Virus record (IMG/VR): IMGVR_UViG_2531839662_000038
Length of the DNA stretch: 45,855 nt
Direction: 5' to 3' (one strand)
Source of the DNA: a virus
Taxonomy: Duplodnaviria > Heunggongvirae > Uroviricota > Caudoviricetes
Part shown: piece by piece, positions 1-45,855 of the stretch
Numbering within the stretch: the stretch's first letter is position 1
How the letters are laid out: each line of letters opens with the position of its first letter
Translations under genes and position numbers: made by a program
Notes under the pieces: model-generated
Databases searched by the model: none
What the model was told of the DNA's origin: nothing
The model's input: only the letters and a program-made list of their open reading frames with translations

Positions 1-1284
1 TTACTTCTTCGCCTCTGCAACCACTTTACTACCCACGCCGCGGTTATTGTATTCCCACATGCGGTTGTAGTTAGTGTCATTCAGATTGCGCTGTATTTCG
101 TCGTTATCATCTACGCTGCCGGTATTACCCGCAAACGGACGATTAGAGATCACCGCATCGGCCCACGGTTTAGCCGTGTTAAAACCTTCGTTGATGGCGC
201 TATCACGGATCACCACCTGACCGTTGGTATTGGCATCAACATCCAGCGAGCGGCCCAGTTGCGCCACACCATCACCGAAAGCATTGAAACGGCTGTTTAC
301 GGCGAGGAAACCGTAGTAAATGTTGGACAGCGTAGCCGGTGCAAACACATACGCTTCTTGCTGAGTACGTGAGTTCACCACGCGGAATTCGGTGTTATCG
401 AACACCACTGCGCCGCGACCAGAAACGATATCCACATCCCCTTCAATGTAGCTGTTGGTCACCAGCGTACGCGGCTGACGATTTGTTTCCAGACGGTTCT
501 GCACACCGCTGTTGGTGACAAAGAAGGTGTTCTGACGACCGAGAATGTTAACGTTGTTAATCTGTACCTGGTCACCATCAGTACGCAGTGCCACCGCCGG
601 ATGGTTACCTGCATCTACGCTATCGCCCAGCGTGTTTTCGATGGTCAGATTTTGCAGTTGCAGGCCATTGTTTTGTGACCAGAAGACCGCAGAGCAGAGA
701 ACACCGATACTGTCGCTGCGTTTGCTCTGGCAGCTATCGTACATATACCACGCTGGTTTACCTGGCATATATTTGCCGCGCGGGTTGACGTCGTGACGCC
801 AGTCGGCAGGGCTCATGCCACCATCAAGGGAAAGCCCAATCTTCACATCAATCGGTTTTTCACCTGTACCGTACAGAGTAATTCCACCCGGAGCGGCAGG
901 GACATATACCGTTCCCTGATACTCACCAGGCATCACGGCAATATACTGGCGCTTGTTGGTACGCTTGATAATTGCCGCATCTACCGCCGCCTGAATCGTG
1001 GTATGCGTTACACCTTGAGTGCCCGCCGGGCCGACAACAAAGTCAGGTTGCGCAGGCAGGGTAATCGGGGAAGGATTCCACGCTGCAGCACCTGGTGTCA
1101 GGGATGCAAAATAGTGTTGAGCATCGAAATTCTGCGCTTCTTTTGCCGACAGAATCGGGCGAGAAGAGGTACCAGGCGCGGTTTGATCAGAAGGACGTTG
1201 ATCGGGCGGGGTTGAGCTACAGGCGGTCAGCGTCACGCCAAAAGCCAATGCCAGCGCCAGACGGGAAACTGAAAATGTGTTCAC
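1..1284 (-). CDS. ybhC: YbhC, outer-membrane lipoprotein (pectinesterase-like / acyl-CoA thioesterase family); host gene on the gal side of the lambda attachment site
   Basis: Full 427-aa ORF with N-terminal lipoprotein signal (LTACSS); recognised as E. coli YbhC; sits immediately left of the lambda att core. Confidence 0.9.
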   Translation of the reverse strand: MNTFSVSRLALALAFGVTLTACSSTPPDQRPSDQTAPGTSSRPILSAKEAQNFDAQHYFASLTPGAAAWNPSPITLPAQPDFVVGPAGTQGVTHTTIQAAVDAAIIKRTNKRQYIAVMPGEYQGTVYVPAAPGGITLYGTGEKPIDVKIGLSLDGGMSPADWRHDVNPRGKYMPGKPAWYMYDSCQSKRSDSIGVLCSAVFWSQNNGLQLQNLTIENTLGDSVDAGNHPAVALRTDGDQVQINNVNILGRQNTFFVTNSGVQNRLETNRQPRTLVTNSYIEGDVDIVSGRGAVVFDNTEFRVVNSRTQQEAYVFAPATLSNIYYGFLAVNSRFNAFGDGVAQLGRSLDVDANTNGQVVIRDSAINEGFNTAKPWADAVISNRPFAGNTGSVDDNDEIQRNLNDTNYNRMWEYNNRGVGSKVVAEAKK

Positions 1285-1299
1285 AGGTTGCTCCGGGCT

Positions 1300-1420
1300 A
1301 TGAAATAGAAAAATGAATCCGTTGAAGCCTGCTTTTTTATACTAAGTTGGCATTATAAAAAAGCATTGCTTATCAATTTGTTGCAACGAACAGGTCACTA
1401 TCAGTCAAAATAAAATCATT
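1300..1420. other. attL: Lambda-type attL (core GCTTTTTTATACTAA at 1331..1345 plus P' arm running to the int stop)
   Basis: Sequence 1331..1440 matches the remembered lambda attP core and P' arm; directly abuts int 3' end. Confidence 0.9.
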
Positions 1421-2489
1421 ATTTGATTTCAATTTTGTCCCACTCCCTGCCTCTGTCATCACGATACTGTGATGCCATGGTGTCCGACTTATGCCCGAGA
1501 AGATGTTGAGCAAACTTATCGCTTATCTGCTTCTCATAGAGTCTTGCAGACAAACTGCGCAACTCGTGAAAGGTAGGCGGATCCCCTTCGAAGGAAAGAC
1601 CTGATGCTTTTCGTGCGCGCATAAAATACCTTGATACTGTGCCGGATGAAAGCGGTTCGCGACGAGTAGATGCAATTATGGTTTCTCCGCCAAGAATCTC
1701 TTTGCATTTATCAAGTGTTTCCTTCATTGATATTCCGAGAGCATCAACATGCAATGCTGTTGGGATGGCAATTTTTACGCCTGTTTTGCTTTGCTCGACA
1801 TAAAGATATCCATCTACGATATCAGACCACTTCATTTCGCATAAATCACCAACTCGTTGCCCGGTAACAACAGCCAGTTCCATTGCAAGTCTGAGCCAAC
1901 ATGGTGATGATTCTGCTGCTTGATAAATTTTCAGGTATTCGTCAGCCGTAAGTCTTGATCTCCTTACCTCTGATTTTGCTGCGCGAGTGGCAGCGACAGG
2001 GTTTGTTGTTATATGGCCTTCAGCTATTGCCTCTCGGAATGCATCGCTCAGTGTTGATCTGATTAACTTGGCTGACGCCGCCTTGCCCTCGTCTATGTAT
2101 CCATTGAGCATTGCCGCAATTTCTTTTGTGGTGATGTCTTCAAGTGGAGCATCAGGCAGACCCCTCCTTATTGCTTTAATTTTGCTCATGTAATTTATGA
2201 GTGTCTTCTGCTTGATTCCTCTGCTGGCCAGGATTTTTTCGTAGCGATCAAGCCATGAATGTAACGTAACGGAATTATCACTGTTGATTCTCGCTGTCAG
2301 AGGCTTGTGTTTGTGTCCTGAAAATAACTCAATGTTGGCCTGTATAGCTTCAGTGATTGCGATTCGCCTGTCTCGGCCTAATCCAAACTCTTTACCCGTC
2401 CTTGGGTCCCTGTAGCAGTAATATCCATTGTTTCTTATATAAAGGTTAGGGGGTAAATCCCGGCGCTCATGACTTCGCCTTCTTCCCAT
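1419..2489 (-). CDS. int: Tyrosine integrase, lambda Int type
   Basis: 356-aa ORF starting MGRRRSHERRDLPPNLYIRNNGYYCYRDPRTGKEF, recognised as lambda Int; transcribed toward attL. Confidence 0.97.
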   Translation of the reverse strand: MGRRRSHERRDLPPNLYIRNNGYYCYRDPRTGKEFGLGRDRRIAITEAIQANIELFSGHKHKPLTARINSDNSVTLHSWLDRYEKILASRGIKQKTLINYMSKIKAIRRGLPDAPLEDITTKEIAAMLNGYIDEGKAASAKLIRSTLSDAFREAIAEGHITTNPVAATRAAKSEVRRSRLTADEYLKIYQAAESSPCWLRLAMELAVVTGQRVGDLCEMKWSDIVDGYLYVEQSKTGVKIAIPTALHVDALGISMKETLDKCKEILGGETIIASTRREPLSSGTVSRYFMRARKASGLSFEGDPPTFHELRSLSARLYEKQISDKFAQHLLGHKSDTMASQYRDDRGREWDKIEIK

Positions 2490-2685
2490 TTCTGATCCTC
2501 TTCAAAAGGCTACCTGTTATTGGTCGATTTAAGTCAACCTTTACTGCTGATTCGTGGAACAAATACTCTCTTCCGTCCTTAATCGGTGGTGGGAATATCC
2601 TGCACTCGCGTACCCATCGACGAACTGTTTCAAGGCTTCTTGGGCGCCGCTGGCGTGCGTTCCACTCCTGAAGTGTCAAGTACAT
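2467..2685 (-). CDS. xis: Excisionase, lambda Xis type
   Basis: 72-aa ORF MYLTLQEWNARQRRPRSLETVRRWVRE..., overlaps int start as in lambda. Confidence 0.95.
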   Translation of the reverse strand: MYLTLQEWNARQRRPRSLETVRRWVRECRIFPPPIKDGREYLFHESAVKVDLNRPITGSLLKRIRNGKKAKS

Positions 2686-2769
2686 CGCAAAGTCTCCGCA
2701 ATTACTCGCAAGGGAACGAGTAGTGGTTGATTTTCTCCAACAAAAAAGGAGCCGAAGCTCCTTTGATGA

Positions 2770-3393
2770 TTAAAATTCGAATTGTCTCGCCCGAAGGCTT
2801 TTCAACATTGGTCTTGCCCGTTCGAAAACGGCGCTTGTCTGGTCAAGTCGTGTCGCCTCCCTGAGCAGTACATCTCTGTTTTTCGTCACCGCATAGAAGG
2901 TTTCAAACGCAATGTCATACAGCTTACTCGCGTATGATGAGTTAAGTTCCTTCATTATCGGGTACAGGCGTTTGCAGATGTCCTGTGCATTCTCCATCTG
3001 TACCTGCATGTAGCAGAGGAGGATGATTTCCTCGTCTGTGAATTGCTGCGCTGGTTGCATGCTGCGAAGTTTCTTTTCGCACTCGATGAAGTATCGGCGT
3101 ATCTGGCGGCCTTTTTCGTTGCGCTCGACCATTGCCAGCTCTTTGGCTGTGTCGAGGGTGAGGTGGTAATCCTTGCGGTTGTGACCGCCTCTACCAGATG
3201 TTTGCTTTCCCAAATTGGAAAGCAAAATATAGTCTTGATTTTCAATGAATTCGTATTCTGAAATGCGATTTGTAATCCATGCCGCAAACACCTTTTTCAC
3301 GCCTAAAAAAGCATGCAGATTGCGGGCATTGCAGAGTAGGGCTGTTTCGTTGGCGATAGTGCCGTTGAATACGGGGATGAGTTGACTGGTCAT
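2770..3393 (-). CDS. Phage antirepressor-like protein (AntA/KilAC-type domain), accessory early-left gene
   Basis: 207-aa ORF; segment DYHLTLDTAKELAMVERNEKGRQIRRYFIE resembles the conserved antirepressor C-terminal motif; family call from memory only. Confidence 0.5.
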   Translation of the reverse strand: MTSQLIPVFNGTIANETALLCNARNLHAFLGVKKVFAAWITNRISEYEFIENQDYILLSNLGKQTSGRGGHNRKDYHLTLDTAKELAMVERNEKGRQIRRYFIECEKKLRSMQPAQQFTDEEIILLCYMQVQMENAQDICKRLYPIMKELNSSYASKLYDIAFETFYAVTKNRDVLLREATRLDQTSAVFERARPMLKSLRARQFEF

Positions 3394-3739
3394 TTTTATG
3401 TCCTTTGCATTTGTTCAGATAGCCCTGTGTTCAGCAGGGCGGTCAGGTACTTGAACACCGTGCAAAGTCGGCCCGTATCCTTAACCTTTCGGCTGTTTTT
3501 CGGTATACGCGCTACCCGACCATATCTGAGAAATGGACATAAAAAAGCCGCATGACTGACGGGTGCGGTTTCCGCTTTGCAAGGTGTGTTCAGCACCATG
3601 AAGCGGAATATAGCCCCGTTAATGCGGATTTGTCAAATCATGTAGGCCTTATCTTGCTGTAAGCCGCGCCATTCGGGCTTTTCCCCATATTTGGGGAAAA
3701 CTATCTGCGAATTATTCACCTTTGACGGCAAGTTGCAGG

Positions 3740-4357
3740 TTAGCCACGCTTAACCTCCTGCGGCGGTTCCGGTAGCGGCATCCAGTGAGTTGCTTGCTCA
3801 ATACCATTACCCGGCTTAATCGTTGCATCTCCGCGCCGAAAGGTGCTTCCGGTATAGCGTGCGGAGCATATTAGCGGTTCAACCAGAGAGCTATCGAAAT
3901 TCACCGAAATAAGCACGTTCTGGCCCTTTTCAGGCATTCGCTCACTACAGCTTATCCAACCATCCTTAATGCAATTACCTTGACTCTGAAGCATAGCGGC
4001 ACGACAGGCGTTCCAGCCTCTCACCTCTGCAATAGCGGCAACAGCATCAACCGCGTACATTTTAAGAGGGTTAGGCATTGGTTTTTCTTCCGGTACTACT
4101 GGAACGGGGGGAGCGGCGTAGACCTCAATAATTCCATTATCAATAGGCCATTCTCCATCCTTGAGGTAGTCACTTGCGCCGTCAACTTGCTGTTCTGCAA
4201 TGTGGAATGCACCTATTGGTTTTGCTTCCAGCGATGCCAGTGCAATTCGTGCCAGTTCTTCCGCTTCTTCTGCTGGCAGTACAACGTTGCTACCAGGTCC
4301 GTATGTTTCGCGCCACTGCTTGATTGTCAGTAGTCGCTCTTTGGTAATAGTGGTCAT
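3740..4357 (-). CDS. DUF551-family phage protein
   Basis: 205-aa ORF; C-terminal THWMPLPEPP motif typical of DUF551. Confidence 0.5.
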   Translation of the reverse strand: MTTITKERLLTIKQWRETYGPGSNVVLPAEEAEELARIALASLEAKPIGAFHIAEQQVDGASDYLKDGEWPIDNGIIEVYAAPPVPVVPEEKPMPNPLKMYAVDAVAAIAEVRGWNACRAAMLQSQGNCIKDGWISCSERMPEKGQNVLISVNFDSSLVEPLICSARYTGSTFRRGDATIKPGNGIEQATHWMPLPEPPQEVKRG

Positions 4358-4367
4358 AGGTTAGTCC

Positions 4368-4988
4368 TTAATCATCTGCTTGCAGTGGTGGTAAATCCGG
4401 CACTGTTACGCCAAACAATGCAGCCAGCGCACGATAGTTTTGCTCACTGTGATAGCGGCCTTTACAGCGAACCAGTTTTTCAGCGGCTGTAACAATCGAG
4501 CTTTGTTCTGCTATGCGCTTTTCTGAGGCTTCAAGTAACGCCTGCTTGTCGCGTAGTGCTTCTTCCAGTTCAGCAACATGGCATTCACTATCAATGAGGT
4601 TGTTCTCTGTTGCTTCCAGCTCAACACGCAGCTTCACTACCGTTAGCGCAATATCCTCGTTCTCCTGATCGCGGAGTTTGATGTATTGCTGGTTTCTTTC
4701 CCGTTCATCCAGCAGTGCCAGCACAGTAACAGGATTGGCTGCGGCGATGAATTCAGCATTGGCCTGCTGTTCCATTTGGAAATCTTCATCGAAACCGCTT
4801 TCAGGATGCACTCCTTCAATTCTGCAAATGGGAAGATATCCAACAACGTCACGATGAATTAGCGCATCATCACAATCAAATCGGCTCTCTCCATATTCTA
4901 GCGACCACACACCACACGTTGCTTTCTCTGCCTTTTCACGCAGTGCCTGATAATCAATCTGGCTCACTGGTTGCCTCCTTTGCGCCAC
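4368..4988 (-). CDS. Ead/Ea22-like protein
   Basis: 206-aa ORF with central coiled coil; resembles Ea22-family proteins of lambdoid early-left regions. Confidence 0.5.
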
Positions 4989-5141
4989 ATCGCATTCAGA
5001 TATTTGTTTTGATTCACTGACGGAAAAGAATTTCTCTTAAGTAATTCCTCTCTCGATGGCATTGGCTTTACGCGTTGGCGAATAATCATTTCTGCCGGAA
5101 GAATGCCGGGATTGTATGCAAGTCCTCTCATGGTAAATTCC

Positions 5142-5435
5142 TCAGTCATTACTGATAGCGCCATAGCGTGAGCGGTAATTACGCAGGCGCGGGTCAATTT
5201 CATGGAAGTGGGTATATGTGGCTTTGCGGAATGGTCGGATTGATGTCTGGTAAATTCGCTCGCGTTCTTCTTTCTCTGCAAGCCATATACAATGGCGAAA
5301 TTCCTTTTCCTCTTTCGTTTCCTGCGGTAGCGACATTATCCTGTCGTAGTTTTTCCTGAATTTATCCAGCACCTCCGATACGGAATTGCCGGAACAGCGG
5401 CGCGCGTCGTCCGCACCATACAGAGGCGCTGGCAT
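5142..5435 (-). CDS. Hypothetical early-left protein
   Basis: 97-aa ORF in operon context; the overlapping ORF 4964..5281 probably contributes only a short downstream gene (ATG at 5131 with GAGG Shine-Dalgarno). Confidence 0.4.
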
Positions 5436-5458
5436 AATGGGAGCCTTATTTTAAGTAA

Positions 5459-6046
5459 TCAGAAAGGAGGGTAATCGTTCTGGCTGTAACCATAATCATC
5501 TGCATGATTCTGGCTTACGTTTTTAGAGCGATTGTCTTTATCTTTGAGGCTGGCAACCATGTTGGCGATAGTTTCTGGTTGCTTGCCTTCCGCCTTTTCT
5601 TTAAGGGTTTGACCTGTTTGTGCAATAAACGGGATGCGTATTTCCATCTGGTAGCTGTCTGCGCCAGTCTTTTTGTTTGTGGTTAATACTTTCTGGAGCA
5701 CTAACCCGATTTTCTTTCCATGAAATTCAGGAGCAACAAATTTACTGGCGGAAACCATATGTTGCGTTAATTGTCCAATCCCGGCACACCCCATCATGGC
5801 GTGGACGACATTTGCGCCAAATTTATTTTCCGTTCCGTCATTTTTCTGAACACAGACGCTAAGATATTGGATTTTACGTCCGTCGTCGGATTCGCCAGAA
5901 AACTCAATAAATTTGGCTCCTTTTTCTGATTGCTTTAGTTCTGCTTCAGTAATGGTAATGATATGAGCGCCAGTTTCGTTAATAAAACCACCTTGCCCTG
6001 CGGTCAGTGCTGCTTCTTCGTTATAAGTAAAAATCACGTTGTTCAT
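5459..6046 (-). CDS. SSB-like protein (DUF669-type) partnered with Sak4
   Basis: 195-aa ORF; acidic/aromatic C-terminal tip (DDYGYSQNDYPPF) resembling the SSB C-terminal DDDIPF tail; immediately downstream of Sak4. Confidence 0.55.
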   Translation of the reverse strand: MNNVIFTYNEEAALTAGQGGFINETGAHIITITEAELKQSEKGAKFIEFSGESDDGRKIQYLSVCVQKNDGTENKFGANVVHAMMGCAGIGQLTQHMVSASKFVAPEFHGKKIGLVLQKVLTTNKKTGADSYQMEIRIPFIAQTGQTLKEKAEGKQPETIANMVASLKDKDNRSKNVSQNHADDYGYSQNDYPPF

Positions 6047-6723
6047 GCTGCGTTTTCCTTAATTTGATGAACATTATTGATGCCGTAGTAATCACAAACA
6101 GTGGCATCGACGAAAGAGAGATCGTTATCAATCTCATTGGAGTCAAACATTCCCATTGGGGATTTAACAGTGTCTGCACCGTTGTTTTTTGTGGTGAAAA
6201 AGAACTGGTCATCACGGGTAAGGGTGCGAAGAACTATAGTAAACATGCCTTCGACAGTGATTTTCTCGTCCAGCATTTTGCCGATAGTTTTCATTTTCAC
6301 GCGCCCCATAGGGGTTTCTTCGGTGTGTGCAAGAAAATAGACTCTCAGGTCATCAGGTGCATCCTGTGCAGCCTTAATCACCTCCCATGCGTGGCGGCCT
6401 ATCTCAGTAAATTTATCAAACGATTTTTCTTCTGAGCGGCGCATAAACTCATTGCTCATCACATACTGGAAGTCATCAACAATAACGATTCTTTTCCCGT
6501 ATTCGTGAGCACGCTTAATTACGGCAACTATTACGTCCCATTTGTCAGTGGTAACTACGGTTCCTTTTTTTGCTCTGGCATCCCATGCAAGCCAGTCTTT
6601 TGATTTAAATGGTAGCGGCTTGCCTATTGGTTTTATAAGTATTGCTTCCTCTGGATTGATATTTCTCATGCTGGTTGATTTTCCGGTGCCAGATTCACCG
6701 AGTATTAATGTCGCAGTTCCCAT
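6043..6723 (-). CDS. sak4: Sak4-type RecA-like single-strand annealing ATPase
   Basis: 226-aa ORF; Walker A GESGTGKST and Walker B IVIVDD; occupies the position of lambda Red genes. Confidence 0.7.
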   Translation of the reverse strand: MGTATLILGESGTGKSTSMRNINPEEAILIKPIGKPLPFKSKDWLAWDARAKKGTVVTTDKWDVIVAVIKRAHEYGKRIVIVDDFQYVMSNEFMRRSEEKSFDKFTEIGRHAWEVIKAAQDAPDDLRVYFLAHTEETPMGRVKMKTIGKMLDEKITVEGMFTIVLRTLTRDDQFFFTTKNNGADTVKSPMGMFDSNEIDNDLSFVDATVCDYYGINNVHQIKENAA

Positions 6724-6731
6724 AATTTGCC

Positions 6732-6932
6732 TCAGAATGGTAATTCGGATGGGACGGAAAGAAATTCGCGCTCATTCATGCGCTCTCTTTGAGCCTGCCA
6801 TAAACAAAGTTGTTTCTTTGATTTATCTCCCGCTTTACGCCAGTAACGAGCCTCAGCAATGTGATATTCTCTTTTTAATCGACTTAATTCTGGAGTTTTC
6901 GCCAGTTCTACCGGAATCATTTTGACCTCCAT
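6732..6932 (-). CDS. Hypothetical small protein
   Basis: 66-aa ORF between Sak4 and kil. Confidence 0.4.
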   Translation of the reverse strand: MEVKMIPVELAKTPELSRLKREYHIAEARYWRKAGDKSKKQLCLWQAQRERMNEREFLSVPSELPF

Positions 6933-7030
6933 TTTCTGTAGGCTTCGATGGCCTCACGAAACATCTTTTCATCGCCAATAAAAGTGGCGATAGTGAATTT
7001 AGTCTGGATAGCCATAAGTGTTTGATCCAT
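6917..7030 (-). CDS. kil: Kil-like host-killing protein
   Basis: ORF 6917..7156 contains MDQTLMAIQTKFTIATFIGDEKMFREAIEAYRKWRSK, recognised as lambda-Kil-like; overlaps cIII by about 30 nt in another frame as in lambda; start codon uncertain. Confidence 0.55.
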   Translation of the reverse strand: MDQTLMAIQTKFTIATFIGDEKMFREAIEAYRKWRSK

Positions 7031-7163
7031 TTTTTGGGACTCCTGGCTGATTAAGTACGTCGATGAGTCGTTTCCATCCGTCACGTAATTTGCGGGTGAT
7101 TCGTTCAAGTAAAGATTCGGAAGGGCAGCCAGCAACAGGCCACCCTGCAATGGCATATTGCAT
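6999..7163 (-). CDS. cIII: CIII, inhibitor of FtsH (stabilises CII)
   Basis: Internal 54-aa segment MQYAIAGWPVAGCPSESLLERITRKLRDGWKRLIDVLNQPGVPKNGSNTYGYPD within ORF 6999..7223, recognised as lambda CIII. Confidence 0.9.
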   Translation of the reverse strand: MQYAIAGWPVAGCPSESLLERITRKLRDGWKRLIDVLNQPGVPKNGSNTYGYPD

Positions 7164-7223
7164 GGTGTGCTCCTTATTTATACATAACGAAAACGCCTCG
7201 AGTGAAGCGTTATTGGTATGCAT

Positions 7224-7251
7224 ATAAAAAGGCCCTCACACTGGAGGGCAA
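7224..7251 (-). terminator. Intrinsic terminator between N and cIII (tL1-like)
   Basis: Plus-strand GCCCTC-ACACTG-GAGGGC preceded by AAAA, i.e. hairpin plus U-run on the minus strand. Confidence 0.45.
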
Positions 7252-7466
7252 AGAAGATTTCCAATAATCAGAACAAGTCGGCTCCTGTTTAGTTACGAGC
7301 GACATTGCTCCGTGTATTCACTCGTTGGAATGAATACACAGTGCAGTGTTTATTCGTATGCCTGTCTTTTAACCACATCAGGCTCGGTGGTTCTCGTGTA
7401 CCCCTACAGCGAGAAATCGGATAAACTCTATTCACCCCCTACAGAGAGAATGATGGAGATTCACCG

Positions 7467-8006
7467 ATGAGTAACTGGTGGCAGGAACTATTACGTTTCT
7501 TCCTGCGTGGTCTTACGCTACAACAGTTAATTCATATGCTTATTATTTTAATTGCCTTGATAATAATCACCCCTGCATCAATTAAAGAGTGGGTAGATAT
7601 AAGGAACCCAGAAATACTTCCAGATCACTGGATGTATTACGCAATGCTTTTGTGTATCAGTTATGTTCTGAACAGGGTGATGGAGTTTATATTTCTGGCA
7701 TCTTCAGACAGATATAAAAAATATCTCAGTAAGAGAGATGAGGCTAAAGTAATTGTGGAGACTGAGCGCCTGTTCAATTCTCTGAGTATTCAGGAAAAAG
7801 AGGTTTTAGCATTTGCTGTTATGGCAAATAACAAAATCGTACTTAAGCACGGCGATCCGGTCGCTTTATCTCTTATGAGAAAAGGCCTTCTCCATCGCTC
7901 AGGTGTGACTTACAGCGCGTCAGGTAAAGAGAAATTTGTTATACCTGACGTCTGGTTCCATGAGTGTTATATGCGCTTTGCTGGTAAAGCTGATGAGCTA
8001 ATTTAG
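7467..8006 (+). CDS. sieB: Superinfection exclusion protein B-like membrane protein
   Basis: 179-aa ORF with two predicted transmembrane helices; located between cIII and N on the opposite strand, as sieB is in lambda/P22; good Shine-Dalgarno context. Confidence 0.5.
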   Translation: MSNWWQELLRFFLRGLTLQQLIHMLIILIALIIITPASIKEWVDIRNPEILPDHWMYYAMLLCISYVLNRVMEFIFLASSDRYKKYLSKRDEAKVIVETERLFNSLSIQEKEVLAFAVMANNKIVLKHGDPVALSLMRKGLLHRSGVTYSASGKEKFVIPDVWFHECYMRFAGKADELI

Positions 8007-8027
8007 TTCCTCGACGGCGGGGGATCG

Positions 8028-8300
8028 TCACCTCGCCGTCAGTTGTTTTGATTTCCGGTAGCCTGCCGCGTAAATAGCTACGTTCGGAAGACAAGTTGAA
8101 CCTTCATATTTTCTGGTCAACGTTGTCAGTGTTATTACTTCTGCTCTCATTGCTGGTTTGCGCTTGCATTGCAAGACCACTCGTGAGGGGGTTGGCCTGT
8201 GTAGCTTGTCGGAGCTAATCGACTCCTGACTTTGCAGATTTGCGCGACGAGCTCTACGGCGAGAAGCTGCGGTGCCTTTAAATTCTGTTTTTCTGGACAT
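8028..8300 (-). CDS. N: N-type antitermination protein (P22 gene 24 / phage 21 N family)
   Basis: 90 aa from MSRKTEFKGTAASRRRARRANLQ (arginine-rich motif); C-terminus VAIYAAGYRKSKQLTAR matches remembered P22 gp24 end; GGAGG Shine-Dalgarno before ATG at 8300. Confidence 0.75.
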   Translation of the reverse strand: MSRKTEFKGTAASRRRARRANLQSQESISSDKLHRPTPSRVVLQCKRKPAMRAEVITLTTLTRKYEGSTCLPNVAIYAAGYRKSKQLTAR

Positions 8301-8325
8301 AGATTCCTCCCGAATAAACTCTGGC

Positions 8326-8373
8326 GATGCAATCCCGAAGCTACTCCTGAGAGGGTTGCTTCGGCATTGCATC
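8326..8373 (-). promoter_or_regulatory. Long hairpin in the N leader (RNase III processing site-like)
   Basis: 16-bp inverted repeat with one mismatch (GATGCAATCCCGAAGC / GCTTCGGCATTGCATC) between nutL and the N start. Confidence 0.5.
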
Positions 8374-8417
8374 CCACAGCTTATGTGGTTGGGTGATCTG
8401 GCTTTTCAGCCACGTAG

Positions 8418-8446
8418 TCGAGTGTTCGACGTTGTTTAAAGAGCCT
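8418..8446 (-). promoter_or_regulatory. nutL: nutL candidate (boxA-like GGCTCTTTAAACAAC plus short boxB-like hairpin TCGAACACTCGA on the minus strand)
   Basis: boxA-like CGCTCTT-type motif on the transcribed strand upstream of N; the same architecture recurs at 10932..10959 (nutR). Confidence 0.45.
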
Positions 8447-8479
8447 GCCAGTCTGTTCCGTTTGGCTTACAGCGTCCTG

Positions 8480-8540
8480 CTGATGAGTTAACTTTATCGA
8501 AATGATAAATTAATGGCAATAGCAAAATGATAAATTGTTT
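8480..8540. promoter_or_regulatory. OL/pL operator-promoter region
   Basis: Palindrome TTTATCGAAATGATAAA (8493..8509) and second ATGATAAAT site (8527..8535); same half-site family as in OR. Confidence 0.5.
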
Positions 8541-8711
8541 TAGTTTTCAAATATCCTGTTGATTATTATGGTTTTTTATTTGATTGCAGGAATTTATCAG
8601 AAGGAATAAAGAGACTTGAGGGGGATCAGAATTGCGCGTTTTAGTGAGTTGTATCTGTTTATTTTTCAACAAATACAATCGATTATGTGTTTTTAGGTGG
8701 GCGAACGTTGG

Positions 8712-8740
8712 GCAAAGAAAACCCGGCACTGAGGCCGGGT
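8712..8740 (-). terminator. Intrinsic terminator ending the cI-linked leftward operon
   Basis: Plus-strand AAAGAAAA then CCCGGC-ACTGAG-GCCGGG, i.e. GC hairpin plus U-run on the minus strand, 5 nt after the ORF-B stop. Confidence 0.6.
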
Positions 8741-8745
8741 GTGTA

Positions 8746-9429
8746 TTAGGGGGTTGAGACTCCAGAGAGCAATCCGTAGATTTTATATACAGCAAATGCT
8801 AATGCTGGCAAGCCAAGGGCCCATTTGATTATATCAAGCTTAACATCACTAAGCTTACCTTCTAACTTTGCCTCTTGAACAGAAAGAGCTGCATCGATCT
8901 TTTTTGATTGGGAGTCAAGGGCACTCTCAATTCTACTCGATTGTATGTCCAGACGACTGTTGATTTGTTCGTGCTGAGTAACAACTAAATGCTTCATCTC
9001 CTTTATATCTGAAGCCATTAGTTCACGCCATTTGGCCATATCAGCCTGCATTTTTGAGGCCACTGCATCCACTTCAGCTTTATTTGCCTTCAGAAGTGCC
9101 TGTATTTCGTTTCTGCTCAAATCGGACATTGCGGTTCCCTGTATAGGAGTTTCCTCGTACGGTGGGATAACATTAGATTGTCCTTTACAATCGGCAACCC
9201 CTCCTTTATCTACGATTGTAGCAGTTAGCTGGGAATTGGTCGCATCATCCACCATGTTTTTTGGTGAATAAGAGGAAATAGGCGTAGAAAACAGATTACC
9301 TTTTGCTGTTTCCATGAACATCATGAAATCGCGAGTATTAACGTTATTCAGGGAAACTTGCAGTGGTTTAACAATACTTGATGTTTTGTAAGTAATAGTT
9401 AAATCACCTACTTCTTCCGGTTGTTGCAT
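8746..9429 (-). CDS. Unrecognised coiled-coil protein with C-terminal hydrophobic helix (ORF-B of the cI-linked cassette)
   Basis: 227-aa ORF; extended heptad-like region (EIQALLKANKAEVDAVASKMQADMAKWRELM...) and C-terminal WALGLPALAFAVYKIYGLL; start overlaps ORF-A stop (TAATG). Confidence 0.6.
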   Translation of the reverse strand: MQQPEEVGDLTITYKTSSIVKPLQVSLNNVNTRDFMMFMETAKGNLFSTPISSYSPKNMVDDATNSQLTATIVDKGGVADCKGQSNVIPPYEETPIQGTAMSDLSRNEIQALLKANKAEVDAVASKMQADMAKWRELMASDIKEMKHLVVTQHEQINSRLDIQSSRIESALDSQSKKIDAALSVQEAKLEGKLSDVKLDIIKWALGLPALAFAVYKIYGLLSGVSTP

Positions 9430-9749
9430 TACGACTTCGCTCCATTAGAGTTTTGTGCCTCTAATTGTTCGAAAAGAAGAACTATATTCTCCTGAAGAGC
9501 CTTTAGTTGTGCCATTGGCATTATCACAGTGCATTGCTGATTGAGTTCATTTACAGAGCCTATCTGCATATTCGCTCTACCTGGTTGATCTGGTATATCA
9601 TTTTGGGATAGTACCGCAGGTATTGACTTGTTTGCGATAAAATGTATACAAATGAGATTTTTTTCCGCTCCCGGTAGTGGAGCAAAACTAGCGAAGTCCG
9701 CATAGGTTTCAATATAATCCACAGATGGTTTAATTTTGACCGGTTCCAT
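9429..9749 (-). CDS. Unrecognised small protein (ORF-A of the cI-linked cassette)
   Basis: ORF track gives 9429..9764 with a TTG start; ATG at 9749 (MEPVKIKP...) has a GAGAGG Shine-Dalgarno and is the likelier start; AT-rich codon usage. Confidence 0.55.
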   Translation of the reverse strand: MEPVKIKPSVDYIETYADFASFAPLPGAEKNLICIHFIANKSIPAVLSQNDIPDQPGRANMQIGSVNELNQQCTVIMPMAQLKALQENIVLLFEQLEAQNSNGAKS

Positions 9750-9872
9750 AACGCCTCTCATCAAATATTGTAGGTTTTTTAATTCAATGTGTTAAATGTT
9801 GGTGGTGTGTTATTTAAAGTTATTTTGACATCCTCCACGCCCTGAAGGACGGGGCTTGTCACGTACTTGAAG

Positions 9873-10577
9873 TCACAAACTTTTCAGCCACTCCCTTGCC
9901 TCGATGTCATCCAGATGACGAGATTGCTTCAGAATACCAGCCACATACTCCACCTTTGCTACTTGATGATAAGGTAACGTTATTGGCCTGTGGTCCTGGT
10001 TGATGCTTGTAAATTGGTATTCTCCATCTCTGTCATAGCCAAGAATCTTGATCATGTTGTGTCCTTCAACGGTTCTGACAAACACCTCATCCCCCGGGAA
10101 TACTTTGGTGTTAGGCTCAATGAGTACATATTCTCCTGATTTTATTCTGGGCCACATGCTGTCTCCTTTCACACGAAGACCAAAGGCATCTGGATCATCA
10201 CTATAAATCTTGAGCCACCCATCGCGCTCTTCGGTCATCTCGATGGCACCATCAACACCAAGAATTGCCTCACCAACCACGCGCACTAACCCTTTTCTTA
10301 CCTGACCGACAAAAGTTAAAGAATCTGAGCATGATGCAATTGGTGTTACATCATGTACCAAATCAAGCCACCCATTAGGTAACCCAAGTGCGGCTTCGAA
10401 TTTTCTTGCTAGTTTATCCCCTATGTTTCGAGTGCTTTTTTCACCGGAGACTTGCGTGAGTTGAGAAGGGCTAACTCCAAGCTTATCGGCAAAGCTTGCA
10501 TTAGTGTTACCCGCGATTTTTTTATGCTCATCTAGCAAAAACGCCAGATTCGATTTGCGAATATCTTTGTTTTCCAT
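9873..10577 (-). CDS. cI: CI-type prophage repressor (N-terminal HTH, C-terminal LexA-like S24 autopeptidase)
   Basis: 234-aa ORF; HTH region FADKLGVSPSQLTQVSG; S24 motifs GDSM and a downstream Lys; divergent from the cro-like gene across an operator region. Confidence 0.8.
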   Translation of the reverse strand: MENKDIRKSNLAFLLDEHKKIAGNTNASFADKLGVSPSQLTQVSGEKSTRNIGDKLARKFEAALGLPNGWLDLVHDVTPIASCSDSLTFVGQVRKGLVRVVGEAILGVDGAIEMTEERDGWLKIYSDDPDAFGLRVKGDSMWPRIKSGEYVLIEPNTKVFPGDEVFVRTVEGHNMIKILGYDRDGEYQFTSINQDHRPITLPYHQVAKVEYVAGILKQSRHLDDIEAREWLKSL

Positions 10578-10599
10578 CCCACGATTCTCCCTCTATTTA

Positions 10600-10690
10600 G
10601 TAAATGGATAAATACGCATTTTGATAAATCTCCATTGCAGTTTATTTATCAAGATGGTAAAGTTGCTCTGTGTGATAAACGGAGGCACTA
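10600..10690. promoter_or_regulatory. OR/pR/pRM operator-promoter region
   Basis: Repeated GATAAAT / ATTTATC half-sites at 10607..10613, 10621..10629, 10644..10652 and 10672..10679 between divergent cI and cro-like genes. Confidence 0.55.
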
Positions 10691-10924
10691 ATGAGTAATG
10701 AACTACTACGCTGGCGAAAAGAGGCTTCTAGTGAGGAATGGAAGCGACTCGCCGCATTAGCGAATACTTCAGTTGGCTATCTTGATCAGATTGCATATGG
10801 GTTTCGAAGAGCTTCCCCAGATAAAGCGAATGCAATCGAAGAAGCCACTCGTAATTTCACGGGTTATAAACCTGTGAAAAAGGAAAATCTGGTGTTCGTA
10901 TCGCGTAGAGCATCAGCAGCATAA
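10691..10924 (+). CDS. cro: Cro-like early regulator
   Basis: 77-aa ORF immediately right of OR with GGAGG Shine-Dalgarno; position-based call; sequence not a lambda Cro. Confidence 0.55.
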   Translation: MSNELLRWRKEASSEEWKRLAALANTSVGYLDQIAYGFRRASPDKANAIEEATRNFTGYKPVKKENLVFVSRRASAA

Positions 10925-10931
10925 GTAACCT

Positions 10932-10959
10932 CGCTCTTTGTAACAACGGACATTCGTCC
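10932..10959 (+). promoter_or_regulatory. nutR: nutR candidate (boxA CGCTCTTTG plus boxB-like hairpin GGACATTCGTCC)
   Basis: boxA-like motif directly downstream of the cro-like gene and upstream of cII. Confidence 0.45.
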
Positions 10960-11062
10960 TACGTCGCTGAAAAGCGAATCCCAGAATATCTGACCAACCA
11001 AGGCCATATGCGTTTCCACGCATACCTTTCAACTAGCTATTCACTATTGGAAATCATAAGAA

Positions 11063-11362
11063 ATGGAACAAACAAGTTACAGCAAACTATCACAGCGCGA
11101 CGTTGATCGCGCAGAAACAGATTTACTCATCAACCTGTCAACGCTTACCCAGCGCGGTCTGGCAAAGATGATTGGCTGTCATGAATCGAAGATAAGCAGA
11201 ACGGACTGGAGATTTATTGCTTCGGTCCTGTGTGCTTTTGGAATGGCATCAGACATCAGTCCGATTAGCAGGGCTTTTAAGTATGCGCTTGATGGACTCA
11301 CCAATAAAAAACGCCCGGTGTGCAAGATCGAGCGTTCTGATCAAATACAAATGGAATTTTAA
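11063..11362 (+). CDS. cII: CII transcriptional activator
   Basis: C-terminus LTNKKRPVCKIERSDQIQMEF matches the remembered lambda CII end (...NKKRPAATERSEQIQMEF); HTH-like central region. Confidence 0.8.
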   Translation: MEQTSYSKLSQRDVDRAETDLLINLSTLTQRGLAKMIGCHESKISRTDWRFIASVLCAFGMASDISPISRAFKYALDGLTNKKRPVCKIERSDQIQMEF

Positions 11363-11384
11363 CAACATCCAACGAGGTAATTAT

Positions 11385-11657
11385 ATGCGAAACAAAGGCT
11401 TTAATCCACCTGATACACACAAAGAAGCTAAGCGTTTGCGCTTCCTTCGTTCCATTGATGAAAGAACTCAAATCTCTTTTGTGAAAGTTGCCAGAACTGA
11501 GCTTCTGAAGGCTGAGGCGAGGGCGTTGCTCCCGTCTCTACCAAAAGAGGAGGGATATACGTTCATTCCAAACGCATTTCTGGAAAAGCTGCTCAAAGAA
11601 GACATATCCGTAAGTCAGTTTAACGATGTTCTTAAGGTCTTTCGTCAAGGCAGGTAG
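11385..11657 (+). CDS. Hypothetical protein between cII and the replication genes
   Basis: 90 aa from the internal ATG at 11385 (GAGG Shine-Dalgarno); the ORF-track start at 11217 would overlap cII. Confidence 0.45.
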   Translation: MRNKGFNPPDTHKEAKRLRFLRSIDERTQISFVKVARTELLKAEARALLPSLPKEEGYTFIPNAFLEKLLKEDISVSQFNDVLKVFRQGR

Positions 11658-11659
11658 TT

Positions 11660-12607
11660 ATGAGCAATACAGCAAAAATCTACGATTTCAGCGCCGCACA
11701 CGAGCGCAGGAGCAACAGGATGGAGAACCAGAAAACTGGTTACATTCCGTTGTACCGGAGCATTCTGAAACAGTCATGGGCGAAAGATGTTTATCTTCGC
11801 ACCCTGTGGGAAAACCTTCTCCTGAATGCCGCCAGAAAGCCACACAAAGCGAATTTCAAAGGTCATGAATGGCATCTGCAACCCGGTCAACTGGTTGTGA
11901 CAGCAGCTGATTTAGGTCTTCAGTTATGCGACAGGCATGGCAAGCCGGCAAGCCGTGATCAGGTTGAGCGGATGCTTCAGGTTTTTGTGAAAGAGGGGAT
12001 GATCACCATTGATGGAGAGAAGCAAAAAGGTCGTGTGATCACCATCACGAATTACCATGAATATGCTCAAAAAATGGACAATTCACCCGCACATGAAGCC
12101 GCACAAACAACCGCACATGACGCCGCACATGACGAAGCCAGTAATGGCGCGGCTTTCAGCGTACATGCCGCACATGAAAGCGCACATGAAGCCGCACAAA
12201 CAACCGCACATCATGAACAAGAAGGTATTAACAAGAATATAAATAATACCCCCCTACCCCCCAATGGGGGAGGCGATGGGCAGGTTAAACCTGAACGTCG
12301 CAAGGCAGAACGAATCGACTATGAATCCTTCCTGAATGCCTACAACACCGAAGTCGGTGACAGACTGCCACACGCTGTTGCGGTCAACGAGAAACGCAAA
12401 CGTCGCCTGAAGAAAATCATTCCGCAACTGAAAACGCCAAACGTGGACGGTTTCAGAGCGTATGTCAGGGCGTTTGTGCATCAGGCCAAGCCGTTTTACT
12501 TCGGAGACAACGACACGGGCTGGACGGCAGATTTTGATTACCTGCTGAGGGAAGATTCGTTAACGGGAGTACGGGAAGGGAAGTTTGCAGACAGGGGGAT
12601 TGCATGA
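11660..12607 (+). CDS. O: Replication initiator, O-like (P22 gene 18-like), containing the iteron origin
   Basis: 315-aa ORF starting [10 protein letters not shown] (compare lambda O MTNTAKI...); internal iteron array followed by an AT-rich tract. Confidence 0.65.
12085..12250. repeat. Origin iterons: repeated CCGCACATGA / GCCGCACAAACAA units followed by an AT-rich tract
   Basis: At least six CGCACATGA copies between 12087 and 12213, including two near-identical 29-bp units; AT-rich 12215..12250. Confidence 0.7.
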
Positions 12608-13980
12608 GACAGGATATCGAAGCGAGCGTTATCGGTGGCCTGCTGATTGGTGGATTAACTCCAACCGCCAGTGACGTTCTGGCAACGCTTGAGCCGGAAG
12701 CGTTTTCAATTCCGCTCTACAGGAAAGCCTTCGAGGTTATCCGCAAGCAGGCGAGAAACAGAAACCTAATCGATGCGCTGATGGTTGCCGAGGCGTGCGG
12801 AGAGGAGCATTTCACGTCAATCCTGATGACCAGCAAAAACTGCCCGAGTGCCGCAAACCTGAAGGGATATGCCGGAATGGTCGCGGATAACTATCACCGC
12901 CGTCTGGTGCTGGAAATCATGGATGAAATGCGTGAACCAATTCAGAGCGGAACCATCGACGCATCGAGTCAGGCGATGGATGAGCTTGTAAAGCGTCTCT
13001 CAGCCATCAGAAAGCCCCGTGACGAGGTTAAACCTGTACGGTTAGGGGAAATCATCACCGACTACACTGACACGCTTGACAGGCGTCTGAGGAACGGAGA
13101 AGGGTCAGATACCCTGAAGACCGGAATCGAAGAACTTGACGCCATCACCGGAGGGATGAACGCAGAAGACCTGGTGATTATCGCTGCTCGTCCTGGTATG
13201 GGGAAAACCGAGCTGGCGCTGAAGATTGCCGAAGGCGTTGCAAGCCGCGTTATTCCAGGTTCTGACGTTCGGCGCGGAGTATTGATTTTCTCAATGGAAA
13301 TGAGCGCATTGCAGATTGCAGAGCGAAGCATTGCCAACGCCGGGAGGATGTCGGTTAGCGTACTGCGAAATCCTGCATCGATGGATGACGAAGGCTGGGC
13401 GCGTGTTGCTAACGGCATGAGTCAGCTTGCAGATTTGGATGTATGGGTAGTCGATGCCTCGCGGTTATCGGTCGAAGAAATACGCTCAATCGCAGAACGG
13501 CACAAACAGGAAAATCCAAACCTCTCACTCATCATGGCGGATTATCTTGGCCTGATTGAGAAGCCGAAAGCAGACCGCAACGACCTCGCAATTGCTCACA
13601 TCTCCGGAAGCCTGAAGGCGATGGCGAAAGACCTGAAAACGCCTGTTATCTCCCTGAGTCAGCTTTCTCGCGATGTTGAGAAGCGACCAAACAAACGCCC
13701 GACAAACGCAGATTTGCGTGATTCAGGAAGCATTGAGCAGGACGCAGACTCAATCATCATGCTCTATCGGGAAGCGGTGTATGACGAGAACAGTAGCGCC
13801 GCGCCATTTGCTGAAATCATCGTGACGAAAAACCGTTTTGGCTCACTTGGTACGGTTTACCAGCGGTTCTGTAACGGACACTTTGTTGCATGTGACCAGG
13901 ATGAAGCCAGACAGATTTGCACAGCATCAAATGCGCCTGCTGCGCGTGGCAGACGATATGCACAAGGGGCGGACGTATGA
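12604..13980 (+). CDS. Replicative DNA helicase, DnaB family (P22 gene 12-like)
   Basis: 458-aa ORF; Walker A ARPGMGKT, DnaB-like C-terminal domain; start overlaps O-like stop. Confidence 0.85.
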
Positions 13981-14061
13981 CCATCTACATCACTGAGCTA
14001 ATAACAGGGGCTATTTACACAGTAGCCCTTTTTTATTGGATTAAGAACGAGGGGGATCCTG

Positions 14062-14274
14062 ATGGACACCGTTAACGGAATGTGTTCAGACGCACCGCGT
14101 GCCAAAAAATGTAAGTGCGGAAAATCACCGACAATATTCGACATGGAGAACGGGTGCCAAATCTACTGCGCTAACCACGCTGCTGTGGCGGCCGCGAATT
14201 ATCGCAGTGCGGTAACGGAGTGGAATAACCTGAAATCTGTTAGAGAGGGAAGTCATGAAAAAACTAACCTTTGA
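14062..14274 (+). CDS. Hypothetical small Cys-rich protein
   Basis: 70-aa ORF with CKCG...C...C pattern in the position of ren/ninA. Confidence 0.4.
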   Translation: MDTVNGMCSDAPRAKKCKCGKSPTIFDMENGCQIYCANHAAVAAANYRSAVTEWNNLKSVREGSHEKTNL

Positions 14275-14671
14275 AATTCGATCCCCAGCACATCAGCAAA
14301 ACGCTATTCACGCGGTACAGAAAATTCTTCCAGACCCAACCAAACCAATCGTAGTAACCATTCAGGAACGCAACCGCAGCATTCGGCAAAATGCACGCCT
14401 TCACGCGATGCTATCTGAAATAAGTAAGAAGGCTACATATCATGGGAAAGCAAGAAATATTGAGTTTTGGAAGGGGTTATTCGTTTCTGGTTGGCAGATT
14501 GCAACCAACCAGCACCCTGAGATTATATCAGGGTTAGAAGGTGAGCTAATAAACATCAGAGAGAGTACGGCGACTCTATCTGTAAAAAAAATATCCGAAA
14601 TAATGGACTACATAGAAGCATATTGTGCCATGAACTCAATTCATCTTAGCGAATGGAGGAATTATGATTGA
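14255..14671 (+). CDS. ninB: NinB (Orf-family recombination protein), C-terminally altered
   Basis: Starts MKKLTFEIRSPAHQQNAIHAVQKILPDPTKPIVVTIQERNRS as lambda NinB; ends ...SEWRNYD just where the HNH gene begins. Confidence 0.8.
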   Translation: MKKLTFEIRSPAHQQNAIHAVQKILPDPTKPIVVTIQERNRSIRQNARLHAMLSEISKKATYHGKARNIEFWKGLFVSGWQIATNQHPEIISGLEGELINIRESTATLSVKKISEIMDYIEAYCAMNSIHLSEWRNYD

Positions 14672-15266
14672 GGTTTGGGTAGATATCGAAGGAATTCCAT
14701 TTTATCAGGTTAGCAATAAAGGAAATTTCAGGTCTATTACGAGGGAAATTACAGTAACATCAACCAGACAGAGGCCATATAAGAAAATAATTAATGGCAC
14801 TAGCGTAAAACCATTCAAGTGCAAGTCGACAGGATATCTTCAAATAAAGGTATACGGTAAGAAATACAGCGCCCACAGGATAGTTGCGAAAGCATTCTGT
14901 ACAGGGTTCTGTGATGGCTTGGTAGTTAATCACAAAAATGGGCAAAGAGATGACAATAGGGCTGAAAACCTTGAGTGGGTATCACATTCTGAAAACTCAA
15001 AGCACGGATATAAACAAAATGGAAGAATACCTATATCGCTAGGTAAATTTAGTGGTGATCATCCTGCCAGTAAAGCTGTTATTTCTACTGACATGAAAAC
15101 TGGGGAGGAGGTTTATTATGAAGCAGCTATGGATGCTGTCAGAGAAGGATTTGATAGTTCGTCAATTAGTCGTTGCTGTAATGGCGAAAGCTCATATCAC
15201 AAAGGAAGATTCTGGCGATTTGCAAATGAAACAATGAAAGCGCGATGGGGAGATCGGGCCGCATGA
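14664..15266 (+). CDS. HNH homing endonuclease (NUMOD4-like N-terminus plus HNH_3 motif) inserted at the ninB 3' end
   Basis: 200-aa ORF; motifs VWVDIEGIPFYQVSNKGNFRS and VNHKNGQRDDNRAENLEW; GGAGG Shine-Dalgarno; C-terminal KARWGDRAA looks like a NinB tail; stop overlaps methylase ATG. Confidence 0.8.
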   Translation: MIEVWVDIEGIPFYQVSNKGNFRSITREITVTSTRQRPYKKIINGTSVKPFKCKSTGYLQIKVYGKKYSAHRIVAKAFCTGFCDGLVVNHKNGQRDDNRAENLEWVSHSENSKHGYKQNGRIPISLGKFSGDHPASKAVISTDMKTGEEVYYEAAMDAVREGFDSSSISRCCNGESSYHKGRFWRFANETMKARWGDRAA

Positions 15267-15790
15267 CTATCAAATCAAATACGCCAGCACACGACAAGGA
15301 CTGCTGGCAAACGCCGCTTTGGCTTTTTGATGCACTGGATATTGAGTTTGGATTCTGGCTGGATTCGGCAGCGAGCGACAAAAATGCTTTATGCGCTCAC
15401 TGGCTAACTGAGGCCGACGACGCGCTCAATTCTGAGTGGGTAAGCCACGGTGCAATCTGGAATAACCCACCGTACAGCAATATCAGGCCGTGGGTGGAAA
15501 AAGCCGCTGAGCAGTGCATACAACAGCGACAGACGGTAGTTATGCTTGTGCCAGAGGATATGTCAGTCGGATGGTTCAGCAAGGCTCTGGAGAGTGTCGA
15601 CGAAGTTCGCATTATCACTGATGGACGGATTAATTTTATCGAACCATCGACAGGGCTGGAGAAGAAGGGAAACAGCAAAGGCTCCATGCTGCTGATTTGG
15701 CGACCGTTCATCAGTCCTCGACGGATGTTTACTACCGTATCCAAAGCGGCATTGATGGCAATCGGGCAGGGCGTCAGGAGGGCGGCATGA
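15263..15790 (+). CDS. Phage DNA N6-adenine methyltransferase (Dam-like), in the ninC position
   Basis: 175 aa from ATG at 15263 (ATGA overlap); NPPY motif (IWNNPPYSN). Confidence 0.7.
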
Positions 15791-15963
15791 GGCGACAGCG
15801 ACGAAGTTTCACCGACATCATCTGCGAAAACTGCAAATACCTTCCAACGAAACGCTCCAGAAATAAACGCAAGCCAATCCCGAAAGAATCTGACGTAAAA
15901 ACCTTCAACTACACGGCTCACCTGTGGGATATCCGGTGGCTAAGACATCGTGCGAGGAAATGA
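15787..15963 (+). CDS. ninE: NinD/NinE-family small protein
   Basis: 58 aa [58 protein letters not shown]; ATGA-coupled to the methylase gene. Confidence 0.6.
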
Positions 15964-16331
15964 CAATGGATTATTCACAGTTAAGTGATTTTGAAATTAA
16001 CGTGGCGGTATTCGAAGCCATTCATAACGGATCACCGGATTACAAAGAAGGTGAGAATGGCGATATGGTGTTTGTCTCATTTGAGGGAGACATTGTAAAC
16101 GGAGACGCAGTTGAAGTAGAAGTTGAGCGCGGATCCTTTAACCCATGCGCAAACCCAGCAGACTCATGGCCGATTATTGAAAAATACAGGATTAGCATTA
16201 TCAATCTCGATGAAGACGAGTGGGGTGCACGCGGTGTGGCCTACTGTAAATCTAAGCGAGCTATACATGAAAATCCCCTCCGCGCCGCCATGATTGTCTT
16301 TCTCATGATGCAGGACGCCAATAATGCTTAG
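15960..16331 (+). CDS. Nin-region protein (DUF2591/NinX-like)
   Basis: 123 aa from ATG 15960 overlapping the upstream stop. Confidence 0.45.
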
Positions 16332-16500
16332 CCCATCCCAATCCATTCAATACCAGAAAGAAAGCGTCGAGCGGGCTTTAACGTGCGCTAACTGCGGTCA
16401 GAAGCTGCATGTGCTGGAAGTTCACGTGTGCTCCGATTGCTGCGCAGAACTGATGAGCGATCCGAATAGCTCAATGTACGAGGAAGAAGACGATGGCTAA
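16324..16500 (+). CDS. ninF: NinF
   Basis: 58-aa ORF below the ORF-track cut-off, [58 protein letters not shown], recognised as NinF. Confidence 0.75.
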   Translation: MLSPSQSIQYQKESVERALTCANCGQKLHVLEVHVCSDCCAELMSDPNSSMYEEEDDG

Positions 16501-17059
16501 ACCAGCGCGAAGACGATGTAACCGTAAAAGAGAAGATTTAACTGTTAAAAGGATATTTGAGTTACTAAGTTTCGATAAATCTACCGGTGTATTTAGATGG
16601 AAAGTTCCCACTCAGGGAAGGATAGCATTAAATAGTGTTGCTGGAACTTTTGATTCCAACGGTTATTCAATGATCATGATTGATGGGCGTAGATATAAAA
16701 CTCACGTCTTAGTTTTTTACATAACTCATAATCGTTGGCCTGCTGGTCAAATTGACCACGTTAATGGAATTAGGACCGACAATAGGCCAGAAAATTTAAG
16801 AGAATGCCTGCCAATAGAAAATTCAAGAAATATAAGGATCCGAAAGAATAGCAAATCAGGTTGCAGAGGAGTTACTTGGCACAAACGACAGAAAAAATGG
16901 AATGTTAGGCTAGGTTTCCATGGCAAGAGTAAACACTTCGGATGCTTTGATGATCTGGAGTTAGCGGTACTAGTTGCTGAAGAAGCCCGAGATAAGTATT
17001 ACGGTGATTTTTCCGGCAACGAAAGGAGCACTTATGCGAATCTATCGAAGGAAATGTAA
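16493..17059 (+). CDS. HNH endonuclease with AP2-type DNA-binding domain, inserted at the ninF/ninG junction
   Basis: 188-aa ORF; HNH motif [19 protein letters not shown]2-like [27 protein letters not shown]; N-terminus MAKPARRRC resembles a NinG N-terminus; overlaps ninG start by 26 nt. Confidence 0.8.
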
Positions 17060-17636
17060 ATGTTGCAATGAATGGTTTATACCAAAATATCAAAATCAAT
17101 ATTGGTGTAATGAGATTTGTGGAACAAAGATAGCACTCGAACGACGAAGCAAAGAACGCGAAAAAGCGGAAAAAGCAGCAGAGAAGAAACTACGACGAGA
17201 GGAGCAGAAACAGAAAGATAAACTGAAGATTCGAAAACTCGCCTTAAAGCCCCGCAGTTACTGGATTAAACAAGCCCAACAAGCCGTAAACGCCTTCATC
17301 AGAGAAAGAGACCGCGACTTACCATGTATCTCGTGCGGAACGCTCACGTCTGCTCAGTGGGATGCCGGACATTACCGGACAACTGCTGCGGCACCTCAAC
17401 TCCGATTTGATGAACGCAATATTCACAAGCAATGCGTGGTGTGCAACCAGCACAAAAGCGGAAATCTCGTTCCGTATCGCGTCGAACTGATTAATCGCAT
17501 CGGGCAGGAAGCAGTAGACGAAATCGAATCAAACCATAACCGCCATCGCTGGACTGTCGAAGAGTGCAGGGCCATCAAGGCGGAGTATCAACAGAAACTT
17601 AAAAAACTGCGAAACAGCAGAAGTGAGGCTGCATGA
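17034..17636 (+). CDS. ninG: NinG (Rap-family recombination endonuclease)
   Basis: 200 aa from ATG at 17034 with AAAGGAG Shine-Dalgarno; Cys-rich CxxC motifs; the ORF-track start at 16974 is inside the HNH gene. Confidence 0.8.
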
Positions 17637-18298
17637 ATATCTACGAAAGAATTGATGGCAGCAAATACCGAAATATTTGGGTAGTTGGCGATCTGCACGG
17701 ATGCTACACGAACCTGATGAAAAAACTGGAGACGATAGGATTCGACACCAAAAAAGACCTGCTTATCTCGGTGGGCGATTTGGTTGATCGCGGTACAGAG
17801 AACGTCGAATGTCTGGAATTAATCACATTCCCCTGGTTCAGAGCTGTACGTGGAAACCATGAGCAAATGATGATTGATGGCTTATCAGAGCGTGGAAACG
17901 TCAATCACTGGCTGCTTAATGGCGGTGGCTGGTTCTTTAATCTCGATTACGACAAAGAAATTCTGGCTAAAGCTCTTGCCCATAAAGCAGAAGAACTTCC
18001 GTTAATCATCGAACTGGTGAGCAAAGATAAAAAATATGTTATCTGCCACGCCGATTATCCCTTTGACGAATACGAGTTTGGAAAGCCAGTTGATCATCAG
18101 CAGGTAATCTGGAACCGCAAACGAATCAGCAACTCACAAGACGGGATCGTGAAAGAAATTAAAGGCGCGGACACGTTCATCTTTGGTCATACGCCAGCAG
18201 TGAAACCACTCAAATTTGCCAACCAGATGTATATCGATACCGGCGCAGTGTTCTGCGGAAACCTCACATTGATTCAGGTACAGGGAGAAGGCGCATGA
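17633..18298 (+). CDS. ninI: NinI serine/threonine protein phosphatase
   Basis: 221-aa ORF; metallophosphatase motifs GDLHG, GDLVDRG, GNHE. Confidence 0.85.
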
Positions 18299-18918
18299 GA
18301 CTCGAAAGCGTAGCTAAATTTCATTCGCCAAAAAGCCCGATGATGAGCGACTCACCACGGGCTACGGCTTCTGACTCTCTTTCCGGTACTGATGTGATGG
18401 CTGCTATGGGGATGGCGCAATCACAAGCCGGATTCGGAATGGCTGCATTCTGCGGTAAGCATGAACTCAGCCAGAACGACAAACAAAAGGCTATCAACTA
18501 TCTGATGCAATTTGCACACAAGGTATCGGGGAAATACCGTGGTGTGGCAAAGCTTGAAGGAAATACTAAGGCAAAGGTACTGCAAGTGCTCGCAACATTC
18601 GCTTATGCGGATTATTGCCGTAGTGCCGCGACGCCGGGGGCAAGATGCAGAGATTGCCACGGTACAGGCCGCGCGGTTGATATAGCAAAAACAGAGCAGT
18701 GGGGGAGAGTTGTTGAGAAAGAGTGCGGAAGATGCAAAGGTGTCGGCTATTCAAGGATGCCAGCAAGCGCCGCATATCGCGCTGTAACGATGCTAATCCC
18801 AAACCTTACTCAACCCACCTGGTCACGCACTGTTAAGCCGCTGTATGACGCTCTGGTGGTGCAATGCCACAAGGAAGAGTCAATCGCAGACAATATCTTG
18901 AATGCGGTCACACGTTAG
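18295..18918 (+). CDS. Q: Late-gene antiterminator Q, lambda type
   Basis: 207-aa [30 protein letters not shown]..., recognised as lambda Q. Confidence 0.95.
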
Positions 18919-18960
18919 CAGCATGATTGCCACGGATGGCAACATATTAACGGCATGATA

Positions 18961-18989
18961 TTGACTTTTTGAATAAAGTTGGGTAAATT
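18961..18989 (+). promoter_or_regulatory. Late promoter pR' (-35 TTGACT, 17-bp spacer, -10 TAAATT) with qut region immediately downstream
   Basis: Near-identical to remembered lambda pR' sequence TTGACT...GGGTAAATTTGAC. Confidence 0.8.
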
Positions 18990-19128
18990 TGACCCAACGA
19001 TGGGTTAATTCGCTCGTTGTGGTAGTGAGATAAAAAGAGGCGGCGCTTACTACCGATTCCGCCTAGTTGGCCACTTCGACGTATCGTCTGGAACTCCAAC
19101 CATCGCAGGCTGAGAGGTCTGCAAAATG

Positions 19129-19191
19129 CAATCCCGAAACAGTTCGCAGGTAATAGTTAGAGCCTGCATAACGGTTTCGGGATTTTTTATA
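19129..19191 (+). terminator. tR' terminator (3' end of the short 6S-type pR' transcript)
   Basis: Stem AATCCCGAAAC ... GTTTCGGGATT followed by TTTTTT. Confidence 0.8.
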
Positions 19192-19586
19192 TCTGTGCAA
19201 CAGGTAAGAGCATTCTCCCTTATGGGGCTTGGCTTAAATGCACCGAGTGCTCTTATCGTTGTGCTGAATTAAGCGAATGCCGGAAGCAGAACCGGATCAC
19301 CAAATGCGTACAGGCGTCATCGCCGCCCAGCAACAGCACAACCTAAACTGAGCCGTAGCCACTGGCTATCCTGAATTCATCAGTGATAGTTACGCTGCGG
19401 CCTTCTACACATGACCTTCGTGAAAGCGGGTGGCAGGAGGTTGCGCTAACAACCTCATGCCGTTTTGCCCGTGCATATCGGTCACGAACAAATCTGATTA
19501 CTAAACACAGTAGCCTGGATTTGTTCTATCAGTAACCGACCTTATTCCTAATTAAATAGAGCAAATCCCCTTATTGGGGGTAAGAC

Positions 19587-19910
19587 ATGAAGATGCCAGA
19601 AAAACATGACCTGTTAGCCGCCATTCTCGCGGCAAAGGAACAAGGCATCGGGGCAATCCTTGCGTTTGCAATGGCGTACCTTCGCGGCAGATATAATGGC
19701 GGTGCGTTTACAAAAACAGTAATCGACGCAACGATGTGCGCCATTATCGCCTGGTTCATTCGTGACCTTCTCGACTTCGCCGGACTAAGTAGCAATCTCG
19801 CTTATATAACGAGCGTGTTCATCGGCTACATCGGTACTGACTCGATTGGTTCGCTTATCAAACGCTTCGCTGCTAAAAAAGCCGGAGTAGAAGATGGTGG
19901 AAATCAATAA
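19587..19910 (+). CDS. S: Holin/antiholin S (dual-start MKM motif)
   Basis: 107-aa [34 protein letters not shown]..., recognised as lambda S107. Confidence 0.95.
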
Positions 19911-20370
19911 TCAACGTAAGGCGTTCCTCGATATGCTGGCGTGGTCAGAGGGGACTGATAGCGGACGTCAGAAAACCAGAAATCATGGTTATGACGTCAT
20001 TGTAGGCGGAGAGCTATTCACTGATTACTCAGATCACCCTCGCAAACTTGTCACGCTAAACCCCAAACTCAAATCAACAGCTGCAGGCCGTTACCAGCTT
20101 CTTTCCCGTTGGTGGGATGCCTATCGTAAGCAGCTTGGCCTGAAAGATTTCTCTCCGAAAAGCCAGGACGCTGTGGCACTGCAACAGATTAAAGAGCGTG
20201 GCGCTTTACCGATGATTGATCGCGGTGATATCCGTCAGGCTATCGACCGTTGCAGCAATATCTGGGCTTCACTGCCGGGCGCTGGTTATGGTCAGTTCGA
20301 GCATAAGGCTGACAACCTGATTGCAAAATTCAAAGAAGCAGGCGGAACGGTCAGAGAGATTGAGGTATGA
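19894..20370 (+). CDS. R: Endolysin R (lambda-type lytic transglycosylase)
   Basis: 158-aa [25 protein letters not shown]..., recognised as lambda R. Confidence 0.95.
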
Positions 20371-20804
20371 GCAGAGTAACCGCGATTATCTCCGCTCTGG
20401 TTATCTGCATCATCGTCTGCCTGTCATGGGCTGTTAATCATTACCGTGATAACGCCATGACCTACAAAGAGCAGCGCGATAAAGCCACATCCATCATCGC
20501 TGACATGCAGAAGCGTCAACGTGATGTAGCAGAACTTGACGCCAGATACACAAAGGAGCTTGCTGATGCTAACGCGACTATCGAAAATCTCCGTGCTGAT
20601 GTTTCTGCTGGTCGTAAGCGCCTGCAAGTCGCCGCCATCTGTGCAAAGTCAACGACCGGAGCCAGCAGCATGGGCGATGGAGAAAGCCCAAGACTTACAG
20701 CAGATGCTGAACTCAATTATTACCGTCTCCGAAGTGGAATCGACAGGATAACCGCGCAGGTTAACTACCTGCAGGAGTACATCAGGACGCAATGCCTTCG
20801 ATGA
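20367..20804 (+). CDS. Rz: Spanin inner-membrane subunit Rz
   Basis: 145-aa ORF with N-terminal TM helix and coiled coil; position after R. Confidence 0.85.
20566..20751 (+). CDS. Rz1: Spanin outer-membrane lipoprotein Rz1, embedded in the +1 frame of Rz
   Basis: 61 aa from internal ATG of ORF 20536..20751; lipobox LVVSAC; proline-rich. Confidence 0.75.
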
Positions 20805-21148
20805 TAGCGATAATTTTACTCATCATCCTTCACATCTGGCTCTGTAGACAGGGTGATGATCACTTCTGGAGTGAATCCAGATTAAACATCTCATTGCTGA
20901 TGCTTGATATTGAGCATCTGGCGCGCGGTAAGGGGCTGCGTTGAGATAAGAGCCAGTCATCAAAAACACCAGGATTTAGCCTCGCATTCGCGGGGCTTTT
21001 TTACATCTGCAGTAAACAGCGCATCGCAGCGCGTAACAATCCCGAGTCTTTCAGAAAGCTGAGCCTGAGAACTGCCGTATATGGTGGCGACCATCTCGGG
21101 GCGGCTTTTCTGTGCGAACAGGCTCATCTTTCTAAAAGGTAAGACGCT

Positions 21149-21670
21149 ATGAATATCGTTCCACTGAATTACAAAGGCGAACCTATCCGCTTCAATACGG
21201 ATGGCTGGATTAATGCCACTGATATTGCAAAACGTTTCGGGAAGCGTCTGGATCACTGGTTGTCCAACGCTGAAACTCTCGAATACGTTAGAGCTCTGGA
21301 TGAGGTTTATTCAGGTGAACCATCGAAAATTCTACATACCCGTGATTCCGGGTATGTAAAAACAAGCAAGGCACGAAAGGACAGGGGAGGCGGAACATGG
21401 CTGCACCCAAAGTTATCAGTTGCCTTTGCAAGATGGTGCGATCCGAAATTCTCCGTATGGTGCGACCTGCACATTGATAGTCTGCTTCGCGGTGAACTGA
21501 CTGAGCAGCAGAAATATGAGCAAGCATGTCGCATTCGCGATGACCGGAAATCAAAAGCCAGCAATGGGGCAAGAGAGATGGCTCGCTGGCGATGGGATAA
21601 GCCGGTTATTGAAGCAAATGTCGAGTACTGGCGCGAGCAACTGCAGCTGACTCTCGATATCGCGTGCTGA
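21149..21670 (+). CDS. KilA-N domain protein
   Basis: 173-aa ORF; KilA-N-like segment TWLHPKLSVAFARWCDPKFSVW. Confidence 0.55.
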   Translation: MNIVPLNYKGEPIRFNTDGWINATDIAKRFGKRLDHWLSNAETLEYVRALDEVYSGEPSKILHTRDSGYVKTSKARKDRGGGTWLHPKLSVAFARWCDPKFSVWCDLHIDSLLRGELTEQQKYEQACRIRDDRKSKASNGAREMARWRWDKPVIEANVEYWREQLQLTLDIAC

Positions 21671-22027
21671 TGGCAAACGCAAAACTGCGTTATCGGAAAA
21701 ATCAAAGCATTACGAGAACTGAGCAACAGCTATCCATTACAAAGCCCATCTACGGGTGGGCTTGATAATGAAACCGGAATTTATTCTGGGAAACCAGTTA
21801 CGGCAGTACAGCGAAACAACCCAAGCCAGTAAGTGGGGAAATAACACTGGCAGCCACTGAAAGATGAACCTCCTGCCTTATGGCAAAAAAGATTCTTTGT
21901 GGTGGCGGACTGATGGAAAGACATCGGTTATTGCAGAGACCATTCAATGAGTGGTCTCGACAATGGCTTATACCCTACACGGGATAACTTAACTGATATC
22001 CCTTTTAACGGATAAACGGAGCCAACA

Positions 22028-22270
22028 ATGGCAGAGATTATTCCCATGACTGAAGAACAGAAATTCCAGCTAGAGATTTACAAACTGGTCATGAACCAGA
22101 ACGCAGCCGCAGAAGAAGCATTTCAGTTCATTGGCACTGACGAGCTGAAGCTTGAGCTATTCAAAATTCACTTCCAGTCAGGCGGCGCTAATTCAGATAT
22201 CACGACCCGCACAATCGAAGCGGTGCGTAAATCGAAGGAAGCGTTAGACCTGTTCACTACCGGAGCATAA
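22028..22270 (+). CDS. Hypothetical small protein upstream of terminase
   Basis: 80-aa ORF. Confidence 0.4.
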   Translation: MAEIIPMTEEQKFQLEIYKLVMNQNAAAEEAFQFIGTDELKLELFKIHFQSGGANSDITTRTIEAVRKSKEALDLFTTGA

Positions 22271-22349
22271 ACATGGCAACTCAAGGTTTCGACAACCCAT
22301 CCAAATTCCGCGATGAATGGGATAAGCAAGCAGAAGGGAAATAATCAAT

Positions 22350-22838
22350 ATGGCAGCACCAAAGGGCAACCGATTTTGGGAGGCCCGCAGTAGTCATGGG
22401 CGAAATCCTAAATTCGAATCGCCTGAGGCGCTGTGGGCTGCTTGTTGTGAATACTTCGAGTGGGCTGATGATAACCCGCTATGGGAGGGTAAGGTATTTT
22501 CATATCAGGGAGAAATAATTGAGGCTAATGTCCCTAAGATGCGAGCCATGACTATTTCAGGATTGTGTACCTTCCTTGATATCACCAGGCAAACATGGGG
22601 AACCTTCCGGTCAATGGAAGGTTTTTCTGACGTCACATCACGAGCGGAAGACATCATCTACGACCAGAAATTCTCTGGCGCAGCCGCTGACCTTCTCAAC
22701 GCTAACATCATCGCCCGTGATTTGGGCCTCAAAGAGCAGTCGCAAGTTGAAGACGTGACACCTGATAAGGGAGATCGCGATAAGCGGCGCTCTCGTATCA
22801 AGGAGCTATTCAACCGTGGAACTGGACGCGATTCTTGA
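22350..22838 (+). CDS. terS: Terminase small subunit (P22 gene 3 type)
   Basis: 162-aa [41 protein letters not shown]..., recognised as P22 gp3-like. Confidence 0.85.
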
Positions 22839-24312
22839 TAACTTGAGCGACGAAGAGCAAATCGAATTGCTCGAGCTACTCGAAGAAGAAGAGAACTACC
22901 GTAACACACACCTGCTATATGAATTTACGCCATACAGCAAACAGCGTGAGTTCATCGACGCCGGGCATGACTATCCAGAGCGATGTTTTATGGCTGGTAA
23001 CCAGCTTGGTAAGTCATTTACTGGTGCTGCTGAAGTCGCGTTTCACCTTACCGGGCGTTACCCGGGCACAAAAGGCTATCCTGCTGATGGTAAATATGGC
23101 GGTGAGTGGAAAGGTAAGCGTTTCTATGAGCCTGTTGTCTTCTGGATTGGCGGCGAGACAAACGAGACTGTAACCAAAACGACTCAACGCATCCTGTGTG
23201 GTCGTATCGAAGAGAATGATGAGCCAGGCTACGGTTCCATACCTAAAGAAGACATCATTAGCTGGAAGAAGTCTCCTTTCTTTCCGAACCTTGTTGATCA
23301 TCTTCTGGTTAAGCATCACACGGCTGATGGCGTTGAAGATGGCATTTCAATCTGCTACTTCAAACCATACTCGCAAGGCCGCGCTCGCTGGCAGGGTGAC
23401 ACAATCCACGGCGTGTGGTTTGACGAAGAGCCACCATACAGCATTTATGGCGAAGGTCTTACCCGTACCAACAAATACGGGCAATTCTCAATTCTGACGT
23501 TTACCCCGCTGATGGGGATGTCTGACGTTGTTACCAAGTTCCTGAAGAATCCCAGCAAGTCGCAGAAAGTGGTCAACATGACCATCTATGACGCTGAGCA
23601 CTACACAGACGAACAGAAAGAGCAAATCATCGCATCCTATCCCGAGCATGAGAGAGAGGCGCGTGCTCGCGGTATTCCTACGATGGGTAGCGGTCGAATC
23701 TTCCAGATACCGGAAGAGACGATTAAGTGTCAGCCGTTCGAGTGTCCTGATCACTTCTACGTCATCAATGCAATGGACTTCGGATGGGATCACCCACAGG
23801 CACATATCCAGCTTTGGTGGGATAAAGACGAGGGCGTGATTTATCTTTCTCGCGTCTGGAAGGCCAAACAGAAGAAGGCGACAGAGGCATGGAGTGCTGT
23901 TAAAGCATGGAGCAAAAACACCCCTACGGCTTGGCCTCATGACGGGCATCAGCACGAAAAGGGAGGCGGCGCTCAGCTCAAGGAACAATACGCCGAAGCT
24001 GGGTTCGACATGTTGCCAGATCATGCAACATGGCCTGATGGAGGTAATGCGGTCGAACCCGGGATAGCAGAGATACGCGACATGATGCTCGACGGTCGTT
24101 TCAAGGTATTTAACACCTGCGAGCCATTCTTTGAAGAGTTTCGTCTGTATCACCGCGATGAGAACGGGAAGATCGTCAAGCTAAATGACGACATCCTTTC
24201 TGCTGTTCGCTATGGCTACATGATGAGGCGTTTTGCAATACAGATGCGAGACATCAAAGATCCTAAAGAGATTGATTACTCAAGCTACAACATACCTTGC
24301 GGAGTTGGATGA
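22816..24312 (+). CDS. terL: Terminase large subunit (P22 gene 2 type)
   Basis: 498-aa ORF with GTG start overlapping terS; ATPase and nuclease regions; position. Confidence 0.85.
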
Positions 24313-26513
24313 TGGCTGATGATAGAAAGATGACTGACTGGCATCGCAAGGTGCTGTGCAACTTTGATAATGCCTGGTCAGCAACGCAGGATATGCGTGA
24401 GCAGATTATTGAGGCTCAACGTTTCGTCCGGGTATCCGGCGCACAGTGGGAAGGCAGCACAAACGCTGGTTACTCATTTGATGAAGGCAGGTTTGAGCAT
24501 TACCCGCGCTTTGAACTGAATAAGATTGCCCGTGAATGTGATCGCATCATTGGCGAGTATCGACAGAATCGCATCAGCGTTAAATTCAGGCCGAAGGATG
24601 ACAAGGCATCGGAAGCGTTAGCCGAAAAGATGAACGGCAAATTCCGCGCTGATTATCAGGAAACATCCGGTGGCGAAGCGTGTGATAACGCATTTGATGA
24701 TGCTGTAACGGGCGGATTCGGTTGTTTCCGCATGTGTGCTGATTACGAAGATGAAATGGATCCGAGTAACGAGCAGCGACGCATCAGCCTTCTTCCTGTT
24801 TACGACCCGGCGACATGCGTCTTCTTCGATCAGGACAGCAAGCAATATGACCGCTCTGATGCCATGTGGGCTATGGAAATGTTCTCCATGACGCCTAAAG
24901 CGTTCGAGGCTGAATACCCTGATTCCATCGCGGCAAGCCTTTCTCGTGATGACACTGGTACTCAGTATGACTGGTCAACGCCTGATGCCATCTATGTTGG
25001 ACGCTACTACGAAGTCCGCATAGAGAAGGTGAAGCTCACAGCATGGCGTAACCCTGTCAGCGGAGAAACGGCAATCTATGATGAAGAGCAAATCAAAGAT
25101 ATTGTCGACGAGCTGACCGATGGTGCATTCGAACTGATTGGCGAGCGAACGGTGAAGAAACGCCGAGTTTATTGCGGTCTTCTGTCTGGCGCTGAATGGC
25201 TGGAAGAACCGAAGCGTATTCCGGGCGAACATATTCCTCTCATCCCGGTATATGGGCGTCGTTCATTTGTTGATAATCAGGAGCGAATCGAAGGCCACGC
25301 AGCAAAAGCGATGGATGCACAGCGTCTTGAGAACCTGATGGTTTCCATGATTGCAGATAACGCTACTCAGGCTGGCGGCGATGGCATTCCTGTAGTTGAT
25401 GTTGACATGATTCCTGGTCATCTTGCCACTCATTGGGCGGAGCGCAACAAAAAGCGCCCGGCGTTCCTGCCGATGGTCAGTTTGAAAAACAAAAACGGAG
25501 ATATTACTGCGCAGGCTCAGGTCAGCAGTTATACGCCTTCGACACAAATGCCTCCAGCTCTTGCCGGGCTATTGCAGTACACCGGAACGGCTATTCAGCA
25601 AATTACAGGTGCGTCGCAGCTTGAGAACATGCCGAGCAACGTCGCCACCGATACCGTTGATAGCATCTTTAACCGGATGGACACGCAGTCCTATATCTAC
25701 ATGGACAACATGGCTAAATCCATGCGCCGTGCTGGCGTCGTGTGGCTTTCTATGGCTCGTGAAGTCTATGGCAGCGATACGCCAATGCGCATCGTTAATG
25801 AGGATGGCAGCGATGACGTGGCGCTGATGACTGGTGAAGTGGTTGACCGTCAGACAGGGAAGGTTATCGCGCTTAACGACCTTTCGCAGGGTAACTATGA
25901 AGTGACTGTCGATGTCGGTCAGTCGTTCGCTACTCGCCGTGATGCAACGGTTAAGTCGTTGCTTTCCATGCTGGCACTTATCCCGCCAGGAACGCCGAAG
26001 CATGACCTTGTATCGTCGATGATTCTCGACAATATGGACGGCGAAGGGATGGACGACCTTAAAGAATACAACCGCAATCAGTTGCTTCTGTCTGGCGTTA
26101 TTAAGCCGAGAACACCAGAAGAACAGCAAATGGTTGAGCAGGCGAAACAACAACAGGCCAGTCAGCCAGATCCGGCTATGGTTGCTGCGCAAGGTCAGCT
26201 TCTTGCTGGTCAGGCTGAATTGCAGAAAGCGCAGAACGAACAGGCAGCCATTCAGGTTAAAGCATTCCAGGCACAGACTGATGCTCAGGTTGCAGCGGCA
26301 AATGTTGTGAAAATCCTCGCATCTGCCGATAGCCAGCAGAAATCTGATATCCGCGAGGCTCTGAAACTGCTCGGACAGTTCCAGCAACAGCAAGGAGACA
26401 ATGCCCGTGCTGATGCAGAGCTTGTCCTGAAAAGTCAGGCACAGGGTCATGCGCAGCGCATGGACATCAGCAGCATCCTGCAAAAATCAACTCAGCAACA
26501 ACCACAGCAGTAA
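24309..26513 (+). CDS. Portal protein (P22 gene 1 type)
   Basis: ATG at 24309 overlaps terL stop (ATGA) with GGAG Shine-Dalgarno; conserved portal segments (GEHIPLIPVYG; C-terminal Q-rich PEEQQMVEQAKQQQ..QRMDIS) match remembered P22 gp1. Confidence 0.85.
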   Translation: MMADDRKMTDWHRKVLCNFDNAWSATQDMREQIIEAQRFVRVSGAQWEGSTNAGYSFDEGRFEHYPRFELNKIARECDRIIGEYRQNRISVKFRPKDDKASEALAEKMNGKFRADYQETSGGEACDNAFDDAVTGGFGCFRMCADYEDEMDPSNEQRRISLLPVYDPATCVFFDQDSKQYDRSDAMWAMEMFSMTPKAFEAEYPDSIAASLSRDDTGTQYDWSTPDAIYVGRYYEVRIEKVKLTAWRNPVSGETAIYDEEQIKDIVDELTDGAFELIGERTVKKRRVYCGLLSGAEWLEEPKRIPGEHIPLIPVYGRRSFVDNQERIEGHAAKAMDAQRLENLMVSMIADNATQAGGDGIPVVDVDMIPGHLATHWAERNKKRPAFLPMVSLKNKNGDITAQAQVSSYTPSTQMPPALAGLLQYTGTAIQQITGASQLENMPSNVATDTVDSIFNRMDTQSYIYMDNMAKSMRRAGVVWLSMAREVYGSDTPMRIVNEDGSDDVALMTGEVVDRQTGKVIALNDLSQGNYEVTVDVGQSFATRRDATVKSLLSMLALIPPGTPKHDLVSSMILDNMDGEGMDDLKEYNRNQLLLSGVIKPRTPEEQQMVEQAKQQQASQPDPAMVAAQGQLLAGQAELQKAQNEQAAIQVKAFQAQTDAQVAAANVVKILASADSQQKSDIREALKLLGQFQQQQGDNARADAELVLKSQAQGHAQRMDISSILQKSTQQQPQQ

Positions 26514-26603
26514 TTAACCCATAACGTGCAATGGCTGTCTTTATGAGGCCTGGCACCCTATTGCCTTCCGATGGGCTGAACATCGAGTAAACAGGGGTAA
26601 CAA

Positions 26604-27497
26604 ATGGACCAGATGGCAGAAAACACACCAGAAGTTGAAATCGAAACCGACGCGTCAGAGCAGATTCCTGATGATGTCGAACTGGCTGAAGAAGTCGAAA
26701 CAGAAGATGGCAGTGAGTCCTCCGGCAATGATGCAGAGGAAGCTACTGAAACTGATGACGACGAATCAGAACAGGAATTCTACTTTGGTGACGAAAAGCT
26801 GGATTCGCCAACCAGCGAAGATAGCGCAGAGCATGGACTGGTAAAACACCTGCGCAAGACGATTAAAGAGAAAGACCGCGAGCTGAAAGAGCTGATGCGT
26901 CAGTCTCAGAAACCCGTCGAGCAGCAGCCGGTAATAACTCAACCACCGCGAATGCCAAAACTGGATGATGAGGACATCGGTTTCGATGAAGAAATCTACC
27001 AGCAACGCATGGCTAAGTGGGCAGAGGATAACGGCAAGTACCAGCAACAGGAGATGGCTCGCAAGCAGAAGGAGCAGGAGCTTCAGGCTGCCTATCAAGA
27101 GCGATTATCCAAATATCAGCAACGTGTTAAGGCTCTCAAAGTTCCTGGCTATCAGGAAGCAGAACAGGCCGTACTCGAGGAAATCCCCATCGAGACACAA
27201 AACGCGATCCTGTTTGAGTCAGAGAAGCCGGAAATCGTTGTTCTGGCGCTCGGTCGCAACGCTGAACTGCGCAAGCAACTGGCAGAAGCTACCAACCCCG
27301 TAGCAATTGGTCGTCTGCTGGAACGTATCGAATCGAAGGCTAGAGTCATGCCAAAAGCAAAAACCACGGCAGCCACAACCCCGACAGTTAAGGGGAGCAA
27401 CGGCGCAGTAATCAACAACCTCGGCAAATTGAAAGCCAAGGCGCTGGAAACTGGTGACTGGACGCCGTATTTCGCCGCTAAAAAGGCAAAAAAATAA
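26604..27497 (+). CDS. Scaffolding protein
   Basis: 297-aa acidic, coiled-coil-rich ORF between portal and coat. Confidence 0.65.
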   Translation: MDQMAENTPEVEIETDASEQIPDDVELAEEVETEDGSESSGNDAEEATETDDDESEQEFYFGDEKLDSPTSEDSAEHGLVKHLRKTIKEKDRELKELMRQSQKPVEQQPVITQPPRMPKLDDEDIGFDEEIYQQRMAKWAEDNGKYQQQEMARKQKEQELQAAYQERLSKYQQRVKALKVPGYQEAEQAVLEEIPIETQNAILFESEKPEIVVLALGRNAELRKQLAEATNPVAIGRLLERIESKARVMPKAKTTAATTPTVKGSNGAVINNLGKLKAKALETGDWTPYFAAKKAKK

Positions 27498-27515
27498 CCT
27501 ATCGGAGCATTAAAC

Positions 27516-28769
27516 ATGGCTAACCAATTAGCAAAAGACCTTGAAATCATGTTCGAAAACTACGTTGAAGGCTTTGAGGCCGCCTGCGTAGTTTCCCGTA
27601 ACGCTAAAAAATTCCGTCCCGGTGATACAGCAATGCAGCGAGCAGGTGATGTTCTGTATCGTCCGCAGCATTACCACATGAACATTGAGGAAGGCCTAGA
27701 CCTCAGCGGCAAAACGCCAACAGCACTGGTTCAGCGCCTTGTTCCTTCTGTGTTCAAGGAGCCGAAAAACATTCTGTACACTCTGGATGCGCGTGAAATG
27801 CGTGACCCGGAACATAAAACTGAAGCTGGTCGCGCCGCAGGTATGCGCCTTGCTGCACAGATTGACTCTGACCTGATTTCCATGGTCACGCAGCGTGCTA
27901 CTAACGTGATCACAATGGCTGACTCAACCACTGGTTCACAGGGCCGTGATTTGTGGAACTGTGCGGCAGGTATTGATGCCACCATGACGGCGATTGGTGT
28001 ACCACAGGGTATCAACCGCCGCTCTTTCTGGAACCCCTTCAACTACAAAGACCTTGCTGGCGAGCTTGGTCACCGTGCCTATGCTCAGGGCGCAACCCTG
28101 ACAGCATACGAAAAAGCGCAGATCCCTCCGGTTGCGTCCTTCGATAGCTACAAGACCGATATTTCTGGTCGTGTTCCGAAGGGTACAGCAACTTCCATTA
28201 CGCTGGCAGCAGCACCTGCGCACAAGGTTGAAGCGAAAGATGCTAACGAAATGCCAGTGGATAACCGACAGGGGACCATTACGGTATCTGCTGAAGGTTT
28301 GCAGGTTGGCGATGCGTTTACCATCGCAGGGGTGAATTCCGTACACCAGATCACCAAAGATACCACCGGGCAGCCGCAGGTATTCCGCGTTCTGGCAGTT
28401 AGCGGAACGACAGTAACTATCTCCCCGAAAATTCTGCCGCCTGACAACGCGGATGTCGCCAGCCGTCCATATGCAAACGTTGATGCTAATGCGGCAAGTA
28501 GCGCAGCAATCACCATTCTCAACAAAAATGCCGCACCGGCTAACCTGTTCTGGGCTGATGGTTCTGTTGAACTGATGTACGGCAAACTGGCGTTCCCGAC
28601 TGGTCAGGGTCCACAGGTAATGACAGCAACCACCGAGCAGGGCGCTACGCTGATCATGTCTTACGCCTTCGACCACATCAAAGGCGTAACCACTGCGCGT
28701 TTCACCACTCTGTACGGTTGCTCTGTACTGGTTCCTGAATATACGGGCATCGTTATTGCCGGGCAGTAA
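27516..28769 (+). CDS. Major capsid (coat) protein, P22/Sf6 type
   Basis: 417-aa ORF; position and local similarity to P22 coat (for example NLFWADGSVEL versus NVFWADDAIRI). Confidence 0.8.
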   Translation: MANQLAKDLEIMFENYVEGFEAACVVSRNAKKFRPGDTAMQRAGDVLYRPQHYHMNIEEGLDLSGKTPTALVQRLVPSVFKEPKNILYTLDAREMRDPEHKTEAGRAAGMRLAAQIDSDLISMVTQRATNVITMADSTTGSQGRDLWNCAAGIDATMTAIGVPQGINRRSFWNPFNYKDLAGELGHRAYAQGATLTAYEKAQIPPVASFDSYKTDISGRVPKGTATSITLAAAPAHKVEAKDANEMPVDNRQGTITVSAEGLQVGDAFTIAGVNSVHQITKDTTGQPQVFRVLAVSGTTVTISPKILPPDNADVASRPYANVDANAASSAAITILNKNAAPANLFWADGSVELMYGKLAFPTGQGPQVMTATTEQGATLIMSYAFDHIKGVTTARFTTLYGCSVLVPEYTGIVIAGQ

Positions 28770-28774
28770 TTTAG

Positions 28775-28797
28775 GTGGGGCTTCGGCCCCATTTTTA
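28775..28797 (+). terminator. Hairpin plus T-run directly after the coat gene (partial terminator/attenuator)
   Basis: GGGGC-TTCG-GCCCC followed by ATTTTTATT. Confidence 0.5.
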
Positions 28798-28810
28798 TTG
28801 GGAGAAGACA

Positions 28811-28999
28811 ATGGCACGAACAATGCTCTATAAGCCGGGCAACATGATCACCTGTGGTCAGTTTGCTGTCGATTACATCATTGTTGATGACGAAGAAGTT
28901 AAATCTCACCTGAAAAAAGGCTGGGTAAAAACTCCTGAAGAAACCGCAACGAAGCAAAAAGTGGCTAAGGCGGAAGAAGATGGCGAAAACGAAGGGTGA
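28811..28999 (+). CDS. Hypothetical small protein
   Basis: 62 aa from ATG 28811 with GGGAGAAG Shine-Dalgarno; overlaps gene 4 start by 20 nt. Confidence 0.4.
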   Translation: MARTMLYKPGNMITCGQFAVDYIIVDDEEVKSHLKKGWVKTPEETATKQKVAKAEEDGENEG

Positions 29000-29441
29000 T
29001 CTCGTTCTTAAGGCTTTACGAAAAGCCGGGCTGTATTCCAATGCCACGTTGACAGATGCTGACCCTCAGGCAATTGAAGATGCCATTAATGACCTCGAAG
29101 ACATGATGGCAGCATGGCAGGCAAAAGGTATCGAGCTTGGGTATCAGTTTGCTGATACAGAAAACGGCATCATGCCGTTACCTGACGATGATTCAGGTAT
29201 CCCTGCATGGGCAAATGATGGCGTCGCTTTGAAACTCGCTGTGCAAGTGTGCATGGATAACGTCATTCAGCCGTCAGACGCTCTCCTTACCGCTGCTGAC
29301 AGTGCATATCAGACAATCTGTATCGCTTTAACCAAAATACCACCACTTGAGCGGAGAAATGACATGCCTCGCGGTAGTGGTAACAAAAGCGCGTTTACGT
29401 GGAATCGGTTTTACATCGAGAAAGATGATCCGAGTACGTGA
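28980..29441 (+). CDS. Head completion/tail adaptor protein (P22 gene 4 type)
   Basis: 153-aa ORF MAKTKGDLVLKALRKAGLYSNATLTDADPQAIEDAINDLEDMMAAWQ similar to remembered P22 gp4. Confidence 0.8.
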   Translation: MAKTKGDLVLKALRKAGLYSNATLTDADPQAIEDAINDLEDMMAAWQAKGIELGYQFADTENGIMPLPDDDSGIPAWANDGVALKLAVQVCMDNVIQPSDALLTAADSAYQTICIALTKIPPLERRNDMPRGSGNKSAFTWNRFYIEKDDPST

Positions 29442-29450
29442 GGTGAATAA

Positions 29451-30869
29451 ATGCCGATTCAGCAACTTCCGCTTATGAAAGGTGTCGGCAAAGACTTTAG
29501 AAACGCCGACTATATCGACTATCTGCCAGTGAATATGTTGGCTACACCCAAAGAAATCCTGAACAGCAGCGGATATCTTCGCTCATTCCCGGGCATTGCC
29601 AAACGTTCTGATGTGAACGGCGTATCGCGCGGAGTTGAGTACAACATGGCGCAGAGTGCTGTTTATCGCGTGTGTGGCGGCAAGCTGTACAAAGGAGAAA
29701 GTGAAGTCGGTGATGTTGCCGGAAGTGGTCGTGTATCAATGGCGCATGGTCGGACATCTCAGGCTGTAGGCGTTAATGGCCAACTGGTCGAGTATCGTTA
29801 TGATGGCACGGTTAAAGCAGTCTCAAACTGGCCTACAGACAGCGGATTCACGCAGTATGAGTTAGGTTCTGTTCGTGACATTACGCGCTTACGCGGGCGT
29901 TATGCGTGGTCAAAAGACGGCACTGATTCATGGTTTATCACTGACCTTGAAGACGAATCGCATCCTGACCGCTACAGCGCACAATATCGCGCAGAATCGC
30001 AGCCGGACGGTATCCTCGGCATCGGCACATGGCGAGACTTCATCGTCTGCTTTGGTTCATCGACGATTGAATATTTCTCCCTGACTGGTGCAACCACCGT
30101 TGGTGCAGCTTTGTATGTCGCACAGCCATCACTGATGGTGCAAAAAGGCATCGCCGGGACTTACTGCAAAACGCCGTTTGCTGATTCCTATGCGTTTATC
30201 AGCAATCCGGCAACAGGTGCGCCGTCTGTGTATATCATCGGCTCCGGTCAGGTATCACCAATCGCCAGCGCGAGCATTGAGAAAATACTACGCTCCTACA
30301 CTGCTGATGAACTGGCTGATGGCGTGATGGAGTCTCTGCGATTTGATGCGCATGAGCTGCTGATTATCCATCTTCCGCGCCATGTCCTCGTATACGACGC
30401 ATCTTCAAGCGCCAATGGTCCGCAATGGTGTGTGCTGAAAACTGGCTTGTATGACGATGTGTACCGCGCTATCGACTTCATTTACGAAGGCAATCAGATA
30501 ACGTGCGGAGATAAGCTGGAGTTCGTGACCGGGAAATTGCAGTTCGATATCAGCAGCCAGTACGACAAGCAACAGGAACACCTGCTGTTTACTCCGTTGT
30601 TCAAAGCAGATAACGCCAGAGTTTTCGACCTTGAAGTTGAATCTTCAACTGGCGTTGCGCAGTACGCTGACCGCCTGTTCCTATCGGCAACCACTGACGG
30701 CATCAATTACGGACGTGAGCAGATGATTGAGCAGAATGAACCGTTCGTTTACGACAAACGCGTTTTGTGGAAGCGAGTAGGGCGCATCAGGAAAAATGTT
30801 GGCTTCAAATTGCGCGTTATCACGAAGTCTCCTGTCACTCTGTCTGGCGCTCAGATAAGGATTGAGTAA
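29451..30869 (+). CDS. Tail hub / DNA stabilisation protein (P22 gene 10 type)
   Basis: 472-aa [52 protein letters not shown]... close to P22 gp10. Confidence 0.9.
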
Positions 30870-31570
30870 TGGCGGATTCGAATCTCAATGTGCCGGTAAT
30901 CATCCAAGCTACGCGGCTCGATACATCAATCCTTCCACGCAATATATTCAGCCAGTCTTACCTGCTGTATGTCATAAATCAGGGTGCTGATGTTGGCGCA
31001 ATTGCCGGGAAGGCAAATCAGGCTGGTCAGGGCGCTTACGATGCTCAGGTAAAAAACGATGAACAGGACGTCGAACTGGCAGATCACGACGCAAGAATCA
31101 CCGCAAACACAAAAGCGATAAATCTCCTTGAGGTCAGGTTAACAACCGCCGAAGGGAAGATAGTCGTACTGCGTAGCGATGTTGATTACTTGCTGGATGA
31201 GGTTATCGATATTCAGGCGCATCTGGTCACTGTTGACCAAAGACTGGATGGCGTAGAAAGCGATGTATCTGACATTAAGAGTGATTACGTATCGAAAACC
31301 GTAACCGAATCGCAGTCTCTTGCGTCACCGCTGGATGTAAAAACATCATATTCAGTTGATGGAATTCAGGTTGTTGGAGCAAGAAATACCGGATGGACTG
31401 CAGCCACAGGTACGCCACTTCTTGGCTCATTCAACGCTAACCAGTCATACACTGTCGGCACTACGTACACGCAATCCGAAGTCGCAGCTCTCGCTACAGG
31501 TTTGCAGCAGGCGCGGCAGCGTATTCTGGCGCTTGAAACAGCACTTAGATTACATGGGCTGATTGACTGA
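30869..31570 (+). CDS. Tail needle (P22 gene 26 type)
   Basis: 233-aa ORF; N-terminal [25 protein letters not shown] and C-terminal [21 protein letters not shown] match P22 gp26. Confidence 0.9.
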
Positions 31571-32025
31571 TGATTACATTCAAACCAACGCGAAACATCG
31601 ACCTGATCGAAGCAGTCGGAAATCACCCTGACATTATTGCCGGAAGCAACAACGGTGATGGATACGACTACAAGCCTGAATGCCGTTACTTTGAGGTTAA
31701 CGTGCACGGTCAGTTCGGCGGCATTGTTTACTATCAGGAGATTCAGCCGCTTACATTCGATTGCCACGCCATGTACCTGCCAGAGATTCGCGGCTTCAGC
31801 AAGGAAATCGGGATGGCGTTCTGGCGATACATTCTGACTAACACCACCGTTCAGTGCGTCACATCGTTCGCCGCACGCAAATTCCGCCACGGGCAGATTT
31901 ACTGCGCAATGATTGGCCTTAAGCGTGTCGGAACCATCAAGAAATACTTTAAAGGCGTGGATGACGTGACTTTTTACAGCGCCACACGCGAAGAACTAAT
32001 CGACTTCCTGAATCACGGGAGATAG
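31570..32025 (+). CDS. Virion protein (P22 gene 14 type)
   Basis: 151-aa ORF in conserved position after the needle gene. Confidence 0.7.
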   Translation: MITFKPTRNIDLIEAVGNHPDIIAGSNNGDGYDYKPECRYFEVNVHGQFGGIVYYQEIQPLTFDCHAMYLPEIRGFSKEIGMAFWRYILTNTTVQCVTSFAARKFRHGQIYCAMIGLKRVGTIKKYFKGVDDVTFYSATREELIDFLNHGR

Positions 32026-32027
32026 CC

Positions 32028-32720
32028 ATGTTATATGCATTTAAGCTGGGCAGAAAACTGCGCGGCGAGGAACCTTGGCGCCCTGAAAAAGGCGGGAAAG
32101 GTGGTAGCTCTGATAAAAGCGCAAAGTATGCAGCAGAAGCCCAGAAGTATGCCGCAGACCTGCAAAATCAGCAGTGGCAGACGATCATGAAAAACCTTGC
32201 TCCGTTCACGCCTCTTGCGGAGCAGTATGTTAACCAGCTTCAGAACCTTTCCAGTTTAGAAGGTCAGGGGCAGGCACTTAATCAGTATCGCAACTCTCAG
32301 CAGTATAAAGACCTTGCAGGTCAGGCTCGTTACCAGAGTCTTGCTGCTGCGGAGGCGACGGGTGGACTTGGTTCGACAGCCACAAGCAATCAACTGGCTA
32401 CGATCGCGCCGACACTCGGTCAGTCTTGGTTATCAAATCAGATGAGCAATTACAACAATCTGGCAAACGTTGGGCTTGGTGCGCTGCAAGGTCAGGCAAA
32501 CGCCGGGCAGACATACGCCAACAACATGAGCAGCATTGCACAGCAAAGCGCAGCTCTTGCCGCTGCTAATGCCAACAAACCATCAAGTCTTCAGACAGCA
32601 ATTAGTGGCGGAACGTCTGGTGCGATTGCCGGTGCAGGTCTTGCCAGCCTTTTGGGAACATCAACACCTTGGGGCGCTGGCATTGGTGCTGGTATCGGAT
32701 TGCTTGGCTCGTTGTTTTAA
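32028..32720 (+). CDS. Ejection protein (P22 gene 7 type)
   Basis: 230-aa ORF; position; Gly/Ala-rich C-terminus. Confidence 0.75.
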   Translation: MLYAFKLGRKLRGEEPWRPEKGGKGGSSDKSAKYAAEAQKYAADLQNQQWQTIMKNLAPFTPLAEQYVNQLQNLSSLEGQGQALNQYRNSQQYKDLAGQARYQSLAAAEATGGLGSTATSNQLATIAPTLGQSWLSNQMSNYNNLANVGLGALQGQANAGQTYANNMSSIAQQSAALAAANANKPSSLQTAISGGTSGAIAGAGLASLLGTSTPWGAGIGAGIGLLGSLF

Positions 32721-32729
32721 GGGGTAATC

Positions 32730-34196
32730 ATGGCTACTTGGCAAGGATCAAATGGCGGATTATTGGCTGGTATCGGCGGCGTCAACTCAAACGCTCCGAA
32801 CGTAAATGACATCGGCAATACGCTTCAGTTTATCAGGCAGAACAATGATATTGAGCGTTCAGGCGCTAACAATGTTGGGCTGACTGCTTTGCAAGGCCTT
32901 TCAGGTATTGCGGGGGTGTTTCAGCAGGAAAAGCAGGCTCAGCGGCAGAAAGAATTTCAGCAGGCATACGCTAATGCTTATGCGTCTGGTGATCGCGGTG
33001 CTTTGCGTCAGTTGGCTACTCAATATCCAGACCAGATTGAATCCGTTCGTAAAGGCATGGGATTCATTGATGAAGACCAACGCAATTCTATCGGCACCTT
33101 AGCGGCTGGCGCACGCCTTGCGGCCTCGTCTCCAGAAGCAATGCAATCATGGCTGCAAAACAACGCCAATGAGCTGGCGCGCGTCGGTGTTGACCCTAAT
33201 AACGTTGCTCAGATGTATCAGCAGAATCCTTCAGGATTTGGTGAGTTTGTTGATCACCTTGGGATGGCTGCTCTCGGTCCGATTGACTACTTCAATGTTC
33301 AGGACAAGATGGCTGGTCGTGAGATTGACCGAGGCAGGCTGGCAGAGACAATCCGCAGCAATCAGGCCGGAGAAGCACTTCAGGCGAGAGGGCAGGATAT
33401 TAGCCGAGCAAATGCGTTAACGTCAGCATATGCACCAACAGCCGCAATGCAGAATTACAATCAGTACGCGCAAATGTTAAAGGCAGATCCAGATGGTGCA
33501 GCGGCATTTGCGGCAGCGGCGGGAATTAATCCCAATGCTAAGAAATTACTTAAGGTTGAAACCAATCCTGATGGATCGGTAACTAAGTATTACACCGATG
33601 GCAGCGAGGAAGCCGGAAAACTAAACCAACCTATATCTGGTGATGGCATTAAACCAATTAGCTTGCCACAAGCGCAAAGCATCATAGATAAGGCTAATGA
33701 GGGTTCCAAGAAGGCGGCAGGATTTGCTTTGCGATTAAAAGATTCAATGGACTCAATGAATCAGCTTAGTAAAAGCATTGACCCTAAGCGAGTTGCATTA
33801 ATAAATCGCTCTCTTGGTGATGGGACTATTGCAAATTTAAGCCTATCACCAGCGGAGCAGCAATATATGGTAAATGCGAGAGACGCCTTGTATGCAATTT
33901 TGCGCCCAGAAACAGGTGCAGCAATTACTCTGCCAGAGATGCAGGAGTATTCCAAAATGTACCTGCCTCAGCCCGGTGATTCCAAGGCTGCTACTGAAAC
34001 AAAAATGCGAAAAATGCAGGGCCAATATAACTCATTACGTGGTCAGTCTGGTCGCGTTTATGATGCTTTGGTGGTTTCAAGTGCTGCAAATAGTCAACAA
34101 CAGAGCAATAGCCAACAACCGACAAATACCCAACAGCAGCAGAGTCAATCCGGATCATATACCTCAAAATCAGGCATTCAATTTACGGTGGAATGA
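32730..34196 (+). CDS. Ejection protein (P22 gene 20 type)
   Basis: 488-aa ORF; position. Confidence 0.75.
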
Positions 34197-36319
34197 TGAA
34201 AGTAACTGCAAACGGTAAGACATTTACCTTCCCTGATGGTACGAGCACGGAAGATATTGGCACCGCCATTGATGAGTATTTTGCTGGTCAGGCTGTTCAG
34301 CAACAAACAGTTAATCAGGCCAATAATGCACCAACACGGGAAGAACCATCATTAATGCAACAAGCTGGCGATTGGCTCACTGGTGGTCAAAGTGCAGGGC
34401 AAATTGCAGAACAGGCTGGTCGTGGTCTGGTAAACATACCATTTGACGTATTGCAGGGTGGCGCAAGTCTGATTAATGCAATCAGTCAGGGGCTTGGTGG
34501 GCCAAAAGTATTGGATGATGTCTATCGTCCAGTCGATCGACCGACAGACCCTTATGCGCAAGCTGGAGAAACAATTGGCGGGTATCTCCTGCCAATTGGC
34601 ACAGCGGCAAAAGTTGCTGGAGCGCCAGCAAAGCTCGCAGGAGACATCGGTTCCGCAGGAAACATGATTGCAGGTTCTCTTGCTGATGCTGCAAATCAGG
34701 AGGGTGATTTTGCACAAAATGCTGCCATTAACGGTGGTATCAATATTGGTGCTCAAGGCGTTCTTTCAGGTGTCGGGCGCGTTATTGCGCCAAGGGTTTC
34801 ACAGGCTCTTGGTGGTGCAGCACTGAATTCTGCTAATGAAGTTTCTAGGATGGCAAAGTCAGGTGCTGGGCGTCAGTCAATTGCCAGTCAGGCCGCTAAT
34901 GTGTCCGAAGATGTAGCAAAAGCGGCTGAGTCTGCTGGAATTGATATAAACGCATTAACACCAGGAATGCGATCTGGAAGTCGTGGAATTGCACAAGCCG
35001 AAGGCGCATTGGCATCAACACCTGGAATTGTTCAGGACGCCCATCAGGCAGCATTTAACGAAATATCATCAAAGTTAAGTCGAAACCTTGATGAATTTGG
35101 GGCCACATCTGGAACGGCATCAGAAAAAAGTGCGGCTATAAAACAAAGGATTCTTCAAAATCTTGATCAGATGAAGGATGCCGAGCGCGCGGCATGGGAT
35201 GACGTGCGGTCAACAATGCCAAATCAAAAAGCAAGAATGCTAAATGGTAATGCCGTTATTCAGGCAGAGCGATCTGCTGGCATACCGCTTACTCCTGAAA
35301 TGAAACAGTTTGTTCAGGCAAACAATCAAGGTGGAGTAACATTTGATGGCATGAAAGCATGGAGAGCGAAATTTGCTGATGCGGAGCAAAAATATAAGCG
35401 TAGCGGAGAGGCAAATGCGGCAAGGAGAGCAGGGGAAATACGCCGGGCAATTACTGATGATATGCGCACAATGGCGGAAAACGGCGGATTTCTTGATGAC
35501 TGGCAGAAAGCTAATGATCTGTCTAAAGCGAGGTTATCAGCACAAGAGAGTGCAGAGTCTGTTTTCGGGCGTGATTTGGCAACAGATGCACTGATTACGA
35601 ATGGAGTAAAATCCCTTCAATCATCGTCAGCTAAAGGTCTTAATGGTCCTGCTGGATTCCATTCTATGATCCGCGCGCTGCCAGAATCAGAGCGTGTTCC
35701 TGCTATATCATCAATGTTGCAAGATGCTATCTCGCATGGTGTACGTGGTGGCAAAGCTGATGCAGCAGGAATTAACCATATCGCAGAGATACTGACTCCA
35801 CAAAATGTAAAAGCCATTAGCCGATATTCCTCAGAGCTTGGAAGAATTGCTGATGCATATGGCACTCTTGCAAGAGCAGCAGTGAAACCTCAGCAGTATA
35901 TTGAAAGAACAGGTAGAACTGCCAATGTACTACGCGATCTGGATGCTGGTTTATCCAACGTCACATCAACAGTGTTAAATGCAATTGCCAATTCAACATC
36001 AGGTGCCATTGTTGGTGGCGCTGGAGGAGGCATTGCAGGCGCTGCCGCAGGTGCTTTAGTTGGCGCTGGGTTAAAAGGCGCTGTATCTAAAATTGCCACC
36101 ACACGTAGTGGTCGGTATGCGATAGAGAAAGCGGTTCAGGAAGCAACTAAAGCAGTAAGAGCAGGCGGAAGCAAAGAAGCATTAGCGGCGGCGGAACGCA
36201 GATTTATGGCAAATAAGGCCGCCGTAAAAGCAATACGCGAGGCACTAGGAAACGAAGAGTTCCAGCGTTTAGCAAGGGCTGGAATTGTGGCATCGCTAAG
36301 CGGAATGGCACAGGAGTAA
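34193..36319 (+). CDS. Ejection protein (P22 gene 16 type)
   Basis: 708-aa ORF; position; Gly/Ala-rich repeats. Confidence 0.75.
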
Positions 36320-36649
36320 TTAGTCATCCATGGATGGATTGAGCTTATCTCGTGTTGATGTGGCAATTTTACCAACATTTTTCAACCAAGATTTTAAGAA
36401 GGATATGTCGTCCTTAATATCATGAATATCCTCATTCTTTATACGATCAACCTTATCCTCTAGGCTCTCTATAGAACGCTCAATGCTAGACAGAGAGATT
36501 TTTAAGTCTCCTTGCTCACGTTCCAGTGAGGATTTGAGAGCACAATATTCGTTTTCTAGAATTCCTATTTTTTTTGTTAGAGAGTGCATTCGATACTCAT
36601 ACACCAAACTAGAAACGACTAATGCAGCCAACAGAAACCATTCAAGCAC
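36320..36649 (-). CDS. Unrecognised membrane protein with N-terminal TM helix and coiled coil (immI-region moron)
   Basis: 109-aa ORF; hydrophobic N-terminus WFLLAALVVSSLVY then heptad-rich region; convergent with gene 16. Confidence 0.5.
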   Translation of the reverse strand: MLEWFLLAALVVSSLVYEYRMHSLTKKIGILENEYCALKSSLEREQGDLKISLSSIERSIESLEDKVDRIKNEDIHDIKDDISFLKSWLKNVGKIATSTRDKLNPSMDD

Positions 36650-37017
36650 ACCAACCTCCTTAGTTTTGCGCAGGATACCAGATGATACTTTATTGGTGGA
36701 GTGGTGTGTGAAAACGTGTCAACGACAAACCATCCACAACTTGGGCGAATGATTTAGCAAAAAGTGCTATTTTTGGTGTTTGGTGTCATAGAAAAGTGAA
36801 TAGCTCACTTTTCAACATTGCATGAAACTTGCAGGAAATGTGACATTACCTTATAGGTAACTTCGGCGAAAATGCAGTAAATGTGAAATGTAATGATTTA
36901 AACGTGTCGATAAAGTGGTTGTAAGTTAGCCTCTGAAGGATTGATGACAGCTTTGTTATGGTATTAAATGCAACTTGACACAGTTGTATACATAGCTGCG
37001 GCTATCAAGATGGAGGT

Positions 37018-37467
37018 ATGTTTATGCTCACTTGTTTTGATGTCGCCGACTACTTCTTGGCGCATTGCGATGAAGAAAGTGGCGACATTATCTCTAACCT
37101 AAAAATTCAGAAGTTGACGTATTATGCCCAAGGGTTTTCTCTGGTTCTTCTGGGTAAGCCGCTATTTAATGAGAAAATTGAAGCCTGGATGCATGGGCCA
37201 GTAGTTCCTGAATTGTATCGTAAATATAGGGACTGTGGTAACGGAGCTTTACCTGCGCCAGAAAACTTTGACGCTAAAAAATTCAGTGAAGATGAAATTG
37301 AATTGCTGGATGAGGTGTATAAAGTTTATGGTCAGTTTTCTGCCTGGAAACTGCGCAATATGACTCACGAAGAGCAGCCATGGAAAGATGCTTACATTGA
37401 GGGTGCGGTTAGCCAAGAAATCACACTTGATTCTATGAAAGGTTTTTTCAAAACGTTAATTAACTGA
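37018..37467 (+). CDS. Panacea-domain (DUF4065, SocA/GepA-like) protein, PanA-antitoxin-like
   Basis: 149-aa ORF; motif KIQKLTYYAQGFSLVLLGKPLFNEKIEAWMHGPVVPELY typical of DUF4065. Confidence 0.65.
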   Translation: MFMLTCFDVADYFLAHCDEESGDIISNLKIQKLTYYAQGFSLVLLGKPLFNEKIEAWMHGPVVPELYRKYRDCGNGALPAPENFDAKKFSEDEIELLDEVYKVYGQFSAWKLRNMTHEEQPWKDAYIEGAVSQEITLDSMKGFFKTLIN

Positions 37468-37472
37468 CGTGT

Positions 37473-37895
37473 ATGTCTAGAGTTAAGGGAAGAATAAAAC
37501 AGAGGGATAAAGAGAGCTCTGCTACTGTTGGCCTCTCTATCCATCACGAATCTCATGATGTAGACAAAAGTCCGCCTGTATTTTCTCTTAGATACCTACA
37601 AAAGGGGTATTGCCTAGATTGCTGCCAAAAGCATGAAAAGGCAGCATTTGCAGATAGGCTGTTCAGGTTAAGTCGGATGTCATGGGATGAGATACGAAAA
37701 TCTGATAAACACGGGCTTGGGACGGAAAAAATTGCCAGAAACGCGATAAAAGCTCCGATTCCTAAGCATGTTACTCAAGATGTGGATTTCATTGCGTTCA
37801 GATTTTGCTCTAAGGCACCTATGGTTGGTTATAAGATAGGAGCCACTTTTTATGTCTTATGGCTCGACAGGGAGTTCAAGCTATACAAGCACTAA
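37473..37895 (+). CDS. Unrecognised protein, operon partner of the Panacea-domain gene (candidate toxin/effector)
   Basis: 140-aa ORF 5 nt after the upstream stop; basic; no family recognised; followed by a strong terminator. Confidence 0.5.
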   Translation: MSRVKGRIKQRDKESSATVGLSIHHESHDVDKSPPVFSLRYLQKGYCLDCCQKHEKAAFADRLFRLSRMSWDEIRKSDKHGLGTEKIARNAIKAPIPKHVTQDVDFIAFRFCSKAPMVGYKIGATFYVLWLDREFKLYKH

Positions 37896-37896
37896 T

Positions 37897-37924
37897 AAAA
37901 CCCACCGTCAGGTGGGTTTTTTTG
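37897..37924 (+). terminator. Intrinsic terminator after the Panacea operon
   Basis: AAACCCACC-GTCA-GGTGGGTTTTTTTGTT. Confidence 0.75.
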
Positions 37925-37939
37925 TTGGAGATAAAATGG

Positions 37940-38143
37940 TTAACCAAATCGATCCTTAAAGCGTCTATCGCTGTTGCGTCTCTCCATTTTACTGTTGCAG
38001 TACGGACAAAGATGCTGTTTCTTTCCATCGATAGTCCATGTGAAGTACTTTTTCTTAAATCCAGCACCACAGATATCGCAACTTCTTGGTTTAAACATAC
38101 TGGCTATGAAGATAAGAACAACAAATCCTATGATCCATTCCAT
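37940..38143 (-). CDS. Small membrane protein with zinc-ribbon (CxxC...CxxC)
   Basis: 67-aa ORF; TM helix WIIGFVVLIFIASMF; CDICG...CPYC. Confidence 0.4.
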   Translation of the reverse strand: MEWIIGFVVLIFIASMFKPRSCDICGAGFKKKYFTWTIDGKKQHLCPYCNSKMERRNSDRRFKDRFG

Positions 38144-38479
38144 ATCATGTACCTGTTTTAACTTTATTTTTTGATTTTTAGGGATTAATCAGAAACTTTA
38201 TCTTGCGATTAAGCAAAGCTACTAGCTAACAAAAGAGTGCGTATACAATCAATCGTTTCACATCAACCTCAACAAGGAGAAATCATGACCATAGAAGAAC
38301 GCCTGAACAACATTGAGTTGAACCAAACCCTGCTTGACCAGCGACTTTCAGATCTTGAGCTTAAAGATCTGGATGCGCAAATATCAGAAGCAGAAGCCAA
38401 GCTCTCCAGCTTAAACCACCGCAAGAAGCAAATCCGCAACAGAATTACTCAGGGACGCGGAAGCCGTTGAAATCATAGT

Positions 38480-38797
38480 CTATTTTTTCTCAGAGCTCAT
38501 ATTGTAATAGGTGGTATAAATAGAGATTGATTTCTGACATGCTTCAAGAAATTGCTGCGGAGTCATCCCGAGCCTTGCTTGCTCTGTAGTAAGGAATCTC
38601 TGTAAGAATTCATTCCCACCTGGCATGTTTGTAGATTCTTGGAATATTGCCATTTGTTTGATTGCACCACACATACCAGCCATTTTAGAAGCTATCATGA
38701 GGCCTTGTATTTCATCAAAACTGCTATCGTCTGATTTTGTTTCTGCGTTAGCTATGCTCGAGAGACACAGGAGCAATAGGATAGCGATACGTTTCAT
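38480..38797 (-). CDS. Small secreted/periplasmic protein with signal peptide
   Basis: 105-aa ORF; signal peptide MKRIAILLLLCLSSIANA; start overlaps mnt stop (ATGA). Confidence 0.5.
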   Translation of the reverse strand: MKRIAILLLLCLSSIANAETKSDDSSFDEIQGLMIASKMAGMCGAIKQMAIFQESTNMPGGNEFLQRFLTTEQARLGMTPQQFLEACQKSISIYTTYYNMSSEKK

Positions 38798-39045
38798 TTT
38801 TCACCATTGCCATGCATACATTTTAACTTCTCAACATCATGCTCAAGCTCTATCAGTCGCGATGCTATAGTTGCAAGATCTAGTGCTTGAATGTGTTTGT
38901 TTTTTTCGGTCCATGCTTCAAGTGCTGCGACCATCTCAGCATTTAATGAACGAGAATTAGCCTCAGCCAGTTCAATAAGACGTTCCTTTATCTCTACAGG
39001 AAGCCTCAGATTCACTTGAGGGTTTTTGTACTTACGATCAGACAT
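38794..39045 (-). CDS. mnt: Mnt-like ribbon-helix-helix repressor
   Basis: 83 aa; NLRLPVEIKERLIELAEANSRSLNAEMV aligns with remembered P22 Mnt NFRMPMEVREKLKFRAEANGRSMNSELL. Confidence 0.7.
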   Translation of the reverse strand: MSDRKYKNPQVNLRLPVEIKERLIELAEANSRSLNAEMVAALEAWTEKNKHIQALDLATIASRLIELEHDVEKLKCMHGNGEK

Positions 39046-39148
39046 CGGCGCATCCTGAATAATTTTTTACCACAGGATATGTAGGTATCTATTGACTATC
39101 AATGCGTACCTAAATACTATGTATGCGTACCACATACAAAGGAGCAAA
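39046..39148. promoter_or_regulatory. Divergent mnt/arc-ant promoter-operator region
   Basis: Inverted TAGGTA/TACCTA and repeated GCGTACC motifs between divergent RHH repressor genes. Confidence 0.4.
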
Positions 39149-39295
39149 AATGAAAGTTAAGACATTAAGGATGCCAGAATGGCTGGAAAAGGCTTTGGAG
39201 CAGTCCGCGAAAAAGGATGATCGGTCGTTCAGTAATGAGGTATTGAGGAGACTAAAGGAGTCAGTAGCTAAGGATGGAATTGTTTGTCCAGAATG
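39149..39295 (+). CDS. arc: Arc-like ribbon-helix-helix repressor
   Basis: 48-aa ORF below the ORF-track cut-off (MKVKTLRMPEWLEKALEQSAKKDDRSFSNEVLRRLKESV...), RHH pattern; position between mnt and ant. Confidence 0.65.
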
Positions 39296-39362
39296 AGTAA
39301 AGCCCAAGCTATTGCGAGTAGCTCGGGCTTAAATCGCCAGTAAATTTTGAGGAAAAACTGAC

Positions 39363-40292
39363 ATGAAAAGTATAGCAACAGCAGTATCTACTATCAACGT
39401 GCCATTCCACGGCGCAGAGCTTTATGTCGTCAATCACAACGGTGAGCCGTACACCCCAATGAAACCTATCGTTGAAGGTATGGGTATGGATTGGGCTTCA
39501 CAGTTTACGAAAATAAAGCAACGGTTTAAAACCTCCATTGTGAAAATCACAATGCAGCTTCCTGGTGATGAACAGTGCCGTGAGATTATTTGTTTGGCAC
39601 TTCGCAAACTTGCTGGCTGGCTGCAAACCATCAGCCCTAACAAAGTCCGCACTGAAATCCGCGACAAGGTAATCCAGTATCAGGAAGAGTGTGACGATGT
39701 GCTCTACGAATACTGGACTAAAGGCCATGTAGTTAACCCGCGCAAAGCTAAAAAGGCGTTGCCGGGTAAAATCACCACTGAACAGCAGGAAGCCATTAAA
39801 CAACTCGTCATGAGTCGCGGTCAGTCTCTGCCAAAGGAAAAACAGGCGAAGGCAATGATTACCATGTGGTCGTCACTGAAATCTCATTTTGGGTGTTCAT
39901 ACAAAGAAATCAGCGATGAGCAGTTTACCGAAGCTCTGTCACTTGCAGCTCGCGTTCCGCTTGAAGGCGAGTTAATCGGCAAACAAGAGAAGAAAGCAAA
40001 CGAGCTTTCTGCAAAAGAAGCAAACAGCCTTGTATGGTTATGGGATTATGCCAACCGCTCACAGGCATTATTCCGCGAACTGTATCCGGCGCTAAAACAA
40101 ATTCAATCGAACTATTCAGGCAGATGCTACGACTACGGTCATGAGTTCTCGTATGTTATCGGAATGGCGAGAGACGTTTTAATCAATCACACACGAGATG
40201 TTGATATTAATGAGCCAGACGGACCAACGAATCTTTCCGCATGGATGAGACTTAAGAATAAAGAATTACCTCCTTCAGTACATAACTACTGA
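39363..40292 (+). CDS. ant: Antirepressor Ant
   Basis: 309-aa ORF directly after arc with GAGG Shine-Dalgarno; position as P22 ant. Confidence 0.65.
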
Positions 40293-40309
40293 CAGATAAC
40301 CAACGCAAC

Positions 40310-40336
40310 GACCCAGCTTCGGCTGGGTTTTTTTAT
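40310..40336 (+). terminator. Intrinsic terminator after ant
   Basis: ACCCAGC-TTCG-GCTGGGTTTTTTT. Confidence 0.75.
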
Positions 40337-40392
40337 GCCCAAAATTCACCGTGGCCACGCTGCGGCGATTCATTGTATCTGGAGCAAATTAA

Positions 40393-42387
40393 ATGACAGA
40401 CATTACAGCCAATGTGATCGTATCGATGCCTTCGCAACTTTTCACTATGGCGCGTTCTTTTAAAGCGGTTGCCAATGGCAAAATTTATATCGGTAAAATT
40501 GACACTGACCCGGTGAATCCTGAAAACCAGATTCAGGTTTATGTGGAAAACGAAGACGGTTCTCACGTTCCTGTTTCGCAACCAATCATCATTAACGCTG
40601 CTGGTTATCCTGTATATAACGGACAGATTGCCAAATTCGTAACTGTGCAAGGCCATTCTATGGCTGTTTATGATGCGTACGGTGCGCAGCAGTTCTATTT
40701 TCCTAACGTCCTGAAGTATGACCCTGACCAATTAAGGCAAGAATTAGCTTCTGACAGAGGAGCAACATTATCATTAAGTCAGATAGCTACTTCTTACGGC
40801 CTTGATTTCTCGTTAGGCGGTGTATGGCGGGAGGGGGCGTTATCTAATGTTGATAACTGGTGGTGGTATAATAATAAAATCTACACCGGTGGTAGCGGCA
40901 CTCTTCCGTCATCTCCTGCTTTGCCATGGTACGAAGTGACGGTAGCAGATTATATTTCTGTTGCTCAATTTTTCCCCATTACTGGTGATCCAGCGGCAGA
41001 TAACTCAGCTAGCTTTAATGCTGCTGCAGCAGTTGCTTTATCGGCAGGAAAGAGGCTGTTTGTCCCTGCAGGAACTTACTATGTTAAGTCACCAGTTGAT
41101 TTAACAATAGGCACTGTTGACCTATTCGGGGATGGCGTTGAGAAGTCATTCATTATTGCGGGGAGTGGGTTCACTGGAGAGACAGTTGTCAACATGTACT
41201 ACGAAACTGACTCTATAAGACGTAGCACATCTATCTCTCACGTTACAGTTGATGGGAACAACATCGCCAACTATGCTTGCCGAATTCAATATGTTCACCT
41301 AGGAAGAACCCATAATTGTCGTTTCATCAATGGCGTGGTGGCGAACTTCTATACTATAAACGACTGGCTTAATACCTATGATTGCTGTTCTTTTGTTCCT
41401 GCGCCAAATCGCGGAGTTCACCTTGCTGGGGCTAACAACCGCGTAACGTTCAATAACTGTGGATTTGCATCAAATAAGGTCGGTGAATATGCCTTTTATG
41501 CTTCTGGTACTTCCCCTATTGAAGGTTTAAGCTTAATTGGATGTGACCTTGAGTTCGGCATTGGGCATGGCATGTACTTAAATACCCGAGTGACCAATAT
41601 TGTTGGCGGGTACTATGGCGAAGCGATACAAGGCGATATCTTTACGGTTCCAGATGGAGTAGTAAAAATAAGCGGTGTAAATGCTTTTGTAGGATATTAC
41701 AATGAGGGAGGAAGGTTTGTTGTTCTTGACAATGATGCTGTAGTTAAGGTTGATAGTTGCTGGATTGCAGATCAGGGCAACTTTAAACTTTCATTACTTG
41801 CATCAAGCACTGACAACAGGGCTCATGCTGTATTTACTAATTGTTATATTGGTGCAACTGTGTCTGGCCCACAAGTTATGGAAGGAGATTGTTTAGGCAA
41901 GATTAATATGAGGACGTTTGCAGAAAGCAGAGCAATCCTTTATACAATGAACAATACTGGTAATACAGTAACCAGAAGCAGATACAACTCAATAGGAGCA
42001 AAAATAACCATTAATACCGTAACGACCCCTAGTTCTAACAAGCTATCACTTAATACTAAGATAAAAGACAGAGGGTGGAAGGTTAACGACCGGGTATACT
42101 TAATTGTTACTTATGAGAGTAATGTTGATATAAATATTTATTTAAGCAGTTCGATATATGCTGCATCGGATGCAACGCTATTTGGAACTTTACCATCAAC
42201 AAATGGTTCTTTATCTACGTGTTATATTGCTAATAATATTATTCCGGAAAATACATCTGAGATATTCGAGTTTTATGTAAATGGCGCTGGTGTTGGCGAT
42301 TACTTTGCTATTCAGGATGTTACTCTTACAGACAGGTCATTCACTTTCAGTGGAACAACTATGACCACTTTTGCTAAGGCTGAATAA
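40393..42387 (+). CDS. Tailspike: P22-type N-terminal head-binding domain fused to a divergent receptor-binding domain
   Basis: 664-aa ORF; first ~115 aa ([59 protein letters not shown]...) match remembered P22 gp9 N-terminus; remainder unrelated to P22. Confidence 0.85.
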
Positions 42388-42392
42388 TTAAC

Positions 42393-42420
42393 AGAAAAGG
42401 TGGATCACTCCACCTTTTCA
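42393..42420. terminator. Bidirectional hairpin terminator between convergent tailspike and integrase genes
   Basis: AAGGTGGA-TCAC-TCCACCTT flanked by A-run and T-run; the integrase stop codon lies in the loop. Confidence 0.65.
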
Positions 42421-43562
42421 TCAAGCCAGTCCGCCCACCACTGCATCATTTCTCTGCGCTTATCGAGATACTGAGCATGGTTGTAAATCCCACGCACAGA
42501 TCCGCCGTTGGCATGTGCCAGTTGCACTTCAATAGCATCAGCAGGCCATTCGTGCTCGTTCGTAATCGTGCTGAATTCATGCCTGAATCCGTGACCGCTT
42601 TCCAGACCTTCATAGCCGATTTGTTTGATCACAAGCAGTACAGCGTTCTCGCAAATTGGCTTCTTCTTATCGTTGCGCCCGGCAAAAACAAACTCTGATA
42701 CTGGTTTGGTGATTGAGCTTAGCGTAGTGAGAAGTTCAACCACCTGGTCTGACATAGGAACCACATGAATTTTGCGTCCCTTCATCACACTGGCGTCGAT
42801 GGTGATAATCCTGTTTTCAAAATCGACGTTCTTCCATAGCATGGAACGAAGCTCTTTCGTTCTTAGGGCTGTGTAGCGTAAAACTTTGGTCGCAATGAGC
42901 GATACGATGCTTCCTGAAAATGTTGCCAGTGCTTTGTTGAATGCCGGGATCTGGTCTGCAGGAAGAAACGGGAAGTTCTTCTTGCGGTATCCCTTCATGG
43001 CGTCAGCAAGGTCAGGTGCCGGGTTATATTTAGCCCTGCCGGTGACAATAGCGTAACGGAAAACCTCGCCGCATCTTCTGCGTGCTTTGTTGGCTCGCTC
43101 CATTGCACCGCGATCTTCAAATCTGCGGATTACTTCCAGCAGTTGCATCGGCTCAATATCCTGAATCTCAAGACCGCCGATGATGGGTAAAATGTCGTCA
43201 TCAAACATTTTTGCAAGTTCAGTCGCATACCCTACTGACCAGACTTGCTTCTTGTGTTCGTACCATTCCTTGTAAATTGCACTAAAGGAATTGTTGTTAG
43301 ACGAAGCCTTTTTCGCTTTTACCGGATCGATGCCAACCGAGATGTCTTTCCTCGCAGTCCATGCTTTATCCCTTGCCTCCTGCAAAGTCATAAGCGGATA
43401 TTTTCCTACGGTCAGGATTTTCTCCTTACCGTCAATCTTGTAGCGAAGCTGCCATACCTTTTTCCCTGACACAGGGACATAAAGGTACAGGCCATTACCA
43501 TCGAGTAGGCGGTATGGTTTTTCTTTCGGCTTTGCTGCTTCAATCTGCTTAACGGTGAGCAT
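42405..43562 (-). CDS. intS: Tyrosine integrase, P4/IntS type with N-terminal arm-binding domain
   Basis: 385 aa from MLTVKQIEAAKPKEKPYRLLDGNGLYLYV (the ORF track extends to a GTG at 43598); catalytic region with HGFRH and a C-terminal Tyr; lies about 160 bp from argW. Confidence 0.85.
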   Translation of the reverse strand: MLTVKQIEAAKPKEKPYRLLDGNGLYLYVPVSGKKVWQLRYKIDGKEKILTVGKYPLMTLQEARDKAWTARKDISVGIDPVKAKKASSNNNSFSAIYKEWYEHKKQVWSVGYATELAKMFDDDILPIIGGLEIQDIEPMQLLEVIRRFEDRGAMERANKARRRCGEVFRYAIVTGRAKYNPAPDLADAMKGYRKKNFPFLPADQIPAFNKALATFSGSIVSLIATKVLRYTALRTKELRSMLWKNVDFENRIITIDASVMKGRKIHVVPMSDQVVELLTTLSSITKPVSEFVFAGRNDKKKPICENAVLLVIKQIGYEGLESGHGFRHEFSTITNEHEWPADAIEVQLAHANGGSVRGIYNHAQYLDKRREMMQWWADWLDEKVE

Positions 43563-43723
43563 GGGTAAAAATCCGGTGGGTAAAATTATTTTATCCACTT
43601 TTTACCCGTCATGGAGTGCGGCTGTCAACGATCTGACGCGAACCATTACGAACTGTGAATCTACGGAAGGCTTGATATTCAGGGGATTTTGCGGACTGGT
43701 ACGGATGGGAGCGAACTGATAAA

Positions 43724-43798
43724 TGGTGTCCCCTGCAGGAATCGAACCTGCAATTAGCCCTTAGGAGGGGCTCGTTATATCCATTTAACTAAGAGGAC
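43724..43798 (-). tRNA. argW: tRNA-Arg (anticodon CCU), argW
   Basis: 75-nt sequence on the minus strand: GTCCTCTTAGTTAAATGGATATAACGAGCCCCTCCTAAGGGCTAATTGCAGGTTCGATTCCTGCAGGGGACACCA, cloverleaf-compatible, anticodon loop CUCCUAA. Confidence 0.9.
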
Positions 43799-43873
43799 AA
43801 TGCGGCATGAGTATACCCGCTAATGGAGTGCGGGGTAAGTACGCTGCCGCTCGATTGCTTAAACCCTCGCCAT

Positions 43874-44806
43874 TTATGCCGGGTTTTTATAATTTTTCTT
43901 AATGTTTTCCGCACGTTCTGCTTTTTGGCGTGCTTCTGCTTTACGCTTATTGCTCATGTCGTTACGAATCTGTGCATGACTCATTAACGCGAAGATAAAG
44001 GTGCCGCCGCAGATGTTCCCCGCTAAAGTAGGTAGTGCGAAGGGCCAGATGAAATCGCTCCAGTGCAGCGTACCGTTAAACACCAGATAGAGGATTTCAA
44101 CAGAACCGACCACGATATGGGTGGTGTCACCCAGGGCAATAAGCCAGGTCATCAATATAATCACCACAATCTTTGCCGCACCCGCTGCAGGAAACATCCA
44201 AACCATAGTGGCGATCAGCCAGCCGGAAATGATCGCGTTGGCAAACATCTCGCTGGGGGTGTTCTTCATCACATCCATGCCGATTTTGACAAATGCATCG
44301 CGAGTTTCTTCATTGAAGATAGGCATATATTCAAATGCCCACGCCGCAATACCTGTCCCGAGAATATTACCCAGCAGCACGACGCCCCATAACCGTATAA
44401 GTAAGCCGACGTTGCTCATTGTCGGTTTTTGCATGACGGGTAGTACCGCAGTCACGGTATTTTCGGTAAATAATTGCTGGCGGGCCATAATGACGATAAT
44501 AAAACCAAAGGTATAACCGAGATTCTCCAGCAAGAAGCTGCCCGGCACACCTTCCAGTTCGACTTGAAATATCCCTTTTGCCAGTAACGAAGCGCCCATC
44601 GACAGACCCGCCGCAATGGCTGACCACAGTAGCGCCATTGCGTCGCGTTCCAGCTCTTTTTCACCATCCTGGCGGATATGCTCATGAATTGCCATCGCCC
44701 GGGAGGGGAGTCGGTCTTCATCTATTTCTATTTTTTTGCCGCGCTCTTTTTCTTCGCTCTCAACTTCAATTTCGTCGCTGTGTTGATCAATTTTGTCGTT
44801 GTCCAT
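43874..44806 (-). CDS. yfdC: Inner membrane protein YfdC (formate/nitrite transporter family)
   Basis: 310-aa polytopic membrane ORF recognised as E. coli YfdC, the known neighbour of argW. Confidence 0.85.
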   Translation of the reverse strand: MDNDKIDQHSDEIEVESEEKERGKKIEIDEDRLPSRAMAIHEHIRQDGEKELERDAMALLWSAIAAGLSMGASLLAKGIFQVELEGVPGSFLLENLGYTFGFIIVIMARQQLFTENTVTAVLPVMQKPTMSNVGLLIRLWGVVLLGNILGTGIAAWAFEYMPIFNEETRDAFVKIGMDVMKNTPSEMFANAIISGWLIATMVWMFPAAGAAKIVVIILMTWLIALGDTTHIVVGSVEILYLVFNGTLHWSDFIWPFALPTLAGNICGGTFIFALMSHAQIRNDMSNKRKAEARQKAERAENIKKNYKNPA

Positions 44807-45099
44807 GGTCTCTTCTCTTGAATTAGCACGTATAGCTAAAGCGTAGCGGCTTTTTTGCTCGCAACTGACGGGAGTTACTCTGAAAATGTAGAAAAGGCTG
44901 CGTTTGCCTTTTTCTGTTTCTATAGAATCAAGTAGCCTACAGGGCGGCGATTACCAGGCTATGATCAAATCAGCAAATCAGGGCGTCTGGACATCAGTTG
45001 ACGTGCTGTTACAATCGCCCACACCTAAACAGGCGGATACGGTATCGTTCCGTCATGGATGGCAAACTGCATAAGCCATAAAAAAACAGGGAGACATTT

Positions 45100-45855
45100 A
45101 TGAAGCTTCGCCTGTCGGCGCTTGCTCTGGGAACTACGCTTCTGGTGGGGTGTGCGAGTTCCGGTACAGATCAGCAAGGGCGTTCTGACCCGTTAGAAGG
45201 GTTCAACCGCACCATGTACAACTTCAACTTCAATGTATTAGACCCGTATATTGTTCGACCGGTCGCTGTCGCCTGGCGTGATTATGTTCCGCAACCGGCG
45301 CGTAACGGTTTGAGCAACTTTACTGGCAACCTTGAAGAACCTGCGGTGATGGTTAACTACTTCTTGCAGGGCGACCCTTATCAGGGGATGGTCCACTTTA
45401 CCCGCTTTTTCCTGAACACCATTTTGGGGATGGGCGGTTTTATTGATGTTGCAGGGATGGCGAACCCGAAACTGCAACGGACTGAGCCTCACCGCTTCGG
45501 TAGTACGCTTGGTCATTATGGCGTGGGTTATGGGCCTTACGTTCAGTTACCGTTCTACGGTAGCTTCACGCTGCGTGATGACGGTGGTGATATGGCGGAT
45601 GGTCTTTACCCGGTTCTTTCCTGGCTGACCTGGCCGATGTCTGTGGGTAAATGGACGCTTGAAGGGATCGAAACCCGCGCTCAGCTGCTGGATTCCGATG
45701 GTCTGCTGCGTCAGTCGTCCGATCCTTATATTATGGTGCGCGAAGCGTACTTCCAGCGTCATGATTTCATCGCTAATGGCGGCGAACTCAAACCGCAGGA
45801 AAATCCGAACGCACAAGCGATTCAGGATGATTTAAAAGATATTGATTCTGAATAA
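45100..45855 (+). CDS. mlaA: MlaA (VacJ) outer-membrane lipoprotein
   Basis: 251-aa ORF with lipoprotein signal (LLVGCASS); recognised as E. coli MlaA. Confidence 0.9.
   Translation: MKLRLSALALGTTLLVGCASSGTDQQGRSDPLEGFNRTMYNFNFNVLDPYIVRPVAVAWRDYVPQPARNGLSNFTGNLEEPAVMVNYFLQGDPYQGMVHFTRFFLNTILGMGGFIDVAGMANPKLQRTEPHRFGSTLGHYGVGYGPYVQLPFYGSFTLRDDGGDMADGLYPVLSWLTWPMSVGKWTLEGIETRAQLLDSDGLLRQSSDPYIMVREAYFQRHDFIANGGELKPQENPNAQAIQDDLKDIDSE

Follow-up and report, generated by a model that had tools for sequence, protein, structure and literature searches.

The DNA analysed here, a stretch of 45,855 nucleotides referred to as the window, is recombinant and derives from two different prophages, positions 1–42424 coming from one of them (prophage A) and positions 42425–45855 from the argW end of the other (prophage B). 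On balance, the window probably represents one junction of an inversion of about 2 Mb, centred on the replication terminus, that arose through the near-identical tailspike-gene ends of the two prophages. A serious rival to this reading is a symmetric swap during genome assembly.

The 41-kb prophage in the window is bounded on the left by ybhC, a lambda attL and int-xis, and on the right by a tailspike gene, a hairpin, intS, argW, yfdC and mlaA. Two integrases and two host loci around one prophage had been described in the original prediction, and all features were found at the places given there. The left end consists of:

1–1284, minus strand: ybhC, host gene flanking lambda attB on its gal side (100% identity to UMNF18 ybhC)
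1285–1418, plus strand: lambda attL with bacterial arm, 15-bp core (1331–1345) and P' arm (core search, direct reading of the sequence, match to lambda)
1419–2489, minus strand: int, the lambda-type integrase gene of prophage A (98.8% DNA identity to lambda int; Pfam Arm-DNA-bind_1 and Phage_integrase)
2467–2685, minus strand: xis, a lambda-type excisionase gene (Pfam Exc, E = 3e-40; annotated as excisionase in UMNF18)

The attL core, GCTTTTTTATACTAA at 1331–1345, occurs once in the window and in none of 100 shuffled sequences. From exactly this core onwards, 1331–2712 matches positions 27724–29105 of phage lambda (J02459) with 98.8% DNA identity through int and xis, so that bacterial arm, core and P' arm stand beside both genes as in the canonical lambda module at attB (ybhC/ybhB). 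In contrast to phage lambda, the module is joined to a P22-like podovirus late region, and its attR partner would have been separated from it by the inversion. The matching attR (P arm, core and B') is absent from the other end of the prophage, there being one core in the whole window; it adjoins ybhB on another contig, AFAB02000119.1.

Between its two ends, prophage A is an intact 41-kb mosaic of P22-like late genes, a lambdoid early region and the lambda int-xis-attP module:

2770–21670, unstranded: early, immunity, replication, nin, Q and lysis regions of lambdoid type (alignment collinear with prophage A of UMNF18)
22350–36319, plus strand: genes of P22-like type for packaging, head and DNA ejection (annotation of UMNF18; Pfam)
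37018–40292, unstranded: P22 immI-like region with a Panacea-domain gene, arc/mnt-like genes and the antirepressor gene ant (39363–40292)

No IS elements were found in 2770–21670, where sieB (7467–8006) and a DnaB-type helicase gene (12604–13980) are intact, and the ISVsa5 and IS1203 insertions of UMNF18 prophage A are missing from the window. Positions 1–23980 are 100% identical to the draft contig AASQCE010000025.1. Annotation and Pfam identified terminase, P22 portal, coat, gp4, gp10, gp7, gp20-like and gp16 families in the late region, which together with a tailspike carrying the P22 head-binding domain places the late module in the P22-like HK620/Sf6/CUS-3 group of podoviruses. Its best phage matches were E212 and CUS-3, with 95–97% identity over 60–66%. 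Across 42 kb, a single nucleotide polymorphism, at 8787, separates the window from UMNF18 prophage A; the form of the protein encoded in the window at this site is the common one, present in 1,236 blocks.

The right end of the window is made up as follows:

40393–42387, plus strand: tailspike gene (Pfam Head_binding and pectate-lyase-like domains)
42394–42419, unstranded: hairpin between the convergent tailspike gene and intS, flanked by A and T runs (fold computation)
42405–43562, minus strand: intS, intact IntS/P4-type integrase gene of the argW prophage (Pfam Arm-DNA-bind_3 and Phage_integrase; identical to the UMNF18 argW locus from 42425)
43563–43738, unstranded: IntS-type attL, with the arm region upstream of intS and the 16-nt core ATGGTGTCCCCTGCAG (43723–43738) overlapping the argW 3' end
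43724–43798, minus strand: argW, intact tRNA-Arg(CCT) gene (ARAGORN)
43874–44806, minus strand: yfdC, host flank of the argW locus
45100–45855, plus strand: mlaA, host flank of the argW locus

This arrangement corresponds to the KplE1 (CPS-53)/HK620/Sf6/CUS-3 module at argW (Panis et al. 2010, PMC2951348). As in that module, argW is followed on the same strand by intS at a distance of about 160 bp (161 bp to the intS start in the window), the attL in the spacer overlaps the intS promoter region, the 16-nt core lies at the 3' end of the tRNA gene, and the 3' end of intS borders on the late (or tailspike) end of the phage. In native argW prophages, int is found next to argW, with torI, the excisionase gene, at the other extremity beside dsdC (three collinear finished genomes; PMC2951348). 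The tailspike gene converging on intS had been regarded as an anomaly, but because this is the normal layout at argW it signals nothing. In contrast to KplE1-type prophages, this one has neither the corresponding attR nor torI, the RDF gene, at its opposite end; both belong to the reciprocal junction, some 2 Mb distant. Nothing in the window matches the torI region of the argW remnant, and it holds no second copy of the IntS core, whereas torI, the second core (between dsdC and torI) and dsdC are all present on AFAB02000119.1. The stop codons of the tailspike gene and intS are indeed 17 nt apart (42388–42404), as originally described, but the hairpin is not confined to this gap. Its 11-bp stem pairs 42394–42404 with 42409–42419 (dG −16.7 kcal/mol, z = −4.4) and thus reaches into the last intS codons. 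It probably acts as a bidirectional terminator.

In the nearest finished genome, that of E. coli UMNF18, A and B are distinct prophages, oppositely oriented and separated by 2.05 Mb. Prophage A occupies ybhC|ybhB as a full P22-like phage carrying a lambda integration module, and prophage B is a degraded 14-kb remnant of HK620/KplE1 type at argW|dsdC; the argW partner had been imagined as a full P22-like prophage, which does not agree with this closest relative. The two share about 1.6 kb in inverted orientation, comprising the 3' 1.5 kb of the tailspike gene, the terminator and an 86-bp relic of the intS 3' end. The following stretches were defined from these comparisons:

40897–42488, unstranded: segment common to prophage A and the argW remnant B, in inverted orientation, ending with the last 84 bp of intS (comparison of the UMNF18 copies)
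42097–42424, unstranded: 328-bp interval holding the exchange point (window: A-type at 42096, B-type from 42425; reciprocal contig: the reverse)

The two UMNF18 copies of the shared segment differ solely at 42096 and at 42423–42449, and homology stops at 42488. Upstream of it, the tailspike N-terminal part up to 40896 is of prophage-A type; the gene shows 35 differences from the argW copy of UMNF18, none of them beyond 40896. Compared base by base with UMNF18, the window follows prophage A through 42424 and then the argW locus over 42425–45855 with 0 differences. The A-type base at 42096 is the last marker specific to A, and from 42425 the bases are B-type. The switch of parent therefore falls inside the inverted homologous segment, at the 3' ends of the tailspike gene and intS and the terminator between them, and not in the nin/Q/lysis region where an exchange had been suspected.

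The host flanks of the window are likewise far apart in UMNF18, at 2.09 Mb and on opposite strands (ybhC junction at 0.79 Mb, plus; argW junction at 2.88 Mb, minus), and ET245 and VG48B2 served as collinear controls for them. This flank analysis refuted the reading of the window as a single ordinary prophage with two integrases that integrated once. Both ends do resemble clean int-proximal att junctions, but the flanks come from loci 2 Mb apart and mutually inverted in every reference genome examined, and a lambda attR and a second IntS core are both absent from the window, being located on the other contig. An inversion between prophages at lambda attB and argW, or alternatively a chimera, had been proposed from the start, and the presence of both parental prophages in inverted orientation in UMNF18 bears this out.

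The probable source of the window is the draft assembly GCA_000194535.2, whose contig AFAB02000211.1 (151.7 kb) is 100.000% identical to the window over 30393–45855, the part compared, and has room by its coordinates for the first 30 kb as well. A reciprocal hybrid had been predicted for the same genome, and at the level of this assembly it is there. AFAB02000119.1 (927 kb) reads dsdA-dsdX-dsdC-torI-B genes-Mnt-tailspike-YbhB-BioA-BioB and carries the complementary marker pattern, with a B-type N-terminal part, G at 42096 and A-type sequence from 42425 (the intS relic), followed by lambda attR and ybhB. Its switch of parent falls in the same 328-bp interval as that of the window.

A reciprocal pair of this kind would also be produced by a symmetric path swap at an X-shaped repeat of the assembly graph. 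The strain itself might be collinear like UMNF18, the assembler having swapped the exits of a two-copy repeat (41444–42488) and so created two chimeric contigs that mimic an inversion. Misassembly had been named as an alternative at the outset and is still a realistic one, with a chance not far below even. The source is a draft whole-genome shotgun assembly of at least 211 contigs, and the parent switch lies within a stretch identical in both copies (328 bp between markers). Contigs of other drafts end at this repeat, clone-mates with the same IS insertions appear collinear, and UMNF18 is collinear. Compensating 2-bp indels at the repeat boundary in UMNF18 suggest trouble with the consensus there in assemblies of that period. 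Another close relative also looks collinear, since its 5.95-kb, IS-bounded contig AARERU010000111.1 joins a B-type C-terminal part (G at 42096) to intS-argW. Among 5,426 complete E. coli genomes, neither of the two hybrid junctions was found, and both parental copies were present in UMNF18 only. In many runs, each of the four marker phases occurs among short-read Logan contigs of the segment, which points to frequent mis-phasing. Against a swap stands the length of the two contigs, 152 and 927 kb, each of which continues across IS elements. AFAB02000211.1 crosses the IS1 beside yfdF as in finished UMNF18 (100% over 7,380 bp), which implies that repeat-spanning, long-range linking information was available to the assembly, and such data should bridge a 1-kb repeat correctly. 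The two copies have also kept distinct bases at 42096, each in agreement with its left flank, so there was no simple collapse of the repeat.

Several further sources were considered and set aside. Logan contigs of 1,053 bp show the phase of the window in at least 20 runs, but the other three phases as well; all of them begin exactly at the IS fork (41436) and stop where homology ends (42488), and they were therefore rejected as phasing evidence, being a consensus of the collapsed repeat. LVOS01000126.1, AAXDPD010000045.1 and ERR4899628 each have ant-tailspike beside intS-argW, with G at 42096, and were examined as independent copies of the hybrid. LVOS01000126.1 lacks the left-end protein and the helicase of the window and is a deletion remnant, with a replication-protein O gene fused to the sequence at 31266 of the window. 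It represents another argW prophage, which has nothing but the tailspike end in common with the window. AAXDPD010000045.1 and ERR4899628 were seen without their far ends and thus give no evidence for the hybrid. A literature search on UMNF18 with inversion, or on the AFAB accession, returned nothing relevant.

An inversion might in principle also have had a site-specific origin, in which a dual-module phage sat at lambda attB and IntS recombined its internal attP with argW 2 Mb away, inverting the segment between. Dual-module prophages do exist, as in L052 (JAXLKJ010000001.1), which has a full intS with arm and 16-nt core and a lambda attR abutting ybhB. Such an event would place the parent switch at the 16-nt core (43723–43738), but the markers locate it to 42097–42424, about 1.3 kb away, and on these grounds an IntS-mediated inversion was rejected as very improbable. 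In addition, the intS of the window is the resident argW allele (0 differences from the UMNF18-B copy) and not that of the relic in phage A, and the reciprocal junction keeps the whole of prophage B plus the intS relic rather than a bare attR.

The favoured reading, an inversion by homologous recombination, agrees with the position of the breakpoints. In UMNF18, dif lies at 1,886,109–1,886,136, and the two breakpoints are about 1,049 and 997 kb from it, on opposite replichores and roughly equidistant, as measured in UMNF18 coordinates; this is the symmetry about the terminus that had been anticipated. An IntS module was replaced by the lambda one in an ancestor of phage A, which kept 86 bp of the intS 3' end as a relic. 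According to the inversion model, homologous recombination (by RecA or a phage recombinase) in an ancestor of the sequenced strain would have exchanged the A and B copies within 42097–42424 and inverted a segment of about 2.05 Mb with dif almost at its centre. Two hybrid prophages would result, one being that of the window and the other running dsdC-torI-B-tailspike-intS relic-lambda attR-ybhB. The attL and attR of each integrase would now lie about 2 Mb apart and mutually inverted, and from what is established for lambda-type and IntS-type excision, neither prophage should be able to leave the chromosome as a circle through its own site-specific recombination. It is conjectural, and improbable, that the inversion could be flippable, with induction of lambda Int/Xis or IntS/TorI re-inverting the 2 Mb instead of excising a prophage, or that prophage A could engage in lateral transduction. 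Re-inversion would leave one locus with attB regenerated and phage A enclosed in the other prophage. In the second case, the headful-packaging prophage A, locked in but intact, would replicate in situ and package adjoining chromosomal DNA on the argW-mlaA side.

If the inversion is real, a 1-kb relic of an earlier exchange of phage modules would later have served as substrate for a megabase rearrangement centred on the terminus, and two prophages would have been stranded with each integrase parted from one of its att sites. If it is an artefact, the window points to one particular error in a publicly released draft. For the scanning of genomes, one prophage with two integrases and two host loci is a reliable sign of an inter-prophage rearrangement or a mis-join.

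Inversion between prophages is a well-known kind of rearrangement. In E. coli O157:H7, large inversions bounded by prophages have been reported (Iguchi et al. 2006, as cited in PMC8743559; Fitzgerald et al. 2021, PMC8743559), reaching megabase size and biased toward Ter (PMC8743559). As in those cases, inverted near-identical prophage segments on either side of the terminus would have recombined here to give a megabase inversion with hybrid prophages at both junctions. The present repeat is shorter, at about 1–1.6 kb with the exchange in 328 bp, whereas repeats of at least 5 kb were mapped in the O157 study (PMC8743559). Instead of Stx-type phages, it involves a prophage at lambda attB and a remnant at argW, and the inverted segment would span about 2.05 Mb in UMNF18 coordinates, compared with 1.4 Mb for the largest reported in O157:H7 (PMC8743559). 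Recombination between inverted repeats of about 1 kb also resembles the IS-mediated inversions of the E. coli long-term evolution experiment (PMC4173774), with the difference that the repeat here is a phage gene fragment and not an IS element.

At its left end the window runs from ybhC into a lambda attachment site, and its right end carries convergent tailspike and integrase genes:

1–1284, minus strand: ybhC, at the window start
1331–1345: 15-bp core GCTTTTTTATACTAA of lambda attL (bacterial arm, core, P' arm), adjoining ybhC
40393–42387: tailspike gene (664 aa), convergent on intS
42405–43562, minus strand: intS, the IntS-type integrase gene

DNA comparison showed 98.8% identity to phage lambda from the attL core through int and xis, and a domain search of both proteins identified the lambda-specific arm-binding domain in int and the excisionase domain in xis, in agreement with the original prediction of a lambda attL and int/xis beside ybhC. 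The expected integrase about 160 bp from an intact argW was also found: an intact tRNA-Arg(CCT) gene lies 161 bp from the intS start and is followed by yfdC and mlaA. The stops of tailspike and intS are separated by 17 nt, and the hairpin that had been placed between them is present (11-bp stem, dG −16.7 kcal/mol, z = −4.4) but spans this gap plus the final intS codons. The convergence of the two genes had been taken as striking. It is normal, because it is the native argW layout: in ET245 and VG48B2, as in UMNF18, the nearest finished E. coli genome, intS lies on the tRNA side, the tailspike gene against the intS 3' end and torI at the far end beside dsdC, and KplE1, HK620, Sf6 and CUS-3 are described with the same organisation (PMC2951348). 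The sole abnormality is the partner of the argW end, a prophage bounded on its other side by a lambda attL at ybhC.

UMNF18 was the best match for both junctions, which map to opposite strands, that at ybhC to 0.79 Mb and that at argW to 2.88 Mb. There, two separate prophages are found:

Between ybhC and ybhB: prophage A, with lambda int/xis on the left, a lambdoid early region and P22-like late genes
Between argW and dsdC: prophage B, a 14-kb remnant in the direction opposite to A

The right end of prophage A in UMNF18 leads from the tailspike gene through an 86-bp intS 3' fragment, the lambda P arm and the core to ybhB, and the gene order of prophage B is argW-intS-tailspike-mnt-ejection genes-cI-recT-torI-dsdC. 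Base-by-base comparison matched window 1–42424 to prophage A with one SNP (8787) and minus UMNF18's two IS elements, and 42425–45855 to the UMNF18 argW locus with 0 differences. Both sieB (7467–8006) and the DnaB-type helicase gene (12604–13980) are intact in the window, whereas in UMNF18 they carry ISVsa5 and IS1203 insertions; beside ybhC, an IS-free version is common among draft assemblies (about 80–100 index blocks). In the window, prophage A appears intact, with 0 IS elements and complete late genes.

Up to 40896 the two UMNF18 copies of the tailspike gene can be told apart at 35 positions; beyond it, only 42096 distinguishes them, and homology stops at 42488. Since the window carries the A-type base at 42096 and is B-type from 42425, the exchange lies within 42097–42424. 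These 328 bp comprise the tailspike gene's final 291 bp, the terminator and the opening 20 bp of the intS relic. The two prophages are homologous here because phage A descends from an IntS-type phage that gained a lambda module and retained an intS stub. Prophages with both integration modules complete do exist, and one of them (JAXLKJ010000001.1, 17715–21407) could plausibly represent the ancestral state behind the 86-bp relic: its lambda attR abuts ybhB, and it has a complete intS, arm region and 16-nt core, with an acyltransferase gene after them.

Two argW remnants in other strains (LVOS01000126.1, 874–875, and DBKRGN010000067.1, 1081–1082) have a late region 99.99% identical to that of phage A, and internal deletions in them have fused replication genes straight to window position 31266 or 31473; thus, the A-type late module is also found in a native IntS/argW context. 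UMNF18 itself shows compensating 2-bp differences right at the repeat boundary (window 42421–42426; L001 47241–47245; L002 5483–5484), its A copy reading ATCAAAATCC vs ATCAATCC in other strains and its B copy ATCGCC vs ATCAAGCC in other strains and the window, and for this reason its intS is annotated as frameshifted. This looks like a consensus artefact from mixed reads of two copies rather than a real mutation.

An exact-protein match of the tailspike led to the probable source, the contig AFAB02000211.1 (151.7 kb, draft assembly GCA_000194535.2), which was 100.000% identical over the compared window positions 30393–45855, including A at 42096, and whose coordinates have room for the entire window. 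Through a prophage-B protein, a second contig of the same assembly, AFAB02000119.1 (927 kb), was located with the order dsdA-dsdX-dsdC-torI-prophage B-mnt-tailspike-YbhB-BioA-BioB. It follows UMNF18 prophage B at 99.99–100% through the B-type N-terminal part of the tailspike, has G at 42096, and then continues with the A-type intS relic, lambda attR and ybhB at 99.92% identity to prophage A. Window and contig complement each other exactly, with the switch inside the same 328-bp interval, so the reciprocal hybrid that had been predicted is present in the assembly with complementary markers. Lambda attR and the second 16-nt IntS core both lie on this contig, and therefore the att pair of each prophage is split across the two junctions. 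The contig also contains two insertions, one of the IS3 family within its gp16-like ejection gene (11792–13102) and one, a divergent member of the IS1 family, within the tailspike gene (16399–17164; 8-bp duplication CAACCGCG, window equivalent 41436–41443). In many related draft assemblies, contigs begin or end at this IS1-family site, which indicates an insertion common to a clone.

Of the original alternatives, inversion or misassembly, the reciprocal exchange between A and B within 42097–42424 holds under both. A junction of a real inversion is slightly favoured: the two contigs are long and their junctions exactly reciprocal, the base at 42096 stays distinct in the two copies, and the contigs cross IS elements. 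One of these, an IS1 between yfdF and fadL, matches finished UMNF18 perfectly over 7.4 kb, which implies linking information that should bridge a 1-kb repeat too. Inter-prophage inversions around Ter have been amply documented, also as minority sub-populations in culture (PMC8743559). An assembly swap at the two-copy repeat is a serious possibility of somewhat less than even probability, as the source is a draft of at least 211 contigs, the switch lies within a stretch identical between the copies, other drafts break at this repeat, and relatives with the same IS insertions appear collinear, AARERU010000111.1 joining the IS-proximal C-terminal part of the tailspike, with G at 42096, to intS-argW. 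Furthermore, short-read contigs of exactly this segment show all four marker phases. Neither hybrid junction was found in 5,426 complete E. coli genomes, which carries little weight because only UMNF18 has both parental copies.

The proposed terminus symmetry of the two loci was confirmed in UMNF18 coordinates. There dif is at 1,886,109–1,886,136 and the exchange intervals fall near 837.1 kb and 2,882.6 kb, so that inversion would involve about 2.05 Mb, with arms of 1,049 and 997 kb. Its centre lies about 26 kb from dif, so that inversion would shift dif by about 52 kb, or about 1% of the genome. Inversions centred on dif preserve gene orientation relative to replication and are the tolerated kind. 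If the inversion is real, attR of prophage A would be 2 Mb away and inverted, likewise for IntS and TorI, and normal excision would therefore be impossible; recombination of the inverted attL and attR would re-flip the 2-Mb segment rather than excise. An inter-prophage inversion here is a fresh instance of a known mechanism, unusual only in that the repeat is short, the exchange interval is cleanly resolved and the loci concerned are lambda attB and argW.

Prophage A carries further genes. Directly downstream of the cI-like repressor, at the lambda rexAB position, lie two genes (8746–9764; 227 aa and 106 aa), and the 227-aa protein, extremely widespread in lambdoid prophages whose integrases are of many kinds (1,236 index blocks), might, as a guess, act in exclusion or defence. 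Possible toxin-antitoxin or defence cargo lies at 37018–38161, in the immI-like region between the ejection genes and arc/ant: a gene with a Panacea domain (SocA-like antitoxin), and two small ORFs downstream of it. Two HNH/NUMOD4-type endonuclease genes inserted among the nin genes (14664–15266 and 16493–17059) are probably homing endonucleases.

What the first reader, a model, noticed from the sequence alone, without database searches (positions are those of the whole stretch)
7300..7466. Palindrome and direct repeats upstream of sieB
A 9-bp inverted repeat (GTGTATTCA ... TGAATACAC, 7312..7339) and a duplicated CCCCTACAG(C/A)GAG motif (about 7402..7448) precede the sieB start. These may be its promoter or operator, or a small structured RNA between tL1 and sieB.
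Basis: seen in the sequence. Interest (0 to 1): 0.2.

Follow-up and report, generated by a model that had tools for sequence, protein, structure and literature searches.

The report
sieB promoter/antisense cassette plus PreS hairpin
The palindrome and the repeats are real, but they belong to two phage control elements that are already described: a hairpin just in front of the small RNA PreS on the opposite strand, and the promoter and antisense-RNA region that controls the superinfection-exclusion gene sieB.

Summary
Both observations are confirmed and are far beyond chance. They are unrelated to each other and lie in two separately mobile modules of a lambdoid early-left (pL) operon, which runs on the minus strand.

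(1) The palindrome at 7312-7339 extends to 7302-7349. It is an RNA hairpin of the leftward pL transcript and ends 1 nt before the 5' end of the homologue of lambda sRNA PreS/LPR1 (7310 to about 7224, ending at terminator tL2a). Four unrelated hairpin sequences occupy exactly this position in other phages. All are more stable on the leftward strand. The hairpin is probably a processing or boundary signal for PreS, not a sieB operator.

(2) The two CCCCTACAG(C/A)GAGAA copies bracket the sieB promoter as mapped in P22. This gives -35 at 7397-7402, -10 at 7422-7427 and the RNA start at 7434. Copy 2 forms the first bases of sieB mRNA. On the leftward RNA, which is the P22 sas antisense RNA region, copy 1 forms a hairpin capped by GGGG.

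This cassette occurs in prophages across Enterobacterales, upstream of varied genes. The two copies change together there. I infer that the antisense hairpin recognises the mRNA 5' end.

The elements are known, but two details appear undescribed: the hairpin that always flanks PreS, and the repeats that co-vary.

The parts
7302..7349 (-). Extended imperfect palindrome that forms an RNA hairpin in the leftward pL transcript. The conserved upper stem is 7312-7323 paired with 7328-7339 (12 bp, loop CAAC). The lower stem, 7302-7311 with 7340-7349, is specific to the lambda/window subtype.
   Evidence: Searches show four unrelated hairpin sequences at the same position in other phages.
7224..7310 (-). 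Homologue of lambda sRNA PreS/LPR1, about 87 nt. The seed region is 7258-7275.
   Evidence: 131 of 134 bases identical to lambda 33923-34056. The 5' end and seed come from primers P810, P969, P970 and P971 of the PreS preprint.
7222..7249 (-). tL2a-type intrinsic terminator that forms the PreS 3' end. The stem is 7249..7232, followed by CUUUUUAUAU.
   Evidence: Terminator scan. HK620 annotates this stretch as tL2A. The preprint states that the LPR1 3' end is tL2a.
7192..7211 (-). tL2b-type hairpin upstream of cIII. It is context only. ea10 and ral are absent here, so tL2a abuts tL2b.
7360..7390 (.). Invariant start of the sieB cassette: GCCTG(7360-7364)...CAGGC(7379-7383) stem, then GGTGG (7386-7390). 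It is the likely 3' structure of the sas-type antisense RNA. In single-unit cassettes it supplies the -35 and the extended -10.
   Evidence: Rac carries a compensatory variant.
7391..7415 (-). SL1, a 10-bp hairpin with a GGGG tetraloop on the leftward RNA. It contains the complement of direct-repeat copy 1 (7401-7415).
   Evidence: It is more stable on the antisense strand and the stems covary.
7397..7427 (+). sieB promoter: -35 TGTACC at 7397-7402, a 19-nt spacer, and -10 TAAACT at 7422-7427.
   Evidence: Aligned to the P22 promoter feature 29690..29720 of BK000583. The T, A and final T of the -10 are invariant in 40 diverse cassettes.
7434..7466 (+). sieB 5' UTR. The inferred RNA start is A7434. 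Direct-repeat copy 2 is 7436-7450 and the Shine-Dalgarno GGAG is 7455-7458.
   Evidence: The P22 'sieB RNA start site' at 29727 aligns here. The fold leaves the first 14 nt unpaired.
7467..8006 (+). sieB (179 aa). The in-frame Met24 codon at 7536-7538 corresponds to the P22 esc start.
   Evidence: esc at 29830 in BK000583.
7359..7471 (-). Region homologous to the P22 sas antisense RNA. The exact ends in this phage are unknown.
   Evidence: The P22A-sas sequence and coordinates match the reverse complement. Identity to P22 is 90.7% over 118 nt.

Best explanation
The 167-bp stretch is a junction of two independent, conserved RNA-control modules of a lambdoid pL operon, which is transcribed leftward on the minus strand.

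Module A (7222-7355) holds the palindrome, the PreS sRNA and terminator tL2a. On the leftward transcript the palindrome folds into a 12-bp hairpin, extendable to 22 bp, whose 3' base lies 1 nt before the PreS 5' end. I infer that it is the structural signal that fixes where PreS is cut out of the long pL transcript. It may also leave a protective 3' hairpin on the upstream fragment. RNase III acting on the extended stem, or RNase E cutting at the foot of the hairpin, are the candidate enzymes.

Module B (7359-7466) is the sieB promoter and leader on the plus strand, and the sas-type antisense RNA on the minus strand. Repeat copy 2 forms the first bases of sieB mRNA. On the leftward RNA, the complement of copy 1 is the 5' arm and GGGG loop of a hairpin (SL1). 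Because the two copies are the same, that loop and arm are complementary to the mRNA 5' end. I infer that this is the recognition loop through which leftward (lytic, pL-derived) RNA pairs with sieB mRNA. In P22 that pairing blocks SieB translation while the internal Esc start stays in use.

Shown here: the homology, the positions, structural conservation specific to the leftward strand, and the co-variation of the repeats. Inferred: the processing role, the enzyme, and the loop-to-5'-end recognition.
For: Context:
- N-like gene at 8300-8031(-), sieB at 7467(+) and cIII at 7163-6999(-).
- Rfam finds the lambda cIII thermoregulator at 7118-7176(-).

Mosaic structure:
- Window 7222-7355 matches lambda 33923-34056 (131/134).
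- Window 7359-7444 matches lambda 34396-34480 (82/86).
- ea10 and ral are missing between and beside these pieces.

Palindrome and PreS:
- PreS/LPR1 lies between ea10 and ral, is about 88 nt, ends at tL2a, binds Hfq and is seen only in the lytic cycle.
- The cloning and deletion primers put its 5' end at GAGCAATGTCG, which is window 7310.
- In 141 loci with 26 distinct upstream sequences, an 11-13 bp hairpin (dG -11 to -17, against -4.7 +/- 2.3 for shuffles) always ends within 2 nt of GAGCAAU, 1 nt before it in nearly all.
- Four unrelated stem sequences occur, and the loops vary.
- All types are more stable on the leftward strand, because they contain G.U pairs.
- The precursor fold has z = -5.4.

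Repeats and the sieB promoter:
- P22 promoter, RNA start and esc features (BK000583) align to the window.
- The P22 sas sequence matches the reverse complement of 7359-7471.

The wider cassette:
- It is found in about 110 distinct sequences from many Enterobacterales.
- In 41 two-repeat versions the layout is copy 1, 9-12 nt, TAnnnT, 4-8 nt, copy 2.
- The T, A and final T of the -10 are invariant.
- The copies co-vary across six motif types (permutation 0 of 5000).
- SL1 folds at -8.8 kcal/mol on the antisense strand, -5.2 on the sense strand and -1.9 when shuffled. Its GGGG loop is conserved and all four inner pairs show compensatory changes.
Against: - There are no transcript data for this phage.
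- The lambda PreS 5' end is taken from primer design, not from nucleotide-level mapping, and the preprint says nothing about how that end arises.
- In the other subtypes the lower stem shrinks to 3-4 pairs (GCAC with GAGC, an A.A mismatch between), and types B-D have only 11-bp upper stems. That is short for a classical RNase III site.
- The MFE fold uses the PreS 5' end in an internal PreS helix, not in the lower stem.
- I could not read the 1993 sas papers, so how sas is made (own promoter or pL processing) and its exact ends are not established here.
- The sas-region fold as a whole is not unusual (z = -1.6).
- The repeat copies have diverged in some Xenorhabdus cassettes (L148, L142, L214), so identity is not obligatory.
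- The permutation test does not correct for phylogeny.
Confidence: 0.75

Rival explanations
1. The palindrome is a DNA operator. A dimeric phage or host protein binds it to regulate the neighbouring sieB promoter.
For: It is a 9-bp perfect inverted repeat with a 10-bp centre, about 85 bp upstream of the sieB -35 in this window.
Against: In lambda, ral and about 345 bp separate the palindrome from the sieB control region. It is always linked to PreS and tL2a instead. Other phages carry four unrelated sequences of the same hairpin size at the same nucleotide distance from PreS. Variation is in the loop or creates G.U pairs, which are tolerated only in leftward RNA. HK620-type phages carry the palindrome beside a different gene.
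Confidence: 0.04
2. The palindrome is a transcription terminator or attenuator of the pL operon, or of a sieB-antisense transcript.
For: It is a stable hairpin (-14 to -24 kcal/mol) inside a region rich in terminators (7 terminator-like sites against 1.3 expected).
Against: No U-tract follows it on either strand, and the terminator scan did not call it. The real terminator, tL2a, lies 60 nt further on. PreS, whose start abuts the hairpin, is produced downstream of it.
Confidence: 0.06
3. The direct repeats are two binding sites for a DNA-binding regulator of the sieB promoter, either a repressor or an activator. That shared protein is why they co-vary.
For: One copy lies over the -35 and spacer, and the other at +2 to +16. 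The -35 is poor (TGTACC, 19-nt spacer), as in activator-dependent promoters. The two copies change together between clades.
Against: No candidate protein travels with the cassette, and the downstream genes differ. The spacing varies from 31 to 37 bp. The region around copy 1 shows compensatory and G.U changes that keep a hairpin only on the leftward RNA. That indicates selection at the RNA level.
Confidence: 0.12
4. The repeats are only the trace of a tandem duplication of a promoter unit (-10, 6-7 nt, C-rich start). Their identity has no function.
For: Single-unit cassettes exist in which GGTGG-TATGCT reads as an extended -10 followed by a similar C-rich motif. In two-unit cassettes the upstream '-10' position has decayed (TTCTCG).
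Against: Six different motif versions are each present in both copies. Within-locus identity exceeds between-locus identity (0 of 5000 permutations). Short 9-15-nt repeats 35 nt apart are unlikely to be homogenised by gene conversion; this last point is my inference.
Confidence: 0.1

Closest known systems
P22 sieB promoter, Esc internal start and sas antisense RNA (Ranade & Poteete 1993; features in GenBank BK000583; sas reads in PMC13397905)
   Same: It sits in the same position, between the N/24 gene and the rest of pL, and has the same orientation. Identity is 90.7% over 118 nt. The -35, -10 and start nucleotide are the same. There is the same in-frame Met24 for Esc, and both repeat copies are present.
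   Different: The SieB protein is a variant (179 aa; the N-terminus and leader after +17 differ). There is an extra C at the start of copy 2. The upstream neighbour is the PreS hairpin rather than ral. Nothing has been tested experimentally in this phage.
Lambda sRNA PreS (LPR1) with terminator tL2a (Silverman et al., bioRxiv 10.1101/2024.10.31.621285)
   Same: 131 of 134 bases are identical over the hairpin, the sRNA and the terminator. The 18-nt seed and the 5' end sequence are identical.
   Different: The flanking genes ea10 and ral are absent. The U-tract region differs at 3 positions. The preprint does not describe the upstream hairpin or how the 5' end is made.
RNase III processing hairpins of the lambda pL transcript (N-leader site; sib retroregulator downstream of int). 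From my own knowledge, not tested here.
   Same: It is a long imperfect duplex (22 bp with 2 mismatches and 2 G.U pairs) inside the N-antiterminated pL transcript. The putative cut lies next to an internal mismatch, about 13 bp from the loop.
   Different: No cleavage data exist. Only the 12-bp upper stem, plus 3-4 lower pairs, is conserved in other subtypes.
Other cis-antisense RNAs of lambdoid phages (lambda OOP/cII, P22 sar/ant) and loop-initiated antisense pairing as in CopA/CopT. From my own knowledge.
   Same: A short structured antisense RNA is made in one developmental state and acts on the translation start region of an oppositely transcribed gene. A stem-loop presents complementary bases.
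   Different: Here the proposed recognition loop is encoded 35 nt away from the site it would pair with. It works only because the sequence is duplicated. The cassette is portable and sits upstream of many unrelated genes.
KilS sRNA of the Rac prophage, E. coli K-12 (b4833; PMC8175672)
   Same: It is an Hfq-associated sRNA in the same slot: leftward, between sieB and the kil gene, ending at an intrinsic terminator.
   Different: Its sequence is largely unrelated to PreS. It was reported to possibly have its own promoter.

Membership tests
PreS/LPR1 sRNA module | Sequence homology to lambda LPR1, including the 5' end GAGCAAUGUCG and the 18-nt seed | tested here: met
   131 of 134 identical to lambda 33923-34056. 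The primer-defined 5' end and seed are identical.
PreS/LPR1 sRNA module | 3' end formed by a GC-rich hairpin plus U-tract (tL2a) in the pL operon upstream of cIII | tested here: met
   Terminator-like site at 7249..7232 followed by CUUUUUAUAU. HK620 annotates it as tL2A. cIII lies downstream.
PreS/LPR1 sRNA module | Hfq binding, lytic-cycle expression and up-regulation of dnaN | not testable with these tools
   Known for lambda only.
sieB promoter / sas antisense RNA | Homology to the P22 sas region and to the P22 promoter, with the -10 and RNA start aligned | tested here: met
   90.7% identity over 118 nt. The alignment is and the BK000583 features.
sieB promoter / sas antisense RNA | Downstream gene is sieB with an in-frame internal start (Esc) | tested here: met
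   Pfam SieB, E=3e-20. Met24 at 7536 aligns with P22 esc at 29830.
sieB promoter / sas antisense RNA | A discrete antisense RNA of about 105 nt is made and switches translation from SieB to Esc | not testable with these tools
   Reported for P22 (summaries). The primary papers are not held in the library.
sigma-70 promoter | -10 hexamer TAnnnT at the right distance from the RNA start | tested here: met
   TAAACT at 7422-7427, 6 nt before A7434. T1, A2 and T6 are invariant in 40 cassettes.
sigma-70 promoter | -35 hexamer close to TTGACA with a 16-18 nt spacer | tested here: not met
   TGTACC matches 3 of 6 positions and the spacer is 19 nt. The consensus scan found no promoter in 6900-8500. It is a weak or non-canonical promoter, yet it is the one annotated for P22.
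RNase III processing site | About two turns (20 bp or more) of mostly paired RNA | tested here: inconclusive
   The window/lambda subtype has 22 positions with 2 mismatches and 2 G.U pairs. Other subtypes keep only 11-13 bp plus 3-4 lower pairs.
RNase III processing site | RNase III-dependent cleavage at the site | not testable with these tools
   I found no data, and the PreS preprint does not mention RNases.
Rfam families | Match to any curated RNA family in 7224-7466 | tested here: not met
   cmscan at E up to 10 over 6500-9000 gave only Lambda_thermo at 7118-7176 and chance-level hits elsewhere.

The most novel reading that the evidence does not exclude
The sieB control region is one instance of a portable, two-strand cassette spread through prophages of Enterobacterales. 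One strand carries a weak promoter whose transcript begins with a C-rich motif. The other strand, read by the phage's early lytic operon, carries a hairpin capped by GGGG. Its loop and 5' arm are kept complementary to that mRNA 5' end by maintaining a second copy of the motif 31-37 nt upstream. The cassette would let any prophage-expressed accessory gene inserted against the pL operon be switched off, or re-programmed, as soon as the phage goes lytic. In parallel, the hairpin that always abuts PreS would be the signal that carves this Hfq sRNA out of the pL transcript.
Probability: 0.35. Interest if true: 0.6.

Novelty: new member of a known kind. Interest (0 to 1): 0.3.

Why it matters
For annotation, this stretch is present in 2,243 of 5,426 complete E. 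coli genomes. RefSeq annotates nothing there but sieB. It should carry PreS, tL2a, the sieB promoter and the sas region.

For biology, two testable ideas follow. The first concerns how PreS is cut from the pL transcript: an invariant-position hairpin whose sequence is free to change. PreS is the lambda sRNA that boosts the host DNA polymerase sliding clamp (dnaN). The second is that the sieB/sas arrangement is a general promoter-plus-antisense cassette, used by many prophages to control lysogen-expressed accessory genes during the switch to lytic growth. Neither idea changes the basic picture of lambdoid regulation.

Tried and rejected
- Rfam at a permissive threshold found no family for the palindrome, PreS or sas.
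- The consensus promoter scan found nothing in 6900-8500 on either strand. It also misses the annotated P22-type sieB promoter, so this negative result says little.
- I looked by eye for a promoter that would start PreS at 7310. No -10-like hexamer is shared by the four hairpin types, so I rejected that idea.
- I looked by eye for a leftward promoter inside the sieB 5' coding region that could start sas. Nothing convincing turned up, and this is left open.
- The small ORFs across the region (7312-7470 +, 7305-7424 +, 7289-7435 -) span independent mosaic joints and are not treated as genes.
- RNAalifold on a MAFFT alignment of the antisense cassette recovered only SL0, because indels shift the SL1 arms. 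I replaced it with per-sequence folds and with pair counts on the four inner SL1 pairs.
- The SL0 stem and the possible pseudoknot pairs (CCAC/GUGG) never vary in my set. Most of those sequences were collected with a pattern that fixes those bases, so this says nothing either way. Only Rac (GCCCGG/CCGGGC) and L189 (a G.U pair on the antisense strand) are informative.
- The 1993 papers of Ranade & Poteete are not held in the library.
- The literature search for tL2 terminators turned up the PreS preprint, but neither it nor the RNase III search found anything on pL processing sites.
- The long-range inverted repeats I2 and I3 were considered as sas helices. I3 is partly kept in P22, but I did not pursue them.

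Full report
**1. The observation**

The sequence shows GTGTATTCA at 7312-7320 and TGAATACAC at 7331-7339. This is the only such pair in the 45.9-kb window, with none in 100 shuffles. The repeat finder extends it to 22-nt arms, 7302-7323 and 7328-7349, 82% complementary with a 4-nt gap. CCCCTACAG(C/A)GAG occurs twice, at 7401 and 7436, against 0.04 expected. As a 15-mer the copies agree at 14 of 15 positions and lie 35 nt apart. Both features are real and non-random.

**2. Context**

The window is the early-left region of a lambdoid phage, with pL transcription running leftward on the minus strand.
- An N-type antiterminator lies at 8300-8031(-).
- sieB lies at 7467-8006(+) (Pfam SieB, 3e-20).
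- cIII lies at 7163-6999(-), and a Sak4-like ATPase lies further left.
- Rfam finds the lambda cIII thermoregulator at 7118-7176(-) and nothing between 7224 and 7466.
- Two intrinsic-terminator-like hairpins on the minus strand, 7249..7232 and 7211..7192, correspond to tL2A and tL2B as annotated in phage HK620.

**3. The stretch is a mosaic of three conserved joints**

Against lambda:
- Window 7100-7221 matches lambda 33400-33522 (the cIII 5' end and tL2b).
- Window 7222-7355 matches lambda 33923-34056 (131/134), which is the ea10-ral intergenic region.
- Window 7359-7444 matches lambda 34396-34480 (82/86), which is the region just upstream of sieB.

The genes ea10 and ral are simply absent. 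Each piece occurs on its own in hundreds of phage records: 387 for the first module and 142 for the second. The palindrome and the direct repeats therefore belong to different modules, and are neighbours here only because ral is missing.

**4. The palindrome**

A 2024 preprint describes lambda sRNA LPR1, renamed PreS. It lies between ea10 and ral, is about 88 nt long and is processed to about 68 nt. It ends at tL2a, binds Hfq, is present only in the lytic cycle, and up-regulates host dnaN.

The preprint's cloning primer (P810) and deletion primers (P968-P971) give the 5' end as GAGCAATGTCGCTCG and an 18-nt seed. In the window these are 7310 (minus strand) and 7258-7275. The PreS homologue thus runs from 7310 to about 7224.

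On this leftward RNA the palindrome folds as GUGUAUUCAUUC-CAAC-GAGUGAAUACAC. Its last base (7312) is 1 nt before the PreS start (precursor z = -5.4).

I collected 141 loci that contain the PreS 5' motif. They give 26 distinct upstream sequences.
- Every one has an 11-13 bp hairpin (dG -11 to -17 kcal/mol, against -4.7 +/- 2.3 for shuffles) that ends within 2 nt of GAGCAAU, 1 nt before it in nearly all.
- Four stem sequences are unrelated to one another: the lambda type, the P22/L type ATAGCAGA.., the ST104 type AATGACCA.., and a fourth, AATGCGGA...
- Within the lambda type the loop varies (CAAC, CAGT, CAAT, CAGC, TTCT). The rare stem changes mostly create G.U pairs; one (L080) breaks a pair.
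- All types are more stable on the leftward strand than on its complement.

This is the signature of a selected RNA structure in the pL transcript, not of a DNA operator for sieB. Three or four lower pairs (GCAC with GAGC, around an A.A mismatch) are also kept in all types. The full 22-bp duplex is specific to the lambda/window subtype.

The preprint does not mention this hairpin or how the 5' end arises.

My inference is that the hairpin is the boundary or processing signal that defines the PreS 5' end. Three observations support this: PreS is lytic-only, no conserved promoter precedes it, and the hairpin keeps its position while its sequence changes freely. The enzyme is open. RNase III is plausible for the extended stem, with the cut next to the internal mismatch about 13 bp from the loop. 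That point rests on my own knowledge of RNase III sites such as the N-leader and sib. An RNase E cut at the foot of a hairpin is equally possible.

**5. The direct repeats**

The GenBank record BK000583 for P22 annotates three features:
- a sieB promoter at 29690..29720, TGTACC-19 nt-TAAACT;
- a "sieB RNA start site" at 29727, the A just before CCCCTACAG;
- esc as an in-frame internal start.

Aligned to the window, these give -35 at 7397-7402, -10 at 7422-7427, the RNA start at 7434, the ATG at 7467 and Esc Met24 at 7536. Copy 1 (7401-7415) therefore overlaps the -35 hexamer and the spacer. Copy 2 (7436-7450) forms bases +3 to +17 of the mRNA.

The same DNA read leftward is the sas antisense RNA region of P22. 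A 2026 small-RNA study gives P22A-sas as AF217253 11387-11513, minus strand. Its sequence matches the reverse complement of window 7359-7471.

Reviews state that sas switches translation of sieB mRNA between SieB and Esc. From my own knowledge of the 1993 abstract, sas made by a superinfecting P22 blocks SieB but not Esc. I could not read the primary papers.

**6. The cassette is widespread and its repeats co-vary**

A pattern taken from the invariant start of the module (CTTTTNNCCACNTCAGGCNNGGTGG) found 119 stretches among species-representative genomes. Together with the phage and viral loci fetched earlier, they give about 110 distinct cassette sequences. They come from Escherichia, Salmonella, Klebsiella, Enterobacter, Citrobacter, Serratia, Hafnia, Edwardsiella, Morganella, Proteus, Providencia, Photorhabdus, Xenorhabdus and others.

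The plus-strand gene that follows varies: SieB types, HK620 hkaP types, and many small unrelated proteins. The flanks are mostly coded on the opposite strand, in 41 and 45 of 58 loci by a crude ORF count.

In 41 two-repeat versions the layout is constant: copy 1, 9-12 nt, TAnnnT, 4-8 nt, copy 2, Shine-Dalgarno, ATG. T1, A2 and T6 of the -10 are invariant in a 40-sequence alignment.

The motif differs between clades: CCCCTACAG, CCCCAACAA, TTCCACAGTCAA, CCCCAGCAA, CCCCCACAA and CCCCAGTRA. Both copies carry the same version. Within-locus identity exceeds between-locus identity in 5000 of 5000 permutations. That test is not corrected for phylogeny, and a few Xenorhabdus copies have diverged.

**7. 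Which strand is selected**

The segment around copy 1 folds at a mean of -8.8 kcal/mol on the leftward strand, -5.2 on the sieB-sense strand, and -1.9 when shuffled. On the leftward strand it is a 9-11 bp hairpin with a GGGG tetraloop, or GUGGAA in the Proteus/Xenorhabdus type. The stems differ between classes, with many G.U pairs. All four inner pairs show compensatory changes, and the covariation score was reached in 0 of 500 shuffles.

In the window this hairpin is UUCUCG-C-UGUA-GGGG-UACA-CGAGAA, from 7415 to 7391. The mRNA 5' end is predicted to be unpaired.

The structure is on the antisense RNA, and copy 1 equals copy 2. The loop and 5' arm of this hairpin are therefore complementary to the first 15 or so bases of the mRNA (9 contiguous pairs, one mismatch, then 5 pairs in the window).

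My inference is that this is a recognition loop for the antisense RNA, which would explain why the copies must stay alike. A DNA-binding regulator or a neutral duplication are the alternatives. Both fit the strand asymmetry less well.

**8. Mechanism in one line**

In the lysogen, the weak promoter at 7397-7427 makes sieB mRNA starting at 7434. When pL fires, leftward RNA crosses 7471 to 7302. Its sas part pairs with the sieB leader and shifts translation from SieB to Esc; this is known for P22 and inferred here. Further on, the hairpin marks where PreS is released, and PreS ends at tL2a (homology to lambda; the processing step is inferred).

**9. Comparison and novelty**

The elements are homologues of described ones: PreS/tL2a at 98% identity, and the P22 sieB promoter and sas region at 91%. 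All the sequence-level membership features are met; the functional ones cannot be tested here.

As a sigma-70 promoter it fails the -35 and spacer criteria, yet it is the annotated P22 promoter.

I found no description of two things:
- (a) the hairpin that always abuts PreS, with fixed position and free sequence;
- (b) the portability of the cassette, the co-variation of its two repeats, and the GGGG hairpin on the antisense strand.

RefSeq annotates none of these RNAs, although the stretch is in 2,243 of 5,426 complete E. coli genomes.

Overall the finding is ordinary and already explained at its core. It carries two modest, testable additions.

Noticed in passing
L255 4406-4503 (E. coli K-12 MG1655 Rac prophage, NC_000913 1418405..1418502, minus strand): The annotated sRNA gene kilS lies between sieB and kilR, the same slot that PreS occupies in the window. 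It is an Hfq RIL-seq sRNA and is said to possibly have its own promoter (PMC8175672). Its sequence is largely unrelated to PreS, apart from a short stretch that resembles one arm of the palindrome.
   Followed up: partly
L255 4560-4680 (Rac, upstream of sieB): Rac carries a diverged copy of the sieB cassette. It has both anti-motif copies and an SL1 hairpin with a GGGG loop. Its first stem is GCCCGG..CCGGGC instead of GCCUG..CAGGC, a compensatory change, while CCACC..GGUGG is kept. Together with the A-rich linker, this fits a possible H-type pseudoknot at the 3' end of the antisense RNA.
   Followed up: partly
Loci L140, L144, L145, L150, L154, L157, L161, L167, L176, L253 and others (genome-contig hits): A single-unit form of the cassette exists. 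GGTGG+TATGCT reads as an extended -10 (TGnTAnnnT). A C-rich ..CTCACACAG motif follows 6-7 nt later, inside one stem-loop, and is followed directly by a Shine-Dalgarno sequence and the ATG of varied small genes (zinc-ribbon-like, MxxFxVRVEL.., MRGVVVHHEH..). The two-repeat form looks like this unit duplicated, with the upstream -10 decayed.
   Followed up: partly
L162, L163, L166, L174, L191, L197, L210, L245 (Nocardioides, Lacrimispora, Shewanella, Chromatium, Pseudomonas, Neobacillus, Oceanobacillus and other assemblies): Exact lambda sieB-region sequence (SieB MSIEMDPLVILGRVF...) appears on contigs of unrelated taxa, several of them short or of low coverage. This looks like lambda DNA contamination of those genome assemblies.
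   Followed up: no
L006 about 190-292 and L254 about 440-541 (P22, AF217253 about 10490-10591, minus strand): P22, ST104 and phage L carry an unannotated, longer PreS-like element of about 100 nt. It has the same 5' end GAGCAAUAUCGCUCG, a covarying middle helix (AACGAG/CUCGUU against AACAGG/CUUGUU in lambda) and a different terminator, and it lies just upstream of gene 17. It is not among the ten P22 small-RNA loci listed in PMC13397905.
   Followed up: partly
window 7221/7222 and 7355-7359: These are sharp mosaic joints. tL2a abuts tL2b with ea10 deleted, and the PreS hairpin abuts the sieB cassette with ral deleted. The same ea10-less joint is the commonest form among the IMG/VR loci (13 loci). 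A conserved linker, (C)GAATAA(A/G)CAC, precedes the hairpin in all subtypes even when the upstream gene differs.
   Followed up: partly
window 8013-8040: A GC-rich hairpin (GACGGCGGGGGATCGTCACCTCGCCGTC, followed by a T-run on the plus strand) sits between the sieB stop codon (8004-8006) and the end of the convergent N-like gene, and overlaps that gene's last codons. It is probably the sieB terminator.
   Followed up: no
window 7619-7632 and 7838-7851 (minus strand): Two weak terminator-like hairpins lie inside sieB on the leftward strand. One of them may be the tL1 equivalent, because HK620 annotates tL1 inside its sieB-position gene.
   Followed up: no

What the first reader, a model, noticed from the sequence alone, without database searches (positions are those of the whole stretch)
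8712..9872. Unrecognised two-gene cassette co-oriented with cI in the rexAB position
Two translationally coupled minus-strand ORFs sit between the repressor gene (9873..10577) and OL/pL (about 8480..8540). The stop of ORF-A and start of ORF-B overlap (TAATG), and ORF-B is followed 5 nt later by a GC hairpin plus U-run. The segment is visibly more AT-rich than the neighbouring phage genes, a moron signature. This is the slot where lambda carries rexA-rexB. ORF-B (227 aa) has a long coiled-coil region and a C-terminal hydrophobic helix, suggesting a tail-anchored membrane protein; ORF-A (about 106 aa) looks soluble. I do not recognise either as RexA/RexB or any named defence family, so this is a candidate novel prophage-encoded exclusion or abortive-infection module.
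Basis: partly seen in the sequence, partly recalled or inferred. Interest (0 to 1): 0.85.

Follow-up and report, generated by a model that had tools for sequence, protein, structure and literature searches.

The report
Uncharacterised two-gene cassette replacing rexAB
A lambda-like prophage carries, exactly where phage lambda keeps its rexAB exclusion genes, an unstudied gene pair (a small soluble protein plus a membrane-anchored coiled-coil protein) that is probably a new anti-phage or lysogen-protecting module, although no function has been tested.

Summary
Two coupled minus-strand genes, ORF-A (9429-9749, 106 aa) and ORF-B (8746-9429, 227 aa), lie between an S24 cI repressor and OL/pL. They end at a strong terminator.

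Alignments show the segment (about 8742-9865) is a precise cargo swap. Lambda (rexAB), Stx phage ST2-8624 (HigBAC-type defence, 99% identical cI) and HK542 join the same invariant terminator hairpin with different cargo.

ORF-B is not family-less. It is a divergent DUF1640/CCDC90-like protein with a small head, a disordered linker, a beta-layer-capped 11-residue-repeat coiled coil and a highly conserved C-terminal membrane helix. ORF-A is a tiny orphan family (17 representatives in 1.84 billion proteins) with a weakly COMM-domain-like fold.

In about 29 loci from six enterobacterial genera, ORF-B relatives almost always sit directly downstream of a repressor. Exactly one abutting partner gene is present, drawn from at least four unrelated families, while the stalk and membrane helix stay constant.

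No known defence family matches, and no paper describes the pair.

Best reading (about 0.5): a lysogen-expressed exclusion or abortive-infection module with a variable sensor and a constant membrane effector. Function is inferred from context only.

The parts
9873..10577 (-). cI-type repressor (HTH + Peptidase_S24), H-19B immunity type. It is the upstream gene of the presumed operon.
   Evidence: Pfam PF00717 E 4e-16. It is 232/233 identical to the cI of Stx phage ST2-8624.
9767..9795 (-). Sigma-70 promoter-like site (TTAACA-17-TACAAT, 10/12) in the 123-nt cI/ORF-A spacer. It is a possible cassette-internal promoter, analogous in position to lambda pLIT.
   Evidence: only a consensus match (4 sites found against 5.5 expected in the region). 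Its -10 box overlaps the alternative TTG start, which favours the ATG at 9749.
9429..9749 (-). ORF-A, 106 aa, acidic (pI 4.75) and soluble. It has three beta-strands (19-24, 32-51, 59-78) plus a C-terminal helix (79-101). It is the variable partner, proposed as sensor or regulator.
9292..9411 (-). ORF-B head (aa 7-46): a beta-hairpin plus helix. It is present only in relatives paired with ORF-A-family partners.
   Evidence: E7-14, E23-31, H32-46; pLDDT 71-86.
9133..9288 (-). ORF-B disordered, poorly conserved linker (aa 48-99).
   Evidence: pLDDT below 50 for aa 48-99; mean majority frequency 0.24.
8833..9129 (-). ORF-B stalk (aa 101-199). It holds the beta-layer-like cap DLSRNE, the nearly invariant motif ANKAEVDAVAS..M..MAKWRE, and four 11-residue repeats (aa 156-199).
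   Evidence: invariant columns; Fourier peaks at 2.75, 2.2 and 3.65, equal to 11/4, 11/5 and 11/3; motif definition; single helix 103-222, pLDDT 91-95.
8764..8832 (-). ORF-B C-terminal hydrophobic helix (aa 200-222, IIKWALGLPALAFAVYKIYGLLS), followed by a 5-residue tail. It is a predicted N-in tail anchor.
   Evidence: Kyte-Doolittle 19-residue maximum of 1.49 at aa 196-214. This is the most conserved region of the family (0.86). Relatives (HK542, Providencia) have a clearer TM helix plus a Pro/Gln-rich tail.
8711..8740 (-). Intrinsic terminator, the homologue of the lambda terminator downstream of rexB. It is the backbone-side joint of the cargo swap.
   Evidence: The hairpin is invariant in the window, ST2-8624, lambda and HK542, and homology ends 0-3 nt beyond it.
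8624..8710 (.). Conserved backbone segment between the terminator and OL, shared with lambda, HK97 and Stx phages. It is not part of the cargo.
   Evidence: 85.5% identical to lambda 35712-35825; about 220 phage records.
8491..8566 (-). OL operators (8493-8510, 8518-8535, about 8550-8566) and a pL-like promoter (8519..8491).
   Evidence: annotated OL1-3 of ST2-8624 map onto these positions.

Best explanation
The segment is a lysogeny-expressed accessory operon. It occupies the variable locus downstream of cI, the rexAB slot, of a lambdoid prophage with H-19B-type immunity.

Shown here:
- It is a discrete cargo of about 1.1 kb, inserted between the cI stop codon and the conserved terminator that also closes rexB in lambda.
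- No terminator lies between cI and ORF-A. Read-through from pRM is therefore expected, and a promoter-like site also lies in front of ORF-A.
- ORF-B is a DUF1640/CCDC90-like protein with no signal peptide. It has a small head, a flexible linker, a long coiled-coil stalk built on 11-residue repeats, and a very conserved C-terminal hydrophobic helix.
- ORF-A is a small acidic protein with a beta-sheet-plus-helix fold, of the kind used for obligate oligomerisation.

Inferred:
- ORF-B is a cytoplasm-facing, tail-anchored inner-membrane oligomer, probably a trimer by analogy with DUF1640.
- ORF-A binds the ORF-B head. Both have a hairpin-plus-helix, and the head exists only when the partner is of the ORF-A family.
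- The fast-evolving, interchangeable partner plus head set specificity by sensing a component of an incoming phage.
- The invariant stalk and membrane helix execute the response at the inner membrane, by depolarisation, leakage, or blocking of a host membrane complex. The outcome is exclusion or abortive infection of heterologous phages while cI keeps the prophage silent.

This matches the logic of RexA/RexB (cytoplasmic sensor, membrane effector), but with unrelated proteins.
For: Slot identity and precise swap:
- Window 8624-8740 is 85.5% identical to lambda 35712-35825, which covers the rexB 3' end and the terminator region.
- The hairpin AAAACCCGGC(R)CTGAGGCCGGGT is invariant in four phages with four different cargoes.
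- Homology with ST2-8624 ends about 8 nt past the cI stop.

The slot holds validated defence systems:
- ST2-8624 has a 99% identical cI. There the slot encodes HigB, a HigA-like protein and a third protein that hit PADLOC PD-Lambda-2_A (2.5e-42), PD-Lambda-2_B (3.8e-50) and PD-T4-9_C (3.2e-11).

Conserved context:
- ORF-B relatives lie directly downstream of a repressor in 9 of 10 assembly loci and in 18 of 19 IMG/VR loci.
- Exactly one abutting or overlapping partner gene is always present, and a strong terminator follows in every locus examined.

Modularity:
- The partners fall into at least four families: ORF-A; a 143-157 aa family including HK542; a 99-100 aa family; and a 118-aa double-CxxC family.
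- Conservation along ORF-B (majority-residue frequency) is head 0.39, linker 0.24, cap motif 0.80 and membrane helix 0.86.

Independent mobility:
- A 100% identical ORF-B is linked to cI alleles that are only 71% identical.
- The cI partners vary in type and length across genera, and one copy sits beside tail-fibre genes.

Structure. The beta-layer motif comes from PMC4786415.
Against: - No experiment bears on function, and no transcript data exist.
- No PADLOC model matches either protein or any variant.
- Eukaryotic DUF1640 members (MCUR1, CCDC90B) are membrane scaffolds, not killers (titles and abstracts).
- The hydrophobic helix is borderline by Kyte-Doolittle (1.49) and contains a lysine.
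- The ORF-A/ORF-B-head interaction could not be modelled, and hhalign finds no homology between them.
- The promoter match is no better than chance density.
- Location in a defence hotspot is circumstantial. Such slots also carry non-defence morons.
Confidence: 0.5

Rival explanations
1. The pair is a lysogenic-conversion membrane scaffold. ORF-B, like its mitochondrial relatives MCUR1/CCDC90B, binds and modulates a host inner-membrane complex such as a transporter, channel, respiratory complex or protease. ORF-A acts as an adaptor. The effect is on host physiology or fitness rather than on incoming phages.
For: - DUF1640/CCDC90-like relationship.
- The family's characterised members are scaffolds.
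- The extreme conservation of the stalk motif and membrane helix suggests a conserved binding partner.
- The cassette also occurs at a tail-fibre moron site.
Against: - A fixed host target does not explain why the partner gene and head are swapped among at least four unrelated families.
- The slot's other characterised cargoes are defence systems.
Confidence: 0.2
2. The pair tunes the prophage's own lysis-lysogeny switch or induction, as RexA has been reported to do for lambda. It could, for example, sequester or stabilise a regulator at the membrane.
For: - It is co-oriented with cI and probably co-transcribed with it.
- RexA is reported to bias the lambda switch independently of RexB (abstract of PMC11077077).
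- The gene pair is always adjacent to a repressor gene.
Against: - The identical cassette is linked to cI alleles only 71% identical, and to many repressor types including a non-S24 one. A specific repressor interaction is therefore unlikely.
- ORF-A is acidic and has no DNA-binding signature.
- One copy lies far from any repressor.
Confidence: 0.12
3. The pair is an addiction (toxin-antitoxin-like) module that stabilises the prophage. ORF-B is a membrane toxin and ORF-A its labile neutraliser, with no role in phage defence.
For: - The small upstream gene is translationally coupled to a membrane protein.
- TA modules occur in this slot.
- A hok/sok module sits at a comparable moron junction in 933W.
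Against: - TA modules in this slot turned out to be defence systems.
- There is no similarity to any TA family in Pfam, NCBIfam or PADLOC.
- Partner-family swapping suggests changing specificity rather than simple neutralisation.
Confidence: 0.1
4. The ORFs are decaying or non-functional cargo.
For: No annotation beyond 'hypothetical' or 'DUF1640' exists.
Against: - Both proteins are conserved in length and sequence across six genera.
- The exact sequences occur on at least 555 and at least 1000 contigs.
- The folds are confident.
- The coupling and the terminator are conserved.
Confidence: 0.03

Closest known systems
Lambda RexA/RexB exclusion system
   Same: - Same genomic slot at nucleotide resolution, between cI and the shared terminator upstream of OL.
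- Co-oriented with cI.
- Two genes: a cytoplasmic protein followed by a membrane protein.
- A possible internal promoter.
   Different: - No sequence similarity.
- RexA is 279 aa and, per the abstract listed, a DNA-binding protein, against a 106-aa acidic COMM-like ORF-A.
- RexB is 144 aa and, from general knowledge rather than a test here, has four membrane helices. ORF-B has a single C-terminal helix on a long coiled coil.
DUF1640 / CCDC90-like family (PF07798; MCUR1, CCDC90B and prokaryotic members)
   Same: - The architecture is head, stalk and C-terminal membrane helix.
- A beta-layer-type cap (x-aliphatic-[ST]-[RK]-x-[DE]) sits at the start of the stalk.
- All 24 relatives hit the Pfam model, and one is above the gathering score.
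   Different: - The window protein itself is below the gathering score (28.1 against 33.5).
- The head is unrelated and separated by a 50-aa disordered linker.
- It is always paired with a small partner gene and is prophage-restricted.
- No function is known for any bacterial member.
HK542/HK244 two-gene cassette (HK542_035 pair; phrog_5893 + phrog_5820)
   Same: - It is a sister variant of the same system in lambda-immunity phages, in the same slot with the same terminator and overlapping genes.
- The second gene is 30% identical to ORF-B over aa 81-217 (E 1e-11).
   Different: - The first gene (144 aa) belongs to a different family with no similarity to ORF-A.
- The second protein lacks the ORF-B head and has a longer periplasmic Pro/Gln-rich tail.
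- It is also uncharacterised.
HigBAC / PD-Lambda-2-type toxin-antitoxin-chaperone systems of lambdoid prophages
   Same: It occupies the identical slot behind a 99% identical cI in Stx phage ST2-8624. It is a validated defence cargo of this hotspot.
   Different: It has three genes: an RNase toxin, an HTH antitoxin and a SecB-like chaperone. There is no homology and no membrane component.
COMM domain (COMMD proteins and bacterial COMMD-like proteins)
   Different: - ORF-A has no N-terminal helical domain.

Membership tests
RexAB (lambda) | Located between cI and OL, co-oriented with cI, ending at the shared terminator | tested here: met
   the flanks are homologous and the hairpin is identical.
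RexAB (lambda) | Sequence homology to RexA (279 aa) and RexB (144 aa) | tested here: not met
   BLASTP finds no alignment at E <= 100 for either pair. There are no Pfam or PHROG Rex hits.
RexAB (lambda) | Membrane component is a polytopic (four-helix) channel-like protein | tested here: not met
   ORF-B has one hydrophobic segment, at aa 196-222. The four-helix RexB topology is from general knowledge.
DUF1640 / CCDC90-like (PF07798) | Pfam model match at or above the gathering score | tested here: inconclusive
   The window ORF-B scores 28.1 bits against 33.5 (E 2e-6). All 24 relatives match with best E 7e-7. Relative L032_B scores 34.7 and passes. L032_B matches the ORF-B query at 32% identity over aa 7-217, tblastn E 1e-32.
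DUF1640 / CCDC90-like (PF07798) | Beta-layer motif at the start of the C-terminal stalk | tested here: met
   D-L-S-R-N-E at aa 103-108 fits the pattern exemplified by ELTRAE and MATKDD in PMC4786415. It is conserved as [LFI]-[NST]-[RK]-x-E across the family. This was judged by inspection, not by structure.
DUF1640 / CCDC90-like (PF07798) | Integral membrane protein with a C-terminal transmembrane helix | tested here: inconclusive
   There is a hydrophobic C-terminal helix, but Kyte-Doolittle gives 1.49, which is borderline. Relatives have clearer helices. No experimental topology exists.
DUF1640 / CCDC90-like (PF07798) | Trimeric coiled-coil stalk | not testable with these tools
   Only a monomer model was possible. 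The 11-residue periodicity supports a coiled coil but not a particular oligomeric state.
COMM domain | Three-stranded sheet plus C-terminal helix fold | tested here: inconclusive
   [not shown]
COMM domain | Obligate dimer or ring assembly | not testable with these tools
   No multimer prediction was available.
Known anti-phage defence systems (PADLOC-DB 2.0) | Match to any model of a known or candidate defence protein | tested here: not met
   ORF-A has no hits. ORF-B has only HEC-07 at E 0.009, a coiled-coil noise hit. The variants likewise have no real hits. Databases newer than 2023 were not available.
Type II toxin-antitoxin modules | Homology to a known toxin or antitoxin family | tested here: not met
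   Pfam, NCBIfam and PADLOC give no hits.

The most novel reading that the evidence does not exclude
ORF-A/ORF-B is the founding example of a new, modular family of prophage defence systems in Enterobacterales. A constant tail-anchored DUF1640-type coiled-coil effector at the inner membrane is armed by interchangeable small sensor partners from at least four unrelated families, with matching head domains. The cassettes are shuffled as units into the cI-terminator slot. This would give the first function to bacterial relatives of mitochondrial MCUR1/CCDC90B.
Probability: 0.4. Interest if true: 0.75.

Novelty: new variant of a known kind. Interest (0 to 1): 0.6.

Why it matters
If the pair protects lysogens, it adds a defence family built from proteins that no current detector recognises. 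The exact ORF-B sequence occurs on more than 500 E. coli contigs, and the cassette is in 40 of 5,426 complete genomes.

Its constant effector with swappable sensors makes trigger-mapping experiments straightforward.

It would also give a first experimental handle on bacterial DUF1640 proteins, whose mitochondrial relatives are still debated.

Finally, the invariant terminator hairpin shared by four different cargoes marks a precise recombination joint. That joint could be used to mine lambdoid prophages systematically for further cargo.

Tried and rejected
- RexA/RexB homology: none.
- PADLOC on the pair and on six variant proteins: nothing real.
- NCBIfam: nothing.
- PDB sequence searches with the family profile and with the stalk alone: nothing.
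- Foldseek of ORF-B against the PDB: no hit at E <= 0.001, as expected for a single long helix.
- Foldseek of ORF-A against viral models: only two unnamed small proteins near E 1e-3.
- The afdb50 library was unavailable.
- Homology between ORF-A and the ORF-B head: hhalign probability below 1%.
- ORF-A against the HK542 partner: no similarity.
- RNA element in the cI/ORF-A spacer: the fold is no better than shuffles (z -0.46), and Rfam gives nothing near threshold.
- Heptad periodicity in the stalk: rejected in favour of an 11-residue repeat.
- An apolipoprotein-like lipid-surface helix was considered because of weak Apolipoprotein hits. It is judged less likely because only about 3 of 11 positions are hydrophobic.
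- Literature searches for HK244/HK542, DUF1640 with phage, CCDC90 with prophage, PF07798, and the RefSeq accessions of both proteins found no functional study.
- Degnan et al. 2007, the paper cited for this variable locus, is not held.
- The svsR sRNA of prophage NC-SV lies inside cI and is unrelated.
- Plasmids: only Providencia records carrying an integrated prophage.
Full report
**1. The observation**

The two minus-strand ORFs exist as described. ORF-B runs 8746..9429 (227 aa). ORF-A runs 9429..9749 from its ATG (106 aa); an upstream TTG at 9764 would give 111 aa.

The sequence gtcgTAATGcaa shows that the ORF-A stop and the ORF-B start overlap by one base. Five bases after the ORF-B stop lies ACCCGGC-CTCAGT-GCCGGGT followed by TTTCTTTG.

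The neighbours are:
- a Peptidase_S24 repressor at 9873..10577;
- N at 8028..8372;
- SieB at 7467..8006;
- CII at 11063..11362.

Operator-like repeats lie at 8493-8535 and at 10598-10662.

The cassette has 41.2% GC against 47.1% for the window. That is the 7th percentile of equal-sized windows, so the AT-richness is real but modest. No terminator-like site lies between cI and ORF-A. A promoter-like TTAACA-17-TACAAT sits at 9795..9767, although such matches are no denser here than in shuffled sequence.

**2. It is exactly the rexAB slot, and a clean cargo swap**

Window 8624-8740 is 85.5% identical to lambda 35712-35825. That interval runs from the 3' end of rexB towards OL.

The terminator region was aligned across four phages: the window, Stx phage ST2-8624, lambda and HK542. 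The hairpin AAAACCCGGC(R)CTGAGGCCGGGT is invariant in all four. Similarity ends 0-3 nt beyond it on the cargo side.

On the other side, the window's cI is 232/233 identical to the cI of ST2-8624. DNA homology ends about 8 nt after the cI stop. The exchanged segment is therefore about 8742-9865.

In ST2-8624 the same slot holds three different genes:
- a HigB toxin (Pfam E 4.5e-30);
- an HTH protein;
- a 134-aa protein.

These hit PADLOC models PD-Lambda-2_A, PD-Lambda-2_B and PD-T4-9_C. A preprint shows that a HigBAC system defends against lambda-vir and siphoviruses. [quoted passage not shown]

The slot is thus a known hotspot. The present cargo is one of its uncharacterised occupants.

**3. 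ORF-B**

Database matches:
- Pfam gives a sub-threshold CCDC90-like (DUF1640) match: 28.1 bits against 33.5, aa 106-214.
- All 24 aligned relatives hit the same model.
- One longer relative (L032) passes the gathering score at 34.7.
- PHROGs place it in phrog_14825, of unknown function.
- Public records name it only 'hypothetical', 'DUF1640 domain-containing' or 'CCDC90 family protein'.

AlphaFold2 with a 24-sequence alignment gives these regions:
- a small head (strands 7-14 and 23-31, helix 32-46);
- a disordered stretch, aa 48-99;
- one continuous helix, aa 103-222 (pLDDT 91-95 in its first two-thirds).

The helix starts with D-L-S-R-N-E. This fits the beta-layer cap that Hartmann et al. 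describe 'prominently at the beginning of the C-terminal stalk' of DUF1640 membrane proteins (PMC4786415).

The family hydrophobicity profile has Fourier peaks at 2.75, 2.2 and 3.65 residues, which equal 11/4, 11/5 and 11/3. This reflects four visible 11-residue repeats at aa 156-199: INSRLDIQSSR, IESALDSQSKK, IDAALSVQEAK and LEGKLSDVKLD. The stalk is therefore a hendecad-based coiled coil.

The C-terminal segment IIKWALGLPALAFAVYKIYGLL is the only hydrophobic stretch (Kyte-Doolittle 1.49, borderline). It is also the most conserved part of the protein. Relatives from HK542 and Providencia have unambiguous membrane helices followed by Pro/Gln-rich tails.

With no signal peptide, the likely topology is N-in and tail-anchored. 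This is an inference.

**4. ORF-A**

There are no Pfam, PHROG, PADLOC or NCBIfam hits.

A word-indexed search found six relatives. A profile search found about 15 full-length clusters. An exhaustive HMMER search of 1.84 billion representatives found only 17, all 85-116 aa apart from two fragments (37 and 72 aa), each matched as a single stretch spanning most of the protein.

The protein is acidic (pI 4.75). Its invariant residues (F37, N40, P44, C73, M77, L82) do not suggest catalysis.

The long unsupported hairpin and the COMM-like fold suggest an obligate oligomer. The ORF-B head has the same hairpin-plus-helix layout, but there is no detectable sequence homology between them.

**5. Context across genomes**

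ORF-B relatives were located in assemblies of Yersinia, Klebsiella, Providencia and metagenomic Enterobacterales and in 19 IMG/VR viral contigs.
- In 9 of 10 assembly loci and 18 of 19 viral loci, the gene lies a few hundred bases downstream of a repressor gene on the same strand.
- Exactly one small gene abuts or overlaps it.
- A strong terminator follows in every locus examined.
- One copy lies beside tail-fibre genes.

The partner falls into at least four families:
- the ORF-A family (94-127 aa), always paired with an ORF-B that carries the head;
- a 143-157 aa family, including HK542 and HK244 (phrog_5893), paired with head-less ORF-B;
- a 99-100 aa family;
- a 118-aa family with two CxxC pairs (phrog_4293).

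By contrast, the cap motif, the 'ANKAEVDAVAS...MAKWRE' stretch and the membrane helix are nearly invariant.

The cassette moves independently of immunity. A 100% identical ORF-B is linked to cI alleles only 71% identical, and to repressors of many lengths and types in other genera.

Abundance:
- The cassette is in 40 of 5,426 complete E. coli genomes.
- It is essentially absent from sequenced phage isolates apart from the HK244/HK542 variant.
- Among plasmids it occurs only in Providencia records that carry a prophage.

**6. Interpretation**

What is shown:
- a real, conserved, mobile, two-gene cargo in a validated defence hotspot;
- co-orientation with cI with no intervening terminator;
- a constant membrane-anchored coiled-coil protein paired with a rapidly exchanged small partner.

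What is inferred: expression in lysogens, an A-B interaction through the head, sensing by the variable part, and a membrane-level response that excludes or aborts heterologous phage infection.

I put this at about 0.5. The rivals are:
- a host-modulating membrane scaffold, 0.2;
- a modulator of the phage's own switch, 0.12;
- a pure addiction module, 0.1;
- junk, 0.03.

Partner-family swapping is the feature that best separates the defence reading from the scaffold and switch readings. The total lack of experimental data, and of any match to known defence families, keeps confidence moderate.

**7. Novelty**

The slot and its role as a variable defence locus are known. The HK244/HK542 variant has been deposited since 2007 as hypothetical proteins.

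No paper in the searchable library links DUF1640/CCDC90-like proteins to prophage defence, or studies either protein.

I rate it a new variant of a known kind. It is a rex-slot, sensor-plus-membrane-effector cassette built from unrelated and uncharacterised protein families.

Noticed in passing
window 1-2489 and 40393-45855: The window is flanked by ybhC and a lambda-type integrase on the left (the attLambda side). On the right it is flanked by a P22-type tailspike, a second integrase (intS), yfdC and mlaA (the argW side). In E. coli UMNF18 these two ends are 2 Mb apart and in opposite orientation. The source genome therefore probably carries a prophage-prophage recombination or large inversion. 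Only 3 of 5,426 genomes have the tailspike next to intS.
   Followed up: partly
window 9824-9854: A 31-nt stretch in the cI/ORF-A spacer is 100% identical to 44 Stx-phage records. In 933W it lies at 57866-57896, at the 3' end of the tiny ORF L0135, between the huge L0134 gene and a YgiW-like moron near hok/sok. It may be a shared junction or linker sequence at moron boundaries. It forms only a weak hairpin.
   Followed up: partly
window 8624-8720: The roughly 100-nt segment between the terminator and OL is conserved at 81-90% identity in about 220 lambdoid phage records with different immunities and different slot cargo. Its role is unknown. It may be the conserved OL-adjacent element I recall from Degnan et al. 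2007, a paper not held here.
   Followed up: partly
window 7467-8006 (+): An intact sieB superinfection-exclusion gene (Pfam SieB, E 3e-20; phrog_1301) sits just beyond N, so the prophage carries a second exclusion-type gene close by. In UMNF18 the same gene is disrupted by an ISVsa5 insertion.
   Followed up: no
window 12087-12134 and 12168-12211: Two arrays of a 12-nt repeat (CCGCACATGANN, about 4 copies each) lie inside the replication protein O gene (11660-12607). They encode the His/Ala-rich repeats and probably represent ori iterons.
   Followed up: no
L010 2337-2495; L013 3294-3506: Some relatives of the cassette carry a third small gene between cI and the partner gene. One is a 52-aa hydrophobic ORF (L010/L011). 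The other is a 70-aa DUF2116-like zinc-ribbon ORF (L013/L014).
   Followed up: no
L018 415-1756 (Stx phage ST2-8624 immunity region, GQ499358): The deposited record annotates only cI and the operators. Its rex slot in fact encodes an unannotated HigB / HigA-like / SecB-like trio matching PD-Lambda-2 and PD-T4-9_C models.
   Followed up: yes

Follow-up and report, generated by a model that had tools for sequence, protein, structure and literature searches.

A block of DNA within a 45,855-nucleotide virus record of the Caudoviricetes (IMGVR_UViG_2531839662_000038; hereafter the window) joins part of one ninB allele to an HNH endonuclease gene, which reads on beyond the block into a fragment of a different ninB allele. 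Comparison with an otherwise colinear prophage shows that this block replaced codons 43-137 of the resident lambda-type ninB in this prophage. The block is probably a two-gene cassette, in which a free-standing homing endonuclease of the I-HmuI family and its own short-tailed ninB allele of another NinB subfamily (termed ninB' and subfamily 2) overwrote the resident ninB. We infer homing from anatomy and distribution only.

Layout of the ninB locus

The ninB' open reading frame (ORF; positions 14255-14671; like the other features of this locus, on the plus strand) encodes 138 amino acids that match the Pfam NinB model (E=2.2e-40; model positions 2-129 of 131). It reads ...HLSEWRNYD before a TGA codon at 14669-14671. 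Within its final codons (14655-14666) lie a GGAGG Shine-Dalgarno sequence (14655-14659) and the ATG (position 14664) of a 200-amino-acid HNH endonuclease ORF (14664-15266). This ORF is in the +1 frame relative to ninB, and the ninB' stop falls in endonuclease codons 2-3. The original prediction, made from the letters and ORFs of the window, had recognized this early end of ninB and the overlapping HNH ORF in another frame, and the ORF and Pfam analyses agree with it. SEN22, Yersinia and L011 have the same layout of Shine-Dalgarno sequence, ATG and ninB' stop.

The endonuclease proper comprises residues 1-187 (14664-15224), as judged from Pfam, the I-HmuI structure 1U3E and AlphaFold, and is of the I-HmuI type. 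It is followed by a linker, NETM (15225-15236), that forms the right end of the cassette: homology to SEN22, in which a linker at the same position reads ADERM, stops at 15229, and homology to lambda-type ninB starts at 15236/15237. The last nine codons, KARWGDRAA, and the TGA (15237-15266) are a stub of lambda-type ninB that serves as a C-terminal extension of the endonuclease. The stop of the stub overlaps, as ATGA at 15263, the start of a dam methyltransferase gene (15263-15790; Pfam Dam, E=6.4e-65). Comparisons with lambda-type ninB and with the empty site show that this overlap is the native junction of ninB with its downstream gene, as had been expected.

Replacement of the resident ninB

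The HNH-less but otherwise colinear prophage RM13514 reveals the empty site. Its flanks (12600-14380 and 15236-15960 in window coordinates) are both 97.7% identical to those of the window. Between them, the window has 855 bp (14381-15235), whereas RM13514 has 284 bp, corresponding to codons 43-137 of lambda-type ninB. Together with comparison to 2G7b, this delimits a mosaic block that consists of the 3' two-thirds of a subfamily-2 ninB and the HNH gene. To the left of the block, ninB codons 1-42 (14255-14380) are a lambda-type 5' module that is ~97% identical to 2G7b ninB and constitutes the left homology arm; dam constitutes the right arm. A presence/absence polymorphism is also found between phi419 and phi296.

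Alignment against lambdoid phages had been suggested as a way to map an insertion point. It does locate a right junction (15235-15237), which is 30 nt upstream of the resident ninB stop. On the left, however, it uncovers the edge of a replacement, at 14380/14381, within the conserved ERNRS motif in the conserved 5' third of ninB.

In the original prediction, the endonuclease gene alone had entered the ninB of this genome at a precise point only a few codons from the stop, and the upstream ORF was the same ninB, truncated. The tail is indeed real lambda-type ninB, the GAATGGA at the left junction (14651-14657) resembles GAATGGA|AAGCG in 2G7b, and removing 14658-15237 would leave an in-frame ninB end. 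However, the empty site shows a 284-to-855 bp replacement, and codons 43-138 of the upstream ORF have only background DNA identity to lambda-type ninB and belong to another NinB subfamily. Also, ninB' accompanies the endonuclease even in SEN22, where the tail differs (...ERMAA). Moreover, the window segment IHLSEW aligns structurally with VKWSDE (125-130) of lambda, not with LEW (135-137). Because SEW aligns with SDE, joining it to KARWGDRAA would not rebuild a colinear NinB. Precise insertion is thus a very unlikely account of this genome.

A split of the kind first imagined does occur in relatives (L178, L107/L109). L178 is nearly pristine, with ...INLS, the HNH gene and SDASRLEIEWATRWGKS in succession and the split about 18 codons before the ninB stop; a 10-N scaffold gap just before the end of its ninB' makes the last residues uncertain.

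The end of ninB'

The ninB' product aligns to 1PC6 (E=1.3e-33; residues 1-130 to residues 1-126) and represents the complete NinB/Orf core, which is the RAGNYA-containing dimer ring. It ends eight residues past the equivalent of lambda K126. The equivalent of the lambda Orf C-terminal helix (residues 131-146, including R132, W137, R140 and W141) is absent from it, and the equivalents of lambda K138-A146 sit on the endonuclease instead. Residues of this helix contribute to DNA binding (PMC4118853).

Several HNH-less members of subfamily 2 likewise have no C-terminal helix, and natural ends within this group are short (L047 ...LSAPEDAWG, L056 ...DDRAVY). Because these HNH-less relatives end equally early, the term "truncated" is uncertain for the allele in the window. 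The endonuclease Shine-Dalgarno sequence, ATG and codons 2-3 double as the ...RxY[D/E] codons and the ninB stop, and no NinB homologue with this ending was found without an endonuclease gene directly downstream.

The lambda-type stub

The last 30 nt of the endonuclease ORF (15237-15266) agree with the 3' end of lambda-type ninB in 29 of 30 nucleotides for 2G7b and in 28 of 30 for phi296, and the match extends contiguously into dam. Homology to every other HNH family member ends at about residue 187-194, according to the 1U3E alignment and tblastn. AlphaFold models the stub, with low confidence (pLDDT about 57), as a helix at endonuclease residues 189-199. These alignments indicate that the tail is not a chance resemblance, and they bear out the recognition of KARWGDRAA as a NinB C-terminus fused in frame to the endonuclease: translation of the nine codons and stop follows the former ninB frame. 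Lacking its own stop at the junction, the endonuclease ORF continues to the old ninB stop, which overlaps the dam start. The ninB 3' fragment, in turn, has no start of its own, and its fusion to the endonuclease sets it apart from the separate polypeptides of "genes in pieces" (see below).

Short natural ends among HNH-less subfamily-2 NinB proteins could suggest that the ninB ORF simply has a natural end and that the tail is intrinsic to the endonuclease or matches by chance. Ends of the form "AA*" are, in fact, generic among nin-region genes (Dam ...RRAA, NinG ...SEAA). Against this explanation are the near-perfect identity of the stub to lambda-type ninB, contiguous with dam, and the existence of homologues elsewhere that have no tail. 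Also, an unrelated HNH-AP2 protein at the ninB site has a NinB-like tail, whereas the HNH-AP2 protein encoded at 16493-17059 does not. As a whole, this explanation is extremely unlikely. Its tail part is contradicted, but a natural end of ninB' is possible.

A free-standing relative of I-HmuI

The endonuclease matches Pfam NUMOD4 (E=1.5e-13) and HNH_3 (E=8.2e-12; 45 bits versus a 24.8-bit cut-off). A C-terminal match to an I-HmuI NUMOD-like Pfam model (E=8.5e-4; 19.3 bits) is under the gathering score of 27. I-HmuI (1U3E) aligns to residues 55-186 (E=4.7e-14), and tblastn detects ~1000 phage homologues, including I-HmuI of SPO1 and I-KsaIII. The residues H90, N92, N98 and N102 are invariant in 32 homologues. 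The AlphaFold model has a mean pLDDT of 86.9, and its last strand spans residues 182-186. The initial classification as a homing-type HNH endonuclease is supported by the Pfam, 1U3E and homologue evidence.

The active-site region reads VVNHKNG here versus VVDHKDG in I-HmuI, such that Asn takes the place of the Asp adjoining the catalytic His. This Asn is kept across orthologues. In the I-HmuI structure, the Asp beside the catalytic His binds metal.

I-HmuI and many of its relatives are intron-encoded, and the stub is in the original ninB frame. Both observations would fit a scenario in which the insert is removed or bypassed and full-length NinB is made, by means of a group I or group II intron, an intein, or programmed frameshifting or bypassing. 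However, no match to any Rfam family, introns and ribozymes included, was found at E<=1 on either strand of 13900-15900. The endonuclease ORF fills the whole 580-nt interval and so leaves no room for an intron core. The Pfam search returned no intein domains, and ninB' has its own stop. An intein was rejected since the endonuclease frame differs from that of ninB', and a frameshift fusion is excluded by the frames and the sequence; on reading the sequence, no slippery site or prfB-like spacing was found at the ninB' stop. Moreover, the two "exons" in the window come from different ninB subfamilies. Removal or bypass of the insert therefore has a negligible likelihood. As judged from its sequence, the enzyme is a free-standing relative of the I-HmuI family that is not intron-encoded.

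Stubs in related endonucleases

NinB C-termini of various kinds recur as terminal stubs in many members of the family. Among homologue tails of >=9 amino acids, 17 of 65 match NinB C-termini with z>3. This count is a lower bound because the scoring has no power for tails of <9 amino acids and the NinB library consists of relatives of the window protein. HNH genes of three unrelated architectures are found at the same ninB site, and the product of an unrelated HNH-AP2 gene at this site ends ...AIEWASRFGDKQRAAA, which is a NinB-like tail. Seven distinct HNH ORF ends were examined, and each has its stop in a GCATGA that overlaps the start of the next gene.

Stub length varies between 2 and about 25 codons, and the stubs derive from different NinB subfamilies. 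In L093 and L094, the stub duplicates a segment already present in the upstream gene. The upstream gene in L097/L108 is not ninB.

Distribution and linkage of the cassette

Among 65 matching phage records, the 3' part of ninB' is found only beside an HNH gene. Each surveyed subfamily-2 ninB (54-100% identity) is accompanied by either an overlapping HNH gene or the remains of such a gene. No HNH-less allele of the E. coli subfamily-2 ninB was found at >~60% identity in phages, IMG/VR, GTDB genomes or a NinB protein search, in which the genome context was looked up for a few of the matches. The nearest HNH-less relatives (L047/L048, L013 and L014) have other ends.

The full-length block is present in 77 of 5426 E. 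coli genomes (80 places, all full), or ~1.4% of complete genomes, versus 1307 genomes with an HNH-less lambda-type allele. Counting lambda-type and cassette ninB copies together in E. coli genomes, the cassette accounts for about 5%. The ninB'-endonuclease pair is detected in Escherichia, Salmonella, Yersinia, Pantoea and metagenomic phage contigs. A P22-like phage carries the unit at 14243-15266 with 98.7% identity, flanked on both sides by unrelated genes, and the unit is also present in Stx phages of the genus Traversvirus.

NinB' and the HNH protein diverge in parallel (85/79, 71/67 and 60/55% identity). Synonymous sites of the pair are saturated, and its non-synonymous change is low; endonuclease dN values are 0.15-0.42, and the saturated dS precludes a dN/dS ratio. 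The pattern of divergence indicates that the pair is old. Decayed copies also occur (L031, L083 and the frameshifted P0124-P0126).

This co-divergence of the pair through saturating synonymous change, coupled with strong purifying selection, would also fit a domesticated nuclease. The HNH protein would then be a fixed partner of NinB' in recombination or replication, its tail helix would aid binding to DNA or to the partner, and homing would no longer take place. The lack of any detected HNH-less allele in the enterobacterial subfamily-2 clade agrees with such a partnership, as do the Orf-like-HNH fusions of Gram-positive phages (DUF968) and the contribution of lambda Orf C-terminal helix residues to DNA binding (both PMC4118853). 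However, the presence of three unrelated HNH architectures at one site, of decayed copies, and of a near-identical unit in unrelated phage backbones is difficult to square with a fixed protein-protein partnership. The same is true of stubs that vary in length, come from several NinB subfamilies and in some cases duplicate the upstream segment, and of upstream genes that are not ninB. We consider domestication unlikely.

Proposed mechanism

The most likely mechanism is intron-less homing, in which the stub supplies a stop codon and coupling to the next gene. The enzyme would nick or cut HNH-less ninB alleles near their 3' end, whereas ninB' would be immune owing to its differing sequence near the 3' end. 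Repair from an HNH-carrying co-resident phage would then copy ninB' together with the endonuclease gene, a process of intron-less homing or marker exclusion. The retained stub may preserve translational coupling to whichever nin gene is downstream, and may also function as a right-hand homology arm inside the target gene. Several observations argue against homing: the cassette is rare in E. coli genomes although its targets are abundant; Asn stands in place of the Asp beside the catalytic His; the C-terminal NUMOD-like match is under its gathering score; and the long co-divergence with ninB' would also suit a domesticated partner.

It is conceivable, although doubtful, that the stub is a selected feature of the endonuclease family and no passive scar. 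An element that invariably terminates in the final codons and stop of its target would stay translationally coupled to any nin gene downstream, and its right-hand homology arm within the target would permit homing into ninB whatever gene follows. The transplanted piece of the NinB DNA-binding helix might also guide the nuclease, either to NinB or to intermediates of recombination. If the stub is selected, then three unrelated HNH architectures would have converged on one site and layout, and the short-tailed NinB subfamilies could be scars of past invasions.

Comparison with known systems

The order of the NUMOD4 beta-rich DNA-binding domain, HNH_3 and C-terminal helix-turn-helix is shared with the homing (nicking) endonucleases I-HmuI, I-HmuII and I-KsaIII (SPO1, SP82 and Staphylococcus phage K). 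Those enzymes reside in group I introns of DNA polymerase genes, whereas the window enzyme is free-standing at the ninB locus, its predicted target. It also differs in its C-terminal extension from the target gene and in the Asn for Asp before the catalytic His.

Free-standing T-even endonucleases such as SegF, SegG and MobE perform intron-less homing or marker exclusion (reviewed in PMC2988022), and nuclease genes of ICP1 phages lie at boundaries of genetic exchange (PMC10448857). As in these cases, the endonuclease gene in the window is next to a variant allele of a conserved gene, at a mosaic boundary, and the two would replace a presumably sensitive allele as one block. However, the T-even and ICP1 enzymes are of GIY-YIG or other types, with stops of their own between genes. 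The window ORF overlaps the end of the upstream gene and reads into a stub of the overwritten gene.

In Aeromonas phage Aeh1, nrdA is split by mobE into "genes in pieces," and both NrdA pieces are expressed separately and reassemble (PMC3045599). As in Aeh1, the endonuclease gene is inside a coding region, and the arriving sequence encodes the new ends of the pieces. Unlike Aeh1, the window has a 3' piece of just 9 codons (relatives have up to about 25), which is joined to the endonuclease and derives from a different allele than the 5' piece.

Gene 31 of Salmonella phage epsilon34 fuses the eaE N-terminus in frame to an HNH homing endonuclease (PMC2629481), and thus is also a case of a resident gene fragment fused to a homing endonuclease in a lambdoid/P22-like phage. 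Its fusion is N-terminal, as at ninG in the window (see below), lies in the early-left operon, and was reported as an isolated instance. The DUF968 Orf-like-HNH proteins of Gram-positive phages (PMC4118853) likewise associate an Orf/NinB-related domain with HNH. However, they are single polypeptides with a zinc-finger HNH C-terminal to the Orf-like domain, whereas in the window NinB' and the nuclease are encoded by two ORFs that differ in frame, and the nuclease carries just the NinB tail.

A literature search combining ninB, NinG, nin region or lambdoid with HNH or homing endonuclease, with subscription journals mostly outside its coverage, did not find this arrangement described. Apparently it is an unreported trait of a single endonuclease family rather than a new type of system.

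This analysis explains the PGAP labels "NinB" and "NUMOD4 domain-containing protein" as a common but misread annotation in Stx-converting and P22-like phages. The endonuclease family appears to be specialized on the Orf/NinB recombination-mediator gene in Enterobacterales and, apart from some exceptions in local gene context, in Pseudomonas-type phages as well. The cassette would exemplify mosaic exchange within the lambdoid nin region that is driven by a selfish nuclease. The enzyme is a candidate site-specific nickase with a predictable target, and natural ninB' alleles without the C-terminal helix offer an in vivo test of the role of this helix. It is a testable idea that such elements avoid polar damage in coupled operons by borrowing the last (ninB) or first (ninG) codons of a gene.

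Second endonuclease at ninG

Another endonuclease of the window, of the HNH-AP2 type (16493-17059), has taken the first nine codons of ninG, which is the mirror image of the ninB case. The protein carries no NinB-like tail.

Gene layout at the ninB locus

In the window, ninB occupies 14255-14671 and encodes a 138-residue protein ending in ...HLSEWRNYD (Pfam NinB, 2.2e-40). An HNH ORF of 200 residues, in the +1 frame relative to ninB, spans 14664-15266 (Pfam NUMOD4, 1.5e-13; HNH_3, 8.2e-12; an I-HmuI NUMOD-like match is below threshold) and is preceded by GGAGG at 14655-14659. The dam gene (Pfam Dam, 6.4e-65) starts at 15263, within the ATGA that closes the HNH ORF. The ORFs and sequence therefore confirm the arrangement described in the original prediction: the ninB stop at 14671, the HNH start at 14664 in another frame, the GGAGG and the ATGA overlap with the methylase. 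The last residues of this ninB allele, here termed ninB' (W/G-R-x-Y-D/E-stop), are co-encoded with the ribosome-binding site, ATG and codons 2-3 of the endonuclease gene (tATGAnTGA). This ending was not found without the endonuclease among the surveyed NinB homologues, which include no HNH-less intact NinB of the kind that had been named as counterevidence.

The endonuclease and its tail

The sole solved relative of the HNH protein is I-HmuI (1U3E, E = 4.7e-14), which aligns to residues 55-186 and whose own sequence stops four residues past this alignment. About 1000 phage records match the HNH protein by tblastn, among them SPO1 and Staphylococcus phage K with their intron-encoded enzymes, and none of the alignments outside the ninB locus in these records extends beyond about residue 194. 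With 32 homologues as input, AlphaFold gives a model (mean pLDDT 86.9) that is confident to the last strand (182-186), beyond which a helix at 189-199 has low confidence. On these three grounds, the enzyme comprises residues 1 to ~187, and the 13 or so residues after that do not belong to it. Because the endonuclease region has no Rfam family match, the gene is not intron-borne; the window enzyme is a relative of I-HmuI, but is free-standing. Splicing, an intein and recoding are contradicted by the ORF frames, the sequence and the lack of an Rfam match.

The foreign tail, KARWGDRAA, is encoded at 15237-15266 (AAAGCGCGATGGGGAGATCGGGCCGCATGA). This segment and the end of lambda-type ninB agree at 29 of 30 positions in phage 2G7b and 28 of 30 in phage phi296, and the match extends on into dam. 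NinB proteins of 2G7b, phi296 and P22 end in KARWGDRAA-like sequence or in ...ECKARFGDAA. Thus, the C-terminus that the original prediction gave as canonical is genuine, and the tail is ninB-derived as proposed.

Replacement of the 3' part of ninB

The lambda-type part of ninB is limited to codons 1-42 (about 97% DNA identity), and similarity to lambda ninB at the DNA level is no more than background from 14381 on. The window NinB falls in a distinct subfamily (NARLHAMLSEISK...FWKGLFVSGWQIATNQHPEI), termed subfamily 2. Its residues 1-130 align with residues 1-126 of lambda Orf (1PC6), which makes IHLSEW the counterpart of lambda VKWSDE and leaves lambda Orf residues 131-146 without a counterpart. 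These lambda residues form a flexible C-terminal helix; within it, R132, W137, R140 and W141 make a modest contribution to the binding of DNA (PMC4118853).

An empty site is seen in E. coli O145:H28 RM13514, one of whose prophages is colinear with the window (97.7% identity over 12600-14380 and 15236-15960). Between these flanks, the window carries 855 bp, versus 284 bp of lambda-type ninB in RM13514, so that the event was a replacement and not the insertion of an endonuclease gene alone. Sequence comparison thus shows that the locus arose by a swap of ninB codons 43-137 for a block consisting of a subfamily-2 ninB 3' part plus the endonuclease gene. The original prediction of a homing insertion into ninB is upheld as to the fused tail, but not as to a precise event near the stop, since alignment with intact lambda-type ninB places a replacement from 14381. 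De novo precise insertion into the window's own ninB is contradicted by the end of lambda similarity at codon 42 together with the RM13514 empty site.

In the phage collection, 65 records contain the ninB' 3' part, and an HNH gene adjoins it in every one. The block is present at full length in 77 of 5426 complete E. coli genomes (80 places); HNH-less lambda-type ninB 3' parts are found in 1307 of the 5426. The P22-like phage APC_JM3.2 carries 14243-15266 as a unit at 98.7% identity, flanked on either side by unrelated genes. An IMG/VR locus (L042) shares 14361-15266 with the window and is missing dam. Because its junction (2789-2800) lies exactly within the short GCNGCATGA motif that closes ninB, dam and other nin genes, this motif looks like a linker for module exchange.

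In the window, nin-region genes that end on GCNGCATGA (protein ...AA, with the next ATG overlapping the stop) are the ninB stub (15257-15266), dam (15781-15790) and NinG. Window positions 13700-15800 are also 100% identical to a prophage of E. coli UMNF18 (NZ_AGTD01000001.1, 807204-810617). The UMNF18 stretch is 3414 bp, versus 2101 bp in the window, and an IS1203 element is listed there; thus, UMNF18 has an IS insertion that is absent from the window.

Stubs across the endonuclease family

In-frame ninB stubs appear to be a habit of this endonuclease family. In all seven distinct loci examined, GCATGA closes the endonuclease ORF and overlaps the start of the gene that follows. Among 120 homologues (45-98% identity), 65 have at least nine residues past the conserved HKGxxWxF motif, and 17 of these 65 tails match NinB C-termini above shuffles (z > 3). 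Examples are WRF followed by SDASRLEIEWATRWGKS, AH followed by AFGTQRGVEWSPTSLGRAA, GTEHGVKWADEAKAA and CDMNGIELTETRKGGWLDERAA.

Several loci preserve different states of the junction. A near-pristine split (L178, with a scaffold gap just upstream) reads subfamily-2 ...INLS, endonuclease, SDASRLEIEW..., and a contiguous one (L107/L109) reads ...VRWT, endonuclease, EPKGQMPEQWEQAA. In L093 and L094, the endonuclease comes after a NinB or Orf-like gene that is complete but short-tailed, and ahead of a stub from another ninB in which a segment is duplicated. In two Pseudomonas-type phage loci (L097, L108), a coiled-coil protein gene rather than ninB precedes the endonuclease; L108 shows nothing NinB-like apart from the endonuclease tail, AERGVVWSDRARQEIVDDWESA, and ninB seems to have been lost from such loci save for the stub. 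An HNH-less subfamily-2 protein (P0021, ...SVELCDEDLSIKKWSARWGA) represents the uninterrupted long-tailed form. Together, these states place the probable original insertion at the hinge ahead of the C-terminal helix, ~18 codons before the ninB stop. Stubs were apparently shortened or exchanged later: Salmonella phage SEN22 has only GCCGCATGA in common with P22 ninB, and the window retains nine codons of a lambda-type allele.

Age of the ninB'-endonuclease pair

Each subfamily-2 ninB at 54-88% identity to that of the window overlaps an orthologous HNH gene directly downstream, and the pair is found in SEN22, Yersinia, Pantoea and metagenomic contigs. The identities of NinB' (from residue 43 onward) and of the endonuclease fall together (85/79, 71/67, 67/65 and 60/55%). 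Synonymous sites are saturated in these comparisons, with dN of 0.08-0.29 (NinB') and 0.15-0.42 (endonuclease); both have long been kept functional.

Long co-divergence is also what a domesticated NinB partner would exhibit, but this reading of the HNH protein is improbable, because it fits poorly with endonuclease-type turnover, variable stubs and loci without ninB. Decayed endonuclease copies include a 55-residue remnant (L031) and a 123-residue remnant in Mixta (L083), and E. coli variants P0124-P0126 have a frameshifted C-terminus (...AKAHITKEDSGDLQMKQ). In L041 and L043, ninB' is frameshifted and the endonuclease is intact. Other nucleases also occupy the ninB site: an unrelated HNH_3+AP2 gene in L009 and L044, whose L009 protein ends in ...AIEWASRFGDKQRAAA, comparable to the lambda NinB end, and a third type in L046.

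Proposed homing mechanism

The comparisons above show the anatomy, replacement, linkage, horizontal spread and constraint; homing by the endonuclease is inferred and could operate as follows. The enzyme would nick or cut near the 3' end of ninB alleles that lack the endonuclease, with ninB' serving as an immune allele that also retains NinB function. Repair would then copy ninB' plus the endonuclease gene. Because the intervening sequence lacks homology, the left crossover would be pushed back into the conserved 5' third of ninB; the right crossover would fall within the stub or the downstream gene. Read-through of the stub to the old stop would preserve the ATGA coupling used across the nin operon.

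Such behavior would match the intron-less homing of T-even Seg and Mob enzymes (PMC2988022) and the pattern of nucleases at exchange boundaries (PMC10448857). The locus also recalls Aeh1 nrdA::mobE, in which the element supplies host-gene ends (PMC3045599). In phage epsilon34, an HNH endonuclease fused in frame to the N-terminal part of a resident gene has been noted (PMC2629481). The literature searched yielded no description of a ninB-endonuclease association or of read-through stubs.

Other features near the locus

A second HNH endonuclease gene (HNH_3+AP2, 188 residues) lies at 16493-17059. Its product has no NinB-like end and opens with nine residues, MAKPARRRC, that represent the N-terminus of NinG (phage phi419 NinG starts MAKPARRKCK). 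Within the 3' end of this endonuclease gene, ninG (17034-17636; Pfam, 5e-84) has a new start, ATG 17034, preceded by AAAGGAG. By sequence, this case appears to mirror that of ninB, with the 5' end rather than the 3' end taken over. Homology of HNH-less ninF-ninG alleles to the window ends at ~16495 and resumes at ~17095-17130. At a coverage of at least 80%, the second endonuclease is found in only four phage records, such as Stx1 phage AU6Stx1.

In L012, a different HNH_3 gene (2306-3043, 245 residues) adjoins ninE, two genes farther downstream than the ninB'-endonuclease pair, which again points to an accumulation of homing endonucleases in nin regions. A weak Hom_end_hint (intein) Pfam match at L093 4541-4567 lies in a downstream DnaB helicase gene, which may contain an intein.

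Just upstream of ninB and overlapping its start, 14062-14274 encodes a Cys-rich protein of 70 residues (...CKCGKSPTIFDMENGCQIYCANH...) for which Pfam gives no match at E ≤ 0.01. A "Lar family restriction alleviation protein" is listed for related prophage regions of E. coli and is at most a candidate identity for this ORF.

Follow-up and report, generated by a model that had tools for sequence, protein, structure and literature searches.

The window analysed here, a stretch of 45,855 nucleotides of viral DNA, carries in the 5' end of ninG what is probably a free-standing homing endonuclease cassette, accompanied by a substitute ninG end and spread by recombination or homing. The gene ninG (rap) encodes a Holliday-junction and D-loop nuclease of lambdoid phages. 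According to our reading, the cassette would correspond to window positions 16480-17117, with the endonuclease being translated from the original ribosome-binding site and ATG of ninG and coupled to the ninF stop codon. NinG would be kept functional by a substitute 5' end (ribosome-binding site, ATG, 28 codons and a Cys4 zinc-ribbon-like motif) that travels with the endonuclease gene and that, we posit, derives from a divergent natural ninG allele. As a mobile element, the cassette is ordinary but neatly built.

The region around the cassette is a lambdoid nin region, and positions 13879-20200 are 100% identical to a prophage of the porcine strain E. coli UMNF18. The gene order is helicase, ninB, an ORF with NUMOD4 and HNH_3 domains, dam methylase, ninE, ninX, ninF, the 188-aa ORF described below, ninG, ninI and Q. 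While 16324-17636 spans ninF through ninG, the foreign DNA proper is 16521-17117. The features are as follows:

14255-14671: ninB
14664-15266, plus strand: NUMOD4 + HNH_3 endonuclease ORF at the 3' end of ninB, ending in KARWGDRAA, the lambda NinB C-terminus
16324-16500, plus strand: ninF, 58 aa (ORF list; PF05810, E=8e-14)
16493-16520, plus strand: remnant of a lambda-type ninG, ATG and codons 2-9 (MAKPARRRC), now the N-terminus of the HNH ORF (lambda alignment)
16493-17059, plus strand: endonuclease ORF of 188 aa, HNH_3 and putative AP2 (Pfam, PHROG_99, AlphaFold model, Foldseek)
17022-17117, plus strand: heterologous 5' end of ninG with ribosome-binding site, ATG at 17034 and 28 codons (comparison with lambda and contig L008)
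17034-17636, plus strand: ninG/rap, chimeric, 200 aa (PF05766, E=5e-84), codons 1-28 of MRIY type and 29-200 of lambda type

An earlier note on this DNA had described a 188-aa ORF whose ATG overlaps the ninF stop (ATGGCTAA), which is confirmed in the sequence; the ribosome-binding site, GAGGA at 16480-16484, lies within the 3' end of ninF. The N-terminus MAKPARRRC, given in that note as the beginning of NinG, is indeed identical to residues 1-9 of lambda NinG (2-10 of the annotated 204-aa form). The HNH ORF starts on the ribosome-binding site, ATG and first nine codons of a lambda-type ninG and stops at a TAA (17057-17059) that lies out of frame inside the new ninG 5' end, leaving it with neither a start nor a stop codon of its own. 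In these HNH proteins, the first nine residues do not belong to the endonuclease family. The unique core DNA of the ORF (16521-17021) has a GC content of 0.385, compared to about 0.50 in the flanks and 0.29 in the segment that encodes the MRIY start of NinG (MRIY segment).

The 188-aa ORF is most likely the gene of an I-HmuI-type HNH_3 homing endonuclease with a putative C-terminal AP2 DNA-binding domain, for which we infer cleavage from the sequence. It matches HNH_3 (PF13392; E=4e-11, 42.7 bits against a cut-off of 24.8) and the PHROG_99 family 'HNH endonuclease' (E=1e-71), and D88, H89, N101, L102, R103 and N110 are invariant in the homologue alignment (D-H...N...N motif). Of the two domains that the earlier note had named, HNH is thereby established; AP2 scores 22.2 bits in Pfam (E=1.8e-4), below the 33.3-bit cut-off, and is supported by an AlphaFold (AF2) model computed from 15 sequences (pLDDT 88). 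The top PDB matches of this model in Foldseek are I-HmuI (1u3e; probability 1.00, E=0.012) and plant AP2 domains, with weak E-values (0.01-0.1), though the top ranks agree. Model residues 122-173 superimpose on the AP2 domains of AtERF1, WRI1 and TEM1 with a target TM-score of 0.46-0.67 and an rmsd of 1.1-2.0. The homologues P0126, P0132, P0133 and P0135 carry PF00847, and a sequence search of the PDB gave a marginal AP2 match and no NinG structure. Homologues bearing an HNH or homing endonuclease annotation occur in more than 3000 phage records. Apart from identical ones, the closest are at most 47% identical, the homologue search returning no relatives between 47% and 99% identity, and the search for closer relatives yielded no donor with the native N-terminus of the endonuclease.

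The ninG start is built as the earlier note had described it, with AAAGGAG at 17022-17028, a 5-nt spacer, the ATG at 17034 and an overlap of 26 nt with the HNH ORF (17034-17059). The note had taken this for a new ATG from which ninG restarts internally. Such a reading holds that the insertion truncated a lambda-type NinG and that ATG and ribosome-binding site evolved de novo, producing a shortened or novel N-terminus, and it is in line with the original nine NinG codons now lying in the HNH ORF and with the NinG ATG lying inside the latter. However, the protein encoded by 17034-17636 covers positions 5-192 of the 193 in the PF05766 profile. Residue by residue, its first 28 positions can be aligned with the N-termini of lambda and other NinGs, and C8, C11, C25 and C29 align with their cysteines, so that the Cys4 set is kept. 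At the DNA level, 17034-17117 is only about 55% identical to its lambda equivalent (GC 0.29 versus 0.50) and is therefore not internally read lambda sequence; the ninG body is 87-100% identical to lambda per 60-nt bin. The full-length profile match together with the aligned heterologous 28-codon N-terminus means that NinG is complete and chimeric and not truncated, and an internal restart is highly improbable. The cassette also explains the existence of NinG proteins with an MRIYRRKC start.

Two further arrangements were considered and rejected. A NinG composed of two reassembling polypeptides, as in the nrdA/mobE case of phage Aeh1, does not fit, the upstream part being only nine codons fused to the HNH ORF and the downstream NinG being complete. 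An intron- or intein-encoded endonuclease is ruled out as well, since the two pieces of ninG are separated by 538 nt, a distance not divisible by three that offsets their reading frames, since no Rfam family matched 14000-18500 at E<=1, and since NinG has its own ribosome-binding site and ATG.

An HNH-free counterpart of the MRIY start is present in three metagenomic contigs (L008-L010), in which ninG starts with MRISRRKCKCC... on the same ribosome-binding site, start and N-terminus and has no HNH gene upstream. Their NinG protein is 87% identical to that of the window. Upstream lies an unrelated 74-aa ORF with a PHROG transcriptional-regulator match, which stops at the very same TAA, 26 nt into ninG. 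Homology between the window and L008 begins at the ribosome-binding site and ATG, and the heterologous ninG 5' end (17022-17117) is 88% identical to L008. Within the first 33 ninG codons, seven of the nine that are changed between the window and L008-L010 are changed synonymously, which indicates selection in the NinG reading frame. The contigs thus speak against a start that arose de novo: an MRI-type native start and the same ORF boundary occur there without an HNH, so that the ATG at 17034 appears borrowed and not new, the HNH-free MRIS type being one lineage of three contigs from related sequencing runs. The earlier note had named a native MRIYRRK start, or the same boundaries without an HNH domain, as what would contradict it, and this has come true in part, in the L008-L010 lineage only. 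In principle, the MRIS lineage may once have had an HNH and lost it. A 44-mer from the MRIY segment retrieved only cassette carriers from IMG/VR (52 of 52 contigs) and from metagenomes (6 of 6), and the HNH-free MRIS allele is accordingly known from L008-L010 alone; in a scan of one genome per GTDB species the 44-mer had no match. Natural variation of the NinG N-terminus is high among 120 homologues, also where no HNH gene is adjacent, and the NinGs of Photorhabdus and Xenorhabdus start similarly (M(K/N)KP(S/V)RRKCKICCEWF(I/M)PKY.N.YWCN).

The ninF-ninG junction was compared with those of related phages, and the HNH gene is absent at the same place in lambda, in phage 2B8 and in the near-isogenic Salmonella phage ER25. 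Collinearity of the window with lambda and 2B8 extends as far as 16520 (...CGATGTAA; ...GCGCGAAGACGATGTAA) and resumes at 17118 (TGTGGAAC...). Compared to lambda and ER25, 597 nt (16521-17117) replace 64 nt of ninG, and the replacement consists of the endonuclease core (16521-17021), the ribosome-binding site and the 28 codons at 17034-17117. The filled Salmonella locus L013 and the empty ER25 are 98-100% identical throughout the ninG body, P22-type 3' end included, and differ only by the cassette. While NinG of ER25 starts with MAKSARRRCKNEEC... (MAKSARRRC type), the 9-codon stub in L013 is of the lambda type MAKPARRRC and not of the local one, which means that the stub travels with the cassette as a short patch. 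A stretch of 57 nt, GGAATGGTTTCACCC...GAGTGTGGAAC, is the same in lambda and ER25 and is missing from carriers.

The HNH and ninG block was found in 532 of 5426 complete E. coli genomes (about 10%; at least 80% of a 761-nt query covered), mostly of STEC, and clonal STEC lineages dominate this prevalence. It is also carried by phages AU6Stx1 and SH2026Stx1 and by many Salmonella P22-like prophages. The MRIY segment alone occurs in 538 E. coli genomes, and an annotated HNH gene adjoins it in 60 of 60 sampled rows. Two partial matches (H113 and H200) had been suspected as recombinants within the MRIY segment; H200 proved to be an IS2 insertion in ninG. In E. coli genomes, as in the Salmonella prophages and Stx1 phages, the cassette genes are already annotated as 'HNH endonuclease' and 'recombination protein NinG', and no description of the cassette or of a chimeric ninG was found in the literature on HNH genes at ninF/ninG.

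Pairwise BLAST and global alignments of the loci retrieved by the 44-mer show a patch-like distribution. Stub, core and MRIY segment are 98-100% identical to the window in every carrier examined, the 100% identity of the MRIY segment being partly forced because the loci were retrieved with a 44-mer from this very segment. The flanks are less similar: identity in ninF is 85-100%, in Salmonella that of the 3' part of ninG is 75-84%, and ninF and 3' ninG taken together drop to 75-90%. The mosaic contexts of the cassette are many, and its left flank falls into two classes, one with ninF and one of STEC type; in the STEC-class copies without ninF, homology starts exactly at the GAGGA site (16480). 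A cassette without adjoining ninG was not encountered among the carriers examined. The HNH ORF is intact at 188 aa in 61 of 62 readable related loci, nucleotide differences among its copies are mostly synonymous, and ninG is intact at 200 or 203 aa in most of these loci.

Many of the contexts change at gene ends (16324, 16358, 17636), as in ordinary lambdoid module shuffling, and since the cassette is also always found with ninG, active homing is not needed for its distribution. This would agree with a passive cargo, an inactive or non-homing 'moron' that entered the ninF/ninG boundary once and was then moved by homologous shuffling of nin modules, its stub and alternative 5' end being accidental. 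The ninF/ninG junction is moreover a general insertion hot spot, holding unrelated ORFs of 130 aa and 89 aa and KilAC antirepressor genes in other prophages, and the diversity of NinG N-termini without an adjacent HNH points in the same direction. Yet the other inserts leave the MAKPARRRC NinG untouched, while the HNH cassette replaces exactly the region adjoining itself, and the filled and empty Salmonella loci differ by a tight patch centred on the HNH. Intactness of the ORF, conserved catalytic residues and mostly synonymous changes likewise argue against mere cargo, which we therefore consider unlikely.

An unrelated HNH gene 2 kb away, at ninB, shows a mirror-image footprint, and chance acting twice is hard to credit. 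The last nine residues of its ORF, KARWGDRAA, are the lambda NinB C-terminus, and NinB of the window is of lambda type in residues 1-42 and heterologous in residues 43-138. The enzyme has NUMOD4, HNH_3 and an I-HmuI NUMOD-like domain and is not of the AP2 type, so that the HNH at ninF/ninG is a second HNH gene, as the earlier note had it, but not a second HNH-AP2 gene. Similarity between the two enzymes is limited to 37% identity over 60 residues around the HNH motif. Two unrelated endonuclease genes hence each carry a host-gene end (MAKPARRRC and KARWGDRAA), in agreement with the two independent invasions reusing host gene ends that the note had proposed. The mirror image at ninB supports one-sided repair as the possible route of entry. 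Tentatively, the mirrored footprint, i.e. a 9-codon stub fused to the endonuclease and a low-GC heterologous gene end opposite, may be a general signature of one-sided-homology homing into a new context, and it is conceivable, if doubtful, that repeated endonuclease attack and target-site replacement drive the variability of NinG N-termini and NinB C-termini across Enterobacterales.

Expression of the cassette presumably relies on read-through from pR and translational coupling to ninF. Promoter and terminator scans around both start sites (16493 and 17034) performed no better than shuffled controls, and RNA-fold scans at the same sites did not exceed shuffled controls or reveal a hairpin sequestering the ribosome-binding site. 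Translational control by such hairpins is a known feature of T4 endonuclease genes.

Co-transcription and translational coupling within the nin operon, the strong conservation and the presence in about a tenth of complete E. coli genomes would also be expected of a domesticated nuclease, an HNH-AP2 protein that serves the phage, for instance by excluding or degrading lambdoid competitors, phages or prophages, with a lambda-type ninG, or by acting with NinG in DNA metabolism. Free-standing endonucleases of T4 mediate marker exclusion (PMC2988022). We consider domestication rather improbable, however, as there is neither a partner nor a defence-type context, as PHROG_99 and HNH_3 plus AP2 are typical of phage homing endonucleases, and as the prevalence is dominated by clonal lineages. 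Exclusion and homing are mechanistically the same cut, and domestication would thus refine the homing endonuclease explanation more than rival it.

For the homing endonuclease cassette we posit the following origin. A donor phage would have carried the endonuclease gene directly upstream of an MRIY-type ninG, and a break near codon 9-10 of a lambda-type ninG would have been repaired from this donor. On the right side, a homologous crossover may have taken place inside ninG at TGTGGAAC (17118); on the left side, donor and recipient would have lacked homology, and an illegitimate join would have fused the 9-codon ninG stub in frame to the endonuclease. The cassette probably formed once; recombination in ninF and ninG would later have carried it, as a short patch, among lambdoid phages of E. 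coli and Salmonella. Cleavage of HNH-free ninG alleles by the endonuclease, within the part of ninG for which carriers have a replacement, probably promotes this spread. Carriers would be protected from self-cleavage, as the sequence that the enzyme probably recognizes is no longer there once the 5' segment has been substituted.

The ninG cassette provides a natural example of an endonuclease gene that enters a coding region without harm by taking over the host translation start, and the ninG end it brings along also removes its own likely target. Its range includes the Stx-phage regions of O157:H7 and other STEC as well as Salmonella P22-like prophages. If active, it would promote recombination and mosaicism in the nin/Q/stx region of prophages of medical importance.

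Precedents exist for the enzyme family, for free-standing endonuclease genes, for target sites that diverge in carriers and for host N-termini captured in frame. Free-standing phage HNH endonucleases (I-HmuI-type enzymes with NUMOD/AP2, T4 mob, T5 F-Tfl, His-Me finger group 2) share with the cassette the catalytic family and, if the putative AP2 domain is real, the domain logic of HNH_3 plus AP2 (PMC5714182, PMC2988022). Like them, the ninG cassette is of low GC and lacks an intron or intein, is present or absent at a fixed site between otherwise collinear phages, adjoins target-gene sequence that differs between carriers and non-carriers, and is near-identical in many genetic backgrounds. Unlike them, it lies inside the 5' coding end of ninG and not between genes, and its ORF has no start or stop codon of its own. 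The T-even and T5 systems belong to virulent phages, whereas the ninG cassette resides in temperate lambdoid prophages.

The closest precedents concern HNH genes within coding regions. As at ninG, mobE in nrdA of Aeromonas phage Aeh1 and mobA in the T4 topoisomerase gene 39/60 lie within the coding region of a DNA-metabolism gene whose function is kept (PMC2988022). In these hosts the protein is made as two reassembling polypeptides, whereas NinG is complete by itself owing to the substitute 5' end, and the stub is fused to the endonuclease. Gene 31 of Salmonella phage epsilon34 encodes the N-terminus of EaE fused in frame to an HNH homing endonuclease (PMC2629481). It resembles the ninG cassette in belonging to a P22-like/lambdoid phage and in an HNH ORF that takes over the N-terminus and translation start of a resident gene, and differs from it in the host gene, in the HNH lineage and in that no replacement gene end is reported. 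Illegitimate break repair with one-sided homology lets mobile elements enter ectopic sites, according to a passage of PMC2988022 that cites Parker, Belisle and Belfort 1999. One-sided-homology repair in T4 intron homing, as outlined in that passage, predicts the footprint of the cassette, one side being resolved by homologous crossover and the other joined without homology. The T4 case summarized there is experimental and concerns an intron-encoded endonuclease, whereas for ninG the event is one that we infer from the sequence.

The ninF/ninG junction is a general hot spot for cargo. In other E. coli prophages, unrelated ORFs occupy the same place between ninF and ninG:

L005 1554-1946: unrelated 130-aa ORF
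L006 1554-1823: unrelated 89-aa ORF

A KilAC antirepressor gene follows ninF in still other E. coli prophages. The two ORFs and the KilAC genes share one start position, which overlaps ninF. In the two prophages examined (L005 and L006), the NinG beginning with MAKPARRRC is undamaged beside the insert.

Endonuclease genes were also found joined to, or close to, other genes of the region:

window 14255-15266: ninB and an HNH ORF, mirror-image architecture
L008 (metagenomic contig) 4604-5731: 375-aa ORF, in-frame fusion of an HNH_3 endonuclease and a Q antiterminator (DUF1133 / Phage_antitermQ)
L011-L016 (Salmonella prophages with the endonuclease-ninG cassette), about 5940-7201: additional 172-aa NUMOD4 and HNH_3 ORF

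The window's NinB is of lambda type in residues 1-42 (nt 14255-14380, 97%) and heterologous in residues 43-138. The NUMOD4 and HNH_3 ORF (14664-15266) ends C-terminally in the last 9 residues of lambda NinB, KARWGDRAA. Within this region (14255-15266), GC content dips to 0.35-0.41. The fused ORF of L008, which lies directly 3' of an HNH-free, MRIS-type ninG and whose endonuclease is 30% identical to that of the window, is another case of an endonuclease joined to a neighbouring gene. The 172-aa ORF of the Salmonella prophages is flanked by the Q antiterminator on one side and by holin/lysis genes on the other.

Decay of the cassette is occasional. The HNH ORF is shortened to 76 aa in an IMG/VR copy (L023), and ninG of E. 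coli genome Z1323CEC0014 (L073) carries IS2 right behind the MRIY segment. A further interruption affects a helicase gene:

window 13879; related locus L004 1-541: helicase interruption site

From 13879 onward, the window is 100% identical to the E. coli UMNF18 prophage and to IMG/VR contig L055, in both of which the DnaB-like helicase gene is broken at 13879-13885; the UMNF18 insert is annotated as IS1203. The window's helicase gene is whole (12604-13980).

At the 3' end of ninG, the window contains no ninH, a gene that lambda and most close relatives have between ninG and ninI. The stop codon of ninG and the start codon of ninI share bases (ATGA, 17633-17636), and phages 434 and 2B8 have the same overlap without ninH.

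Follow-up and report, generated by a model that had tools for sequence, protein, structure and literature searches.

Predicted envelope proteins encoded between gene 16 and mnt of a P22-like Escherichia coli prophage

The sieA gene of P22 lies downstream of mnt and beside gene 16, on the mnt strand, and is expressed from the prophage. [quoted passage not shown] In BTP1 a different element is found at the corresponding position. There the antisense RNA STnc6030, which the lysogen expresses opposite the 3′ end of its gene 16 homologue, confers total immunity to BTP1, and the escape mutations map to the same place (PMC7067206). P22 itself also has orf59a, a small gene that is co-transcribed with mnt.

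We have analysed a 45,855-nucleotide stretch of viral DNA (IMGVR_UViG_2531839662_000038, the window hereafter), in which the segment from 36320 to 38797 is the hypervariable "ant moron" (immI region) already known from P22-like phages, here in a P22-like E. coli prophage. The region has been described as being in rapid flux (PMC2629481). An initial annotation had picked out three small minus-strand ORFs in this segment, and all three are present where it placed them: ORF109 (36320..36649, 109 aa), ORF67 (37940..38143, 67 aa) and ORF105 (38480..38797, 105 aa). Comparison with the P22 annotation places them in the slot of P22 sieA, flanked by gene 16 and mnt and on the strand of the latter. The segment is also low in GC, as had been noted, at 0.35–0.44 against about 0.43–0.54 in the adjacent structural genes. 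A single strongly hydrophobic segment is found near the N-terminus of each protein (Kyte–Doolittle 15-residue mean 2.1–2.7), and full-length homologues exist for all of them. It is very probable that ORF109, ORF67 and ORF105 are real, conserved cargo genes of the mnt strand with envelope-targeted products. They are unrelated to one another and are independent acquisitions, with small envelope-targeted products and a common orientation opposite to the late operon.

No SieA, whether of type A or type B/C-like, was detected in the whole window by tblastn with the P22 and Citrobacter proteins (nothing below E 0.6), and the FxRYPxEAxxFNK motif had no match in a plausible ORF of the window. SieA is polytopic and about 160–205 aa long, whereas the 67-, 105- and 109-aa proteins found here have a single hydrophobic segment and no sequence similarity to it. 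The cluster had been described as replacing sieA, which is true of the slot, the strand and the lack of SieA in the window, but in a Citrobacter prophage an ORF105 homologue and a SieA homologue share one operon and ORF105 is therefore not simply a sieA substitute. This co-occurrence argues against redundancy with SieA, not for a particular function.

Megablast shows module breakpoints across the segment. The whole arrangement is found in 2 of 5426 complete E. coli genomes, and as to its parts, ORF67 is found in 32 of these genomes, ORF105 in 36 and hkcB, which is ORF109, in 82–117. Patchy presence in syntenic relatives and deviant composition, two marks of a moron, are seen, with each gene occurring in a subset of P22-like prophages and in varying combinations; as a moron's own promoter and terminator there are the Pmnt-like and extended −10-like elements and the bidirectional hairpin predicted from sequence and described below.

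HkcB and the 3′ end of gene 16

While the three ORFs had been taken as unrecognised, ORF109 is the named gene hkcB; ORF67 has no match in the Pfam or PHROG families. The ORF109 product is 97% identical over 109 aa to HkcB of HK620, which has the same length, and it matches phrog_5962 with an E value of 5e-61 over profile positions 2–109 of 109. As with HK620 hkcB (also epsilon34 gp14 and CUS-3 hkcB), the gene is on the strand opposite to gene 16 and the two stops adjoin. Gene 16 ends at 36319 and hkcB at 36320, leaving a gap of 0, and the gap is likewise 0 in 59 of 62 IMG/VR viral loci. There is no substantive difference from HK620 HkcB; this prophage pairs an HK620-type hkcB with an epsilon34/CUS-3-type gene 16, which taken over its full length has 95% identity to its epsilon34 and CUS-3 counterparts. 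An apparent island of special conservation across the junction of the two genes was rejected as an artefact of starting the query at 36200, the 95% identity applying to gene 16 as a whole. BTP1 st313-td was also rejected as a relative of hkcB, as it is bstA and lies beside cI.

The protein consists of an N-terminal transmembrane helix (residues 2–16), a coiled coil and a conserved C-terminus. Of these features, the first two had been given in the initial annotation. Hydropathy supports the helix, and the family searches give only weak coiled-coil-type matches, among them an 18-bit match to DpdH, which is all that ORF109 returns from PADLOC-DB. In the alignment the C-terminal ~45 aa are strongly conserved, with a dN/dS of 0.15 over residues 66–109 compared with 0.21–0.26 overall. 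From the hydropathy and the flanking charges the topology is predicted to be N-out, C-in, with the coiled coil and the conserved C-terminus facing the cytoplasm.

The GTG start of hkcB is preceded at 5 nt by an AAGGAGG Shine–Dalgarno sequence (minus strand, 36661..36655). This lies within a leader (minus strand, 36650..36687) that is conserved in an alignment of the window, HK620, epsilon34, SEN22 and CUS-3, and homology among these hkcB loci stops just 5′ of it. The leader also contains an extended −10-like element, TGGTATCCT (minus strand, 36680..36672), which, judged by its sequence, may be a promoter.

The position of hkcB raises the question of whether the locus acts partly via RNA. A transcript antisense to gene 16 could pair with the late mRNA of an incoming phage that shares the 3′ end of gene 16, in the manner of STnc6030. 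The scan predicts no intrinsic terminator on either strand in 35200–36700, and an hkcB transcript without a terminator before the antisense gene 16 would therefore pair with such an mRNA. The stop-to-stop arrangement without a gap in 59 of 62 loci agrees with this, and STnc6030, a lysogen-expressed minus-strand element antisense to the 3′ end of the BTP1 gene 16 homologue, is a precedent; the hkcB transcript must likewise run antisense into gene 16. HkcB is, moreover, found only beside one class of gp16, 60–100% identical to the gp16 of the window. This linkage may, however, be co-inheritance, for in other prophages a gp16 of the same class, 96% identical, is next to a lipoprotein gene instead of hkcB. 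STnc6030 is non-coding, with no ORF above 60 aa, while hkcB, known here from sequence, is a conserved protein gene with purifying selection, a perfect Shine–Dalgarno sequence and a conserved C-terminal domain. We consider a contribution of RNA unlikely.

ORF67 and ORF105

ORF67 had been described as a transmembrane protein with a zinc ribbon, and its hydrophobic helix and conserved CxxC…CPxC cysteines agree with this. The transmembrane helix (residues 3–17) is followed by the predicted cytoplasmic zinc ribbon and then by a basic helix, with F..FG invariant at the C-terminus. In an alignment of 18 homologous clusters Cys22, Cys46 and Cys49 are invariant and Cys25 is at least 90% conserved, and the two CxxC-type knuckles of a zinc ribbon or treble clef are conserved across these 18 sequences. 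An AF2 model (pLDDT 82.6) has a helix at residues 2–16, a hairpin at 34–45 and a second helix at 47–66. The positive-inside rule places the C-terminal domain of both ORF109 and ORF67 in the cytoplasm. Both would therefore be anchored and not secreted, such that of the three proteins, all put forward as membrane or secreted, it is ORF105 that is predicted to be exported through Sec.

Since PGAP skips ORF67 in most genomes (it is unannotated in 11 of the 12 listed in PGAP/RefSeq), the Shine–Dalgarno sequence is a weak CAGGT alone and a longer ORF is antisense to it, one or more of the ORFs might be thought to be chance frames in AT-rich intergenic DNA. The comparative data effectively refute this, and we give it almost no weight. 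ORF67 homologues at 63–82% amino acid identity are unchanged in length and still have the four cysteines together with the C-terminal motif, with pN of 0.13–0.20 where synonymous sites are saturated; dN/dS for ORF105 (0.09–0.17) and ORF109 does not exceed 0.26; and all three ORFs recur in independent genomic contexts.

Outside E. coli, 28 of 35 loci from several phage types have the ORF67 homologue directly behind an mnt-like gene, at a distance of at most 36 nt, and relatives are present in myovirus-type prophages. The regular genomic partner of ORF67 is mnt and not gene 16, in phages of other morphotypes too. In E. coli-type loci an opposite-strand gene (ORF62) lies between ORF67 and mnt, and adjoins ORF67 in 12 of 12. 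P22 orf59a was considered as a relative of ORF67 and rejected on sequence comparison.

ORF105 has the classical layout of a signal-peptide protein, as had been proposed, with MKR followed by a hydrophobic core and ANA|E. Cleavage is predicted after ANA18, leaving a protein of ~87 aa in which Cys43 and Cys87 are invariant, and DeepTMHMM also annotates a signal on the Kapi1 homologue. The match to phrog_19844 has an E value of 1.1e-69 and all 40 of the 40 aligned members match the same PHROG; ORF105 shares with this family the profile, the signal peptide and the conserved core, K..G.CG...QM..FQ..TKM.GGDEF..RF..TE.ARLG...C. The invariant residues are Lys38, Cys43, Phe52, Gln53, Glu72, Arg75 and Cys87. 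Together with an AF2 model, in which the pLDDT of the core is 82–92, this leads to the prediction of a Sec-exported periplasmic three-helix protein, which is probably disulphide-bonded.

The start of ORF105 overlaps the stop of mnt, as reported, with the ATG and TGA combined as ATGA (38797..38794), and GGTGA is found 5′ of the ATG. The 4-nt overlap is kept in every mnt-linked homologue examined, including divergent ones, and ORF105 is translationally coupled to mnt. In its operon position it resembles P22 orf59a, as do the ORF67 homologues elsewhere. Orf59a, on the other hand, is a soluble, basic protein of 59 aa without a hydrophobic segment and is unrelated in sequence. A profile search (E ≤ 1e-3) places at least 256 clusters at 50% identity in the ORF105 family, across the Proteobacteria, with relatives in Yersinia, Pseudomonas, Methylophaga, Nitrosomonas and others. 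The homologues are in varied prophage contexts, typically oriented against the neighbouring lytic genes. Some of these contexts are unrelated to P22-type ejection proteins and some are distant from any mnt.

ORF67 and/or ORF105 might be partners of Mnt in the immunity I circuit, or form a toxin–antitoxin-like addiction pair with the ribbon–helix–helix protein, instead of being independent cargo. Type II toxin–antitoxin systems usually have such a layout, with a small gene overlapping the ribbon–helix–helix gene in front of it, and the conserved overlap of ORF105 and the placing of ORF67 homologues at or near the end of mnt-like genes across phage types would be in keeping with it. However, the upstream genes are genuine Mnt analogues beside arc, sar and ant, and neither protein matches a toxin family. 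Furthermore, mnt is found without ORF67 or ORF105 in P22, epsilon34 and many prophages, ORF105 has relatives away from any mnt, and ORF67 is separated from mnt by ORF62 in E. coli-type loci. Such a partnership seems to us very unlikely.

Expression signals and neighbouring genes

The mnt gene (minus strand, 38794..39045) encodes an Arc/Mnt-family ribbon–helix–helix repressor (Pfam Arc, E 3e-10; Arc family DNA-binding protein in PGAP) with 47% identity to P22 Mnt over 32 aa, and heads the leftward transcription unit to which ORF105 belongs. Upstream of it a consensus scan picks out overlapping, divergent Pmnt-like (leftward, 39102..39074) and Pant-like (rightward, 39092..39120) sites within 39074..39120, laid out as the annotated Pmnt and Pant of P22 and each with 9 of 12 consensus matches, in a scan whose promoter and terminator predictions occur at chance density. 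A sar-like antisense RNA (minus strand, 39296..39362) lies between arc and ant; its score against Rfam RF00262 is 29.3 bits (E 0.006), short of the gathering score of 43. Together with mnt, arc and ant it makes up a full immI module.

A palindromic G+C-rich hairpin with flanks of A4 and T4+ was found at 37897..37920 through the terminator scan and by reading the sequence, and the corresponding position in phage Emek carries an annotated terminator. The hairpin is probably a terminator for both directions, which would end the Panacea pair on the plus strand and the ORF67 transcript on the minus strand. The pair consists of the Panacea-domain gene (plus strand, 37018..37467; PF13274, E 2e-24; phrog_8366) and its downstream partner (plus strand, 37473..37895), and forms a separate mosaic module on the late strand with limits, by megablast, at about 36647 and 37922.

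One further conserved small gene, missed in the initial annotation, is ORF62 on the plus strand (38285..38470). It encodes a 61-aa coiled-coil protein with a basic tail (phrog_7586, E 1.4e-42; PGAP WP_000151197.1). Lying on the late strand and divergent from ORF67, the gene is 9 bp away from the stop of ORF105; it is also present in Emek and Kapi1, and belongs to the same mosaic module as the ORFs listed in that annotation.

It is probable that the lysogen expresses the three cargo genes. Pmnt would drive ORF105, read-through of the Pmnt transcript or a separate weak promoter would serve ORF67, and hkcB would depend on its conserved extended −10 promoter. Expression of the lysogenic strand is suggested by the overlap of ORF105 with mnt, by the P22 annotation, in which the gene downstream of mnt precedes the mnt terminator, by the terminator scan, which gave no candidate intrinsic terminator separating ORF105 from ORF67 on the minus strand, and by the ORF67 homologues found behind mnt. 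RNA-seq of the related Kapi1 lysogen did not detect mnt itself, and Pmnt-driven expression is therefore not to be assumed.

Possible functions in the lysogen

Superinfection exclusion is the leading hypothesis for these genes. We propose, tentatively and aware that it may well prove wrong, that the three proteins guard the lysogen by hindering the DNA entry of a superinfecting phage, in a way that is analogous and not homologous to P22 SieA. ORF105 would act in the periplasm, with HkcB and ORF67 acting against the incoming phage DNA at the cytoplasmic face of the inner membrane. The precedents of SieA and STnc6030 at this position point in this direction, as does the enrichment of envelope proteins on the mnt strand. 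T4 has exclusion proteins of similar format: Spackle, like ORF105, is a small Sec-exported helical periplasmic protein, and Imm, like ORF67 or HkcB, is a small inner-membrane protein. The searches found none of the three to resemble a characterised exclusion or defence protein in sequence, and the fold comparisons gave no informative match. Pfam, NCBIfam, PADLOC and PHROGs give no functional assignment for ORF109, ORF67 or ORF105, with no match in PADLOC-DB for the latter two. As ORF105 and ORF67 have relatives in phages and prophages unlike the P22 type, any target would have to be general or host-encoded.

It may instead be that these are lysogenic-conversion genes, ORF105 especially, with a benefit to the host apart from phage exclusion, such as in tolerance of envelope stress, in serum or bile resistance, or in immunity to periplasm-acting bacteriocins or type VI effectors. 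Immunity proteins commonly take the form of small, disulphide-bonded proteins of the periplasm. The spread of the ORF105 family over many Proteobacteria, in varied prophage contexts and mostly against the neighbouring lytic genes, would be consistent with this, and prophage cargo often aids host fitness (PMC7067206). On the other hand, there is no sequence or fold match to a known immunity or virulence protein, exclusion is the sole function demonstrated at this position in P22-like phages, and the tight linkage to the immunity I switch and gene 16 is better explained by phage–phage conflict. Such a benefit is possible though not likely.

Exclusion can also be cast in a more specific form, which we regard as distinctly doubtful. 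In the immunity I modules of podovirus- and myovirus-type temperate phages of the Enterobacterales, the mnt operon would have the ORF67 family as its conserved second gene, encoding a novel prophage-expressed inner-membrane exclusion or abortive-infection factor, a single-pass anchor that acts at the cytoplasmic face on ejection proteins or the entering DNA. The other new family would be that of ORF105 (phrog_19844), an exclusion factor of the periplasm with a broad distribution, which works alongside SieA and not in its place. Were this the case, the ORF67 family would have gone unnoticed because annotation pipelines skip it.

Three families are thus defined in the sieA slot: HkcB, which goes with one gp16 class; ORF67, with its transmembrane helix and predicted zinc ribbon, which is tied to mnt across phage types and mostly absent from RefSeq annotation; and the secreted two-cysteine family of ORF105, widespread and without a Pfam entry. 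If any of the three blocks phage entry it would represent a new mechanism of superinfection exclusion, which would help to account for the phage resistance that prophages confer on porcine ETEC and other E. coli. Otherwise a reason must still be sought why envelope proteins are enriched on the lysogenic strand of this region.

That small envelope proteins are typical of this position, as had been claimed, is borne out by a census of 82 distinct mnt-to-gene-16 regions, in which 15 of the 25 mnt-strand cargo families have a strongly hydrophobic segment, compared with 4 of the 27 late-strand families (Fisher p = 0.0013), a contrast between strands that is the only result used from the census, as its gene calls were crude longest ORFs, its single-linkage clustering merged families via shared upstream ORF extensions and ORF67 was lost to its longer antisense ORF. 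The same slots are otherwise taken by SieA, by a lipoprotein or by further signal-peptide or transmembrane proteins.

Gene order and mosaicism of the cargo segment

The cargo segment (36320-38797) lies in a P22-like (Lederbergvirus-type) prophage. Positions 36200-39100 of the window match the chromosomes of both E. coli UMNF18 and ET245 at 100% identity. Gene 20 (plus) is followed by gene 16, which ends at 36319 on the plus strand, and then by ORF109 (minus), the Panacea gene and its partner (plus), a hairpin at 37897-37920 and ORF67 (minus). Beyond these are a 61-aa ORF (plus), ORF105 (minus), mnt (minus), divergent promoter-like sites, arc (plus), a sar-like RNA (minus), ant (plus) and the tailspike gene (plus). 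In P22 the corresponding stretch holds sieA, orf59a, mnt, arc, sar and ant. The sar-like antisense RNA (39296..39362, minus) matches Rfam RF00262 with 29.3 bits (E 0.006), short of the gathering score of 43; it lies between arc and ant and suggests a complete P22-type immunity I circuit.

This stretch was named the 'ant moron' by Villafane et al, who described it as the sole site of non-structural cargo within the P22-like late operon and as being in rapid flux, with 10 types among 16 genomes (PMC2629481). Megablast places mosaic breakpoints at approximately 36647, 37922, 38470 and 38817. The whole arrangement occurs in only 2 of 5426 complete E. coli genomes; taken alone, ORF67 is found in 32 of them, ORF105 in 36 and ORF109 in 82-117. 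The ET245 prophage is a remnant (L001 1564..3120), otherwise identical to the window, in which an IS1B fuses a truncated ninX-family gene to the final 552 bp of gene 16. At this junction the lysis genes and most structural genes are deleted, and the cargo segment is intact. In this strain PGAP annotates neither the Panacea partner gene nor ORF67.

A non-coding spacer of 368 bp (36650..37017) separates the divergent ORF109 and Panacea (37018..37467, plus) genes. From about 36647 on it belongs to the Panacea module, with 99% identity in phages EC.P3 and E212, and it presumably holds the promoter and regulatory sites of that module. The Panacea partner (37473..37895, plus) matches phrog_8366 and, weakly, PADLOC NsnC and NCBIfam MAG6450.

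Three conserved envelope-targeted proteins

The immunity I module encodes three independent, conserved, envelope-targeted small proteins, all on the strand opposite to that of the late operon. The initial annotation had described these ORFs, and ORF109 (36320..36649), ORF67 (37940..38143) and ORF105 (38480..38797) were all found where it placed them; the finding is genuine, with somewhat more to it than first described. Most of it is already known in kind, as prophage cargo genes at a known hot spot. What is new is that an unannotated transmembrane zinc-ribbon gene (ORF67) is linked to mnt in phages of different types, how large and conserved the secreted phrog_19844 family is and that it coexists with SieA, and that envelope proteins are enriched in a strand-specific way; no function is established by any of this.

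The described overlap of ORF105 with mnt (38794..39045) was also seen, the ATG sharing ATGA with the TGA of mnt. ORF109 starts at a GTG with AAGGAGG upstream at 5-nt spacing, and ORF67 has only a weak CAGGT element. Comparison with diverged homologues indicates purifying selection on all three, with dN/dS of 0.17 and 0.09 for ORF105 and 0.21-0.26 for ORF109 (0.15 over its C-terminal 44 codons), and for ORF67, where synonymous sites are saturated, pN of 0.13-0.20.

All three proteins carry a single strongly hydrophobic segment, at the N-terminus. The positive n-region, AxA site (ANA↓E) and acidic mature N-terminus of ORF105 predict a classical Sec signal, and in the GenBank record of phage Kapi1 the homologue is annotated 'signal 1-22' by DeepTMHMM. 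In ORF109 and ORF67 positive charges are absent ahead of the hydrophobic segment and number 3-5 behind it. The positive-inside rule thus predicts cytoplasmic C-terminal domains for both, which for ORF67 would fit a zinc-binding domain. A crude census covering 82 distinct regions between mnt and gene 16 supports the generalisation that small envelope proteins are typical of this position: a strongly hydrophobic segment is present in 15 of 25 mnt-strand cargo families and in 4 of 27 late-strand ones (p = 0.0013). The chief exception to envelope cargo on the mnt strand is a lipoprotein family of 143-150 aa (MKRIIGVVAGA..LSGC), which 13 of the 82 regions carry on the late-operon strand (e.g. L034 2108..2539).

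The three proteins would be expressed in the lysogen and would act at the envelope. Exclusion is the leading hypothesis because this slot has two experimental precedents, SieA of P22 (PMC10883804) and the antisense RNA STnc6030 of BTP1 (PMC7067206). Exclusion at DNA entry by at least one of the three genes is possible, if somewhat short of probable. Some results lower the confidence: searches linked ORF109, ORF67 and ORF105 to no exclusion or defence protein by homology or fold, mnt was undetected in the Kapi1 lysogen transcriptome (PMC12922286), and the wide phylogenetic and phage-type range of the ORF67 and ORF105 families means that any target must be general. Lysogenic-conversion roles other than exclusion are a somewhat doubtful alternative.

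The ORF105 and ORF67 families

The ORF105 family is secreted, large and uncharacterised. A word-based search gave 11 clusters from E. coli, Salmonella and Citrobacter, and a profile search of 1.84 billion representatives gave 256 at E ≤ 1e-3 and 167 at E ≤ 1e-10, nearly all of them ~100 aa long. Further members come from Yersinia, Pseudomonas, Methylophaga, Nitrosomonas, Limnobaculum and Tenebrionibacter. Each of the 40 aligned members hits phrog_19844, with no hit in Pfam or NCBIfam. The signal peptide and linker vary and the core is conserved, with K38, C43, F52, Q53, E72, R75 and C87 invariant.

In P22-like prophages the gene occupies two positions, each on the mnt strand, either overlapping the mnt stop by 4 nt or, in the Kapi1 type (47% identity), adjoining gene 16. 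The mnt-coupled form is followed by the convergent 61-aa gene, by a gene for a 161-aa lipoprotein with an LAGC lipobox, common in E. coli prophages (L021 5341..5826), or, in Citrobacter freundii, by one for a 204-aa SieA-like protein with 25% identity to P22 SieA and an NRYPGEA motif (L018 5332..5946). ORF105 therefore coexists with SieA and is not the replacement for it that had been proposed. Distant members are stand-alone genes, usually opposed to adjacent lytic genes.

The 61-aa gene (38285..38470, plus; phrog_7586; PGAP WP_000151197.1), overlooked initially, is conserved and encodes a coiled-coil protein whose tail is basic. The gene is convergent with ORF105, the two being 9 bp apart with no terminator in the gap. 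Its mRNA would therefore be antisense to any transcript reading through from Pmnt, a leftward promoter-like site (39102..39074), and vice versa. In Emek and Kapi1 the gene is present too, overlapping another minus-strand gene, and in E. coli-type loci it always accompanies ORF67.

ORF67 is a real gene overlooked by annotation, left without one by PGAP in 11 of the 12 genomes listed. Its family comprises 18 clusters of ~67 aa, from Yersinia, Klebsiella phage KP12, Edwardsiella phage Edno5 and metagenomes, which share W3, P19, C22-x2-C25, C46-P-x-C49 and a C-terminal F..FG; no member has a PHROG match. The AF2 model (pLDDT 82.6) has a transmembrane helix, a beta hairpin and a C-terminal helix, a predicted fold that is treble-clef or zinc-ribbon-like.

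Genomic context is the most informative result for ORF67. In myovirus-type prophages and phages the homologue lies directly 3' of a Mnt-type ribbon-helix-helix gene, once of a CI-type gene; this gene diverges from arc and an antirepressor, and the entire block is inserted among tail genes. A same-strand Mnt-type or CI-type gene ends ≤36 nt upstream in 28 of 35 distinct non-E. coli-type loci, with a gap of ≤5 nt in 9 of the 35. In 12/12 E. coli P22-like loci the opposite-strand 61-aa gene separates mnt from ORF67. No minus-strand terminator is predicted between ORF105 and ORF67 in the window, so a Pmnt transcript could reach ORF67 and end at the 37897-37920 hairpin. That ORF67 or ORF105 takes part in the Mnt circuit or in prophage addiction, as the linkage to mnt might suggest, seems very unlikely.

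hkcB and its position beside gene 16

All three ORFs had been called unrecognised, which does not apply to ORF109, already named hkcB (97% identity to HK620 HkcB). It is ~50-56% identical to epsilon34 gp14, CUS-3 hkcB and SEN22 gp15 and matches phrog_5962, a family without assigned function. In the alignment, a hydrophobic helix at the N-terminus is followed by a coiled coil that varies between members, and the last ~45 residues are strongly conserved. The hkcB stop abuts the gene 16 stop (gap 0) in 59 of 62 IMG/VR loci. The neighbouring gp16 is always of one class, with 60-100% identity to that of the window, and none of the hkcB neighbours compared was a P22-class or Kapi1-class gp16; the same gp16 class can have a lipoprotein gene next to it instead.

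Otherwise diverged hkcB loci have in common a 38-nt leader, in which AAGGAGG and the extended -10-like element TGGTATCCT are found; their homology stops just upstream of the leader. We infer that this leader may be hkcB's own promoter. No intrinsic terminator is predicted downstream of hkcB in 35200-36700, and the transcript must therefore enter gene 16 antisense. In the case of BTP1, the lysogen expresses an RNA that lies antisense to the 3' end of the gene 16 homologue and excludes BTP1 (PMC7067206). An RNA-level contribution at hkcB would seem rather unlikely.

At the DNA level, gene 16 of the window (34193..36319) shares 95% identity with its CUS-3 and epsilon34 counterparts and 79% with the HK620 gene. 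The CUS-3 and HK620 gp16 sequences as deposited share 78% protein identity, which disagrees with the description of the two as 'only 26% identical' (PMC10883804).
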